Source of the DNA: an uncultured Bdellovibrio sp.
GTDB taxonomy: Bacteria; Bdellovibrionota; Bdellovibrionia; Bdellovibrionales; Bdellovibrionaceae
Direction: 5' to 3'
Length of the DNA stretch: 26,848 nucleotides
Assembly: GCA_963932905.1 (NCBI GenBank)
Contig: CAWVRN010000038.1
Span: 1 to 26,848 of the forward strand
The notes beneath the pieces were generated by a model. The model ran no database searches. It worked only from the letters and a program-made list of their open reading frames with translations, and had not been told where the DNA came from. Numbering within the stretch: the first letter of the stretch is position 1; each line of letters begins with the position of its first letter. This document shows, one piece after another, positions 1-26,848 of this stretch. Made by a program: the position numbers and the translations under genes.

Positions 1-58
1 TTTCTGGATTTTAGATAGCACGTTTTAAATTCACTTGATTTGACGATATTTTACTGGC

Positions 59-85
59 CTTAGCCGCAGGCTAAGGGGCCAGTTC
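59..85. repeat. REP-like palindromic repeat, copy 1
   Basis: cttagccgcaggctaaggggccagttc has the hairpin core cttagcc-gca-ggctaag; its reverse complement matches 26795-26821 at 25/27 positions. Confidence 0.65.
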
Positions 86-163
86 ATGACATATATTCCT
101 GTCGTTTTTACATCATTGAGGACCTATCCTTGTGGAAACACGGGATAAACGGTAAAAAATGGC

Positions 164-433
164 ATGCAAGAAATCGACAAAATTCGTTCAGAGATTGACC
201 AAATTCACAAGGAACTAGCTAGCCTTTTTCAACGTCGTTTGGTGCTTGCAAAAAAAATCTGGGAACTGAAAAAATCCAATCAATTGTCTTTTGTTGATCC
301 TAAACGTGAAGAGCTGATTGTTCATAGTTTTGATGATAAAATTGCCGACGCTGACGAGCGTGCAGCCGTACAAAGTTTTTTTAAATCATTGCTACTTGAA
401 TCGCGAAAATATCTAGAGGCAAAACTAAAATGA
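164..433 (+). CDS. Stand-alone chorismate mutase (AroQ / type II)
   Basis: 89 aa helical protein with AroQ motifs IRSEID, QRR, LKK, DPKREE, ES; stop overlaps the next ATG (ATGA). Confidence 0.85.
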   Translation: MQEIDKIRSEIDQIHKELASLFQRRLVLAKKIWELKKSNQLSFVDPKREELIVHSFDDKIADADERAAVQSFFKSLLLESRKYLEAKLK

Positions 434-2973
434 TGACGTCGGATTTTGAATTATTGTTACCAGTGGGACAAAAAGAAATGGCCGAAGCCGCTATTCAAAA
501 TGGCGCAGATGCCATCTATGTTGGTTTCCCGGGATTCAATGCACGTGGCCGTAGCTATGACTTTGAATTAGAAGAATTAAAACAAATCATTCAGATGTGC
601 CATTTAAATGGCGTTAAAGTAAATCTGGCGTTTAACATCGTTATTTTTGAAAATGAGTTGCCATCCATCGTCGAAGCTATCAAAAAAGTTCTGCCGTTAA
701 AACCAGATGCATTGATTGTACAGGATTTGGGTTTAGTCAGCATTGTGAAGGAAATGTGCCCAGAGCAAATTGTGCACGCATCAACACAAATGACTATCAC
801 AAATGATTTAGCGATTCAGTTTTTGGAAAATTTAAACATTAGACGTTTTGTGCTAGGTCGCGAAAATTCATTGCAAGAAATCAAATTGATTGCTGAACGT
901 ACAAAAAAGGAATTGGAAGTATTTGTTCATGGGGCCTTGTGCGTGTCCTATTCGGGCCAGTGTTTTACATCTGAAACCCTGGGCGGTCGTTCCGCCAATC
1001 GCGGGCAATGCGCGCAAAGCTGCCGTTTTAGTTATGATCTGATCGTTGATGGTGAAACTAAGAATCTGGTCGACAAGACGTATCTTGTGTCGCCCAAAGA
1101 TTTATGCGGTATTGCAGAAATTCCTGAGTTAATGAAGCTAGGCGTGAAAAGTTTCAAAGTCGAAGGTCGCTTGAAAACTCCTGATTACGTGGCACAAGTA
1201 GCTAAGTCATTCCGTTCTGCTATTGATAAGACAGTTCAAAATAACTCCTTAACAGAAGAGCAAGTTCTAAAAGAAAAAAACAAAATGGGCGTGGAATATT
1301 CACGCGGTTTTTTCCCAGGCTGGTTGCATGGCGTGAATCATCAAGAACTAGTCGATGGCCGTTTCGGATCACATCGCGGTGTTGAAATTGGTCGGGTAGT
1401 CATGATCCAGAAAAGTTCTATGACGATTGAACTAAACAAGAACAAAATGGATATCGAGAATGGGGACGGCTTGTTATGGTTCGAAAATGATCAGAAGAAT
1501 GGTGCTAATATTTATTCAATTACTCAGGCTAAGAACGCCATTACGGTGGAATTTTCGAATTCGACGGTGATTAAGCGCGAAGCGATGGGTTCGACGGTTT
1601 ATCTGAATCATGACAGGAGTCAAAAGCGTGAAATCGAAAAGTCACTAACAGATAAGAACACGTTTAAGAAAATACCAGTATCAGTGACGTTAGACTTAGT
1701 CGAAGGCCAACCACTATCTGTAACGGTACAAGACGATCGCTTCCAATTAAAACTAGCGTCAGACAGTCTTTTATCAAAAGCACAGAACAAGCCATTAAAC
1801 GACGATGGACTGTTTGATGAATTTTCGTCATTAGCTAACACAGTGTTCAAGCTAGAGCGATCGTCATTTAAAACAAATTTGGATTCAGGCGCGACGCTTT
1901 TTTTAAATCACAAAGAAATAAAAAACCTAAGACAAAAACTATTCGCTGAACTAACAAGATTGCGAGCAGAAAACAAAATCGAGTCGGCAATAGACGTGGT
2001 CGTTTCTGATTATGTCCTAATCAGGGCGGAAACGGCGACCCCAGAACCCCGAACGATAGCGGTCGGCCTCAACGTCCTTCTGAGAAACAAAGACCAAGTC
2101 CGCGATCTAATCACCGCTCTAACTGATGGCACTCTTCGACCTAACAATCTAAAGTCAGTGTGCTTAGATTTTGAATTCGGTCGTGACTACAAAGATTCTG
2201 TAGAGGAAGTCAAAGCCCTGGGAATCAAAGTTGGTATCGCAACGACTCGTATTTTAAAACCGCAGGAATATGTAAATCTAAAAGTCATCCACGCAATGAA
2301 TCCTGACTTTGTCCTGGTTAGAAATTTGGGTGCATTGTATTATTATAAAAACATTCAGAAATTCACCGGTGAATTAAAGGGTGATTTCAGCTTGAATGTT
2401 ACAAATCACAAAACGTTCCAGTATCTTTTGGGCAACGGACTGGATTCTGTCTGCTTGTCGTACGATTTAAATCAAGATCAAACAGTTGCCTTGCTAAAAA
2501 ATATCGATGCCAGCAAAGCAGAAGTGACAATTCATCAATCCATGCCAAGCTTCCATATGGAACATTGCGTGTTCGCGGCGTTCTTAAGCAAAGGAAAAAG
2601 TTATAAGGATTGCGGTAAACCATGCGAAAAACACAAAGTGCAATTAAAAGATCAATTTGGCCATTATCATTGGATTAAGCCAGATCACGAGTGCCGAAAC
2701 ACGATGTACAATTCTAGCGCGCAGACTGCATTGCCTTATTTATCAGATTGGAAAAACCTAGGACTCGGCGAGATCCGTTACGAAGCGTTACATGAATCGG
2801 GTGAAGAGTTAATTTCTAAAATCAAAAACTATGTGGATGTATTAGCAAATAAAAAATCTATAAATGAGGCACTAGCAGATCTTCAGACAAAAGAATTGTA
2901 TGGTCTATCGCCACGCCAATTAAACAAATCAGTTGAGTATCAAGCACGTAAGAAGGACCACAGTTTTTTATAG
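430..2973 (+). CDS. Peptidase U32 family protein, long RlhA-like form (probable O2-independent RNA hydroxylase)
   Basis: ELLLPVG, GADAIYVG, FNAR, HASTQM, Fe-S motif EVFVHGALCVSYSGQC..NRGQCAQSCR, KVEGRLK; second Cys-rich U32-like C-terminal domain (MEHCVF..CGKPC..ECRNTMYN). Confidence 0.9.
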   Translation: MMTSDFELLLPVGQKEMAEAAIQNGADAIYVGFPGFNARGRSYDFELEELKQIIQMCHLNGVKVNLAFNIVIFENELPSIVEAIKKVLPLKPDALIVQDLGLVSIVKEMCPEQIVHASTQMTITNDLAIQFLENLNIRRFVLGRENSLQEIKLIAERTKKELEVFVHGALCVSYSGQCFTSETLGGRSANRGQCAQSCRFSYDLIVDGETKNLVDKTYLVSPKDLCGIAEIPELMKLGVKSFKVEGRLKTPDYVAQVAKSFRSAIDKTVQNNSLTEEQVLKEKNKMGVEYSRGFFPGWLHGVNHQELVDGRFGSHRGVEIGRVVMIQKSSMTIELNKNKMDIENGDGLLWFENDQKNGANIYSITQAKNAITVEFSNSTVIKREAMGSTVYLNHDRSQKREIEKSLTDKNTFKKIPVSVTLDLVEGQPLSVTVQDDRFQLKLASDSLLSKAQNKPLNDDGLFDEFSSLANTVFKLERSSFKTNLDSGATLFLNHKEIKNLRQKLFAELTRLRAENKIESAIDVVVSDYVLIRAETATPEPRTIAVGLNVLLRNKDQVRDLITALTDGTLRPNNLKSVCLDFEFGRDYKDSVEEVKALGIKVGIATTRILKPQEYVNLKVIHAMNPDFVLVRNLGALYYYKNIQKFTGELKGDFSLNVTNHKTFQYLLGNGLDSVCLSYDLNQDQTVALLKNIDASKAEVTIHQSMPSFHMEHCVFAAFLSKGKSYKDCGKPCEKHKVQLKDQFGHYHWIKPDHECRNTMYNSSAQTALPYLSDWKNLGLGEIRYEALHESGEELISKIKNYVDVLANKKSINEALADLQTKELYGLSPRQLNKSVEYQARKKDHSFL

Positions 2974-3032
2974 TCAACTAGACTAGACCATCGTCAATTA
3001 AAGATTCTTTATAGTATGGCGATAGGCTGGTC

Positions 3033-3707
3033 ATGCATACAAAAAACGCACTCATTATCGAAGTAGAAAATGGCGCCACTTTCCCAGAGTATTTTTTGGA
3101 TATGTTTAAATTCCAAGAAGTAAATAGGATGTTCCTTCGGGATGTCACATCGGGATTTAGAACCGACAAGTACGATTTTGTGCTGTATTCGTGTGACTGT
3201 GTGAATGAACGCCAGCTTAGATGGATATTGCCATTTGCGAACAAAAACCCGCGGTCGCAGTTTATTATTTTAACAGAGCAGATTTCTATCCACGCCTATA
3301 AACAAGTAACCGAAATGGGAAACATCATCACGTTGCAAATTCCATTAGGTGACCAAGTTATTCAGGCTATGATTAAACATTTGGTACAAGATAGTTCAAT
3401 GATTGCAACACAGCGGTTTCCAAGATTCATTACCGATGAACCCGTTAGAATGGTGGTGATGGAAACGGGACTACTCATACCAAGTCGTATGAAAAACTAC
3501 TCGGCCAGCGGTGCTTTTATCGAATATAAAGGCATGCATTTACGAGTCGGTCATACGCTAAAAGTAAATTTACCCAACCAAGAACATCCTCCGACGAAAA
3601 AATCGTTGCAACTGGATGGTAAGGTCGTTTGGGTTCGCAGTAGTGAAGCCCATTCGGGTGCTAGCTGTGGTATTGGGGTTCAATTCACTAGCCTAGAAGC
3701 TGCTTAG
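3033..3707 (+). CDS. PilZ domain protein with a degenerate receiver-like N-terminus
   Basis: C-terminal QRFPRF..NYSASGAFI..GKVVWVR..GIGVQF is the PilZ signature. Confidence 0.8.
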   Translation: MHTKNALIIEVENGATFPEYFLDMFKFQEVNRMFLRDVTSGFRTDKYDFVLYSCDCVNERQLRWILPFANKNPRSQFIILTEQISIHAYKQVTEMGNIITLQIPLGDQVIQAMIKHLVQDSSMIATQRFPRFITDEPVRMVVMETGLLIPSRMKNYSASGAFIEYKGMHLRVGHTLKVNLPNQEHPPTKKSLQLDGKVVWVRSSEAHSGASCGIGVQFTSLEAA

Positions 3708-4398
3708 GAACGTTAGTTGAATCCTTTAGAGGTACGACCGCACGTTTAAGTCCACGTTGCTCACGATAGATATGCACACAAATATAAATGCTAGCAATCG
3801 CCGCAAAGAAGCACCAGACCGAGGTCGTCGCATATTTCCAAGACGACAGCGTAATTAGCAATCCCGCTAATATTAAATAGCCTGTCGTTTTTACCCACTT
3901 TATCGACGAGATAAAAAATGGCAGTACCGTAGACGAGAAATAGAAAATTGCATGCATGTTGGGCGGAAAAAACGATGCGGTGTTTTTTTCAAAACCGTAA
4001 TTCAAACACTGGCCAACGATTTCACTGCGAGGATTTCCAGTCCAGATAACATACGTCGCAACGACAGCAAAAAATAATCCCATCGATTGGCTGACATACA
4101 AAAGTTTTTTTCTTAGCGGAACTGTTTCCATTTTAGAAATAGCCCACGGAATCCATGCGGGCCATAGGGCAAACGCAATAAATATAAATGCGATCACGGC
4201 ACCCAGTTGGAACGAATACAAATTGCTATCTTGTAAAGTTAACCACACCACGCCTTCAGCGGCTTGCTGTGCACCGAAGATAAACGGCAGGGCCACAAAG
4301 CCCCGTTGATGGGGATATTTATTCAAAGCGAGGGCGGCGGCCCCGGTTGTGGCAAGAACGGCGGCCGAAGTGAAACTGGCTGAGGCAGAAAAGCACAT
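3688..4398 (-). CDS. Multi-pass membrane protein (MCFSA-start family, DUF6629-like)
   Basis: MCFSASASF start (ATG at 4398 after a G-rich SD), motifs QQAAEGVVW and TSVWCFFAA, about 7 hydrophobic segments. Confidence 0.7.
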   Translation of the reverse strand: MCFSASASFTSAAVLATTGAAALALNKYPHQRGFVALPFIFGAQQAAEGVVWLTLQDSNLYSFQLGAVIAFIFIAFALWPAWIPWAISKMETVPLRKKLLYVSQSMGLFFAVVATYVIWTGNPRSEIVGQCLNYGFEKNTASFFPPNMHAIFYFSSTVLPFFISSIKWVKTTGYLILAGLLITLSSWKYATTSVWCFFAAIASIYICVHIYREQRGLKRAVVPLKDSTNVPKQLLG

Positions 4399-4668
4399 AG
4401 AACCCCCCAAAATTCAATTTAATCGAAATTGATATTTCAGAAATACATCTCGAAATTTGTATAAAGCAAACGTCGGACCCGAAGTTTGCAAAATGACAAC
4501 GAGGTTTAATCAAATGTTTGACTGATTTGAACCTGCATTTTTTGTGAGTGTGTTTAAATCAGCACGTTCAATAGCAGAAACTAATCTGTATTTCTGTCTA
4601 CAAATGACTATTGTAAAATCTGATTAATTTAAATATATTATCGAAATAACTAATAGCATAGGGCCGGT

Positions 4669-5547
4669 ATGAGTTTATCATCAATTCAATTAGATGCATT
4701 TTGGGCGTTATCCAAAACCGGAAACTTTTCAAAAGCGGCACAATCTCTTCATATTACGCAATCGGCACTTTCCCAGCGTATTATCAATTTAGAAGAATCT
4801 GTGGGAACTACATTGGTCATTCGCGATTCAAATGGAATCAGGCTAACATATACTGGCCAGGAATTGCTTCGCTATATTCAAAAAAAGCAAGCGTTAGAGG
4901 AAGAGTTTCAAACCCGTGCTGGGATGGATGCCAGTGGCTCACAAGTCAAACTGTCAGGACGCATTCGTATGGCTTCACTCTCTAGTTTAATGCATTCGGT
5001 ATTGTTTCCGGCGCTGGATGAAATTTTAAATTCTCATCCTGATGTTTTGGTAGATACATCAGTCGCTGAAATGCGGGATTTAGAAAATAAATTACGCCAA
5101 GGCCAGGCCGATTTTGTAGTGACCAACGCGGAATGGAAAAAAGAAGATCTAAAAGGTTATAAATTAGGCGAAGAAGAAAGTGTATTAGTGCGTTCTAAAC
5201 TAAATAAAGAGCGTGAAAATATTTTTCTAGATCATGATCCACAAGATACGACGACCGAGGATTTCATGCGTTTGAATGGGCAAAAAGCGCGATCCTTTCG
5301 GCGATGTTATGTGGACGACATTTACGGAATTTTGGAAGGTGTTTCCCTAGGTTGGGGCAGTGCCATTGTATCCAAGCACTTAATTGACTCTAATCCCAAA
5401 TATCAAGATACAATTAAGGTCGCAAAAGGTTATGTGCCATTAAAGACGCCTGTTTGGCTTTATCATTACGAACAGCCCTATTACACGCGATTAGAACAAA
5501 TGGTCATCGATAGCCTATGCGAAAATGTACGCAAGATTTTGGGATAG
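4669..5547 (+). CDS. LysR family transcriptional regulator
   Basis: HTH NFSKAAQSLHITQSALSQRIINLEE, 292 aa, divergent from the membrane-protein gene. Confidence 0.95.
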   Translation: MSLSSIQLDAFWALSKTGNFSKAAQSLHITQSALSQRIINLEESVGTTLVIRDSNGIRLTYTGQELLRYIQKKQALEEEFQTRAGMDASGSQVKLSGRIRMASLSSLMHSVLFPALDEILNSHPDVLVDTSVAEMRDLENKLRQGQADFVVTNAEWKKEDLKGYKLGEEESVLVRSKLNKERENIFLDHDPQDTTTEDFMRLNGQKARSFRRCYVDDIYGILEGVSLGWGSAIVSKHLIDSNPKYQDTIKVAKGYVPLKTPVWLYHYEQPYYTRLEQMVIDSLCENVRKILG

Positions 5548-5593
5548 ATAGACGGGCATGGATAAATATGTCAGACTTTTTCAAAAGGGGAGA

Positions 5594-5659
5594 ATGATGT
5601 CGATTAGTGTAGCTGACTATCTTTTTAAGCAAACTAAAAATAAATTCTTACGACGGTAA
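5594..5659 (+). CDS. Possible 21-aa small/leader ORF (MMSISVADYLFKQTKNKFLRR)
   Basis: AGGGGAG SD-like sequence directly upstream of ATG 5594; TAA at 5657-5659, 8 nt before the RluA-family start. Confidence 0.25.
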   Translation: MMSISVADYLFKQTKNKFLRR

Positions 5660-5667
5660 AAACTAAT

Positions 5668-6522
5668 ATGACTGGCTCATCGGATGGGGTTGAACATTTT
5701 AATAACACAGATCCCGTATTGTTGAGCGAAGCAGTTCATGATGTTCTAGGGATAAATTATGAAGAGTTCAAGGCGCTGATTAAAATTGGCGCTATCTATG
5801 TAAATAATCATCGACAATCTAAAGACAAATGGATTTTAGAAACAAACAGCGTGTTTAGAGTTCATACTAAACCGCGACGATTTTCATGCGATTACGATTG
5901 GAAATCACGAGTTGTTTTCCAAAATGAATCATTTTTGGTTTTAAACAAACCATCAGGCCTTCCCAGTCACCCTGCTGTAGATAATGCGTTGGAAAATGCG
6001 CTAACGCAAACAAGTCTGGTGTTGCAGGTTCCGCTTTATGTGACCCATCGTCTGGACACACTGACTTCGGGATTGATTGTTTACGGTAAGAAAAAGCAGT
6101 TTGTGAAAGATTTCAATATTCAAATGCTGGAACGTAAGGTTCAGAAGAAATATGTGGCGATCATTGAGGGGAGTCAAAATTTTCCAAAACACCTGACTCA
6201 TTATATGGACACGTCACCAGGAACGCCAAAGAGGTTATCTGCAGAGCCACGTGAAGATTGGGAAATTTGTAAATTAGAAATTCTTGATCAAAATGAAGTG
6301 TCGCCAGGTAAAAGGTGGGTGAAAATCAATTTATTGACAGGTCGAACCCACCAAATTCGTTCTCAAATGTCCTTCTTAGGCGCACCTATATTGGGTGATA
6401 AGTTGTATGGGGCGAAAACAGAATATCAGAAAAATGCCATAGCATTGCGATCATATCAGATTGAGTTTGTATTTGAAGGCAAACCGGTAAAGTTTGCCTT
6501 AGAGGAAACATTTATTCTGTAA
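5668..6522 (+). CDS. RluA family RNA pseudouridine synthase
   Basis: LNKPSGL, catalytic HRLD, TGRTHQIR, PILGDKLYG. Confidence 0.93.
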   Translation: MTGSSDGVEHFNNTDPVLLSEAVHDVLGINYEEFKALIKIGAIYVNNHRQSKDKWILETNSVFRVHTKPRRFSCDYDWKSRVVFQNESFLVLNKPSGLPSHPAVDNALENALTQTSLVLQVPLYVTHRLDTLTSGLIVYGKKKQFVKDFNIQMLERKVQKKYVAIIEGSQNFPKHLTHYMDTSPGTPKRLSAEPREDWEICKLEILDQNEVSPGKRWVKINLLTGRTHQIRSQMSFLGAPILGDKLYGAKTEYQKNAIALRSYQIEFVFEGKPVKFALEETFIL

Positions 6523-6532
6523 TCTTATTTTT

Positions 6533-6576
6533 AAAATAAAAAAAAGGAAAAGGCCCGAAGTATAGACTTCGGGCCC
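6533..6576 (-). terminator. Intrinsic terminator (minus strand; hairpin could also serve the RluA-family gene)
   Basis: 10-bp stem ggcccgaagt(6552-6561)/acttcgggcc(6566-6575), with an A-rich tract on its left that reads as a U-tract on the minus strand. Confidence 0.85.
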
Positions 6577-6768
6577 TCACTATCGTTGGATGTCAGGCGC
6601 GACACTGACTAGGTACCGGAGCAGTGTGAACTGTACAGCCGGCAGGATTGCACCAGTGTTAGCCTGCTCGGCACTCCCTCGGTTCCGGTGATGTGATAAG
6701 TCACATCACTGCTTTCCGACTGGTCACAACGTAAACGACCCGTGTATTTAGTACGGGTCGCTGGGTAA
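6545..6768 (-). ncRNA. Candidate structured non-coding RNA, family unknown
   Basis: Visibly GC-richer intergenic block with at least 5 stems, bounded by a sigma54 motif at 6780-6794 and the terminator at 6533-6576; no credible ORF or RBS; strand inferred from promoter and terminator. Confidence 0.6.
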
Positions 6769-6779
6769 TTTAATGAATT

Positions 6780-6794
6780 GCAATTCAAGCGCCT
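6780..6794 (-). promoter_or_regulatory. sigma54 -24/-12 promoter for the candidate ncRNA
   Basis: Minus strand AGGCGC-TTGAA-TTGC(A), exact GG-N10-GC spacing. Confidence 0.6.
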
Positions 6795-6879
6795 AGATAC
6801 ACTTCGACGTATTACGATTTTAGATAAGAAAAGTTCCAATTTTCCCTATTAGCACGAGGCAAATAGCTTTTGCTTGGTC

Positions 6880-6894
6880 TGGCATAGATATTGA
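6880..6894 (+). promoter_or_regulatory. sigma54-like promoter (TTGA variant at -12)
   Basis: TGGCAT-AGATA-TTGA upstream of the 6908 ORF. Confidence 0.45.
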
Positions 6895-6907
6895 AATCTT
6901 TTTTTGT

Positions 6908-7213
6908 ATGCCTAAATATTTTAGAAAAAAAATGGCCGTTGCTCCTTACACAATGTCAGAACATTTTAATAGTTATTCACTTTTTTTAATTCTTTCGCAA
7001 TCTAGTCAGAAACGAACTTTAGTAAGCACAGATCGATTTAAACGGGAACTAACTATCAAAGTGGCTAAAAAAAGCAATCGTTCTGAAAAATTAGACTACT
7101 GGATTTTTGAAGTTCCTGAAGATGGATTAATGAGTGAAATACAGTCGCAGTTTCGCCAAAGTGGAATCGAAATCACTATTCCTAAAAAAATTAAATCAAT
7201 TGCAGCGTCCTAA
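6908..7213 (+). CDS. Hypothetical basic protein (start could be 6932 or 6953)
   Basis: Open frame filling the gap between a sigma54-like promoter and a terminator hairpin; no recognised domain. Confidence 0.55.
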   Translation: MPKYFRKKMAVAPYTMSEHFNSYSLFLILSQSSQKRTLVSTDRFKRELTIKVAKKSNRSEKLDYWIFEVPEDGLMSEIQSQFRQSGIEITIPKKIKSIAAS

Positions 7214-7217
7214 AACG

Positions 7218-7246
7218 AAAAAAGGCTATGACGTTCCGTCATAGCC
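7218..7246 (-). terminator. Intrinsic terminator for the BON/YgaP-like operon
   Basis: Stem ggctatgacg-ttc-cgtcatagcc (7224-7246) with A6 on its left (U-tract on minus). Confidence 0.8.
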
Positions 7247-7273
7247 CGTAAAAACTATGTTTTCTTGTTATAA

Positions 7274-7459
7274 TTAAGTGGAACAGGTTGAAACACCAAA
7301 TATTTTGTACAGCGGACAAAATCCGACTATGCCTGTGAAAATTGGAATCAGCCCAAGAGCAGCCCAATTGCTTTTTGGACCCCAGAATAAAAGTGATATA
7401 ATTCCAATACCTAAAATCACTCTTAAAGTTCGATCTGTGTTACTTTCATTCATTTTCAT
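7274..7459 (-). CDS. YgaP-like / DUF2892 small membrane protein
   Basis: MN...DR.LR..LG..., TGIVGFCPLY.IFGVSTC signature; SD AAGGA. Confidence 0.9.
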   Translation of the reverse strand: MKMNESNTDRTLRVILGIGIISLLFWGPKSNWAALGLIPIFTGIVGFCPLYKIFGVSTCST

Positions 7460-7475
7460 ATTTTATCCTTTAAAT

Positions 7476-7865
7476 CTAATGAAGAGGATTTACTTGCAGT
7501 TTGTTTTCTACGGTTGAAACCCCGGGAGCACTCCAGGCCGCCCATTTTGCATTGTCCATGTCAGCAAACGATTTAACATCACCGCGTAGGGTAACTTTGT
7601 CTCCGGAGACTTCTACTTTTATATGGTTAGCTTCATTTTTGGCTTCGCGCTTTAGGGCGTCTTCAATTTTTTCAACCACCGCTTTGACACCGCCCACGCG
7701 CTGAGTGGCTTTTTCAGATGCCAGTTTCTCAATGAAACTAGGAACTCTACCAGACAAGGTTACGATTCCGTTCAGTATCGAAACACCAATGTGTCCATGA
7801 GAGATATTTGGATCCCAATTTAGTTGTTCCAAAACATCGGCTTGGATTTGTGAATCTGATTTCAT
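7476..7865 (-). CDS. BON domain protein (two BON domains; appears internally shortened)
   Basis: SDSQIQADVLEQLNWDP..GIVTLSGRV..RVGGVKAV and IKVEVSGDKVTLRGDV..AAWSAPGVSTVENKL; SD AAGGAG. Confidence 0.9.
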   Translation of the reverse strand: MKSDSQIQADVLEQLNWDPNISHGHIGVSILNGIVTLSGRVPSFIEKLASEKATQRVGGVKAVVEKIEDALKREAKNEANHIKVEVSGDKVTLRGDVKSFADMDNAKWAAWSAPGVSTVENKLQVNPLH

Positions 7866-7918
7866 TTTTAACTCCTTTTAAATGCGACCGATTAGGCACA
7901 GGTATACCAAAAACTGGT

Positions 7919-7933
7919 GCATCAACTGGACCC
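7919..7933 (-). promoter_or_regulatory. sigma54 promoter for the BON operon
   Basis: Minus GGGTCC-AGTTG-ATGC, correct spacing, 41 bp from the palindrome pair. Confidence 0.55.
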
Positions 7934-7969
7934 ACTTCAATTAAAGTAAAATTATACCTGAAATATAAA

Positions 7970-9589
7970 TCACGACATAATGTCCAATTTTTTGTCATTT
8001 TGTCTTTCGCTATTTTGTATCGCAAGCGCAAATTGATTTAGAATTTTTAAAAGGTTTTCTCGCGTCACTGGTTTGGTTAAATAAGCAGAGAACTCTTTAT
8101 CTGGAGTTTGATTTAAATCGGACGAAATTGCATTAGCCGTCAGCGCAATTATGGGTTTGGTAAAGCCCATACGTCGCAGGCGTCGAGTGGCCTCGTTGCC
8201 ATCTAATTTTGGCATTTGTATGTCCATAAGAATGATGTCATAAATTTCATTTGTTGCTTTCTGAACGCCGTCTTCGCCATCCCATGCGGTTTCTAGCTCG
8301 AAACCTGAATCTTTTAGGAAGTAGTTTATAATTTTTTGATTATCAAAAGAATCTTCAACTAAAAGAACCTTCAAGTTTCTATTTAGTTTATTACACCCGG
8401 GTTTCTGAGTTACTGGAGTTGGATTTTCGGGACTTGGGTAGTCCGTTAGTGCATAGGGCAGAGAGATTCTAAATGTGCTTCCTTTATCAACTTGGCTTTT
8501 TAATAGCACGACATCACCTTTAAGTTTTTGAGCCAGCTTTTTAGATAGATCCAATCCTAAACCAGTCCCCCCGTGCTTTCTAGATAGACTGACATCACCT
8601 TGTTCGAAGGGGTGAAATAGTTTTTCCTGATTTGAAAGAGTTATTCCAGGACCCGTGTCTTCAACGTCAATGATGAAAAAAGGAACATCATTAACGTTTT
8701 TTTTCAAACATAAGATTTTTATTGAACCTCGTTCCGTAAACTTAATGGCATTACCTAAAATATTGTTTACGATTTGTCGGACTCTAAGTGGATCAGATTT
8801 AAGAAACTGCGGAATTCCTGTGTCATACTCTAATGAAACTGAAACTGGCTTCGAAAGATACTTAGAACGTAGATCTTGGACTATCTCAGATAGCAATTTT
8901 CGCCAGTCGAAAAAGTCTTCCACAATTTGAATATGATCTGCTTCAATTTTAGATAAGTCTAAAATATCGTTAATCAGTTGAAGTGCACTTTCCCCATTTC
9001 TCTTAATAAATTTCAAAAAATCTTTTATTTCGGTTGGTTCATTGGATTCAAGTGCTAAATCAGTAAAGCCTAATATAGCGCTGAGTGGAGTGCGTATTTC
9101 ATGGCTCATATTAGCCAGAAACGCACTTTTAGCGCGACTAGAAGATTCCATTGCACGTTTTTCAGATTTTAGTTTTTGATTCTCTTCAATTTTCTCCTGA
9201 TCTATAGCACGCTTAATGCAATAACGAATAGAGCGTTCTAAAAGTTGAGGGGTAATTTGATCCTTGGATAAAAAATCAGAAGCGCCTTTGTTCATGGCGA
9301 TCACGTCGACATCGCGGTTTCCCTGACCTGTTAGCAAAATGATGCATTTTTTAACGTCATATTTTTTTATTTCATCTAAAATATCTAAGCCCGTTCTATA
9401 ATCAATGCGATAATCCACAAGATATACATCAGCCGACTGATTTTTTAAGGATTCAATTCCCGAGGTTGAATCACTGACCCAGCTTAAATTGTATTTTGTT
9501 CCTTTAACTTCATTCAAGAGCGATTGAATTAAAAAATAGTCATCTTGATCATCGTCAACTAAAACGACATTTATAGTATTATCGTTCAT
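7970..9589 (-). CDS. Hybrid histidine kinase (REC-HisKA-HATPase-REC)
   Basis: N-terminal REC (VVLVDDD..LVDY), H-box FLANMSHEIRTPL, NAIKFT, DTGPG, GTGLGL, C-terminal REC (LMDIQMP). Confidence 0.95.
   Translation of the reverse strand: MNDNTINVVLVDDDQDDYFLIQSLLNEVKGTKYNLSWVSDSTSGIESLKNQSADVYLVDYRIDYRTGLDILDEIKKYDVKKCIILLTGQGNRDVDVIAMNKGASDFLSKDQITPQLLERSIRYCIKRAIDQEKIEENQKLKSEKRAMESSSRAKSAFLANMSHEIRTPLSAILGFTDLALESNEPTEIKDFLKFIKRNGESALQLINDILDLSKIEADHIQIVEDFFDWRKLLSEIVQDLRSKYLSKPVSVSLEYDTGIPQFLKSDPLRVRQIVNNILGNAIKFTERGSIKILCLKKNVNDVPFFIIDVEDTGPGITLSNQEKLFHPFEQGDVSLSRKHGGTGLGLDLSKKLAQKLKGDVVLLKSQVDKGSTFRISLPYALTDYPSPENPTPVTQKPGCNKLNRNLKVLLVEDSFDNQKIINYFLKDSGFELETAWDGEDGVQKATNEIYDIILMDIQMPKLDGNEATRRLRRMGFTKPIIALTANAISSDLNQTPDKEFSAYLTKPVTRENLLKILNQFALAIQNSERQNDKKLDIMS
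7974..8004. promoter_or_regulatory. Paired activator sites (GACA-N3-TGTC type)
   Basis: GACATAATGTC 7974-7984 and GTCATTTTGTC 7994-8004, 20 bp apart, inside the 3' end of the hybrid kinase CDS. Confidence 0.65.
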
Positions 9590-9622
9590 TCATACCTTAC
9601 CTGTATTTTACAAATCGAAAGT

Positions 9623-9637
9623 GCAGACGAAAGGCCA
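9623..9637 (-). promoter_or_regulatory. sigma54 promoter for the hybrid kinase
   Basis: Minus TGGCCT-TTCGT-CTGC, correct spacing. Confidence 0.65.
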
Positions 9638-9677
9638 CAGCCAAATCAAAAAAAATACTAGCAGACGAGCAAGCCGA

Positions 9678-9726
9678 GACGCTTTGGCTATAGGAAATGA
9701 CAAAGTGGCAAATGGGTCATCTTGTC
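9678..9726. promoter_or_regulatory. Activator site cluster (GACA-N3-TGTC type)
   Basis: GACGCTTTGGC 9678-9688, GACAAAGTGGC 9699-9709 (21 bp apart), GTCATCTTGTC 9716-9726. Confidence 0.55.
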
Positions 9727-9762
9727 ATAAATTTTATTTAATATCATTTTTTATCGAAATAC

Positions 9763-10878
9763 TTAATTTAACAATGGCAGACGGATCACAAATTCTGATC
9801 CCTCGCCTAATTTACTAGTGGCAGAAATGTGTCCACCCCATGATTCCACAATTTTAAATGAAGTCGCCAAACCAAGGCCTGTGCCTTGGCCTATTTCTTT
9901 GGTAGTGAAAAATGGTTTGAATAAATTTCTTTGATTTTCATCAGAGATTCCACAACCTGTGTCCTTTACAGATAGTACGACTTCATCATTTTTTAATTCT
10001 GTTCTGATGATCACGTCGTGAGGCCGTGTCATTCCCTGTTTACGAGATTCATCAATAGCGTGAATAGCGTTGATGAGTATGTTTAGCAGTACTTGCCCGA
10101 GTGGGCCGGCTTCTGCCTTTACCATATTTGCGGCCGACAATTTTTTAATCAAATTGATATTGTTTCGCTCTAGTTCATGTTCGATCAAATTTAGAACGTC
10201 TTGAATAACTTGATTTATATCGACTGAGGCACCGGTCTCTGATTTCTGTTCACGCGCTAAATGCAGTAGGGAATTTACTAGTTTAGTAATACGATCAATT
10301 TGTGTTACAATTGTAGCTAGATCCTTTTTTAAAGCTTCATTACTTCCGGCTTTAGATTCAGCCAATTCAGCTCGACTTCGAATAATTCCCATCGGAGTAC
10401 CAATTTCGTGTGCTAGGCTAGATGCAAGAAGTCCCAGGGATGCCAATCTATCTTGTTGAATAATTTGCGCCTTACTTTCGCGCAATTCTTCCATGTCGTG
10501 CCGTTGCTTGATGGCATAGCGAATGGATCTTTCCAAAAGAGGACTTGTCAGTTGTCCTTTGACCAAATAATCGGATGCCCCGACGTGCATGGCTTTAATA
10601 TCTAGTTCAAAATCAATAAGGCCTGTCAGAAAAATGATGGGGCAGGAAAACATTTTGCCACGTGATTCACTTAATAATTCCAGACCGGTTTTCTCGCCCA
10701 GTCTATAATCTAATAGGCACGCATCGAACGTCTGTTCGTTCAGTGCAATTCGACCATCATTGTAATTTGATTTCCAGGTGACTTTGTATTTTGATGACAT
10801 CACATCATTTAATAAATCGCGGATATGCAAAAAATCGTCTTCGTCATCATCGATCAATAAGATGTGGAACTCTGTCAT
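9763..10878 (-). CDS. REC-histidine kinase (NtrB/AtoS-like transmitter)
   Basis: REC (ILLIDDD..LLDYRL), H-box LASLGLLASSLAHEIGTP, NAIHA, DTGCG, PFFTTK, GTGLGL. Confidence 0.95.
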   Translation of the reverse strand: MTEFHILLIDDDEDDFLHIRDLLNDVMSSKYKVTWKSNYNDGRIALNEQTFDACLLDYRLGEKTGLELLSESRGKMFSCPIIFLTGLIDFELDIKAMHVGASDYLVKGQLTSPLLERSIRYAIKQRHDMEELRESKAQIIQQDRLASLGLLASSLAHEIGTPMGIIRSRAELAESKAGSNEALKKDLATIVTQIDRITKLVNSLLHLAREQKSETGASVDINQVIQDVLNLIEHELERNNINLIKKLSAANMVKAEAGPLGQVLLNILINAIHAIDESRKQGMTRPHDVIIRTELKNDEVVLSVKDTGCGISDENQRNLFKPFFTTKEIGQGTGLGLATSFKIVESWGGHISATSKLGEGSEFVIRLPLLN

Positions 10879-11339
10879 TTTGTAACCTTTTTGGCACAGT
10901 TGGGAAGGGCTACTATTTCAAACCAGTACCGGCCAACATCACGCATGACTTGCACTAGCGATTCAAATTCAATGGGTTTGGTGATAAAAGAATTGGCGCC
11001 CAGGTTGTAGGATCGTACGATGTCTTCTTCAGCCTGTGACGTGGTCAATACAATCACTGGAATTTGATATAGATGAGGATGTTTTTTCAATTCAGTTAGT
11101 ACTTCGCGACCATCCATTTTTGGCATATTCAAATCTAGCAAGATCAAACCGGGCATTAGATTTTGACCGTCTTGTGACTGAGCCCATTTATCATGAAGAG
11201 TTTTTATTAGCGCTTCTCCATCATGAACAAACTGAAGTTCGTTCAACAATCGACTTTCCGTTAATGCTTCACGAATCATTTCGCAATCATCTAAATCGTC
11301 ATCGGCCACTAGGATTGGTATTGTATTATGGTCTCTCAT
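10875..11339 (-). CDS. Single-domain response regulator (Rcp1-like)
   Basis: ILVADDD, LILLDLNMPKMDGREVL, IPVIVLTTS, GANSFITKP; 4-nt overlaps with both neighbours. Confidence 0.95.
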   Translation of the reverse strand: MRDHNTIPILVADDDLDDCEMIREALTESRLLNELQFVHDGEALIKTLHDKWAQSQDGQNLMPGLILLDLNMPKMDGREVLTELKKHPHLYQIPVIVLTTSQAEEDIVRSYNLGANSFITKPIEFESLVQVMRDVGRYWFEIVALPNCAKKVTK

Positions 11340-12484
11340 ACCGGGATCTCCGTCGTTTGGGTTAGTGGAAGCAAAATAGAAAACGTGGCTCCTTGGTCAG
11401 GTTCTGATTTTGCCGTTATTATTCCACCATGACGGTCAACAATTTTACGGCAAACCGCTAGACCGATACCGGTTCCTTCGTATTCATGCCGTCCGTGAAG
11501 GCGTTGAAAAATTGTAAATATACGATCGACATATTTTTGATCAAATCCAATTCCGTTATCGGTTACGGTAATCAGGCACGCTTTCCCTGGTTTATTCAGC
11601 GTAGATGATTCTAAAATAGAGGCCGAGACCGTGACTTCGGGTTTGACATTTGGTTTATGAAATTTCAAAGCGTTGCTTATCAAATTTTGGAATAACTGAT
11701 GCATTTGAGTTGGATCGGCTTCGATGTTAGGTAAATCAGCTATTTGTACAGAACCGGAGGTTTGTTCTATGCGAACTTCTAGATCAGATTTAACTTGGTT
11801 TAAAATTTTATTTAAAGAAACGACTGAAAAAGGATTAGCTTTTGTCGTTACCCGTGAATAAGTGAGTAGGTCATTAATTAAAATCTGCATACGCTTAGCC
11901 GATGCCTGAACTCGTTCTAAATAGTCGAACGCTTCACTGGAAATAGTGTCCTTAGACTTAACCTTAACACGATCGGAAAATGTTTGTATTTTTCTAAGAG
12001 GCTCTTGTAGATCATGTGCCGCTATAGACGCGAAATCTTGTAATTCCTGATTGCTGATCTCAAGTTTTTTCGAATAGATTTTTAGGCGTTCTTCCGCCAA
12101 TTTACGTTCTGTGATTTCGTAACGGACGGATACATACTGTTCGGGTTTGCCTTCGTTATCCATAAATGGCACGATGGTCGTATTAACCCAATAGTAGGTG
12201 CCGTCTTTAGCTCGGTTCTTGATTTCGCCTTCCCAAGTTTTACCTTGGGAAATAGTTTTCCACATATCAATAAAAAATTCTTTAGGGTGATGATGGGAAT
12301 TGATAATTCTGTGCGTGTTTCCTAAAAGTTCTTCTTCTGAATATTTGGAAATAGCGCAGAACTTTTTATTAACGTACGAAATTTTTCCGCTTTTGTCGGT
12401 GATGGCAACGATGGCTGCTTCGTCAATTGCAGATTTTAAATGTAGGAAGTCTTCGCTGGATAGACCCTCAGTTGTTTTTTTCAT
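11336..12484 (-). CDS. Cytoplasmic PAS-domain sensor histidine kinase
   Basis: Likely start ATG 12484 (MKKTTEG); PAS with YVN..F, HHPKEFFIDMWKTISQGKTWEGEIKNRAKDGTYYWV; H-box AAHDLQEPLRKI; no TM segment. Confidence 0.93.
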   Translation of the reverse strand: MKKTTEGLSSEDFLHLKSAIDEAAIVAITDKSGKISYVNKKFCAISKYSEEELLGNTHRIINSHHHPKEFFIDMWKTISQGKTWEGEIKNRAKDGTYYWVNTTIVPFMDNEGKPEQYVSVRYEITERKLAEERLKIYSKKLEISNQELQDFASIAAHDLQEPLRKIQTFSDRVKVKSKDTISSEAFDYLERVQASAKRMQILINDLLTYSRVTTKANPFSVVSLNKILNQVKSDLEVRIEQTSGSVQIADLPNIEADPTQMHQLFQNLISNALKFHKPNVKPEVTVSASILESSTLNKPGKACLITVTDNGIGFDQKYVDRIFTIFQRLHGRHEYEGTGIGLAVCRKIVDRHGGIITAKSEPDQGATFSILLPLTQTTEIPV

Positions 12485-13871
12485 GTAATTCTTCCGGTGG
12501 TTCAGGGGTATCATCAGACACCATTCCATAAATACGTTCTTTTCTGTATAAAGTTCTGCGACTGATACCCAGAATTCGCGCCGCTTCGTCTTTTTTATTT
12601 TTGGCTTCACCCATGATCAGTTTGATATAACGTTCTTCCAGTTTTTCCAGAGTCGGCCGGTCAGAATGAAGTTGATCAATATTTTGCTGAGCTTCCTCTA
12701 GAGCACTACCAAGAATGACATTTTTTTCTATTAGTTTCCCAGTACTTAAAACAATTGCGCGTTCGATTACGTTTTCAAGCTCGCGAACATTTCCCGGCCA
12801 TGGGTGGGCCATCAAGACACTCATGGCTTCAGGTGTAGCGCCTTCAACGGTAGATCCATTTCTAATCGCAAATTTTTTGATAAAAGAGTCGACCAACATA
12901 GGAATATCTTCCAGCCGTTCACGCAGCGGTGGAACACGTATAGGTACGACATTTAATCGGTAAAATAAGTCTTCGCGGAACTTGCCGTCTTTCGCCATGA
13001 TTTTTAAATCCCGATGAGTCGCAGCGATAATGCGAACGTCAATGTCTTTATGAGTATTACTGCCAACGGCCCGTATTTGACGATCCTGTAGAACGCGCAG
13101 TAGTTTAGCTTGCAGTTGCAGACTCATGTCACCAATTTCATCTAGAAACAAAGTGCCGTGATTAGCTTCTTCAAACAGCCCTTTTTTATCGGATACGGCA
13201 CCTGTGAACGAGCCTTTCACATGACCAAATAATTCACTTTCTAATAAATGTTCCGGAATGGCCGTGCAGTTAATTGCAATAAACGGTTTATTTTTTCTGG
13301 GGCTGGCGTTGTGTAAAGCACGAGCCACCAATTCTTTTCCAGATCCACTTTCACCGGAAATCAAAACGCTTGCGGACGCAGGTGCCACAACTTTAACGAG
13401 TTCAAAAACAGAATTGATGGCAGGACTTTTTCCAACAATAGAATCAAGAGTAAAACTTTTAGTGAGTTCCTTTTTTAAACTCGCGTTTTCTTGTTTAAGA
13501 GAAACCCGCTCGCTGGCCCGTTTGACCAGAAGTTTCATTTCTTCGTTTTTGAATGGTTTTACAATATAATGATAGGCGCCCAGTTTCATGGCCTCGATTG
13601 CAGTTTCGATGGACCCAAACGCGGTCATCATAATTGAAACAATAGATGGATAATCGGTTTGAACCTTTTTAAGAAACATCAGGCCATCGATTTCTTTCAT
13701 TTTGTGATCGGTAATTAAAATGTGGGGAAGGTCGGTTTTGAATTTAAATAAGGCTTCCGCTGCCGACGTATACTGTGTGGTAATGTATCCTTCAGCTGAA
13801 AGAAGTTCCGCTACGACTCCGCCCATTTCTTTGTCGTCGTCAACAATTGCTACTTTTATCTTGTTTGCCAT
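12468..13871 (-). CDS. sigma54-dependent enhancer-binding response regulator (NtrC/AtoC family, REC-AAA+-Fis HTH)
   Basis: REC, Walker A GESGSGKE, ESELFGH..GSFTGA, LFLDEIG, WPGNVRELEN, HTH AARILGISRRTLYRK. Confidence 0.97.
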   Translation of the reverse strand: MANKIKVAIVDDDKEMGGVVAELLSAEGYITTQYTSAAEALFKFKTDLPHILITDHKMKEIDGLMFLKKVQTDYPSIVSIMMTAFGSIETAIEAMKLGAYHYIVKPFKNEEMKLLVKRASERVSLKQENASLKKELTKSFTLDSIVGKSPAINSVFELVKVVAPASASVLISGESGSGKELVARALHNASPRKNKPFIAINCTAIPEHLLESELFGHVKGSFTGAVSDKKGLFEEANHGTLFLDEIGDMSLQLQAKLLRVLQDRQIRAVGSNTHKDIDVRIIAATHRDLKIMAKDGKFREDLFYRLNVVPIRVPPLRERLEDIPMLVDSFIKKFAIRNGSTVEGATPEAMSVLMAHPWPGNVRELENVIERAIVLSTGKLIEKNVILGSALEEAQQNIDQLHSDRPTLEKLEERYIKLIMGEAKNKKDEAARILGISRRTLYRKERIYGMVSDDTPEPPEELHEKNN

Positions 13872-13908
13872 ATCTTTCCTAATACGTTTGTTTGCTTATG
13901 TTAGCCCA

Positions 13909-13923
13909 TCAACCTAAATGCCA
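13909..13923 (-). promoter_or_regulatory. sigma54-like promoter (TTGA variant) for the regulator operon
   Basis: Minus TGGCAT-TTAGG-TTGA, 38 nt upstream of ATG 13871. Confidence 0.5.
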
Positions 13924-14029
13924 AAAAGCCTGACCAACGACATTTTGGGAACCCAAGTATAAATGCTTAATTTTATAAGCAAAAATAGATCGCGTGTTTA
14001 GGATAGGTGTAATCTGAAATGCACCTAGT

Positions 14030-14071
14030 GACAACTTGTCTGCTATTTTAAGCGAACGATGACAAGTTGTC
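14030..14071. promoter_or_regulatory. Paired perfect activator palindromes
   Basis: GACAACTTGTC 14030-14040 and GACAAGTTGTC 14061-14071, 31 bp apart, between divergent genes. Confidence 0.75.
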
Positions 14072-14113
14072 ACAAAACTATCCGTAATAGAGCTTTATAT
14101 TCTTTTTCGCCGT

Positions 14114-14128
14114 TGGCGAGGCTCTTGC
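14114..14128 (+). promoter_or_regulatory. sigma54 promoter
   Basis: TGGCGA-GGCTC-TTGC. Confidence 0.7.
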
Positions 14129-14179
14129 GAAGATATCTTAACAAAGTACCCAAGTTCGTGGGTCAATACGGAGAATAAT

Positions 14180-14587
14180 TTGAAACCCTCACCGCACATT
14201 CAAAAGTATATGACTTTTCTGCCTAAAACTATCAACCACGATCAAACCATCGGTCATGCCATAAGTTTAATGAAAAAACTCCATATTCGGCATCTTCCCG
14301 TAATGAAAAATAATAAACTCATGGGCATCTTAACAGATCGAGATATCAGTTTAGTATTGCGGTTCATAGCGTCTAACCCAGACAAAATTCGCGTGGAAGA
14401 TGCCTGTTCGCCGCATCCCTATACTACCAGCCCAGGTACTCCGTTAGCAGACGTCGTGAGTTATATGGCTGAACATACCATTGGATCGGCCATCATCGTT
14501 GATAATGGAACCCTCGTGGGAATTTTCACCGAAGTCGATGCATTTCGTGCCATCGCTGACTTACTGGAAACCAGACTTAAAGCATAA
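14180..14587 (+). CDS. CBS-pair (Bateman) protein
   Basis: IRHLPV..GILTDRDI and GSAIIVDNGTLVGIFTEVD; TTG start after GGAG. Confidence 0.92.
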   Translation: MKPSPHIQKYMTFLPKTINHDQTIGHAISLMKKLHIRHLPVMKNNKLMGILTDRDISLVLRFIASNPDKIRVEDACSPHPYTTSPGTPLADVVSYMAEHTIGSAIIVDNGTLVGIFTEVDAFRAIADLLETRLKA

Positions 14588-14604
14588 ACAAAATGGGAGG
14601 TAGC

Positions 14605-15030
14605 ATGAAACTTGTAGATCGAATTAGTCACGTGTTGATGGATAGTTTAATTGTAACGTCTATTGCCTTTATCGCTGTTTCTTCAATGGCCTTTTCAGGG
14701 AAGCAATCAGAGTCTATACCATTTCAAGAGTTTCAAGATGATATGCGCAAGGAAGGTCAGTTCCTAACGGTACATTTGTCGTTGGGAAATCCAATCCGAG
14801 TCTTTATTGTTGGTAAGGAAGAAGCAAAAATCGACGTATCTAAATTAGATATCACCATAAGACGCTTAAACCCCTATCCTGGGAAACTTCTAAAGTTAGA
14901 TAGGTACGATAATTACGTTGTAGTAAATGATCTTGGTGAAATGCAGAAGGACGCGGAACTTGAAATCAAATTAAAATCTAACGACAAGACTGAAAATTTT
15001 AAATTTAAGTTAAAACAAAAAGTCCCTTAA
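14605..15030 (+). CDS. Hypothetical exported or membrane-anchored protein
   Basis: ATG 14605 after GGAGG; N-terminal hydrophobic stretch, beta-rich remainder; lies within the operon. Confidence 0.7.
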   Translation: MKLVDRISHVLMDSLIVTSIAFIAVSSMAFSGKQSESIPFQEFQDDMRKEGQFLTVHLSLGNPIRVFIVGKEEAKIDVSKLDITIRRLNPYPGKLLKLDRYDNYVVVNDLGEMQKDAELEIKLKSNDKTENFKFKLKQKVP

Positions 15031-15040
15031 GGAGTACGCT

Positions 15041-16417
15041 TTGGATGGAAAGAAAAAATTAACGATACAATTCTTAGGAGCGGCCAGTACTGTTACAGGA
15101 TCAAAATATTTAATAAGTAATGGCACCAACAATTTATTAATCGACTGTGGATTATTTCAAGGATTAAAATCGTTACGCTTAAAAAATTGGGATGAATTTC
15201 CGATTGACCCATCTAAGATTGATGCCATCTTGCTTACCCATGCGCATTTAGATCACTCCGGCTATATTCCAAGATTAATAAAAAGGGGATTTCGAGGAAA
15301 AATTTTCTCGACGGCGGCAACCAAAGATTTATGTCAAATCTTACTAACCGATGCCGGCTATCTAGCCGAGGAAGAAGCCGAATATCTAAATAAACACAAA
15401 CGCTCCAAGCACAAACCGGCACTCCCCTTATTTACTTTTGAAGATGCGCAGAAGTCGATTGAATATTTTCAAGCCGTAAATTTTAATTTCGAATTCAATC
15501 TAAATGACGAAATTAGCTTTCAATTTAGGTATGCCGGACACATTCTGGGAGCCGCATCGATTATTTTAAGGGTCGGCGATATTAAAATCGGGTTTACGGG
15601 GGACATTGGTCGACCGCAAGATCCGATTTTTTATTCTCCCAGAGAATTGCCCGCAGTGGACTATCTTATCACTGAGTCCACCTATGGAAATAGGAAACAC
15701 GTTGATAGCGACCCAATAAGCGAGCTTGAGAAGTGCATTGTAGAAACCGTAGCACGCGGAGGCAGTGTCATTATACCTTCCTTTGCGGTCGGGCGGGCAC
15801 AAAGTCTGATGTATTATTTATGGAAGTTAAAACTTGAAAATAAAATTCCCAACATTCCGATGTATCTAAATAGCCCGATGGCTACTAATGCGAATGCGGT
15901 GTGGACGCAGTATCACGAGTTACATAGACTGAATGGTCAAGAATGTAAAGATGTGTGCGGAATAGTAAAGTACATTCAGGGCGTAGAGGAATCTAAGGCA
16001 TTAAACGAGCAAACGACACCGATGGTGATTATTTCTGCAAGTGGTATGCTGACGGGTGGACGTATACTACATCATATAAAGCAATTTGGTCCAGACGAGA
16101 AAAATACAATTCTGTTGACCGGGTTTCAAGCGGCGGGCACTCGAGGCGAGGCTCTGCTTAACGGTGCTAAGCAAATTAAAATTCATGGTGAGTATGTGGA
16201 TATTAAAGCAAAAGTTAAAATGCTAGATAATATTTCTGCCCATGCCGACTATTCAGAAATCGTTGAATGGTTTAAGCGTAGTCAAATATCGCCCAAGCGG
16301 GTATTTGTCACCCATGGTGAACCTACGGCTGCGGATGAAATGCGAAAACGATTGAATGAATCCTTAAACTGGAATTGTATCGTTCCGCTTCTGAATGAAT
16401 CCTTCACATTAGAATAA
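15041..16417 (+). CDS. MBL-fold beta-CASP ribonuclease (CPSF73/Ysh1-like family)
   Basis: FLGAA..VTGS, THAHLDHSG, AGHILG, FTGDIG, ESTYG, SAHAD, THGE; TTG start after AAGGAG. Confidence 0.93.
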   Translation: MDGKKKLTIQFLGAASTVTGSKYLISNGTNNLLIDCGLFQGLKSLRLKNWDEFPIDPSKIDAILLTHAHLDHSGYIPRLIKRGFRGKIFSTAATKDLCQILLTDAGYLAEEEAEYLNKHKRSKHKPALPLFTFEDAQKSIEYFQAVNFNFEFNLNDEISFQFRYAGHILGAASIILRVGDIKIGFTGDIGRPQDPIFYSPRELPAVDYLITESTYGNRKHVDSDPISELEKCIVETVARGGSVIIPSFAVGRAQSLMYYLWKLKLENKIPNIPMYLNSPMATNANAVWTQYHELHRLNGQECKDVCGIVKYIQGVEESKALNEQTTPMVIISASGMLTGGRILHHIKQFGPDEKNTILLTGFQAAGTRGEALLNGAKQIKIHGEYVDIKAKVKMLDNISAHADYSEIVEWFKRSQISPKRVFVTHGEPTAADEMRKRLNESLNWNCIVPLLNESFTLE

Positions 16418-16447
16418 AAATGATTTTTATTAGTGTCTCGTTATTGT

Positions 16448-16912
16448 TTATGCCATGCGGGTGTAATCATGTGATGTGTGTCGTTCTTTTGTACCTACTT
16501 GGGTACGACAGAGGTTGCCAAGACGATTAATTTCATTTCCAAGGAGTGCGACAAGGTCGTCCATCGATACAACTCCTTTTATTTTTTCGTCCTGGTCCAA
16601 GACCAAAAGTCGTCGAACTCGATTTTCTTCCATTTTTTTAATCGAGTCTTCTATTAAAGTAGTCTCTGTTACAGTGATAAGAGAAGTATTCATTATTTTT
16701 TCGACTTTTTCTATTCGTGTGTCGATGTCGTTCTTAATGCATTTGATAACGATATCCCTATCTGTAACTATACCTACTGGTTTACCTTCAGAATATCGCT
16801 TAGTAATCACAACCATGCCTACACTTTTTTCGTCCATGATTCGTGCGACATCTTGAATTGTCGTATCCTCGAAAACAGTGACGACGTCGCTGCCTAAAAA
16901 TTTTTTAATCAT
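16448..16912 (-). CDS. CBS-pair protein
   Basis: GIVTDRDIV, VRRLLV, GVVSMDDL; likely start ATG 16912 after AAGGAAAG. Confidence 0.92.
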   Translation of the reverse strand: MIKKFLGSDVVTVFEDTTIQDVARIMDEKSVGMVVITKRYSEGKPVGIVTDRDIVIKCIKNDIDTRIEKVEKIMNTSLITVTETTLIEDSIKKMEENRVRRLLVLDQDEKIKGVVSMDDLVALLGNEINRLGNLCRTQVGTKERHTSHDYTRMA

Positions 16913-16941
16913 ATACTTTCCTTTGTGCATAGATCAAATAA

Positions 16942-16956
16942 GCACTATTTGTGCCA
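16942..16956 (-). promoter_or_regulatory. sigma54 promoter
   Basis: Minus TGGCAC-AAATA-GTGC. Confidence 0.75.
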
Positions 16957-16996
16957 TTGTCATAGTGGTTGGTGTGGATTGCTATGAGACACGATG

Positions 16997-17028
16997 GACA
17001 AAGCGACAAGGTGGCGTGACAAAATGTC
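16997..17028. promoter_or_regulatory. Paired activator sites shared by divergent sigma54 promoters
   Basis: GACAAAGCGAC 16997-17007 and GACAAAATGTC 17018-17028, 21 bp apart; 41 bp from each flanking promoter. Confidence 0.7.
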
Positions 17029-17068
17029 TCGTAGTTTTGGTTCATTGCGTTTTAATGAGACTTCGTAG

Positions 17069-17083
17069 TGGTCCGGCGGTTGC
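17069..17083 (+). promoter_or_regulatory. sigma54 promoter
   Basis: TGGTCC-GGCGG-TTGC. Confidence 0.7.
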
Positions 17084-17108
17084 TGTTAGGAGAAACATAC
17101 AAAAGGAT

Positions 17109-17630
17109 ATGAAAATGAAAATGAATGTTGGAATTCACTCGTCCCACAACGTGGTGTATGTAAATCGATTAGATACGTTGCAAAAGGCCTATCACCTGAT
17201 GACCAAAATTTCGACTCGTCATCTGCCGGTAGTGGACGAGAGTGGAATGGTGATTGGGATGTTGTCCGATCGCGATATTATTCGCGCGATGAAAAAACCA
17301 ATCGGCAGCGATTGGTATGCGGTACCATCCAATCCTGAATTTAATCCAGATGAAATTGTACAAAATTATATGAGTTGGCCGATCGGAACGATTGATGAAG
17401 AAGCATCCCTGACTCAAGCTGCGCAGATAATGCTAGATAGAAAAATTTCTGCTTTGGCTGTGACACAAAAGGATCAAGTCATTGGAATTGTAACCACTGA
17501 AGACCTTTTAAAGGCATTCATCAATGACCATAAGACTTCTCTTAGCGATGTAAAAGATAGAATCGTTGGTGCCGTCTACCGATCACCAGTTGGAAGTATC
17601 ATTCAAAGTTTATCAAATGCAGGGATATAA
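17109..17630 (+). CDS. CBS-pair protein with C-terminal extension
   Basis: TRHLPVVD..GMLSDRDI, KISALAV..GIVTTEDLL; start ATG 17109 after AAGGA. Confidence 0.9.
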   Translation: MKMKMNVGIHSSHNVVYVNRLDTLQKAYHLMTKISTRHLPVVDESGMVIGMLSDRDIIRAMKKPIGSDWYAVPSNPEFNPDEIVQNYMSWPIGTIDEEASLTQAAQIMLDRKISALAVTQKDQVIGIVTTEDLLKAFINDHKTSLSDVKDRIVGAVYRSPVGSIIQSLSNAGI

Positions 17631-17650
17631 AAATTATGAAAGGAAAAAGT

Positions 17651-18049
17651 ATGTCAGATTATATTGTATGGTTGGATTCGGAAAAAGCTCATGTTTTTGA
17701 ACTTAATGCTGAATTGAAACAATCTAAATTACAGAAAGAAAATTTCGAACACCAAATTAAACATAAAAAAGGAAATCATGAACAGCACCTTAATGAAATT
17801 CTTTTTAAAAAGATCGCAGAACGCCTAACTGAAAGTAATAAAATATTACTGATGGGGCCCGGCCTAGCAAAAAATCAGTTTCGTGTTTACTTAGATGAAC
17901 ATCACACTCATTCTTTGGGTAAGCATGTGGTGGGTGTTGAAACATGCGATCATCCAACTGATAATCAAATATTGGCGATCGCGCGTAAGTTTTTTGCTCA
18001 TTATGATTTATTCAATGAACCAATTTTAGCAACTGGATCTAGGGATTAA
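17651..18049 (+). CDS. aeRF1/pelota middle-domain-like protein ('translational machinery protein' / baeRF-like)
   Basis: IVWLDSEKAHVF, ILLMGPGLAKNQF, VVGVETCDHPTDNQILAIARKFF; His-rich loop. Confidence 0.75.
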   Translation: MSDYIVWLDSEKAHVFELNAELKQSKLQKENFEHQIKHKKGNHEQHLNEILFKKIAERLTESNKILLMGPGLAKNQFRVYLDEHHTHSLGKHVVGVETCDHPTDNQILAIARKFFAHYDLFNEPILATGSRD

Positions 18050-18053
18050 AGCG

Positions 18054-18452
18054 ATGAAAAAAGCAGCTCCAAAAGTTCAGAAGTATATGACTCAGTCACC
18101 AAAAAGCATTGGCTATGATCGCCCACTGTCTCAAGCGATGGGTGTCATGAATGAAATGAGAGTGCGCCACTTGCCTGTGTTAAAAGAAGGTAAACTGATT
18201 GGGATTTTAACCGACCGGGATGTTAAACTCGTAGCTAGTTTCGAAGAAATCGATCCAGACAAAATTTTGGTGGAAGAAGCATGCACCTATGATCCGTATT
18301 GTGTTGCACCAACGACTGACCTAAATGAGGTCGTTGATCACATGGCCAGAAAAAAATATGGTTGTGCCGTAGTAATGGATAGCGGTAAGCTGGTCGGTAT
18401 CTTAACAGAAACGGATGTTTACAAAGCATTTGTCGATGTTCTTAATCATTAG
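18054..18452 (+). CDS. CBS-pair protein, paralog of 14180-14587
   Basis: VQKYMT..PK, VRHLPV..GILTDRDV, PDKI.VEEAC, GKLVGILTETD. Confidence 0.92.
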   Translation: MKKAAPKVQKYMTQSPKSIGYDRPLSQAMGVMNEMRVRHLPVLKEGKLIGILTDRDVKLVASFEEIDPDKILVEEACTYDPYCVAPTTDLNEVVDHMARKKYGCAVVMDSGKLVGILTETDVYKAFVDVLNH

Positions 18453-18677
18453 CTGTATAGACTTAAACGCCGTGGGTACTTCTACACGGTAGTTTCGATT
18501 AAATCGGACAATTTGTAGTAATGGCACCTATTGAATAGAGTTGCGAGGTCGATCTCGTTGACATTCTTTCCAAGAGTGCGGTTCAAATGGCTGAGACGCA
18601 TATGACCAAGCGGCGCACAAGAGGATTTGTTTTGGAAGCAAAAATTGAGGCCTCAATATTGAAAAGTTTAATCATTG

Positions 18678-19325
18678 ATGACTTATTCACTTAAAAAGTT
18701 GCTTGTGCTTGTTCATACAGTGACGCTGCTGTCGTTAATTTTGACATATGTCGAAAGTGCTACAGCAACTCAGAGTACATGTGTAGAGCTTTACCAGGCA
18801 CAAAAACAAGGGGCAAGAAATCCATTGTACTCATGGCTTAGCCAAAGAAAAGAGAGGCATCCTCGTCGGTGGAACACGATAACGCAAATAACAGTAAGTG
18901 GTAAAACTTATCACGAACTCACTAGTCTTGGAGATGGTGGCGAGGGAGAAGTTTATTTCGGCCAAAGCAATACGGGTCCAGCAGCAATTAAAGTCTTCCA
19001 CAGCCGGGAAAATTTTAAAAAAGCGAAAAAAGAATATAAAATCTATGCACGGTGGCTACCAAAGTTAATAACCGCTGATGAAGCTACACACACAATTGTC
19101 ATGGAATATAAAGAAGGTATAGATGTGTACACAATTGTAAAACATGGTGACGAGTTCGGCATCAGCGACAAACAAATAGAAAGTATAAAGCTGCGTTGGG
19201 AAAAATGGGCTGGAGAACAAAAGACTACACTTTTTCCTTTGTTTCGCCGACGTCCCACTTTTCTGTGGCAAAATGTAATTTACTCTTTTACTGAGGATCG
19301 ATTTTATTTGATAGATGCTTTTTAA
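18678..19325 (+). CDS. Exported minimal protein-kinase-fold protein
   Basis: Signal-peptide-like N-terminus; LGDGGEGEVY, AAIKVF, IVMEY, NVIY..YLIDAF at the C-terminus. Confidence 0.7.
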   Translation: MTYSLKKLLVLVHTVTLLSLILTYVESATATQSTCVELYQAQKQGARNPLYSWLSQRKERHPRRWNTITQITVSGKTYHELTSLGDGGEGEVYFGQSNTGPAAIKVFHSRENFKKAKKEYKIYARWLPKLITADEATHTIVMEYKEGIDVYTIVKHGDEFGISDKQIESIKLRWEKWAGEQKTTLFPLFRRRPTFLWQNVIYSFTEDRFYLIDAF

Positions 19326-19512
19326 CCCTACGTTAATTGGCACTGAACAATCTGCGCTTCTCAGCTTTTCCGACCAACCTTTACAAAGGTAATTCGAAAT
19401 TTCTCTCCTAATATCAAAGCGAAAGTTTAGCCATTGTTTCAACTGCAATCAGACGAAGTCGAAATCGCCTTGCGAGAAGTGTCAGGTCGATTTTAAGTTT
19501 ATACTCACTAGT

Positions 19513-20802
19513 TTAATTCTTTCTGCAGTCTTCAAAAAAAGCACGTTCTAAATTTTCCCGATCATCTGGATGGGCCAGTTCTGTAAGAGCTCGTGCTCGT
19601 TGATGAATTGACTTTCCGAACAGATTGACGGCGCCATATTCTGTTACGATATAGTGTACATGGGCACGTGTTGTAACGACCCCTGCGCCAGATTTTAAAC
19701 TAGAAACTATTCTTGATGTTCCATGTTTTGTTCTAGAACTTAATGCAATGATGGGTTTTCCTCCATTAGAAAGTGCGGAACCACGAATAAAGTCAATTTG
19801 TCCTCCGACTCCTGAAATCACTTTGTGTCCAATAGAATCAGCGCAGACCTGACCGGTTAGATCTACTTCTACGGCTGAATTAATTGAGACCACTTTGTCA
19901 TTCTTTGCAATAACGGTAGGGTTGTTCACATAGTTGGCTTCTAGTAGAATTATAGAAGGATTATTATCAACAAAATCAAATACGTTTTTGCTGCCCATTA
20001 CAAATGTAGAAACAGTTTTGCCTTGGTGAATCTTCTTTTTAGAATTGTTAACGACTCCACTTTTTAATAGCTTTAAAGCGCCATCTGACCACATTTCTGT
20101 GTGAATACCTAGGTCCACATGTCCGCTAAGGCATGATAGAACGGCGTCAGGAATAGTTCCGATTCCCATTTGCAAAGTAGATCCATTTTCAATAAGTTCC
20201 GCTGTGTTTTTGCCAATTTCAAGTTCAATGGATGATAATGCCTTGGGGTGCGATTCAAGCAAAGGTTCACTGTGTTCTACTAAAAAATCGATTTCATTAA
20301 TTGAAACCAGTGCATCTCCGAATGTTCTTGGCATTTGTGTATTCACCTGGGCAATTACAATTTTCGAATTAGCAATGGCTGATTTCACTACATCCACGCT
20401 GGTACCCAAAGAACAAAAACCATGTTTATCGGGTGGGGAGACTTGAATTAACGAAACGTCCAATGGAATGATTTTATTCTTGAATAGCGTTGGCATTTCA
20501 GAAAGAAAGCAGGGGATATAGTCAATGCGATCAAAATCTATATAGGGGCGAACATTAGATCCCACAAAAAGATTCATGACTTTAAAGTTAGCACTATATT
20601 GCGGTTTTAAATAATCCGCATCACCGTGAGTGTGCAGATGAACTAACATAACATTTGTCAGACGGTCTGCTTGGCTTACTAATTCTTTTATTAAGAAATT
20701 GGGGGTGGCGCAACCCCCGTGAATGAAAACATTCTGAAATGAATTGATATGGTTGATAGCGGATGAAGCAGAACATTGTTTGGGTTCTTTATAAGTACCC
20801 AT
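19513..20802 (-). CDS. Acetyl-CoA hydrolase/transferase family (4-hydroxybutyrate CoA-transferase-like)
   Basis: VSPPDKHGFCSLG, TLQMGIG, DLGIHTEM, EVDLTGQV, SGVGGQIDF, VTEYG. Confidence 0.93.
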   Translation of the reverse strand: MGTYKEPKQCSASSAINHINSFQNVFIHGGCATPNFLIKELVSQADRLTNVMLVHLHTHGDADYLKPQYSANFKVMNLFVGSNVRPYIDFDRIDYIPCFLSEMPTLFKNKIIPLDVSLIQVSPPDKHGFCSLGTSVDVVKSAIANSKIVIAQVNTQMPRTFGDALVSINEIDFLVEHSEPLLESHPKALSSIELEIGKNTAELIENGSTLQMGIGTIPDAVLSCLSGHVDLGIHTEMWSDGALKLLKSGVVNNSKKKIHQGKTVSTFVMGSKNVFDFVDNNPSIILLEANYVNNPTVIAKNDKVVSINSAVEVDLTGQVCADSIGHKVISGVGGQIDFIRGSALSNGGKPIIALSSRTKHGTSRIVSSLKSGAGVVTTRAHVHYIVTEYGAVNLFGKSIHQRARALTELAHPDDRENLERAFFEDCRKN

Positions 20803-21576
20803 TTATTGTGCTACCCATCCGCCATCAACCACAAGGGGATGGCCCGTGACGAACGATGATTGCTCAGAACACAACCATAGTACGGAAGACGCAACTTCTT
20901 CGGGCTGGCCAAGGCGGCCGATGGGTTCGCCATTTACAAATTGATTTCGTATTTGCGCTTCGCCATGGGTAAATCGGTCAATCATGGGGGTTGATATGAC
21001 GCCCGGACAAACTGCATTAATACGAATATTAGATTTGGCATATTCCAAAGCGGCGGTTTTGGTTAGTCCAATCACTGCGTGCTTGCTAGCTACATAGGCC
21101 GGGATTCCGGGAAAGCCAATTAGGCCAGCTATTGACGAGCAATTGACAATCGCTCCGCCACCTTGTTTTAGCATTCGAGGAATCTGATACTTCATACATA
21201 GCCATACGCTTTTCAAATTCACATCCATAACATGATTCCAATTATCTTCGCTGGTATCTGCCGTAAATGACTGAGTCCCTTCAATGCCTGCGTTATTAAA
21301 TGCATAATCAAGGGCCCCAAATTTATCGACGGTTTGTTGGATTGAATTTTTCACCTCTTCACGTTTAGACACATCGGCGTTAATAAAAAGGCCTGTTCCA
21401 CCTGCTTCGGTCATTATATGCAACGTTTTTAAGCCATCGTCGACATTAATATCAACCAGTGCCACGCGTGCCCCATAGCTAGCAAATGCCAGAGCTGTGG
21501 CGCGACCGATACCGGTAGCAGCACCTGATACGAATGCGACTTTGTTCTTAAAATTATAAGCAATTTGTGTGTTCAT
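20803..21576 (-). CDS. Classical SDR oxidoreductase
   Basis: [21 protein letters not shown]. Confidence 0.95.
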
Positions 21577-21584
21577 TTTGTCCC

Positions 21585-21914
21585 CTATCTAAAAGACGGA
21601 AGTGTTTGAAGATTTAAATGTTGATTACCAAACTTTGGTAGCAGCAGGTAAAGAACACCATTTAGATAAATAGTTTTAATTCCTTTTCCACGAGGCACCG
21701 CCCGAAAAATAACTTCCTTGGTTCCAGAATTATCTTTTTGGCTTTCTATCAACAATTGCTTTTTTGTTGTCACGATTTGAGTTGCGATGGCTGGTATAGA
21801 AGGAATATCTACTGCCACCAAATAATGAGTATCAATTTCAGCTAATGAAAACAGTGCTGGATTTTTTTTTGATAAGTTTTTGAAATTGAATGTGGCTAAT
21901 CCTTTTTTACCCAT
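21585..21914 (-). CDS. Degenerate Hsp20/alpha-crystallin-like protein
   Basis: [13 protein letters not shown] and [16 protein letters not shown] match the sHSP beta3 and beta8-9 motifs; ATG 21914 after AGGAGG. Confidence 0.65.
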
Positions 21915-21949
21915 TTTTCCTCCTAGTATTTTGATAAAAATTTTAAATT

Positions 21950-21964
21950 GCAATGTATAAGCCA
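21950..21964 (-). promoter_or_regulatory. sigma54 promoter
   Basis: Minus TGGCTT-ATACA-TTGC(A). Confidence 0.75.
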
Positions 21965-22016
21965 ATCGAAATATGCGGATAGTACCGACAGATAACATCT
22001 GATTGATCTAAGCTGA

Positions 22017-22048
22017 GTCATTCTGTCACGTGTGCTGGACGAAACGTC
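22017..22048. promoter_or_regulatory. Paired activator sites between divergent sigma54 promoters
   Basis: GTCATTCTGTC 22017-22027 and GACGAAACGTC 22038-22048, 21 bp apart. Confidence 0.65.
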
Positions 22049-22090
22049 TCAGTAATTGGATCTAAGCCTAGAATTTGAGGTACTTGCATA

Positions 22091-22105
22091 TGGCCTCTTG
22101 GATGC
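22091..22105 (+). promoter_or_regulatory. sigma54 promoter
   Basis: TGGCCT-CTTGG-ATGC. Confidence 0.65.
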
Positions 22106-22130
22106 TAGTTGTTACACGCAAGGGGGTATT

Positions 22131-22319
22131 GTGACACTTGATCAAGAAAAGAAAAACAAATTTAAGAACGGTTTTATAAAACGTTTACCACTTGCGATTT
22201 TAGGGATGATTCTTTTAACCGCTGGCTTAATCTTCGATAGATGGTGGTGGCAGGCAGGATTTGGATTCCTATTTGTTATAGCCATCGAGGCCTTGTTTTT
22301 ATATGTAGTTTTAGATTGA
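22131..22319 (+). CDS. Small two-TM membrane protein (62 aa)
   Basis: GTG 22131 after AGGGGG; basic N-terminus and two hydrophobic helices; has its own sigma54 motif. Confidence 0.65.
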   Translation: MTLDQEKKNKFKNGFIKRLPLAILGMILLTAGLIFDRWWWQAGFGFLFVIAIEALFLYVVLD

Positions 22320-22323
22320 GCCA

Positions 22324-22354
22324 GTTAATGCACCTTGCTGCAAGGTGCATTAAC
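22324..22354. terminator. Perfect palindrome between convergent genes, likely bidirectional terminator/stabiliser
   Basis: gttaatgcaccttg-ctg-caaggtgcattaac, 14-bp stem. Confidence 0.7.
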
Positions 22355-22360
22355 CGGTAT

Positions 22361-23401
22361 CTAAGAAATCTGTGAGGGCAGTACTAAATCCGAATCAGAG
22401 CTAAATCGTAATTTAGCTTGTTTTCTTCTTGCCGATTCTTTTTTGATATTTTTAGATAACTGCGGTTTGTGCATCACAAGTACAGGGCAAGGCGCATGTA
22501 GCAAGACGTCTCGCACTGTGCTTCCTAATATAGAGCCGGCAACTAATCCGCGTTCGCTGGTCATCGCAATTAGATTGGCATTTGTTGATTTGGCAGCGGA
22601 AATGATATCAAAACTTAAAAGTTTTCGTTGCCGTTGAATTAGAGGTACTGCTTTTACACCTAATTCAGATAAATATTCGACCCATTTAGCACCTCGGTTA
22701 TGTCGTTGATCCTCTGTCGTTTTTTCAAGAGACGGTAAATCAAGGGTCGGTGCGTATCCAAAATACAAAGGTGAATATAACGACATATCCGTCCTTTCAA
22801 CCTGATTGAAAATTTGAACTTTGGCGTGATAATTTTTTATTAATGACGCCAAGATCGTCAGGGCCTTTCTTGAATCACTACTGAAGTTAGTCGGGAAAAG
22901 AATAGTATTCAATCGTGCTTTAGTTTTCACTTTGTCATTGATAAGCAGAACGGGAATTCGGGAAACAGCAATCAGTGTTTCGGCAAAGCCTCCCAGTCTT
23001 AGCGGATTCCATGATTGTTTAGCATGAGTATTTGCAAAAATCATCAACGCGTTCGATTGTTTTGAAAAAGTCGACAGATCCAATGCCATTTGACGATTTG
23101 ACGCTTTTTCTGAAAAAACAATTTTTGGTTTTAAAAATCCTTTGGCCTTGGCTTTTTTCAAATAATTCTCTGCTGCGGAGTAGGCCGCTTTGGGAAAATC
23201 TCCATTAATCGACGATGCGATCTCTAAAGGATATTTTAAAAGTGAAGTGGACACGATCGCAACTGGTTGTACATCGCAATCGAGATGCTTTGCCCAAGAT
23301 TTTAGTTCGGCAATAATGTGTTTTGCTAATTTGGGATTCTGGAATGGGTCAACGGCCCAATGAATTTGGGCTCGTTTTTCAATTTTTGAAGTTGGATTCA
23401 T
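22361..23401 (-). CDS. Tandem-domain universal stress protein
   Basis: LGGFAETLIAVSRIPVLLI, ILFPTNFS, NLIAMTS..ILGSTVRDVLLHAPCPVLVM. Confidence 0.92.
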   Translation of the reverse strand: MNPTSKIEKRAQIHWAVDPFQNPKLAKHIIAELKSWAKHLDCDVQPVAIVSTSLLKYPLEIASSINGDFPKAAYSAAENYLKKAKAKGFLKPKIVFSEKASNRQMALDLSTFSKQSNALMIFANTHAKQSWNPLRLGGFAETLIAVSRIPVLLINDKVKTKARLNTILFPTNFSSDSRKALTILASLIKNYHAKVQIFNQVERTDMSLYSPLYFGYAPTLDLPSLEKTTEDQRHNRGAKWVEYLSELGVKAVPLIQRQRKLLSFDIISAAKSTNANLIAMTSERGLVAGSILGSTVRDVLLHAPCPVLVMHKPQLSKNIKKESARRKQAKLRFSSDSDLVLPSQIS

Positions 23402-23428
23402 ATTTACTCCGATATTTTGAAGTGCATG

Positions 23429-23905
23429 TTATTGAACTTTGACTTCTTTTGCTTTGGTGGCTTCTGTTTTTGGCGCCACGATCGTCAATACACCGGCCTC
23501 ATAGTGAGCTTGGACTTGATTTTCATTAATGGCCTGAGGTAATGAAAACGATCTCATAAACGATCCATAGTACGTTTCATTGAGTGTATGCTTTGCGTCC
23601 GATTCATCGCGTTTATCTTTGCGTTCACCGCTGATAGTAATTTGATTTGCCTCGACTTCAATTTTAATGTCTTCTTTTTTGATCCCTGGGACGTCGATTT
23701 GAAAACTGTATTCTTTTTTGTTTTCCTTAATGCTGCAAGCGGGAACGAAAGCCGCATCTAAGTTTTCGGGCATTAAAGCAAGATCAAATGGATTTTGACG
23801 AAACCAACGGTCCATACCGCTTTCGAAATCATTAAATGATTTTAGCGGACTAAAAAAGCGATTACGTTGGCTTGGCAATGTCATTTTTGAAACTAAATTT
23901 TTCAT
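23429..23905 (-). CDS. Hsp20/alpha-crystallin small heat shock protein
   Basis: DVPGIKKEDIKI, ISGERK, YGSFMRSFSLP, AHYEAGVLTIVAPK, C-terminal VKV; start ATG 23905 after AAGGAG. Confidence 0.95.
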   Translation of the reverse strand: MKNLVSKMTLPSQRNRFFSPLKSFNDFESGMDRWFRQNPFDLALMPENLDAAFVPACSIKENKKEYSFQIDVPGIKKEDIKIEVEANQITISGERKDKRDESDAKHTLNETYYGSFMRSFSLPQAINENQVQAHYEAGVLTIVAPKTEATKAKEVKVQ

Positions 23906-23959
23906 ACATACTCCTTTGTGTGAACGTGTTCGTTCTGGTTGGTTGTATGGAAAAAGAAA

Positions 23960-23974
23960 GCAATAGTAAGGCCA
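23960..23974 (-). promoter_or_regulatory. sigma54 promoter for the Hsp20-USP operon
   Basis: Minus TGGCCT-TACTA-TTGC(T). Confidence 0.75.
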
Positions 23975-24016
23975 GGTTTCTATCTGCGATAGAATTAACA
24001 AGAAGAAAATTGACAA

Positions 24017-24048
24017 GACAACTCGACTCAGGACATTGACAATCTGTC
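24017..24048. promoter_or_regulatory. Paired activator sites
   Basis: GACAACTCGAC 24017-24027 and GACAATCTGTC 24038-24048, 21 bp apart. Confidence 0.7.
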
Positions 24049-24448
24049 ATGATTTTTCTGATTTTAGCCTATTAAGATCGACTTCCACTTTTTTAACTTC
24101 GATTTCTAAAGCAGAAATTTCGGGAGCAATCAAAGCGGTGACTAGAAAAGCCATATAGGACCAGACAAATAAAGTTCCAAATAGCATCATCGAAATTACG
24201 GTAAGTTTGCCTCCGATGGTTTGGGGCGCATAAGTATTATATCCGATTGAAGTTGTTAAGCTTGTGCTCCATAGTAAACAGTCTAGGTAGTCTAATTTAT
24301 TTGGAATTATTGGGGACTCGAAATGATATATCAAAAGGCTGCCTAATAATATGACTAAATTTCCAAGAAAGGTGAGTATCCAAAATAGTGGAGTTTTAAA
24401 AAGCGCCTTTATTCGAATTTTGTAGTTGTAATGTCTAAATCGATTCAT
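24047..24448 (-). CDS. 2-TM potassium-channel-family pore protein with a non-canonical filter
   Basis: TM1 - YLDCLLWSTSLTTSIGYNTYAPQTIGGK - TM2 - short coiled coil (KcsA-like layout). Confidence 0.8.
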   Translation of the reverse strand: MNRFRHYNYKIRIKALFKTPLFWILTFLGNLVILLGSLLIYHFESPIIPNKLDYLDCLLWSTSLTTSIGYNTYAPQTIGGKLTVISMMLFGTLFVWSYMAFLVTALIAPEISALEIEVKKVEVDLNRLKSEKS

Positions 24449-24474
24449 TGATTTTTAGCCAGCAAATAAGATGC

Positions 24475-25413
24475 CTATTCTATTTTTTGAATTTTAACTT
24501 TTTGATACATTTTAGATATTTCATTTCTGCTTCCTAAGTTCATACCGGGTTCAAATAAGGTGGCTGCGGCGGCGGCAAGTCCTCGTTTTAATACTTGCGA
24601 TTCGTCCACATAGTTTTTATTTAGCTCGTAAACCATAGCTCCTACCAAGGAATCGCCGGCACCAACCGTCGATTTTATTTTTATGTTAGGAACCTTGCCA
24701 AAATAGATATTTTTTTGTCCAACTAAAAGTGTGCCTCCTTCCACAGAGGAAACGCAGATATATTGAACGTCATTTAAATATCTTTTAGCTTTTTCAATTA
24801 CAGAACCTATCGATTTAACGTGTGAACCAGTGAATTCTTGAAACTCTTCTAAATTAGGTTTGATAAGAAAAGGTTTTGCCTGAATCACGGCTCTTAATAT
24901 TTCCCCGGGACAATCTACAACTGCTTTTATATTTTTTCTATGAGAAATTTTTAAAAGGTATACAATGTCTTTAGATGTAAAACCATTTGGAAGAGAACCT
25001 CCCAGTAACAAAAATGATATATTTTTTTGAGCCTCGTACAAACGAAACAATTTACTTTTTTCAGAGGCAGAAACTTTAGGCCCAGGGAAACTTAGACGGG
25101 TCTGGTTGTGATTTAACTCGTTGCCGACTGTGACATTGATCCGTGAAGGGCGTTTGATTTGAATAAATTCAGTATTAAGATTTTCTTTTTTCATCAAAAA
25201 ATTAATCTCGTCGCCTGTGCTGCCGCCCAGAAATCCAGACAGGACCACGGTCGCCTTAAGACGACTTAAAATTCTTGCTGAATTAATTGAGTTTCCTCCT
25301 GGTGATCTAACAGCGTTGTATACATAAGATTTTTCATTCGGTTTCAGGTCTTTGACAAATCCACTAAGATCCAGTGCTGGGTTGGGAGTGATGGTAAATA
25401 TTTTTTTCTTCAT
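24475..25413 (-). CDS. pfkB: 1-phosphofructokinase/PfkB family hexose kinase
   Basis: TITPNPALD, PGGNSIN.AR, GGSLP, LIKPNLEE, STVGAGDS. Confidence 0.92.
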   Translation of the reverse strand: MKKKIFTITPNPALDLSGFVKDLKPNEKSYVYNAVRSPGGNSINSARILSRLKATVVLSGFLGGSTGDEINFLMKKENLNTEFIQIKRPSRINVTVGNELNHNQTRLSFPGPKVSASEKSKLFRLYEAQKNISFLLLGGSLPNGFTSKDIVYLLKISHRKNIKAVVDCPGEILRAVIQAKPFLIKPNLEEFQEFTGSHVKSIGSVIEKAKRYLNDVQYICVSSVEGGTLLVGQKNIYFGKVPNIKIKSTVGAGDSLVGAMVYELNKNYVDESQVLKRGLAAAAATLFEPGMNLGSRNEISKMYQKVKIQKIE

Positions 25414-25481
25414 AAATTTCTCTACTTTTTACATTCAGAGTAATCCTTTTTCTTAATAGATCAATATGAGAAAATCATTGA

Positions 25482-25522
25482 GTCGAATTGTCTCGTAAAA
25501 TTGAATTTTTTGACAACTTGTC
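25482..25522. promoter_or_regulatory. Paired activator sites
   Basis: GTCGAATTGTC 25482-25492 and GACAACTTGTC 25512-25522, 30 bp apart. Confidence 0.7.
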
Positions 25523-25585
25523 TTTTTTTCTTGGTTAGTTTTCTCGTTTTGATACCTTGGGTGCTTTCATATTTGTTTTTACATT

Positions 25586-25600
25586 TGGCATACGGCCTGC
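25586..25600 (+). promoter_or_regulatory. sigma54 promoter
   Basis: TGGCAT-ACGGC-CTGC(T). Confidence 0.7.
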
Positions 25601-25624
25601 TTTTTATTTTGGATGGAGGGTCCA

Positions 25625-26788
25625 ATGAAATTCTTGGTCGTTTTCGCATCAAAGCATGGACAAACACGGACTATCGGTGAGTTTGTTAAAAGAACAATCT
25701 TATCTAAAAAGGAAAACTCGGTAGAATTTTTAGACCTGGGTTTGCGTGAAGATATACCCGAATGCGAAAGTAACGCGAATGTAGTCATTATTGGAACCCC
25801 TATTTATGCGGGCCGATTTCACGATTCAGTAGTTAATTGGACAAGAAAAAATAAAAATAGAATTTCTTCGAAACGCCTAGCGTTTTTCACCGTTAGTTTA
25901 AATGCCGAAGATAAACATCCCGAGGCTAGGGTAGTTGATGATCGCAAGCTAAAAGATCTTATTAGAAAGACAGGTTTAGTTCCAAATTTTGTGGCCAGTT
26001 TTTCAGGGGCATTGAATTATTTAGAATATGATTTAGTAACCCGTTGGCTTTTAAAACGTATCAGCAAGAAAGCTGGGGGCCCAATCGACACAAGTCGTGA
26101 TTATGATTTTACGAATTGGGATCACGTAGCTGCTTTTGTCAAAGCAATTGAAGATAACGAGTTGAATTCTTGTTACTCTGTAAGTAGACGTCTACCAAGC
26201 GAAAATAATTTAAACAACGTGATGCCTGTGTTTGAGCAGGTTTGGTCGCGGACATTGAATGTTAAACGATCGCCGGCTGAAGTATTTTTTTCGTTTATGT
26301 CACTAAAATCTAGTGAGCTTAGAATGGGTGACGTATTGGCAAAAATAAGAAACTTGGGCCGAGAAGAAAATTCGACCGAGGATGAATTGTTCGTCACATC
26401 AACAGAAAAGTTTGGTGGAGTTGAACTGTATCGCAACGAACCTTACGAGGTAATTTCTGGCTTAGTTGGACAGTTTTGGAGAATAGATTTTGGTATTAAA
26501 CATTTGGCCGCAGCCGAATTCAAAGAATTCGATGAACTTCATTATGCCAAGGTTGTTACACAATTGGTTTTTAGACCAGTGAATGAAGGCAGAGAATGCG
26601 AAGTCTATTGTGAAATGCGTGTCCATTCGACCACAGAAGCGGCCGCGCAACGATTCAAAGTTTACTGGAACTTATTTAGACCGGGAATCAATCTCTATAT
26701 GCGAAGTCTTCTAAGGGCGATTAAACGTCGTGCAGAGCATGACTCTGATCATTTTTCGTTGTCGAATAAGGAAGTTAAGATTTTCTAA
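25625..26788 (+). CDS. hemG: HemG-like flavodoxin-fold protoporphyrinogen IX dehydrogenase fused to a ~200-aa C-terminal domain
   Basis: FASKHGQT, IGTPIYAGRF, AFFTVSL, FSGALNY..Y, GGPIDTSRDYDFTNWDHVAAF; extra domain with GLVGQFWR and F..YW..FRPG..LRAIKRRAE; ATG 25625 after GGAGG. Confidence 0.8.
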   Translation: MKFLVVFASKHGQTRTIGEFVKRTILSKKENSVEFLDLGLREDIPECESNANVVIIGTPIYAGRFHDSVVNWTRKNKNRISSKRLAFFTVSLNAEDKHPEARVVDDRKLKDLIRKTGLVPNFVASFSGALNYLEYDLVTRWLLKRISKKAGGPIDTSRDYDFTNWDHVAAFVKAIEDNELNSCYSVSRRLPSENNLNNVMPVFEQVWSRTLNVKRSPAEVFFSFMSLKSSELRMGDVLAKIRNLGREENSTEDELFVTSTEKFGGVELYRNEPYEVISGLVGQFWRIDFGIKHLAAAEFKEFDELHYAKVVTQLVFRPVNEGRECEVYCEMRVHSTTEAAAQRFKVYWNLFRPGINLYMRSLLRAIKRRAEHDSDHFSLSNKEVKIF

Positions 26789-26794
26789 AAGCCA

Positions 26795-26821
26795 GAACTG
26801 GCTCCTTAGCTTGCGGCTAAG
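26795..26821. repeat. REP-like palindromic repeat, copy 2 (inverted relative to 59-85)
   Basis: gaactggctccttagcttgcggctaag, just after the HemG-fusion stop; hairpin core cttagc/gctaag. Confidence 0.65.
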
Positions 26822-26848
26822 AAGCTAAAATCTATTGGAAAGACAGTT

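Follow-up and report, generated by a model that had tools for sequence, protein, structure and literature searches.

A compact pseudoknotted noncoding RNA of an uncatalogued family, carried by an uncultured Bdellovibrio sp. behind a sigma54-type promoter

The window analyzed here, a stretch of 26,848 nt from an uncultured Bdellovibrio sp., carries on its minus strand, from 6768 to 6536, a noncoding structured RNA with a predicted transcript of ~230 nt (6536–6768). The RNA region forms a GC island, with a GC content of 0.53–0.57 (55%) vs. ~0.37 in the surroundings. Folding gave a z-score of −5.80 for the minus strand and −5.11 for the plus strand, and a fold as good was obtained in 0 of 200 shuffled sequences; the family covariance models match 6580–6766 at 227 and 195 bits. 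At the 3′-end, a terminator scan identified an intrinsic terminator (6536–6578, minus strand), comprising a stem of 13 pairs at 6549–6578, 7 of them G-C, with a loop of 4 and followed by the U-rich tail TCCTTTTTTT, which are the features by which an intrinsic terminator is recognized. No reading frame stays open across the homologues, and a 76-aa minus-strand ORF (6609–6839), considered as a coding gene, was rejected, having no Pfam match and a frame that is not conserved among the members. The RNA is present as a single copy in its genome. No minus-strand gene lies downstream, where only a convergent pseudouridine synthase gene is found (5668–6522, plus strand), and the original prediction, made from the sequence letters, was correct in stating that this is not an ordinary 5′ leader: with its own predicted promoter and end, no conserved neighbor and no downstream gene, the RNA is a stand-alone unit. 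We hold with high confidence that both the RNA gene and its fold are genuine.

Computation shows the architecture to be a junction closed by helix P1 and carrying P2, P3, P4, an optional P5, and P6, with a 5-bp pseudoknot between the P4 loop and the stretch immediately 3′ of P3; covariation is found in the helices, and the letters of loops and junctions stay fixed. From 5′ to 3′ along the minus strand, the RNA begins with a hairpin (6736–6760) with the loop CUAAAUAC, which is optional in the family, being found with the same loop sequence and a covarying stem in loci L021 and L022 and missing where the promoter abuts P1 (L023 and L041). In P1, the 5′ strand (6727–6731) pairs with the 3′ strand (6584–6588), and both sides have changed in 5/5 pairs of the family alignment. 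P2 (6679–6719; UCGG at 6716–6719 with CCGA at 6679–6682) is 98.8% paired and capped by the variable hairpin P2a (6686–6711), of which 7/7 pairs have changed on both sides and which is lacking in L048 and L039. The 5′ strand of P3, GGAG (6674–6677), pairs with 6618–6621 (93.9% paired; 4/4 pairs changed on both sides). The P4 hairpin (6638–6672) holds, as aligned across the family, a near-invariant 16-nt loop, CUAACACUGGUGCAAU, at 6647–6662, and within it the 5′ strand of the pseudoknot, GGUGC (6650–6654), pairs with GUACC (6612–6616); the 3′ strands of P3 and of the pseudoknot thereby lie side by side (6612–6621) within the conserved sequence CUCCGGYACC. This pseudoknot, which was no part of the original prediction, reaches 100% pairing in the sequences with letters there (20 of 21), with a U-A pair changed to C-G in L021 and L028 and a G-U pair present in the window copy, and the partner GGCAC(C/U) was found 3′ of the hairpin in 8/8 viral contigs. 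P5 (6622–6633) is a variable hairpin absent from several members, with 4/4 pairs changed on both sides, and P6 (6592–6609) is a hairpin whose outer 5 pairs covary and whose loop, GUMGCG, is conserved.

These results rest on 21 homologues collected from Bdellovibrionales genomes and metagenome contigs; the core module is also present in 8 viral contigs. Covariation among the homologues was strong: in the 21 sequences, 93.1% of 972 alignment cells were paired vs. 66.3% after shuffling, a level reached by 0 of 500 shuffles, and both sides had changed in 41/52 pairs, these counts being inflated by the fitting of the alignment to the model and many of the rows being related. Supportively, slid controls were 34–44% paired, and 13 compensatory pairs were obtained from two sequences alone. 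The five local stems of the original prediction were all present and correspond to parts of this fold, 6552–6561/6566–6575 being the terminator, 6592–6596/6605–6609 P6, 6638–6646/6663–6672 P4, 6688–6696/6701–6709 the P2a hairpin and 6736–6743/6753–6760 the 5′ hairpin. Four long-range pairings had also been proposed, from which two mutually exclusive folds and a possible switch were derived. One of them, 6584–6588/6727–6731, corresponds to P1, the conserved helix that closes the junction. None of the remaining three did better than shuffled columns in the 21 homologues: 6615–6622/6682–6689 was 61.5% paired vs. 62.2% after shuffling (451 of 500 shuffles at least as high), 6606–6612/6720–6726 was 56.0% vs. 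54.1% (108 of 500), and 6621–6626/6707–6712 was 38.8% vs. 41.1% (400 of 500). Because these three pairings are not kept in the homologues, the two alternative architectures, and the switch with its competing helices, are left without comparative support. The three pairings are possible in this single sequence, to which, and not to the family, the alternative folds belong.

The strand had been left in doubt, several G-U pairs seeming to fit the plus strand better. The RNA is assigned to the minus strand because the U-tailed terminators and the promoters lie on that strand and G-U cells exceed A-C cells in the family alignment, with 50–69 G-U cells vs. 16 A-C cells in an alignment that was fitted on the minus strand and so favors it.

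As far as Rfam 15 and the literature searched reach, the RNA is undescribed, and no credible Rfam match was found in the window or in 17 homologous loci. At gathering scores, Rfam 15 gave 0 matches in the window, and at E ≤ 10 it gave terminator look-alikes and C/D-box noise alone, below 22 bits; 9 homologous loci gave 0 matches at E ≤ 1, and none fell on the element in the 8 viral loci, two tRNAs being matched elsewhere in L063 only. The original prediction had set the RNA apart from tRNA, tmRNA, SRP and 6S RNAs, and these were rejected here as well, ARAGORN being blank across the window and the 6S and SRP RNAs being matched elsewhere in the genome (70.1 and 60.7 bits, respectively). The c-di-GMP-II riboswitch has a hairpin loop of ~16 nt that starts with CUAAA and whose middle forms a pseudoknot with a strand on the 3′ side. 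This layout of loop and pseudoknot is like that of the RNA described here, but the overall architecture differs and the RNA is not a member of the class: the best match to the c-di-GMP-II model (RF01786) in the genome lies elsewhere, at 14.7 bits (E 8.8; cut-off 53.5), and the region itself has none at E ≤ 10. YrlA, the bacterial Y RNA from the sigma54/RtcR-controlled rsr-yrlBA-rtcBA operon, is a structured RNA whose 5′ and 3′ ends form a closing helix and which also occurs in phages. Our RNA resembles YrlA in being structured, in its sigma54-type promoter, in its end-closing helix and in its occurrence in phages; membership of the bacterial Y RNAs was rejected, as the 98.6% complete genome has no match for Ro60 (TROVE) or RtcB and ARAGORN found no tRNA-like module. 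A group I intron (RF00028) was likewise rejected, with no Rfam match and with the element intergenic in the genome loci; among the viral loci, the neighboring ribonucleotide reductase of L066 aligns over almost the full length of its PHROG profile, and the element precedes, rather than interrupts, the primase/helicase ORF of L068 and the terminase ORF of L064. Orphan structured RNA motifs known from comparative genomics are likewise GC-rich intergenic islands with covariation and no assigned function; the main texts of three papers on such motifs (PMC5737381, PMC8632094, and PMC11109978) contain 0 occurrences each of Bdellovibrio, Bacteriovorax, Deltaproteobacteria, and sigma-54.

The distribution of the RNA is patchy, covering a few Bdellovibrio-like predators and some phage contigs. 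Of 384 genomes of the order, 8 contain the P4 20-mer GGCUAAMACUGGYGCAWWCC, as do 14 metagenome contigs and 8 viral contigs; the RNA turned up in none of the 44 genomes of genus g9. A scan of the genome contigs with an 18-mer of the P6 hairpin returned 17 loci, all but one (on a G008 contig) from unrelated lineages, and the four of these loci that were scored matched in the hairpin alone (E ~0.03). Against 50,697 cultured-phage records, blastn found no match to the window core and only a 30-nt chance match to a viral member. The phage copies are intergenic, beside terminase, primase, ribonucleotide reductase, and HNH genes. Such a very patchy spread, the different loci at which two species of one genus carry the RNA, and the full architecture in viral contigs L066 and L070 would fit a phage or mobile-element relic, horizontally acquired and with no host role. 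Yet in several families of the order, compensatory changes maintain both the fold and the invariant letters; the RNA comes with host-type promoters, among them sigma54-type ones, and with good terminators, and no phage genes lie near it in the genome loci. We regard a mere relic as highly improbable.

Neighbors are different at every locus, with no conserved synteny and no co-occurring neighborhood gene, and in ~8 of the first 10 listed genome loci a convergent gene comes next downstream. The same-genus orthologues of the flanking pseudouridine synthase gene have no such RNA adjoining them. A BON-domain gene stands upstream on the same strand in both the window and G244. As a shared neighbor it was rejected, the two proteins being barely alike (23 bits, 32% identity over 37 residues).

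A different arrangement was seen in some metagenome and viral members. In L042, L047, and L064, the element is followed at a distance of 7–19 nt by a ribosome-binding site or start codon, with a ribosome-binding site and ATG within 8–19 nt after it in L042 and L047 and an element end 7 nt before the terminase large-subunit gene in L064; in L068, it ends just before the primase/helicase gene. A cis-regulatory role fits at least L042, L047, and L064, because the element stands close upstream of the ribosome-binding site or start codon. Directly 3′ of P1, most homologues have a hairpin plus U run or a U run alone, and in ~11/21 members the U run follows P1 immediately. The family could on these grounds be taken for a cis-acting conditional terminator, riboswitch-like or protein-controlled, in which, once the domain is folded, P1 and the U run would end transcription and a ligand or factor would decide on readthrough into the downstream gene, the window copy being an orphan or a sponge derivative. 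The elements of L042, L047, L064, and L068 that end close before genes agree with this, and the HMP-PP riboswitch (PMC6478431) is a precedent for an aptamer embedded in a terminator. However, the regulated downstream gene that marks a cis riboswitch is lacking in the window and most genome loci, where the next gene is convergent and nothing is left to control; the genes downstream of the cis-like members share no function, the alternative pairings that a switch could use are unsupported, and in several members a promoter-like site recurs 3′ of the element, as judged by eye. A conditional terminator is thus a decidedly unlikely account of the family.

Upstream of the RNA, the motif AGGCGC-N5-TTGCA was found on the minus strand at 6779–6794, as originally predicted. 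It scores 9/11 as a sigma54-type promoter and has the GG at −24, the GC at −12, and the exact spacing by which sites were defined (TGGCAC-N5-TTGCW); from the usual spacing, the start is predicted near 6768. The window holds four GGC-N7-TTGCW sites, all on the minus strand and each at or just inside the 5′ end of the minus-strand RNA or of a listed ORF, a number that is not significant in itself (4 vs. 1.59 expected; 12 of 100 shuffles had at least 4). Across the family, sigma54-type sites occur 29–68 nt upstream of P1 in 6/21 loci, which are, besides the window, L022, L027, L028, L041, and L023; in the 21 loci, scores of at least 9/11 were observed 4 times vs. 0.21 expected, and scores of at least 8 were observed 5 times vs. 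0.53. The remaining 15 of the 21 loci have no such site, including the closest relative, G008, of the same genus, which has no GG-N10-GC upstream. Members without a sigma54 site have sigma70-like promoters or a position 3′ of a gene, and the same strict rule identified sigma70-type promoters in L042 and L048. The sigma54-type promoter proposed originally thus recurs in a minority of the loci, and dependence on sigma54 does not, to judge by the promoter motifs, characterize the family. The genome has rpoN, and an NtrC-type activator is encoded in the window at 12468–13871. GACA-N3-TGTC palindromes are abundant in the window (6 vs. 0.32 expected) and, as stated originally, none is near the RNA promoter, the closest being at 7974. 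Inspection by eye of the sequences upstream of the six sigma54-type promoters revealed no common activator site.

We propose that the window contains the gene of a noncoding RNA, belonging to an uncatalogued family of compact pseudoknotted RNAs, that acts in trans as a binding scaffold and is driven here by sigma54, a reading to which we give an even chance; the binding-scaffold mechanism, taken separately, is held at the same evenly balanced level. Sigma54 RNA polymerase would start near 6768 once an enhancer-binding activator fires, possibly the NtrC-type protein whose gene lies 6 kb upstream within the same stress-gene island, and transcription would stop at the terminator, near 6540. The RNA would then work in trans as a rigid three-dimensional scaffold, whose invariant loop, pseudoknot, and junction may bind a partner. 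Our best guess for the partner is a protein or a small ligand, bound in trans, and the role of the RNA would be that of a decoy, a sponge, or a ribonucleoprotein component rather than of a 5′ leader or a simple antisense RNA. Classical Hfq-dependent antisense action is disfavored because no Hfq was found in the 98.6% complete genome.

The invariant single-stranded letters could equally be a base-pairing seed or a catalytic core. A base-pairing regulatory sRNA would expose a conserved stretch that pairs with target mRNAs, the remainder being a stabilizing scaffold. Possible seeds would be the GUMGCG loop of P6, the CUAAAUAC loop of the 5′ hairpin, and the A-rich portion of the loop in P4. The RNA has a predicted promoter and terminator of its own and no downstream gene, and its short loops are kept while the stems vary, which speaks for such an sRNA. 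On the other hand, the majority of its invariant letters belong to the pseudoknot and the junctions and not to an open seed, the 5′ hairpin is lacking in many members, the genome again offers no Hfq, and a shared mRNA target is hard to picture because the same core spans phage contigs and distant families with different gene sets. We consider an sRNA of this kind unlikely. As for catalysis, small self-cleaving ribozymes show a patchy spread, no gene association, intergenic sites in phages, and an invariant core with a pseudoknot. The family appears to resemble them in these respects, which speaks for a ribozyme of a new class, self-cleaving or otherwise catalytic; but no Rfam ribozyme family was matched, no cleavage-site signature can be named, and a dedicated promoter and terminator would be unusual for the class, which makes a ribozyme very unlikely.

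One specific protein partner was weighed, in the form of an RNA sponge that sequesters CsrA. CsrA is encoded in the genome, and conserved GGA triplets are present in UCGGAAAG, UGGAACC, and GAGGGAG. There are just three of these triplets, however, and their places in the conserved fold are P2, an internal loop, and P3, but no hairpin loop; within the order, the RNA is limited to 8 of the 384 genomes, and phage contigs have it too. The probability of a CsrA sponge is accordingly put very low.

Known regulatory RNAs offer partial parallels to the proposed trans-acting scaffold. GlmY and GlmZ are RNAs of 150–200 nt, one of which is a protein decoy. They consist of three simple stem-loops with no pseudoknotted junction and are limited to enterobacteria, and neither sequence nor model matched here. 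Both are described as sigma54-dependent sRNAs of Enterobacteriaceae (PMC3045617). Closer to the present organism, the passages of PMC3627812 on merRNA of Bdellovibrio bacteriovorus describe a stand-alone RNA of 445 nt with a c-di-GMP-I riboswitch, specific to the attack phase, with its own transcript and no conserved downstream ORF, for which a ligand-sponge role was proposed; strong FliA motifs are reported there in the promoters of three small RNAs. As far as that description goes, the two RNAs are alike in being structured and aptamer-like, in coming from related predators, and in having no conserved downstream ORF, the transcript here being predicted; unlike merRNA, which is a known Rfam riboswitch, the RNA here matches no Rfam family and has a sigma54-type promoter.

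A broader and more tentative view, which we consider possible though doubtful, is that these RNAs form a new compact pseudoknotted class common to Bdellovibrionales and bacteriophages, in which the P4 loop and pseudoknot would be a binding pocket or catalytic center, and which could be an aptamer, a ribozyme, or a means of capturing a prey or host machine, wired here to stress through sigma54. In its aptamer version, a small signaling molecule would be bound, and the RNA would be a stand-alone sponge in bacteria, and in phages a switch embedded in a terminator.

Structured RNAs that combine an unchanging core with covarying helices and a pseudoknot have very often proved to be riboswitches, ribozymes, or parts of ribonucleoproteins, and new structured RNA classes have tended to open new biology. 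With a covariance model, ~25 sequences, its helices, and its pseudoknot, the family is now defined well enough for direct testing. Three of its traits are unusual: the class is common to predatory bacteria and phage contigs, it occurs both as an independent gene and as an element directly upstream of genes, and in several lineages it is tied to sigma54-type promoters, which would mean signal-dependent control.

The candidate RNA gene (6768 to 6536, minus strand) occupies a GC-rich island (0.53-0.57, versus ~0.37 in the surroundings). Two plus-strand features flank the island: on one side the 3′-end of an RluA-type pseudouridine synthase gene (5668-6522; Pfam PseudoU_synth_2), on the other a small ORF (6908-7213). 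Folding of 6536-6768 gave -92.5 kcal/mol on the minus strand (z -5.80) and -94.0 kcal/mol on the plus strand (z -5.11), and in neither case were any of 200 dinucleotide shuffles as good. A 13-pair minus-strand hairpin (6578-6549) with TCCTTTTTTT after it is predicted to be an intrinsic terminator; in the window sequence, no U run follows the terminator hairpin on the plus strand. The original prediction held that several G-U pairs fitted the plus strand better, but the family alignment contains 50-69 G-U cells versus 16 A-C cells, and this excess, together with the terminators and promoters, fixes the predicted strand of the RNA as minus. Among the members, the region 3′ of the closing helix P1 ends in two ways, either with a separate hairpin and a U run (L020, L021, L023, L027, and L041) or with a U run directly after P1 (~11 of 21 members), and no reading frame is open throughout the family.

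The conserved fold comprises P1 (6727-6731 with 6584-6588), P2 (6716-6719 with 6679-6682) capped by a variable P2a, P3 (6674-6677 with 6618-6621), P4 (6663-6672 with 6638-6646) carrying a near-invariant 16-nt loop, a variable P5 (6622-6633), and P6 (6592-6609) with a conserved loop, and is flanked by a 5′ hairpin (6736-6760) that is optional in the family and by the terminator (6549-6578 plus U tail), all on the minus strand. The five local stems proposed originally were all present in the window. Pairs were counted in A6, the 21-sequence alignment, using the model's structure with the three innermost P4 pairs swapped for the pseudoknot; standard pairs filled 93.1% of 972 cells versus 66.3% after shuffling (0/500 shuffles reached the observed value), in an alignment that was fitted to the model and includes rows from close relatives (L036/L045 and L035/L040). 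Changes on both sides were found in 41 of 52 pairs, and sliding the 3′ partners by 1-3 columns reduced pairing to 34-44%. The window and G008, its same-genus relative, by themselves kept 13 pairs via changes on both sides. The pseudoknot, GGUGC (6650-6654) with GUACC (6612-6616) on the minus strand, was paired in all 20 sequences having letters there, with a U-A pair replaced by C-G in L021 and L028; the window's own pseudoknot includes a G-U pair. The 5′ hairpin loop (6744-6752, minus strand), CUAAAUAC, is identical in the window, L021, and L022 on a covarying stem, and resembles the beginning of the P4 loop, CUAAMAC.

Four long-range pairings, some mutually exclusive, had also been proposed. 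One of them, 6584-88/6727-31, is P1 and was retained, whereas the other three behaved in A6 much like shuffled columns: 6615-22/6682-89 was 61.5% paired versus 62.2% shuffled (451/500 shuffles at least as high), 6606-12/6720-26 was 56.0% versus 54.1% (108/500), and 6621-26/6707-12 was 38.8% versus 41.1% (400/500). These three pairings are a property of the window sequence and not of the family. Because its two strands are conserved, a short UGGA/UCCG pairing in competition with P3 could still form in most members; it shows no covariation.

Homologues were sparse and, in the genomes searched, confined to the order. A DNA search of 41 related genomes recovered a single relative, G008, at 78% identity over the core; covariance model R1 matched 6 of 151 family genomes, and model R2 matched 7 of 151 order genomes and 2 of 151 in a phylum sample, both within the order, with none among the 127 genomes from other orders. 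A 20-nt degenerate word of the P4 loop was found in 8 of 384 genomes of the order (G000, G008, G011, G136, G156, G187, G212, and G244) and its reversed control in none; the covariance models further recovered G126 and G227 and, as a partial match, G213. In this last copy (L030, G213:C44, 1501-1732, minus strand; 24.7-25 bits), which lies where a 412-aa ORF ends, only the 3′ third is recognisable, namely the pseudoknot partner, P6, and the 3′ strand of P1, and it may be a truncated relic. The RNA is present in one copy in its own genome. Among metagenome contigs, a 22-nt P4-loop word gave 14 loci, 13 of which were matched by R2, counting one that scored exactly as the window, one exactly as G008, and a 33-nt partial match.

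The P4-loop word was also found in eight IMG/VR contigs, six of which were aligned by R2 over its full length and two only at the hairpin, and a GGCAC(C/U) pseudoknot partner lies downstream of the hairpin in all eight. PHROG matches identified real phage neighbourhoods, with genes for terminase large subunit and portal, DnaB-type helicase and primase, ribonucleotide reductase, HNH endonuclease, RecT, exonuclease, and DNA polymerase; no cultured phage record matched the RNA. The full P2-P6 architecture occurs in L066 and L070. In L067 and L069 the 5′ part is a different one, common to both, with CUGGAGACAYGCAUUCGAU where the P2/P3 region would be; this second subtype (L067 2934-3069; L069 2955-3150) keeps the P4 loop, the pseudoknot partner, and P6.

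No catalogued RNA accounted for the family. Rfam 15 gave no match over the full window at gathering scores, as the original prediction of an undescribed RNA had anticipated. At E<=10, the scan of 6400-6950 gave 11 weak matches of at most 22 bits, ten of them located at or beside the terminator and the other a C/D-box look-alike within the core, and the core alone (6580-6735) gave three noise matches below 14 bits. Nine homologous loci gave no match at E<=1, and eight viral loci gave only two tRNAs, elsewhere in L063. Originally the RNA had not been recognised as tRNA, tmRNA, SRP, or 6S, and this was borne out: ARAGORN found no tRNA or tmRNA in the window, and the genome's own 6S (70.1 bits) and SRP RNA (60.7 bits) lie elsewhere. 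The model of the c-di-GMP-II riboswitch, whose loop and pseudoknot we take to be similar to those of the RNA, found no match there, and a Y RNA was excluded because neither a Ro60 nor an RtcB gene was found in the genome. Literature word searches found no paper describing the RNA, and six sequence words of the P4 loop returned an unrelated primer only; the main texts of three large bacterial RNA-motif surveys contain no mention of Bdellovibrio, Bacteriovorax, Deltaproteobacteria, or sigma-54, and their supplements could hold the motif. The family is new to Rfam 15; orphan structured RNAs of bacteria or phages, the kind to which it belongs, are already known.

Promoter calls were consensus matches. 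AGGCGC-N5-TTGCA (6779-6794, minus strand), proposed originally as a sigma54 promoter, agrees with TGGCAC-N5-TTGCW at 9 of its 11 specified positions, and sigma54 is encoded in the genome. Properly spaced GG and GC lie 29-68 nt upstream of P1 at 6 of 21 loci (9/11 at L020, L022, L027, and L041, 8 at L028, and 7 at L023), which represent at least three genera in two families, as well as one metagenome contig. Judged by the site frequency over all 79 kb of the loci, sites scoring >=9, >=8, and >=7 in these upstream intervals numbered 4, 5, and 6 versus 0.21, 0.53, and 1.29 expected. The match thus recurs but is not family-wide: the GG-N10-GC site is absent upstream of the RNA in G008, the closest relative, and strict sigma70-type promoters stand at L042 (TTGACA-17-TACAGT) and L048 (TTGACA-17-TATATT). 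At L024, L025, and L026 a gene on the same strand immediately precedes the RNA. Inverted repeats GGCATA-N20-TATGCC (6880-6912) and GCAAA-N5-TTTGC (6853-6867), ~85-145 nt upstream of the predicted start, are candidate activator sites; no counterparts were seen at the other sigma54-type loci.

In the window, a run of signalling genes on the minus strand (7970-13871) has the RNA at its end and encodes an NtrC-type sigma54 activator (12468-13871), a PAS histidine kinase, a single receiver protein, and two kinase-receiver hybrids, with a minus-strand BON-domain protein at 7476-7865. The run sits in an island of stress type, which encodes five CBS-domain proteins, Usp, Hsp20, and an ion channel; the CBS-domain genes cluster at 14180-18452 around a beta-CASP/RMMBL metallo-beta-lactamase-fold RNase-like gene (15041-16417). 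At 3033-3707, 3 kb from the RNA, lies a gene for a PilZ-domain protein and putative c-di-GMP receptor. The window has four GGC-N7-TTGCW sites, all minus-strand, every one located at the 5′-end of a minus-strand RNA or listed ORF or just within it; their number is not significant by itself (1.59 expected; 12/100 shuffles reach 4). The further three (21949-21963, 23959-23973, and 24461-24475) belong to an unknown 137-aa ORF, Hsp20, and the ion-channel protein, and with the activator gene they look like a sigma54-controlled stress island. GACA-N3-TGTC palindromes (7974, 14030, 14061, 17018, 24038, and 25512) number 6 versus 0.32 expected (0/100 shuffles reach 6); two lie between the divergent activator and CBS-domain genes, and one precedes the Hsp20 sigma54-type site by ~70 nt. 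The palindromes are probably sites where an activator binds.

A conditional terminator or riboswitch is one rival reading of the RNA. In most genome loci the nearest downstream gene is convergent, so there the RNA is not a 5′ leader, as originally argued for the copy in the window. In some members a start codon does follow at 7-19 nt, that of a terminase gene in L064 and those of ORFs of unknown family in L042 (with a GGAG ribosome-binding site) and L047, and in L068 the RNA is just upstream of a primase/helicase gene; none interrupts a gene. The neighbours differ at every locus (esterase and NrsF, SDR and EamA, SPFH, a Cys/Met PLP enzyme, YflT and BON, and others), and same-genus orthologues of the flanking pseudouridine synthase gene have no such RNA adjoining. 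A base-pairing sRNA is another rival, and the genome search found no Hfq; a ribozyme, a CsrA sponge, and a transferred relic are the others. A trans-acting binder is favoured over these readings because there is no downstream gene, Hfq was not found in the genome, the gene context is variable, and the RNA occurs in unrelated phage and bacterial backgrounds.

The gene, fold, and stand-alone status of the RNA rest on computed results. A nearby precedent is merRNA of B. bacteriovorus (PMC3627812), a stand-alone transcript with a riboswitch that has been proposed to be a c-di-GMP sponge. Since the fixed loop and junction letters are held by covarying helices and a pseudoknot, they point to a defined three-dimensional binding surface, with which the RNA would act as a trans-acting binder.

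Follow-up and report, generated by a model that had tools for sequence, protein, structure and literature searches.

A stress- and dormancy-type gene block apparently controlled by its own sigma-54 activator in a predatory Bdellovibrio-like bacterium

Introduction

Which regulator, and which signal, would control a dense block of stress- and dormancy-type genes in a predatory Bdellovibrio-like bacterium? The earlier note on this DNA had proposed a low-oxygen or energy-stress module wired to sigma-54. The window analyzed here is the whole contig CAWVRN010000038.1 (26,848 nt), equivalent to 0.59% of the 4.55-Mb genome assembly that was scanned. The left edge of the island is marked by a strong terminator (7223-7247), and since the window is the entire contig, the island may run beyond 26848. 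From its sequence, the locus apparently represents a gene block under its own sigma-54 activator, which apparently receives its input from a flavin-type redox sensor kinase.

Results

Relay genes

12468..13871, minus strand: NtrC-type sigma-54 activator (REC, AAA+, Fis-type HTH; Pfam), first gene of the relay operon
11336..12484, minus strand: soluble sensor kinase (FAD-type PAS, HisKA, HATPase; Pfam PAS_9, HisKA, HATPase_c); ORF 11336-12610, probable start 12484
10875..11339, minus strand: stand-alone receiver protein (Pfam Response_reg, 7.5e-23)
9763..10878, minus strand: REC-HisKA-HATPase hybrid kinase of NmpS/LvrB architecture (Pfam)
7970..9589, minus strand: REC-HisKA-HATPase-REC hybrid kinase (Pfam)

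Beyond the PAS kinase and activator named in the earlier note, family matches revealed two further REC-kinases and one stand-alone REC protein. The activator matched the Pfam families Sigma54_activat (1.8e-73), Response_reg (1.3e-22) and HTH_8 (4.3e-09), and its translation contained a Walker A motif (GESGSGKE), a GSFTGA loop and the acceptor Asp within ILITDHK. The genome encodes rpoN and 23 full activator-type matches. REC-kinase 9763-10878, whose entire length could be aligned with LvrB (8vc9_A, E = 8.6e-34) and which has both acceptor Asp and H-box, is likely the kinase of the activator. The solved chains nearest to the stand-alone receiver were single-domain receivers of the Rcp1/RcpA type, and a role as phosphate sink is possible. 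By eye, the N-terminal REC of kinase 7970-9589 resembled that of 9763-10878; a counterpart of this kinase adjoined the relay only in related loci L023, L044 and L050.

Cargo genes

Gene families were called by Pfam and NCBIfam profile scans of the window ORFs.

7476..7865, minus strand: BON-domain protein (BON, 5.9e-30)
14180..16417, plus strand: operon of CBS1, a membrane-anchored 145-residue protein without family (u145) and a beta-CASP nuclease (Pfam)
14180-14587, plus strand: CBS pair (CBS1; E = 9.9e-24)
15041-16417, plus strand: beta-CASP nuclease (E = 7.6e-37)
16448-16930, minus strand: ORF of a CBS pair (CBS2; E = 1.2e-24), listed as 16448..16912
17069..18452, plus strand: operon of CBS3, a single-domain aeRF1/Pelota-like protein and a CBS pair, including the upstream box
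16878-17630, plus strand: ORF of a CBS pair (CBS3; E = 1.8e-26), probable start 17109
18054-18452, plus strand: CBS pair, last gene of the CBS3 operon (E = 4.7e-26)
19513..21964, minus strand: operon of Hsp20-like gene (21585-21914), SDR and CoA-transferase, including the box
19513-20802, minus strand: CoA-transferase (E = 3.2e-63)
20803-21576, minus strand: SDR (E = 6.9e-72)
21585-21914, minus strand: divergent Hsp20-like gene (BLASTP, Atlas clusters)
22361..24049, minus strand: unit of palindrome, box, Hsp20 and tandem USP
22361-23401, minus strand: tandem USP (E = 1.4e-18, two USP stretches)
23429-24016, minus strand: ORF of an Hsp20 (E = 2.9e-26), start 23908
24047-24448, minus strand: K+ channel
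24475-25413, minus strand: PfkB-family kinase (TIGR03168, 261 bits; cut-off 216)
25613-26788, plus strand: HemG-like flavodoxin fusion (Flavodoxin_5, 1.2e-21)

Most of the gene content listed in the earlier note was thereby matched to families: the four CBS pairs, USP, Hsp20, PfkB, BON, beta-CASP, CoA-transferase, SDR, PAS kinase and sigma-54 activator. The K+ channel was absent from that list, and a proposed YgaP-like protein (22056-22319) had no family match in the Pfam and NCBIfam scans. The second Hsp20-like gene had no Pfam match, but was similar to the island Hsp20 by BLASTP (E = 0.003), and Hsp20 clusters made up 19 of its 30 Atlas hits. For the proposed aeRF1-like factor (17636-18049), the NCBIfam pelota profile match was weak (24 bits, cut-off 178); its structure model (pLDDT 76) resembled the middle domain of eRF1/aRF1/Pelota (TMq 0.62-0.65) and Balon/Rv2629 (TMq 0.60). 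The HemG-like protein has a Flavodoxin_5 domain; its HemG score (91.6 bits) fell below the cut-off of 142, and its 211-residue C-terminal part matched no family in the profile scan. Whether the BON protein belongs to the regulon is uncertain; its top sigma-54-like match was 7/11.

Sigma-54-like boxes and a shared palindrome

A -24/-12 box that agreed with the consensus at 9 or more of 11 positions lay ahead of seven transcription units; that of CBS1 agreed at 8.

13908..13923, minus strand: activator operon, TGGCAT-N5-TTGAT
14114..14129, plus strand: CBS1 operon, TGGCGA-N5-TTGCG (8/11)
16941-16956, minus strand: CBS2, TGGCAC-N5-GTGCT (10/11)
from 17069, plus strand: CBS3 operon, TGGTCC-N5-TTGCT
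21949-21964, minus strand: Hsp20-like/SDR/CoA-transferase operon, TGGCTT-N5-TTGCA
23959-23974, minus strand: Hsp20/USP unit, TGGCCT-N5-TTGCT
24461-24476, minus strand: K+ channel, AGGCAT-N5-TTGCT
25586-25601, plus strand: HemG-like gene, TGGCAT-N5-CTGCT

Boxes of at least 9/11 lay near 6 of the 22 island ORF starts, versus 186 of 3930 elsewhere in the genome; the seventh (CBS3) was missed in this count because the CBS3 ORF is over-long. Convincing boxes were not found for pfkB, the kinase-like gene 18675-19325, an 87-residue membrane ORF, the BON gene or kinase 7970-9589 (top match 8/11).

A palindrome, wGACAAnTTGTCw, adjoined five units, often in two copies ∼31 bp apart.

14029..14072, unstranded: two palindromes 31 bp apart, between the divergent activator and CBS1 promoters
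17017..17029, unstranded: palindrome between the divergent CBS2 and CBS3 promoters (15.7 bits)
24037-24049, minus strand: palindrome upstream of the Hsp20/USP unit
25481 (weak) and 25511, plus strand: palindromes upstream of the HemG-like gene

The pair at 14029-14072 is predicted to be a shared enhancer of the activator and CBS1 promoters. Upstream of the Hsp20-like/SDR/CoA-transferase operon, palindrome-like sites were weak only. Scanning the 4.55 Mb for TGACAAnTTGTCA yielded one perfect site (14060) and 15 sites with one mismatch (among them 14029), and 4 of these 16 were within the 26.8-kb contig. A matrix derived solely from 14 sites of relatives gave 18.8 bits for 14060 and 17.8 bits for 14029, and the contig accounted for 5 of the 24 top genome hits. 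Among the 39 sites of at least 14 bits, an oriented sigma-54-like box was located within 260 nt at all 6 contig sites versus 9 of 33 elsewhere.

Conservation in related loci

In six aligned activator-CBS1 spacers (mean identity, 59%), the invariant columns coincided with both palindromes, the box on either side and the ribosome site. Both palindrome copies were kept in all six; the activator box retained plus-strand columns TCAA and TGC, and the CBS1 box TTGGC and TTG. The activator was preceded by the same box type in L047, L048, L049, L050 and L053. Eight further loci had contributed nothing to the matrix; in seven of them the activator was flanked by a palindrome scoring 13 bits or more, and four of the eight had pairs 30-31 bp apart. 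As judged from these alignments, palindromes and boxes are kept across loci of several families while flanking DNA drifts.

The same elements accompanied cargo genes. The CBS2 box was kept in L002, L004 and L005, where the CBS2/CBS3 palindrome was retained as TGACAnAATGTCw; the CBS3 box was kept in three loci and the K+ channel box in L021. An Hsp20 gene in L052 showed the same layout, AGACAGACTGTCT followed by TGGCCC-N5-TTGCT. The pfkB of the window had no recognizable box of its own; those of L020 and L021 carried palindromes and TGGACC-N5-TTGCA. In L050, palindrome and box preceded a 192-residue Flavodoxin_5 gene and also a P-type ATPase with cbb3 oxidase; they likewise preceded an HMA P-type ATPase in L048 and a cbb3-type cytochrome c in L049.

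The four-gene relay was retained in 15 of 19 ortholog loci. In 11 of these loci a CBS gene was transcribed divergently from the activator, and 5 of the 19 had no adjoining CBS gene. The order CBS1-u145-beta-CASP was retained in L002, L004 and L007, and in L047 and L050 with a K+ channel inserted ahead of the nuclease gene. Sequence comparison points to CBS, u145 and beta-CASP as the conserved core adjoining the activator. Domains, boxes, palindrome, and enrichment and conservation of both elements are all features read from sequence.

Putative signal and mechanism

The PAS part of the sensor kinase aligned to residues 1-115 of MmoS (3ewk_A, E = 3.5e-53) and also matched Aer (8dik_A, 1.6e-23) and NifL (2gj3_A, 6.9e-15), all redox sensors. 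3EWK PAS-A and 2GJ3 are tabulated as FAD binders in PMC8694187. With a PAS domain this near MmoS PAS-A and with the further matches to Aer and NifL, the signal is likely to be redox or oxygen. We consider it fairly probable that the locus is a self-contained sigma-54 regulon responding to low oxygen or reduced redox state, and the low-oxygen input proposed before appears plausible.

Alternatively, a genuine sigma-54 regulon might respond to a cue other than oxygen or redox, such as energy or nutrient state or a stage of the predatory cycle, with the cargo serving general stress survival. CBS and USP proteins are generally nucleotide-binding energy sensors, the input of the second and third kinases of the locus is unassigned, the PAS cofactor is assigned from similarity alone, and the cbb3 operon of this genome (contig C7) had no upstream palindrome of at least 9 bits. 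We regard this explanation as unlikely given the PAS matches, the absence of a LOV-type cysteine motif from the aligned PAS stretch, and the P-type ATPase or cbb3 genes that relatives carry behind the same palindrome and box type.

For the low-oxygen or redox regulon, the following mechanism is proposed. Redox state would be read by the soluble FAD-type PAS kinase. When oxidized, this kinase would phosphorylate the receiver of REC-kinase 9763-10878 and the stand-alone receiver, by analogy with NmpU/NmpS, and perhaps also the receiver of 7970-9589; receiver phosphorylation would keep REC-kinase 9763-10878 off. Once the flavin is reduced, the sensor would fall silent, and the REC-kinase would autophosphorylate and pass phosphate to the activator, which would assemble at the tandem wGACAAnTTGTCw sites and open sigma-54 promoters. 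These would drive the activator's own operon and three CBS operons (including beta-CASP nuclease and aeRF1-like genes), as well as the two Hsp20-type genes, tandem USP, K+ channel, CoA-transferase/SDR pair and HemG-like flavoprotein. Here we infer DNA binding by the activator, the flavin, the physiological outcome and the relay direction, the last borrowed from Myxococcus.

Control by other regulators

If boxes and palindromes formed no functional sigma-54 circuit, the palindrome might be another factor's site or a repeat, and the genes would be clustered without being co-regulated by the activator. Scanned for the bare consensus, the window as a whole was indeed unenriched (16 matches versus 11.9 expected; 18 of 100 shuffles reached 16), so that position, orientation and conservation have to carry the case for sigma-54. 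Some of the boxes are weak and depart from consensus (the activator -12 element is TTGA; CBS1, 8/11), and a similar palindrome pair on contig C42 of the same genome has no box nearby. The oriented pairing of palindrome and box on this contig, its conservation amid drifting flanks, the palindrome beside the activator gene in most independent loci, and the unenriched sigma-70-like promoters in the window (45 versus 50.6 expected) nevertheless make such a reading very improbable. Wiring through the island's own activator, as first proposed, is thus supported in silico.

Control of the cargo by a CRP/FNR- or DosR-type regulator encoded elsewhere, with the local activator serving only its own operon, appears equally hard to sustain. 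The cargo families do overlap those of the FixK2 and DosR regulons, and some genes lack a sigma-54 box. However, FNR/CRP-type boxes in the window were unenriched (35 versus 31.2 expected) and none was promoter-positioned, in line with the earlier view that the regulator is of another type, and sigma-54 boxes stand ahead of seven units.

An AtoSC-like system for short-chain acyl-CoA or ketone-body metabolism, with the stress genes as bystanders, is extremely unlikely. In its favor, CoA-transferase and SDR share an operon with a sigma-54-like box, and among NCBIfam models the activator scored highest with AtoC (472 bits) and the REC-kinase with AtoS (196 bits). However, these scores are far under the cut-offs of 714 and 646, no NCBIfam equivalog reached its cut-off for the activator, CoA-transferase matches among relatives were confined to L004, L005, L006 and L023, no SDR match adjoined activator orthologs, and the conserved core is the CBS-u145-beta-CASP set.

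Comparison with known systems

The DosR (DevR) regulon of Mycobacterium tuberculosis shares with the island the Hsp20, tandem USP, CBS-pair, PfkB and aeRF1-fold families. DosR is a NarL/LuxR-type regulator with heme-GAF kinases and sigma-70 promoters, whereas the island combines an NtrC-type activator, sigma-54 and a FAD-type PAS. Rv2629 is titled "hibernation factor Balon" in the PDB; the island protein has 137 residues in one domain, compared to ∼360-375 in Balon chains. MmoS of Methylococcus capsulatus likewise has a link to a sigma-54-dependent operon. It is a far larger, multidomain kinase whose solved part comprises two PAS domains, of which PAS-A aligned to the island PAS; in the island kinase, one PAS is fused directly to HisKA-CA. 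The MmoS targets are unrelated to those of the island. LvrB, of Leptospira LvrA/LvrB, resembles REC-kinase 9763-10878 over its full length, although the NF047466 score (156 bits) is far under the cut-off of 500; nothing in the evidence here points to a sigma-54 activator for Lvr. The 2018 Nmp paper names Lvr as having NmpS architecture (PMC6211767).

The arrangement had been thought undescribed, but its overall kind is already published. In NmpRSTU of Myxococcus xanthus, a sensor kinase, a REC-kinase and a REC protein together drive a sigma-54 activator (PMC6211767, PMC11841059); the system is hypoxia-induced, controls a CBS protein, a USP, a cbb3 oxidase with P-type ATPase, and HemN, and is likened by its authors to the mycobacterial dormancy regulon (PMC11841059). 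The island closely parallels this oxygen-sensing system by analogy: both combine an NtrC-type activator with a soluble sensor kinase, a hybrid REC-HisKA-CA kinase and a REC-only protein (a likeness of architecture), and share sigma-54 promoters, two tandem palindromic sites, positive autoregulation, a CBS protein adjoining the activator as first target, a USP, a P-type ATPase with cbb3 oxidase (on the Bdellovibrio side in relatives only), and an oxygen-independent heme-pathway enzyme (HemG-like versus HemN). The island differs in its FAD-type PAS instead of a protoglobin, for which this genome gave no domain match, one receiver instead of two in the REC-only protein, and all four relay genes in one operon. 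Its DNA site is wGACAAnTTGTCw, mostly in pairs ∼31 bp center to center, compared to GCGCA-N5-TGCGC with a 14-15 bp gap, and it carries a larger, more dormancy-like cargo (two Hsp20-type genes, aeRF1-like, beta-CASP nuclease, PfkB, K+ channel). We read the locus as a new form of this type of system, marked by its flavin-type PAS, its own DNA site and its larger, DosR-like cargo. The two hosts are both generally considered to be aerobic predators.

Gene content of the island

The window constitutes one entire contig (C38) of a 4.55-Mb genome in 58 contigs with a completeness of 98.6%. Scans of the window against Pfam and NCBIfam confirmed nearly all gene calls of the earlier note. The cargo comprised four CBS-pair proteins, a tandem USP, one clear Hsp20, and a PfkB-family kinase passing the TIGR03168 cut-off (NCBIfam); a BON protein, a beta-CASP nuclease, a CoA-transferase, and an SDR were also matched. 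The signalling block on the minus strand was arranged in the order NtrC-type activator, PAS kinase, stand-alone receiver, REC-kinase, and REC-kinase-REC hybrid, the first four of which are referred to as the relay below. Rfam and tRNA scans detected no Rfam families or tRNAs in the window. The features discussed most are as follows:

9763-10878, minus strand, REC-kinase of the relay
10875-11339, minus strand, stand-alone receiver protein of the relay
11336-12484, minus strand, PAS kinase of the relay
12468-13871, minus strand, NtrC-type activator of the relay
14180-14587, plus strand, CBS1, a CBS-pair protein
16448-16912, minus strand, CBS2, a CBS-pair protein
starting at 17109, plus strand, CBS3, a CBS-pair protein
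17636-18049, aeRF1-like protein of 137 residues
21585-21914, second Hsp20-like gene
22056-22319, gene formerly called YgaP-like
25613-26788, HemG-like gene

Several assignments had to be narrowed. The second Hsp20-like gene matched no Pfam family, but its product aligned to Hsp20 at an E value of 0.003, and Hsp20 clusters accounted for 19 of its 30 Atlas neighbors. The YgaP-like call was left without any family match in the Pfam and NCBIfam scans. A 145-residue protein encoded in the CBS1 operon was rejected as an Hsp20 relative, its similarity to Hsp20 not being significant.

The 137-residue aeRF1-like protein, one of ∼70 members of a small family without a name, matched no Pfam family and only weakly pelota (NCBIfam). 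Prediction of its structure from the single sequence gave a pLDDT of 57, and with an alignment of 29 relatives a pLDDT of 76. The model resembled the middle domain of eRF1/aRF1/Pelota (TMq 0.62 to 0.65) and the hibernation factor Balon, including Rv2629 (TMq 0.60). The predicted likeness is to the middle domain only, within 137 residues, whereas the aeRF1 fold has three domains. Kinship with a baeRF_family12 protein encoded on contig C34 of the same genome was dismissed, as the two have no similarity. The small family is also present in four Leptospira genomes (L040-L043), with identities of 30 to 32%.

The HemG-like protein combines a Flavodoxin_5 domain with a C-terminal part of 211 residues lacking a family. 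While the domain agrees with the HemG-like call, scores of 91.6 to 93.8 bits fell short of the NF008316 cut-off of 142. Since the genome lacks HemJ and has one HemY-like gene, the protein could be an oxygen-independent alternative in the haem pathway.

Predicted sigma-54 promoters and a recurring palindrome

The genome contains rpoN and 23 full activator-type matches. A plain scan of the whole window with the sigma-54 consensus revealed no enrichment (16 matches versus 11.9 expected) and was used as a locator only; 8 of the 16 matches were located directly upstream of probable gene starts in the right orientation. Boxes, i.e., −24/−12 elements, agreeing with the consensus at 9 or more of 11 positions were present near 6 of the 22 ORF starts of the island, compared to 186 of 3,930 ORFs elsewhere in the genome. 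The scan overlooked a seventh box, that of CBS3, as the longest ORF there begins too early. Sigma-70-like promoters were not enriched in the window.

In the intergenic regions of the window, a palindrome, TGACAAnTTGTCA, was found to recur. The genome contains a single perfect copy and 15 copies with one mismatch, and 4 of these 16 sites were in this contig. To avoid circularity, a matrix was built exclusively from 14 sites of relatives. Five of the 24 best matrix matches in the genome fell into this contig, which represents 0.59% of the genome. Among the 39 matches of at least 14 bits, an oriented sigma-54-like box was present within 260 nt at all six entries of the contig, versus 9 of 33 elsewhere.

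Around palindromes at 14029 and 14060, the predicted promoters of the activator and CBS1 operons form a divergent pair, as do those of CBS2 and CBS3 around a palindrome at 17017. Further promoters are located below palindromes at 24037 (hsp20-USP) and at 25481 and 25511 (HemG-like gene). The picture suggested by these predicted sites is one of divergent promoter pairs with a common enhancer. Boxes without a palindrome precede the Hsp20-like/SDR/CoA-transferase operon and a K+ channel gene, and no convincing box was found before pfkB, the kinase-like gene at 18675-19325, an 87-residue ORF, the BON gene, and the kinase gene at 7970-9589. Oriented boxes, palindrome enrichment, and the conservation described below support in silico the sigma-54 wiring proposed in the earlier note. 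FixK2/FNR-type regulators recognize TTGAT-N4-ATCAA; control of this type is unlikely, as FNR-type boxes were not enriched in the window (35 compared to 31.2 expected) and none was in promoter position.

Outside this contig, a palindrome plus box also precedes an AAA_28 gene (C34), a gene for a secreted protein of no assigned function (C2), and an OsmC gene (C15). The OsmC-family gene at C15 28465-29008 combines a palindrome of 18.0 bits with the box CGGCCT-N5-TTGCT, located 40 nt ahead of the gene start. All three genes are candidate members of the regulon beyond the island. On contig C42, the region between divergent genes contains an inverted repeat of 44 bp, TTGCCAATTTGTCC...GGACAAATTGGCAA (L019, 3790-3835). 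This repeat scored highly with the palindrome matrix, with no sigma-54 box nearby. The palindrome pair was rejected as a regulon site, as it has no box and belongs to the longer inverted repeat, which another factor probably recognizes.

Conservation and distribution of the relay

Of 40 sampled relatives, 10 had an ortholog of the activator (at least 59% identity), among them 5 of the 9 that belong to the same genus. When the phylum was sampled evenly, orthologs were present in 12 of 301 genomes, counting the own genome, and were confined to a few families; none was found among 18 genomes of one well-sampled genus. Nineteen ortholog loci were compared (L002-L011, L023, and L047-L054; L020 and L021, which duplicate L005 and L004, were not counted separately). 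The relay of four genes was intact in order at 15 of them. Co-occurrence of cargo and cascade, suggested as a check in the earlier note, was seen in part: a CBS gene was divergent to the activator at 11 of the 19 loci, but absent from this position at 5, with the contig end cutting off 2.

Alignment of six activator-CBS1 spacers revealed a mean identity of 59%, the invariant columns coinciding with the two palindromes, the two boxes, and the ribosome site, and the CBS2/CBS3 spacer exhibited the same pattern in three loci. At 7 of 8 loci outside the matrix, the activator lay next to a palindrome scoring 13 bits or more, and at 4 of the 8, palindromes were paired at a spacing of 30 to 31 bp. The palindrome-plus-box layout was repeated at an Hsp20 gene (L052).

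Candidate signal

The PAS domain of the sensor aligned to MmoS PAS-A (3ewk_A; E value, 3.5e-53), Aer (1.6e-23), and NifL (6.9e-15). Both 3EWK PAS-A and 2GJ3 are tabulated as FAD binders in PMC8694187. By homology, the sensor domain is predicted to be an FAD-type PAS. In relatives, palindrome plus box preceded a P-type ATPase gene followed by CcoNO, FixP, and FixG, as well as a Flavodoxin_5 gene (both L050), an HMA P-type ATPase gene (L048), and a gene for a cbb3-type cytochrome c (L049). These sites at cbb3 and P-type ATPase genes tie the activator to micro-oxic respiration. In contrast, no palindrome site was present upstream of the cbb3 operon of the own genome. The low-oxygen reading of the earlier note is backed by PAS likeness and targets of relatives, but not by the organism's own cbb3 operon. 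Taken together, the comparisons support assigning the island to putative sigma-54 and low-oxygen control.

Comparison with known systems

The earlier note knew of no comparable arrangement, a claim that fails, as NmpRSTU of Myxococcus xanthus is a published parallel (PMC11841059 and PMC6211767). According to PMC11841059, the soluble globin kinase NmpU works in the presence of oxygen, phosphorylating the receiver of NmpS (REC-HisKA-CA) and thereby holding NmpS off. When oxygen is low, the NtrC-type NmpR is phosphorylated by NmpS, occupies tandem GCGCA-N5-TGCGC sites, and switches on sigma-54 promoters. Targets named there are a CBS gene heading its own operon, a USP gene, a P-type ATPase gene with cbb3 oxidase, HemN with hemerythrin, and the nmpUTS operon, and the authors themselves drew the parallel to mycobacterial dormancy USPs (PMC11841059). 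Bdellovibrio is not mentioned in the text available of PMC11841059 and PMC6211767.

Compared by description rather than by sequence, the window shares its component list with NmpRSTU and may share target classes. The activator, like NmpR, is NtrC-type (REC, AAA+, HTH), and the conserved box upstream of it, with rpoN in the genome, fits in silico an autoregulated activator of sigma-54 promoters. The protein encoded at 9763-10878 resembles NmpS (Response_reg 6-109, HisKA 148-211, HATPase_c 259-369). On the target side, CBS, USP, and HemG-like genes carry boxes in the window, while the cbb3/P-type ATPase targets of Nmp have their counterpart in L048, L049, and L050, but not at the cbb3 genes of the own genome. 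Going by the predicted proteins and sites, the window differs from published Nmp in its sensor cofactor (haem protoglobin in NmpU versus FAD-type PAS), its DNA site (GCGCA-N5-TGCGC versus wGACAAnTTGTCw), its REC protein (two receivers in NmpT versus the single receiver of 154 residues at 10875-11339), its relay genes, which form a single operon unlike those of Nmp, and its richer, DosR-like cargo. The 98.6%-complete genome contained no match to PF11563, the protoglobin domain. The single-receiver protein is a possible phosphate sink. The different cofactor and DNA site suggest that the relay is a portable module with a swappable input domain.

DosR is a NarL/LuxR-type regulator with haem-GAF kinases, in contrast to the NtrC-type regulator and PAS sensor of the window. 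Identity with AtoSC was rejected by the NCBIfam equivalogs (AtoC, 472 bits versus a cut-off of 714; AtoS, 196 versus 646). LvrB and LvrA of Leptospira were the best named relatives of the REC-kinase and the PAS kinase, so that kinases and the small aeRF1-like family form a kit shared with that genus. Literature combining Bdellovibrio with sigma-54 or low oxygen yielded single passing mentions at most among the matches listed, and no paper on such a system in Bdellovibrionota was found in literature on sigma-54, low oxygen, and USP/CBS/Hsp20/hypoxia, the last of which yielded two unrelated papers.

On these grounds, the island would link sigma-54 to genes that usually answer to DosR or FNR-type regulators (Hsp20, USP, CBS, PfkB, and an aeRF1-fold protein). 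The Nmp-type design, in which an inverted two-kinase relay feeds a sigma-54 activator when oxygen is low, would thus extend to a second lineage of predators. The island offers candidate genes for anoxia survival of aerobic predators, and its approximately eight promoters with a clear enhancer motif are a compact set suited to reporters and gel shifts. A bolder reading, which we consider rather unlikely, is that a flavin redox relay switches some Bdellovibrio-like predators via sigma-54 into a protected, non-growing state at oxygen loss. Such a switch would have the translation and RNA machinery among its targets, via the one-domain Balon relative, the beta-CASP nuclease, and four CBS energy sensors, and would be an independently built counterpart to the mycobacterial dormancy programme. 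If true, this could account for the persistence of obligately aerobic predators in anoxic groundwater or biofilm.

Additional loci

At the left edge of the island, a sigma-54-like box, AGGCGC-N5-TTGCA (6794-6779), precedes a GC-rich, strongly folding stretch (6540-6794, minus strand; 231 nt; z score, −5.56; stability reached by 0 of 200 shuffles) that ends in a canonical terminator. This stretch matched no Rfam family, was partially matched in only 1 of 40 relatives (78% over 132 nt), and may be a small RNA. Next to it, a 101-residue ORF of no family (6880-7213) lies 13 nt 3' of the box TGGCAT-N5-TTGAA, which is of the same flavor as the box of the activator's own promoter, and is followed by a strong terminator (7223-7247).

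A second small module was found on contig C34 (L016, 15616-18609), where a receiver-less activator of 321 aa, 45% identical to that of the window, is divergent from the AAA_28 gene; the latter carries both a perfect box, TGGCACCACCGTTGCT, and a palindrome match of 17.2 bits. A Host_attach/baeRF_family12 protein adjoins this pair. An AAA_28 gene is likewise divergent from the activator ortholog in L008. In two same-genus loci (L002, 9377-10372; L004, 9359-10354), a D-2-hydroxyacid dehydrogenase gene absent from the window is located immediately 3' of the beta-CASP gene. Genes for TGase_elicitor-family proteins were present in three genomes (L008, 6057-7658; L010, 779-2287; L012, 9517-11022), a few kb from the activator or its 53% homologue.

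What the first reader, a model, noticed from the sequence alone, without database searches (positions are those of the whole stretch)
7919..25600. Strict promoter grammar: phased GACA-N3-TGTC pairs placed 41-43 bp from nine sigma54 promoters
Seen: GG-N10-GC promoters at 7919(-), 9623(-), 14114(+), 16942(-), 17069(+), 21950(-), 22091(+), 23960(-) and 25586(+). Each has a pair of 11-bp palindromes (consensus G[A/T]C[A/G]-N3-[T/C]G[T/A/G]C): 7974/7994, 9678/9699, 14030/14061, 16997/17018, 22017/22038, 24017/24038 and 25482/25512. Pair spacings are 20, 21, 31, 21, 21, 21 and 30 bp, i.e. two or three helical turns. The offset from the nearest site edge to the first base of the -24 motif is 41, 41, 43, 41, 41, 53, 43, 43 and 64 bp, a fixed value plus 0-2 turns. 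Established: bEBPs bind tandem dimer sites, usually about 80-150 bp upstream. The proximal sites here are closer than usual, and single pairs serve two divergent promoters (16997-17028 is exactly 41 bp from both). Inference: this is the binding motif of the local activator and defines its regulon from sequence alone.
Basis: partly seen in the sequence, partly recalled or inferred. Interest (0 to 1): 0.85.

Follow-up and report, generated by a model that had tools for sequence, protein, structure and literature searches.

The report
Sigma-54 low-oxygen regulon enhancer boxes
The paired palindromes are real and are most likely the docking sites of the neighbouring sigma-54 activator, which switches on a block of stress and low-oxygen genes in a Bdellovibrio-like bacterium; this works like a system described in Myxococcus but uses a different box, a different sensor and sites that sit unusually close to the promoter.

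Summary
Observation confirmed: 9 promoters, 7 site pairs and all offsets are as stated; 500 shuffles give at most 1 pair and no promoter-plus-pair. The GACA-N3-TGTC box follows one Bdellovibrionota activator clade (helix RRTLYRKE). Offsets are helically phased in genomes with the orthologue (53 of 67 in phase) but not in those without (16 of 32). Targets are CBS, USP, Hsp20 and BON genes and, in relatives, the cbb3 oxidase operon; the adjacent kinase has an Aer/NifL-type PAS. It works like M. xanthus NmpRSTU (PMC11841059), with a different box and sensor. Corrections: phasing and 2-3-turn pairs are general (NmpR; D. vulgaris reanalysis). The regulon extends to three other contigs, and a second, receiver-less activator shares the helix. 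What remains unusual: proximal sites at about -72, with no IHF consensus (0 of 56), about half a turn off the Desulfovibrio register; and a missed tenth promoter, the activator's own, lacking the -12 C in 31 of 31 detectable cases. Binding is untested. The scan noted this kind of regulon before on other DNA.

The parts
12468..13871 (-). NtrC-family bEBP (receiver, AAA+ with GSFTG loop, Fis-type HTH); proposed binder of the box
   Evidence: Pfam; below the cut-off of every NCBIfam equivalog shown, best AtoC; helix
11336..12484 (-). PAS histidine kinase (likely start 12484; ORF caller gives 12610); Aer/NifL-type PAS, FAD binding inferred
   Evidence: TIGR02938 NifL stretch 59-177
10875..11339 (-). 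single-domain receiver protein (NmpT-like position)
   Evidence: present in 25 of 32 orthologue loci
9763..10878 (-). receiver-HisKA-HATPase kinase (NmpS/LvrB architecture); proposed kinase of the bEBP
   Evidence: LvrB model matched over 1-369, below cut-off; 25 of 32 loci
7970..9589 (-). receiver-kinase-receiver hybrid; target of promoter 9637(-)
13908..13923 (-). tenth sigma54-like promoter, for the activator operon itself; -12 base is A, not C; shares pair 14030/14061 at offsets -117/-148
14030..14071 (.). site pair (31-bp period) shared by 14114(+) and 13923(-)
14114..14129 (+). sigma54 promoter of the CBS / unknown / beta-CASP metallo-hydrolase operon (14180-16417)
   Evidence: conserved divergent CBS gene in 17 of 32 loci
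7974..8004 (.). site pair (20-bp period), inside the 3' end of the hybrid kinase ORF
7918..7933 (-). sigma54-like promoter (GGG start) of the BON gene 7476-7865
   Evidence: paralogous promoter on C34
9678..9726 (.). site pair (21-bp period) plus a third site at 9716
9622..9637 (-). sigma54 promoter of the hybrid kinase
   Evidence: same arrangement in L005, L014, L015
16997..17028 (.). site pair (21-bp period) symmetric between two divergent promoters
   Evidence: same in L001-L003
16941..16956 (-). sigma54 promoter of the CBS gene 16448-16912
17069..17084 (+). sigma54 promoter of the CBS / unknown / CBS operon (about 17109-18452)
22017..22048 (.). site pair (21-bp period) shared by 21964(-) and 22091(+)
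21949..21964 (-). sigma54 promoter of the unknown / SDR / acetyl-CoA hydrolase-transferase run (21914-19513)
22091..22106 (+). sigma54 promoter of a small membrane-protein ORF ending at 22319
24017..24048 (.). site pair (21-bp period)
23959..23974 (-). sigma54 promoter of the Hsp20 / USP run (23905-22361)
25482..25522 (.). site pair (30-bp period) between pfkB (-) and the HemG-like flavodoxin gene (+)
25586..25601 (+). sigma54 promoter of the HemG-like flavodoxin gene 25613-26788

Best explanation
[quoted passage not shown] One Fis-type HTH dimer binds each 11-bp box, and two boxes 2 or 3 turns apart put two dimers on one DNA face to nucleate the AAA+ ring. The proximal box is centred about 72-74 bp upstream of the predicted start, at the lower limit reported for NtrC. 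At that distance the ring reaches sigma54-RNAP only from one helical register, hence the fixed value plus whole turns, probably over a slightly bent spacer without IHF. A palindromic pair serves both directions. Input: the PAS kinase senses the redox state of the respiratory chain and relays through the receiver-kinase to the bEBP, with the lone receiver as a sink. Output: CBS, USP, Hsp20, BON, HemG-like and related genes (cbb3 oxidase in relatives), plus the activator's own operon (positive feedback). Shown: sequence anatomy, statistics, conservation, co-occurrence. Inferred: binding (about 0.8), low-oxygen/redox signal (about 0.65), relay order, IHF independence.
For: Shuffles and tiles. Orthologue loci against control loci, 74/187 vs 8/263. 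Genome-wide single-site+promoter hits: 67 in 28 orthologue genomes, R=0.60 at 10.5 bp, 53 in phase; 32 in 28 others, R=0.18, p=0.36. The strict pair+promoter pattern occurs in 10 of 251 genomes, reversed control 0. Of the 9 besides G000, 5 have the orthologue, 1 has it split over contigs, 2 have the sister clade, and 1 (83% complete) has neither. Of 23 bEBPs in the genome, only this one and the C34 protein carry the RRT[LI]YRK helix. A kinase match lies in 28 of 32 orthologue loci, the receiver and the receiver-kinase in 25 each. Box pairs lie before the ccoI-cbb3 operon in 10 of 17 orthologue genomes (one is the query locus), in 0 of 15 others of the same family, and sites occur in the 4 remaining genomes, all of which carry a 50-53% sister-clade bEBP. 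The PAS matches Aer and NifL structures. IHF consensus is found in 0 of 56 spacers, and A/T periodicity has p=0.0015. rpoN is present.
Against: No binding, TSS or expression data. The receiver-less C34 bEBP sits inside a second box-marked island. This genome's own cbb3 operon has no box (L203), and 7 of 17 orthologue genomes lack one there. Most box-bearing ccoI genes belong to a second ccoI type near the activator, so those cases are not independent. Related genomes inflate all p-values. The pfkB operon has no recognisable sigma54 element beside its pair. IHF/HU genes are present, and IHF sites can be degenerate. The same box occurs in an unrelated soil lineage at ordinary distances, so closeness is not a property of the box.
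Confidence: 0.7

Rival explanations
1. The box is shared. The receiver-less bEBP on C34 binds it too and drives some or all of these promoters, alone or in mixed rings, so the motif defines a two-activator regulon in this genome.
For: Same helix (ILGVSRRTIYRK), and the window bEBP is its best paralogue, 45%. It lies among BON, USP and phosphoribosyltransferase genes with boxes at the same offsets.
Against: Found in only 2 of 251 genomes at E<=1e-100, whereas the box tracks the window-type clade in many genomes that lack it. Its tree position is unsure (long branch).
Confidence: 0.15
2. Right activator, other signal: the relay reports general energy or redox state, or a life-cycle stage such as prey starvation, not oxygen as such. 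The direction of the relay may also be inverted.
For: Aer-type PAS domains follow respiration through FAD (PMC9668731, start of abstract in a search listing). Targets include OsmC-like and secreted proteins. Receiver phosphorylation silences NmpS (PMC11841059 section 3) but activates LvrB (PMC13269768 abstract). This genome's cbb3 operon has no box.
Against: cbb3 operons in relatives, a nitrate-reductase-like molybdoenzyme in L032, and nitrite-reductase and oxidase genes beside the same box in another lineage all point to oxygen limitation. The gene set matches the lxa and DosR regulons (PMC3721108 passages).
Confidence: 0.2
3. The box is bound by a non-bEBP factor (a repressor or architectural protein), and the promoters are activated from elsewhere.
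For: A LysR gene lies in the window. The box contains a -35-like TGACA, and one sigma70-like match overlaps the 14061 site.
Against: The sigma70-like match is at chance level (1 found, 1.2 expected). The boxes lie upstream of sigma54 elements in helical phase and do not overlap them. The box co-occurs with one bEBP helix. LysR is absent from all 32 orthologue loci.
Confidence: 0.05
4. Chance pattern from a degenerate consensus fitted after the fact.
For: The single-site consensus is loose: 1428 matches in the genome.
Against:: the offsets recur in DNA that was not used to define the motif.
Confidence: 0.01

Closest known systems
NmpRSTU / NmpR oxygen-utilisation regulon of Myxococcus xanthus (PMC11841059; abstract, passages and sections 3, 13, 16, 22 read; figures and supplement not seen)
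   Same: Sensor kinase, receiver-only protein, receiver-kinase and NtrC-like activator; U-T-S gene order; paired palindromic sites with 20-, 29-30- or 39-bp period; autoregulation; CBS, USP and P-type ATPase + cbb3 targets.
   Different: Box GACA-N3-TGTC, not GCGCA-N5-TGCGC; sensor is an Aer/NifL-type PAS, not a protoglobin; one receiver, not two; all four genes lie in one operon; orthology to NmpR untested.
E. coli NorR enhancers (PMC2831303, passages)
   Same: 11-bp inverted repeat with N7 core (GT-N7-AC), repeated, feeding a sigma54 promoter.
   Different: NorR needs three sites and IHF and has a GAF sensor; here the commonest half-site is GACA, sites come in pairs, and the activator has a receiver.
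Desulfovibrio vulgaris sigma54 regulome (PMC4641369; passages, whole promoter table, 119 of 128 Hildenborough site rows)
   Same: Most sites lie within 100 nt of the promoter; pairs are 19-33 bp apart; nearest-site centres are phased at 10.5 bp (my reanalysis).
   Different: None of the motifs seen is GACA-N3-TGTC (nearest: DVU1949, with an N4 core). Median centre -83 against -46/-48 here; phase 1.2 against 5.6-6.4, about half a turn apart. The orp promoters need IHF (PMC3897727, passages).
Burkholderia lxa locus and mycobacterial DosR regulon (PMC3721108, passages)
   Same: Clustered USP, alpha-crystallin, phospholipid-binding (BON-type, recalled) and pfkB-type genes for low-oxygen survival.
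   Different: The lxa motif is Fnr/Anr-like (TGA-N6-TCA), and DosR is not a bEBP (recalled); here sigma54 and a bEBP are used.

Membership tests
sigma54-dependent bEBP regulon | GG-N10-GC elements oriented before operon heads | tested here: met
   one starts GGG; the tenth lacks the -12 C
sigma54-dependent bEBP regulon | rpoN in the genome | tested here: met
   TIGR02395 over cut-off
sigma54-dependent bEBP regulon | activator with AAA+ sigma54-interaction domain, GAFTGA-type loop and HTH | tested here: met
   PF00158, PF02954, PF00072; GSFTG variant, common among this genome's bEBPs
sigma54-dependent bEBP regulon | repeated palindromic UAS upstream of the promoter | tested here: met
sigma54-dependent bEBP regulon | activator binds the UAS and transcription depends on it | not testable with these tools
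   needs EMSA and reporter assays
NmpRSTU system | protoglobin sensor kinase (NmpU) | tested here: not met
   the kinase has a PAS domain and no globin hit
NmpRSTU system | GCGCA-N5-TGCGC box | tested here: not met
   matrix from the window sites gives GACA-N3-TGTC
NmpRSTU system | receiver-HisKA-CA kinase and receiver-only protein in the relay | tested here: met
   one receiver instead of two
NmpRSTU system | activator orthologous to NmpR | not tested
NmpRSTU system | autoregulation; CBS, USP and cbb3 targets | tested here: inconclusive
   own promoter, CBS and USP present by sequence; cbb3 boxed in 10 of 17 orthologue genomes but not in this one
NorR regulon | GAF-domain activator, three GT-N7-AC sites, NO-detoxification targets | tested here: not met
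   receiver domain, pairs, other targets
lxa / Fnr-type low-oxygen locus | TGA-N6-TCA motif and a Crp/Fnr regulator | tested here: not met
   no Crp/Fnr domain among 30 window proteins; different motif

The most novel reading that the evidence does not exclude
This clade uses a close-contact, IHF-free mode of sigma54 activation, with the dimer pair fixed about half a turn off the register of looped promoters. It also primes its own positive-feedback loop through a deliberately imperfect -12 element: the activator's promoter has A, T or G at -12 in 31 of 31 detectable cases. The -12 C is reported as 96% conserved and as keeping basal transcription in check (PMC4551910, passages). If so, this is a natural, selected use of leaky sigma54 initiation to start a switch-like low-oxygen programme in predatory bacteria. 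Against it: the divergent CBS promoter is also non-C in 15 of 25 cases, about one in ten D. vulgaris promoters is non-C, non-C may simply weaken the promoter, and a sigma70-like site could supply the basal level.
Probability: 0.25. Interest if true: 0.72.

Novelty: new variant of a known kind. Interest (0 to 1): 0.45.

Why it matters
It gives a testable binding motif and regulon for an unstudied activator clade found in about a tenth of sampled Bdellovibrionales-type genomes (28 of 250 at 59% identity or more). It also points to how aerobic predators may ride out low oxygen. The nine-plus natural promoters at the minimum enhancer distance are a ready series for testing how close, and on which helix face, a bEBP can act without IHF. 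The conserved non-C -12 of the activator's own promoter makes a testable case of how an autoregulated sigma54 activator gets its first molecules. The basic mechanism and the gene set are known from NmpR, lxa and DosR, so the surprise is moderate.

Tried and rejected
RNA runs: none was listed; this is no evidence either way. IHF consensus: none in the spacers, and only 1 of 18 spacers examined from the metagenome hits had one, so the idea that the distal register equals IHF use is not supported by sequence. Alternative parse TGTC-N9/10-GACA as the dimer site: rejected, because 30/31-bp pairs and lone boxes keep the phase. Viral scan (loose pattern): 7 of 119, chance level; no phage-borne case pursued. 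A PilR identity (recalled lead) found no support in the listing. Literature searches listed no paper on this motif or on a Bdellovibrio sigma54 stress regulon; subscription papers are not searched. Wang, Guo and Gralla 1999 and a bEBP review were not held; the -12 claim rests on PMC4551910. PMC13682980 (passages) and PMC6615313 (passages; Clostridiales UAS mostly at 100-250 bp) did not change the reading. The tree kept only 29 rows, because my Walker A and loop filters dropped the rest. It supports the orthologue clade (97/97) but does not place the C34 protein. No structure or complex prediction was run. Orthology to NmpR stays open.
Full report
Check of the observation. Counted from the T of TGG, sites start at -71/-51, -89/-72/-51, -84/-53, -72/-51, -72/-51, -84/-63, -74/-53, -74/-53 and -104/-74. 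A matrix from the 14 sites, symmetrised, has invariant G, C, G, C and the consensus GACA-N3-TGTC. The window holds 7 pairs and 9 promoter+pair cases. In 500 dinucleotide shuffles the means are 0.01 and 0; 139 tiles of the rest of the genome give at most 1 and 0. Single boxes are common (1428 in 4.55 Mb) and not enriched in non-coding DNA elsewhere, so the signal lies in pairing and position.

What the region is. The window is contig C38 of a 98.6% complete genome with 23 bEBPs and rpoN. Its activator has 32 relatives of 67-90% identity, all in Bdellovibrionota records. The promoters head genes for four CBS proteins, USP, Hsp20, BON, a beta-CASP hydrolase, an SDR, an acetyl-CoA hydrolase/transferase, a HemG-like flavodoxin and a hybrid kinase. 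This resembles the lxa and DosR gene sets (PMC3721108, passages). Downstream of the activator lie a PAS kinase, a lone receiver and a receiver-kinase, matched in 28, 25 and 25 of the 32 loci. The PAS matches 3EWK (E 2e-53; its identity as the FAD sensor MmoS is recalled), Aer and NifL chains.

Held-out tests of the motif. In the 32 orthologue loci, 74 sites fall 45-105 bp upstream of 187 sigma54-like elements, peaking at -50..-53, -61..-63, -71..-75, -82..-84 and -92..-97; in 48 loci of other bEBPs, 8 do so for 263 elements. A strict pair+promoter pattern hits 10 of 251 genomes of the order, with reversed control 0. The orthologue (59% or more) is in 28 of 250. A single-site pattern with a free 35-65 bp gap gave 67 hits in 28 orthologue genomes (R=0.60 at 10.5 bp; 53 in the 12 in-phase positions of 31) and 32 hits in 28 genomes without (R=0.18, p=0.36; 16 in phase). 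The second group is diluted by a sister clade of 50-55% identity with the same RRTLYRKE helix, often beside a similar PAS kinase and cbb3 genes. Upstream of the cbb3-linked P-type ATPase, box pairs occur in 10 of 17 orthologue genomes (one is the query locus; this genome is among the 7 without). They occur in 0 of 15 same-family genomes without the orthologue (one of these truncated). One or two boxes occur in the other 4, which all carry a 50-53% sister-clade activator. Related genomes are not independent, and many boxed ccoI genes form a second type close to the activator.

Beyond the window. The same grammar marks promoters on C34 (three pairs and a lone site, in a second BON/USP/phosphoribosyltransferase island), C2 (-74/-54) and C15 (-72/-52, OsmC-like gene). 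C34 encodes a 321-aa bEBP without a receiver that shares the helix and has one close relative in 250 genomes. The motif therefore does not single out one activator in this genome, though its spread follows the window-type clade.

Is the geometry unusual? Partly. Pairs 2-3 turns apart are established: NmpR-bound promoters have gaps of 14-15, 5 or 24 between 15-bp sites, and off-phase pairs were mostly not bound (PMC11841059 section 16). From the tables of PMC4641369 (119 of 128 Hildenborough rows seen) I took 41 promoters with their nearest upstream predicted site. I dropped ncRNA rows, operons without a listed promoter, downstream sites, several distant cases, and two predicted sites within about 30 bp of the promoter, which would be closer than ours. 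The centres are phased (34 within 125 bp: R=0.51, p=2e-4), median -83, closest -51. So phasing is general. The proximal centres here, -46/-48 (about -72/-74 from the start), are closer than all 41, and they match the 70-bp minimum cited for NtrC (PMC7408454, passage); the usual range is 100-140 bp (PMC2709558, passage). The register differs by about half a turn (5.6-6.4 against 1.2). No IHF consensus lies in 56 distinct spacers, which show 10.5-bp A/T periodicity (p=0.0015), although IHF/HU genes exist. In metagenomes the same box pair sits between divergent sigma54 promoters of a 57-60% GC soil lineage, at -119/-98 and -108/-87 and in a register nearer the Desulfovibrio one (2.3). Its neighbours are CBS, oxidase and nitrite-reductase genes, plus a NorCB-like pair (label from my reading; no NCBIfam hit for the larger protein). 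Four other high-GC hits use the close register, for which the pattern selected.

A missed promoter. 52 nt before the activator's start lies TGGCA-N6-TTGAT (T at 13923, minus strand), served by the 14030/14061 pair at -117/-148. Scoring without the -12 and -11 bases, 31 of 39 distinct orthologue upstream regions have a match of at least 7 of 8, and the -12 base is A 23, T 7, G 1, C 0. Other boxed promoters in these loci have C in 16 of 25 (this group includes some divergent partners), and the divergent partner has C in 10 of 25. PMC4551910 (passages) states that this C is 96% conserved and keeps basal transcription in check. A leaky self-promoter would prime the feedback loop; a merely weaker promoter, or a sigma70-like site seen at chance level, are the plainer readings.

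Mechanism and comparison. The best model is a redox-sensing phosphorelay ending in a bEBP that binds box pairs and activates nearby sigma54 promoters, including its own. It works like NmpRSTU, a lead from the scan's earlier notes that I checked in the paper. It is not a member by two defining features, sensor and box, and orthology is untested. Relay polarity is open, since receiver phosphorylation inhibits NmpS but activates LvrB. Searches listed no description of this motif or regulon. Figures and the unread supplement of PMC11841059 may give NmpR site-to-promoter distances that bear on how unusual the closeness is.

Verdict. A real feature and a new variant of a known kind. The close register and the non-C self-promoter are the points worth a bench test.

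Noticed in passing
G000:C34:26800-39200 (L081): Second stress island (BON, USP, phosphoribosyltransferase, host-attachment/baeRF12, AAA_28, OsmC-like, PAS-GAF kinase, flavodoxin) with a receiver-less 321-aa bEBP and the same boxes.
   Followed up: partly
G000:C15:28446-28520 (L082): Box pair before an OsmC-like gene, behind a YeeE-type/TauE/metallo-hydrolase sulfur cluster; similar boxed promoters occur in G199, G239, G030 and G132.
   Followed up: partly
G000:C2:344465-344600: Box pair at -74/-54 before a 230-aa secreted protein with no Pfam or NCBIfam hit; similar proteins lie behind boxed promoters in L005, L016, L020 and L031.
   Followed up: no
L311, L283, L249, L264 and related metagenome loci: A soil lineage (57-60% GC) uses the same box pair between divergent sigma54 promoters for NorCB-like genes (or a copper nitrite reductase) and a CBS/oxidase operon; its activator was not seen.
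   Followed up: partly
L208-L214, L232: cbb3-operon promoters often read TCGCA, TAGCA or AAGCA at -12 instead of TTGCA.
   Followed up: no
window 6879-6894 (+): Sigma54-like element with non-C -12 before the 101-aa ORF at 6908; no box pair nearby.
   Followed up: no
   Followed up: no
window 18675-19325 (+): Small kinase-like ORF (weak MAD6 kinase match) inside the island, without a box.
   Followed up: no
window 14593-15030, 17636-18049, 21585-21914: Three island ORFs without a confident family; the first two recur in 6 and 4 orthologue loci.
   Followed up: no
G000:C2:9991-10100: 22-bp tandem repeat array that scores with the matrix; unrelated to promoters.
   Followed up: no
G000:C33:401-901 and C52:11725-12225: Two near-identical bEBP copies on different contigs.
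   Followed up: no
L032:10499-14902: Nitrate-reductase-like molybdoenzyme alpha/beta genes next to the orthologue island.
   Followed up: partly
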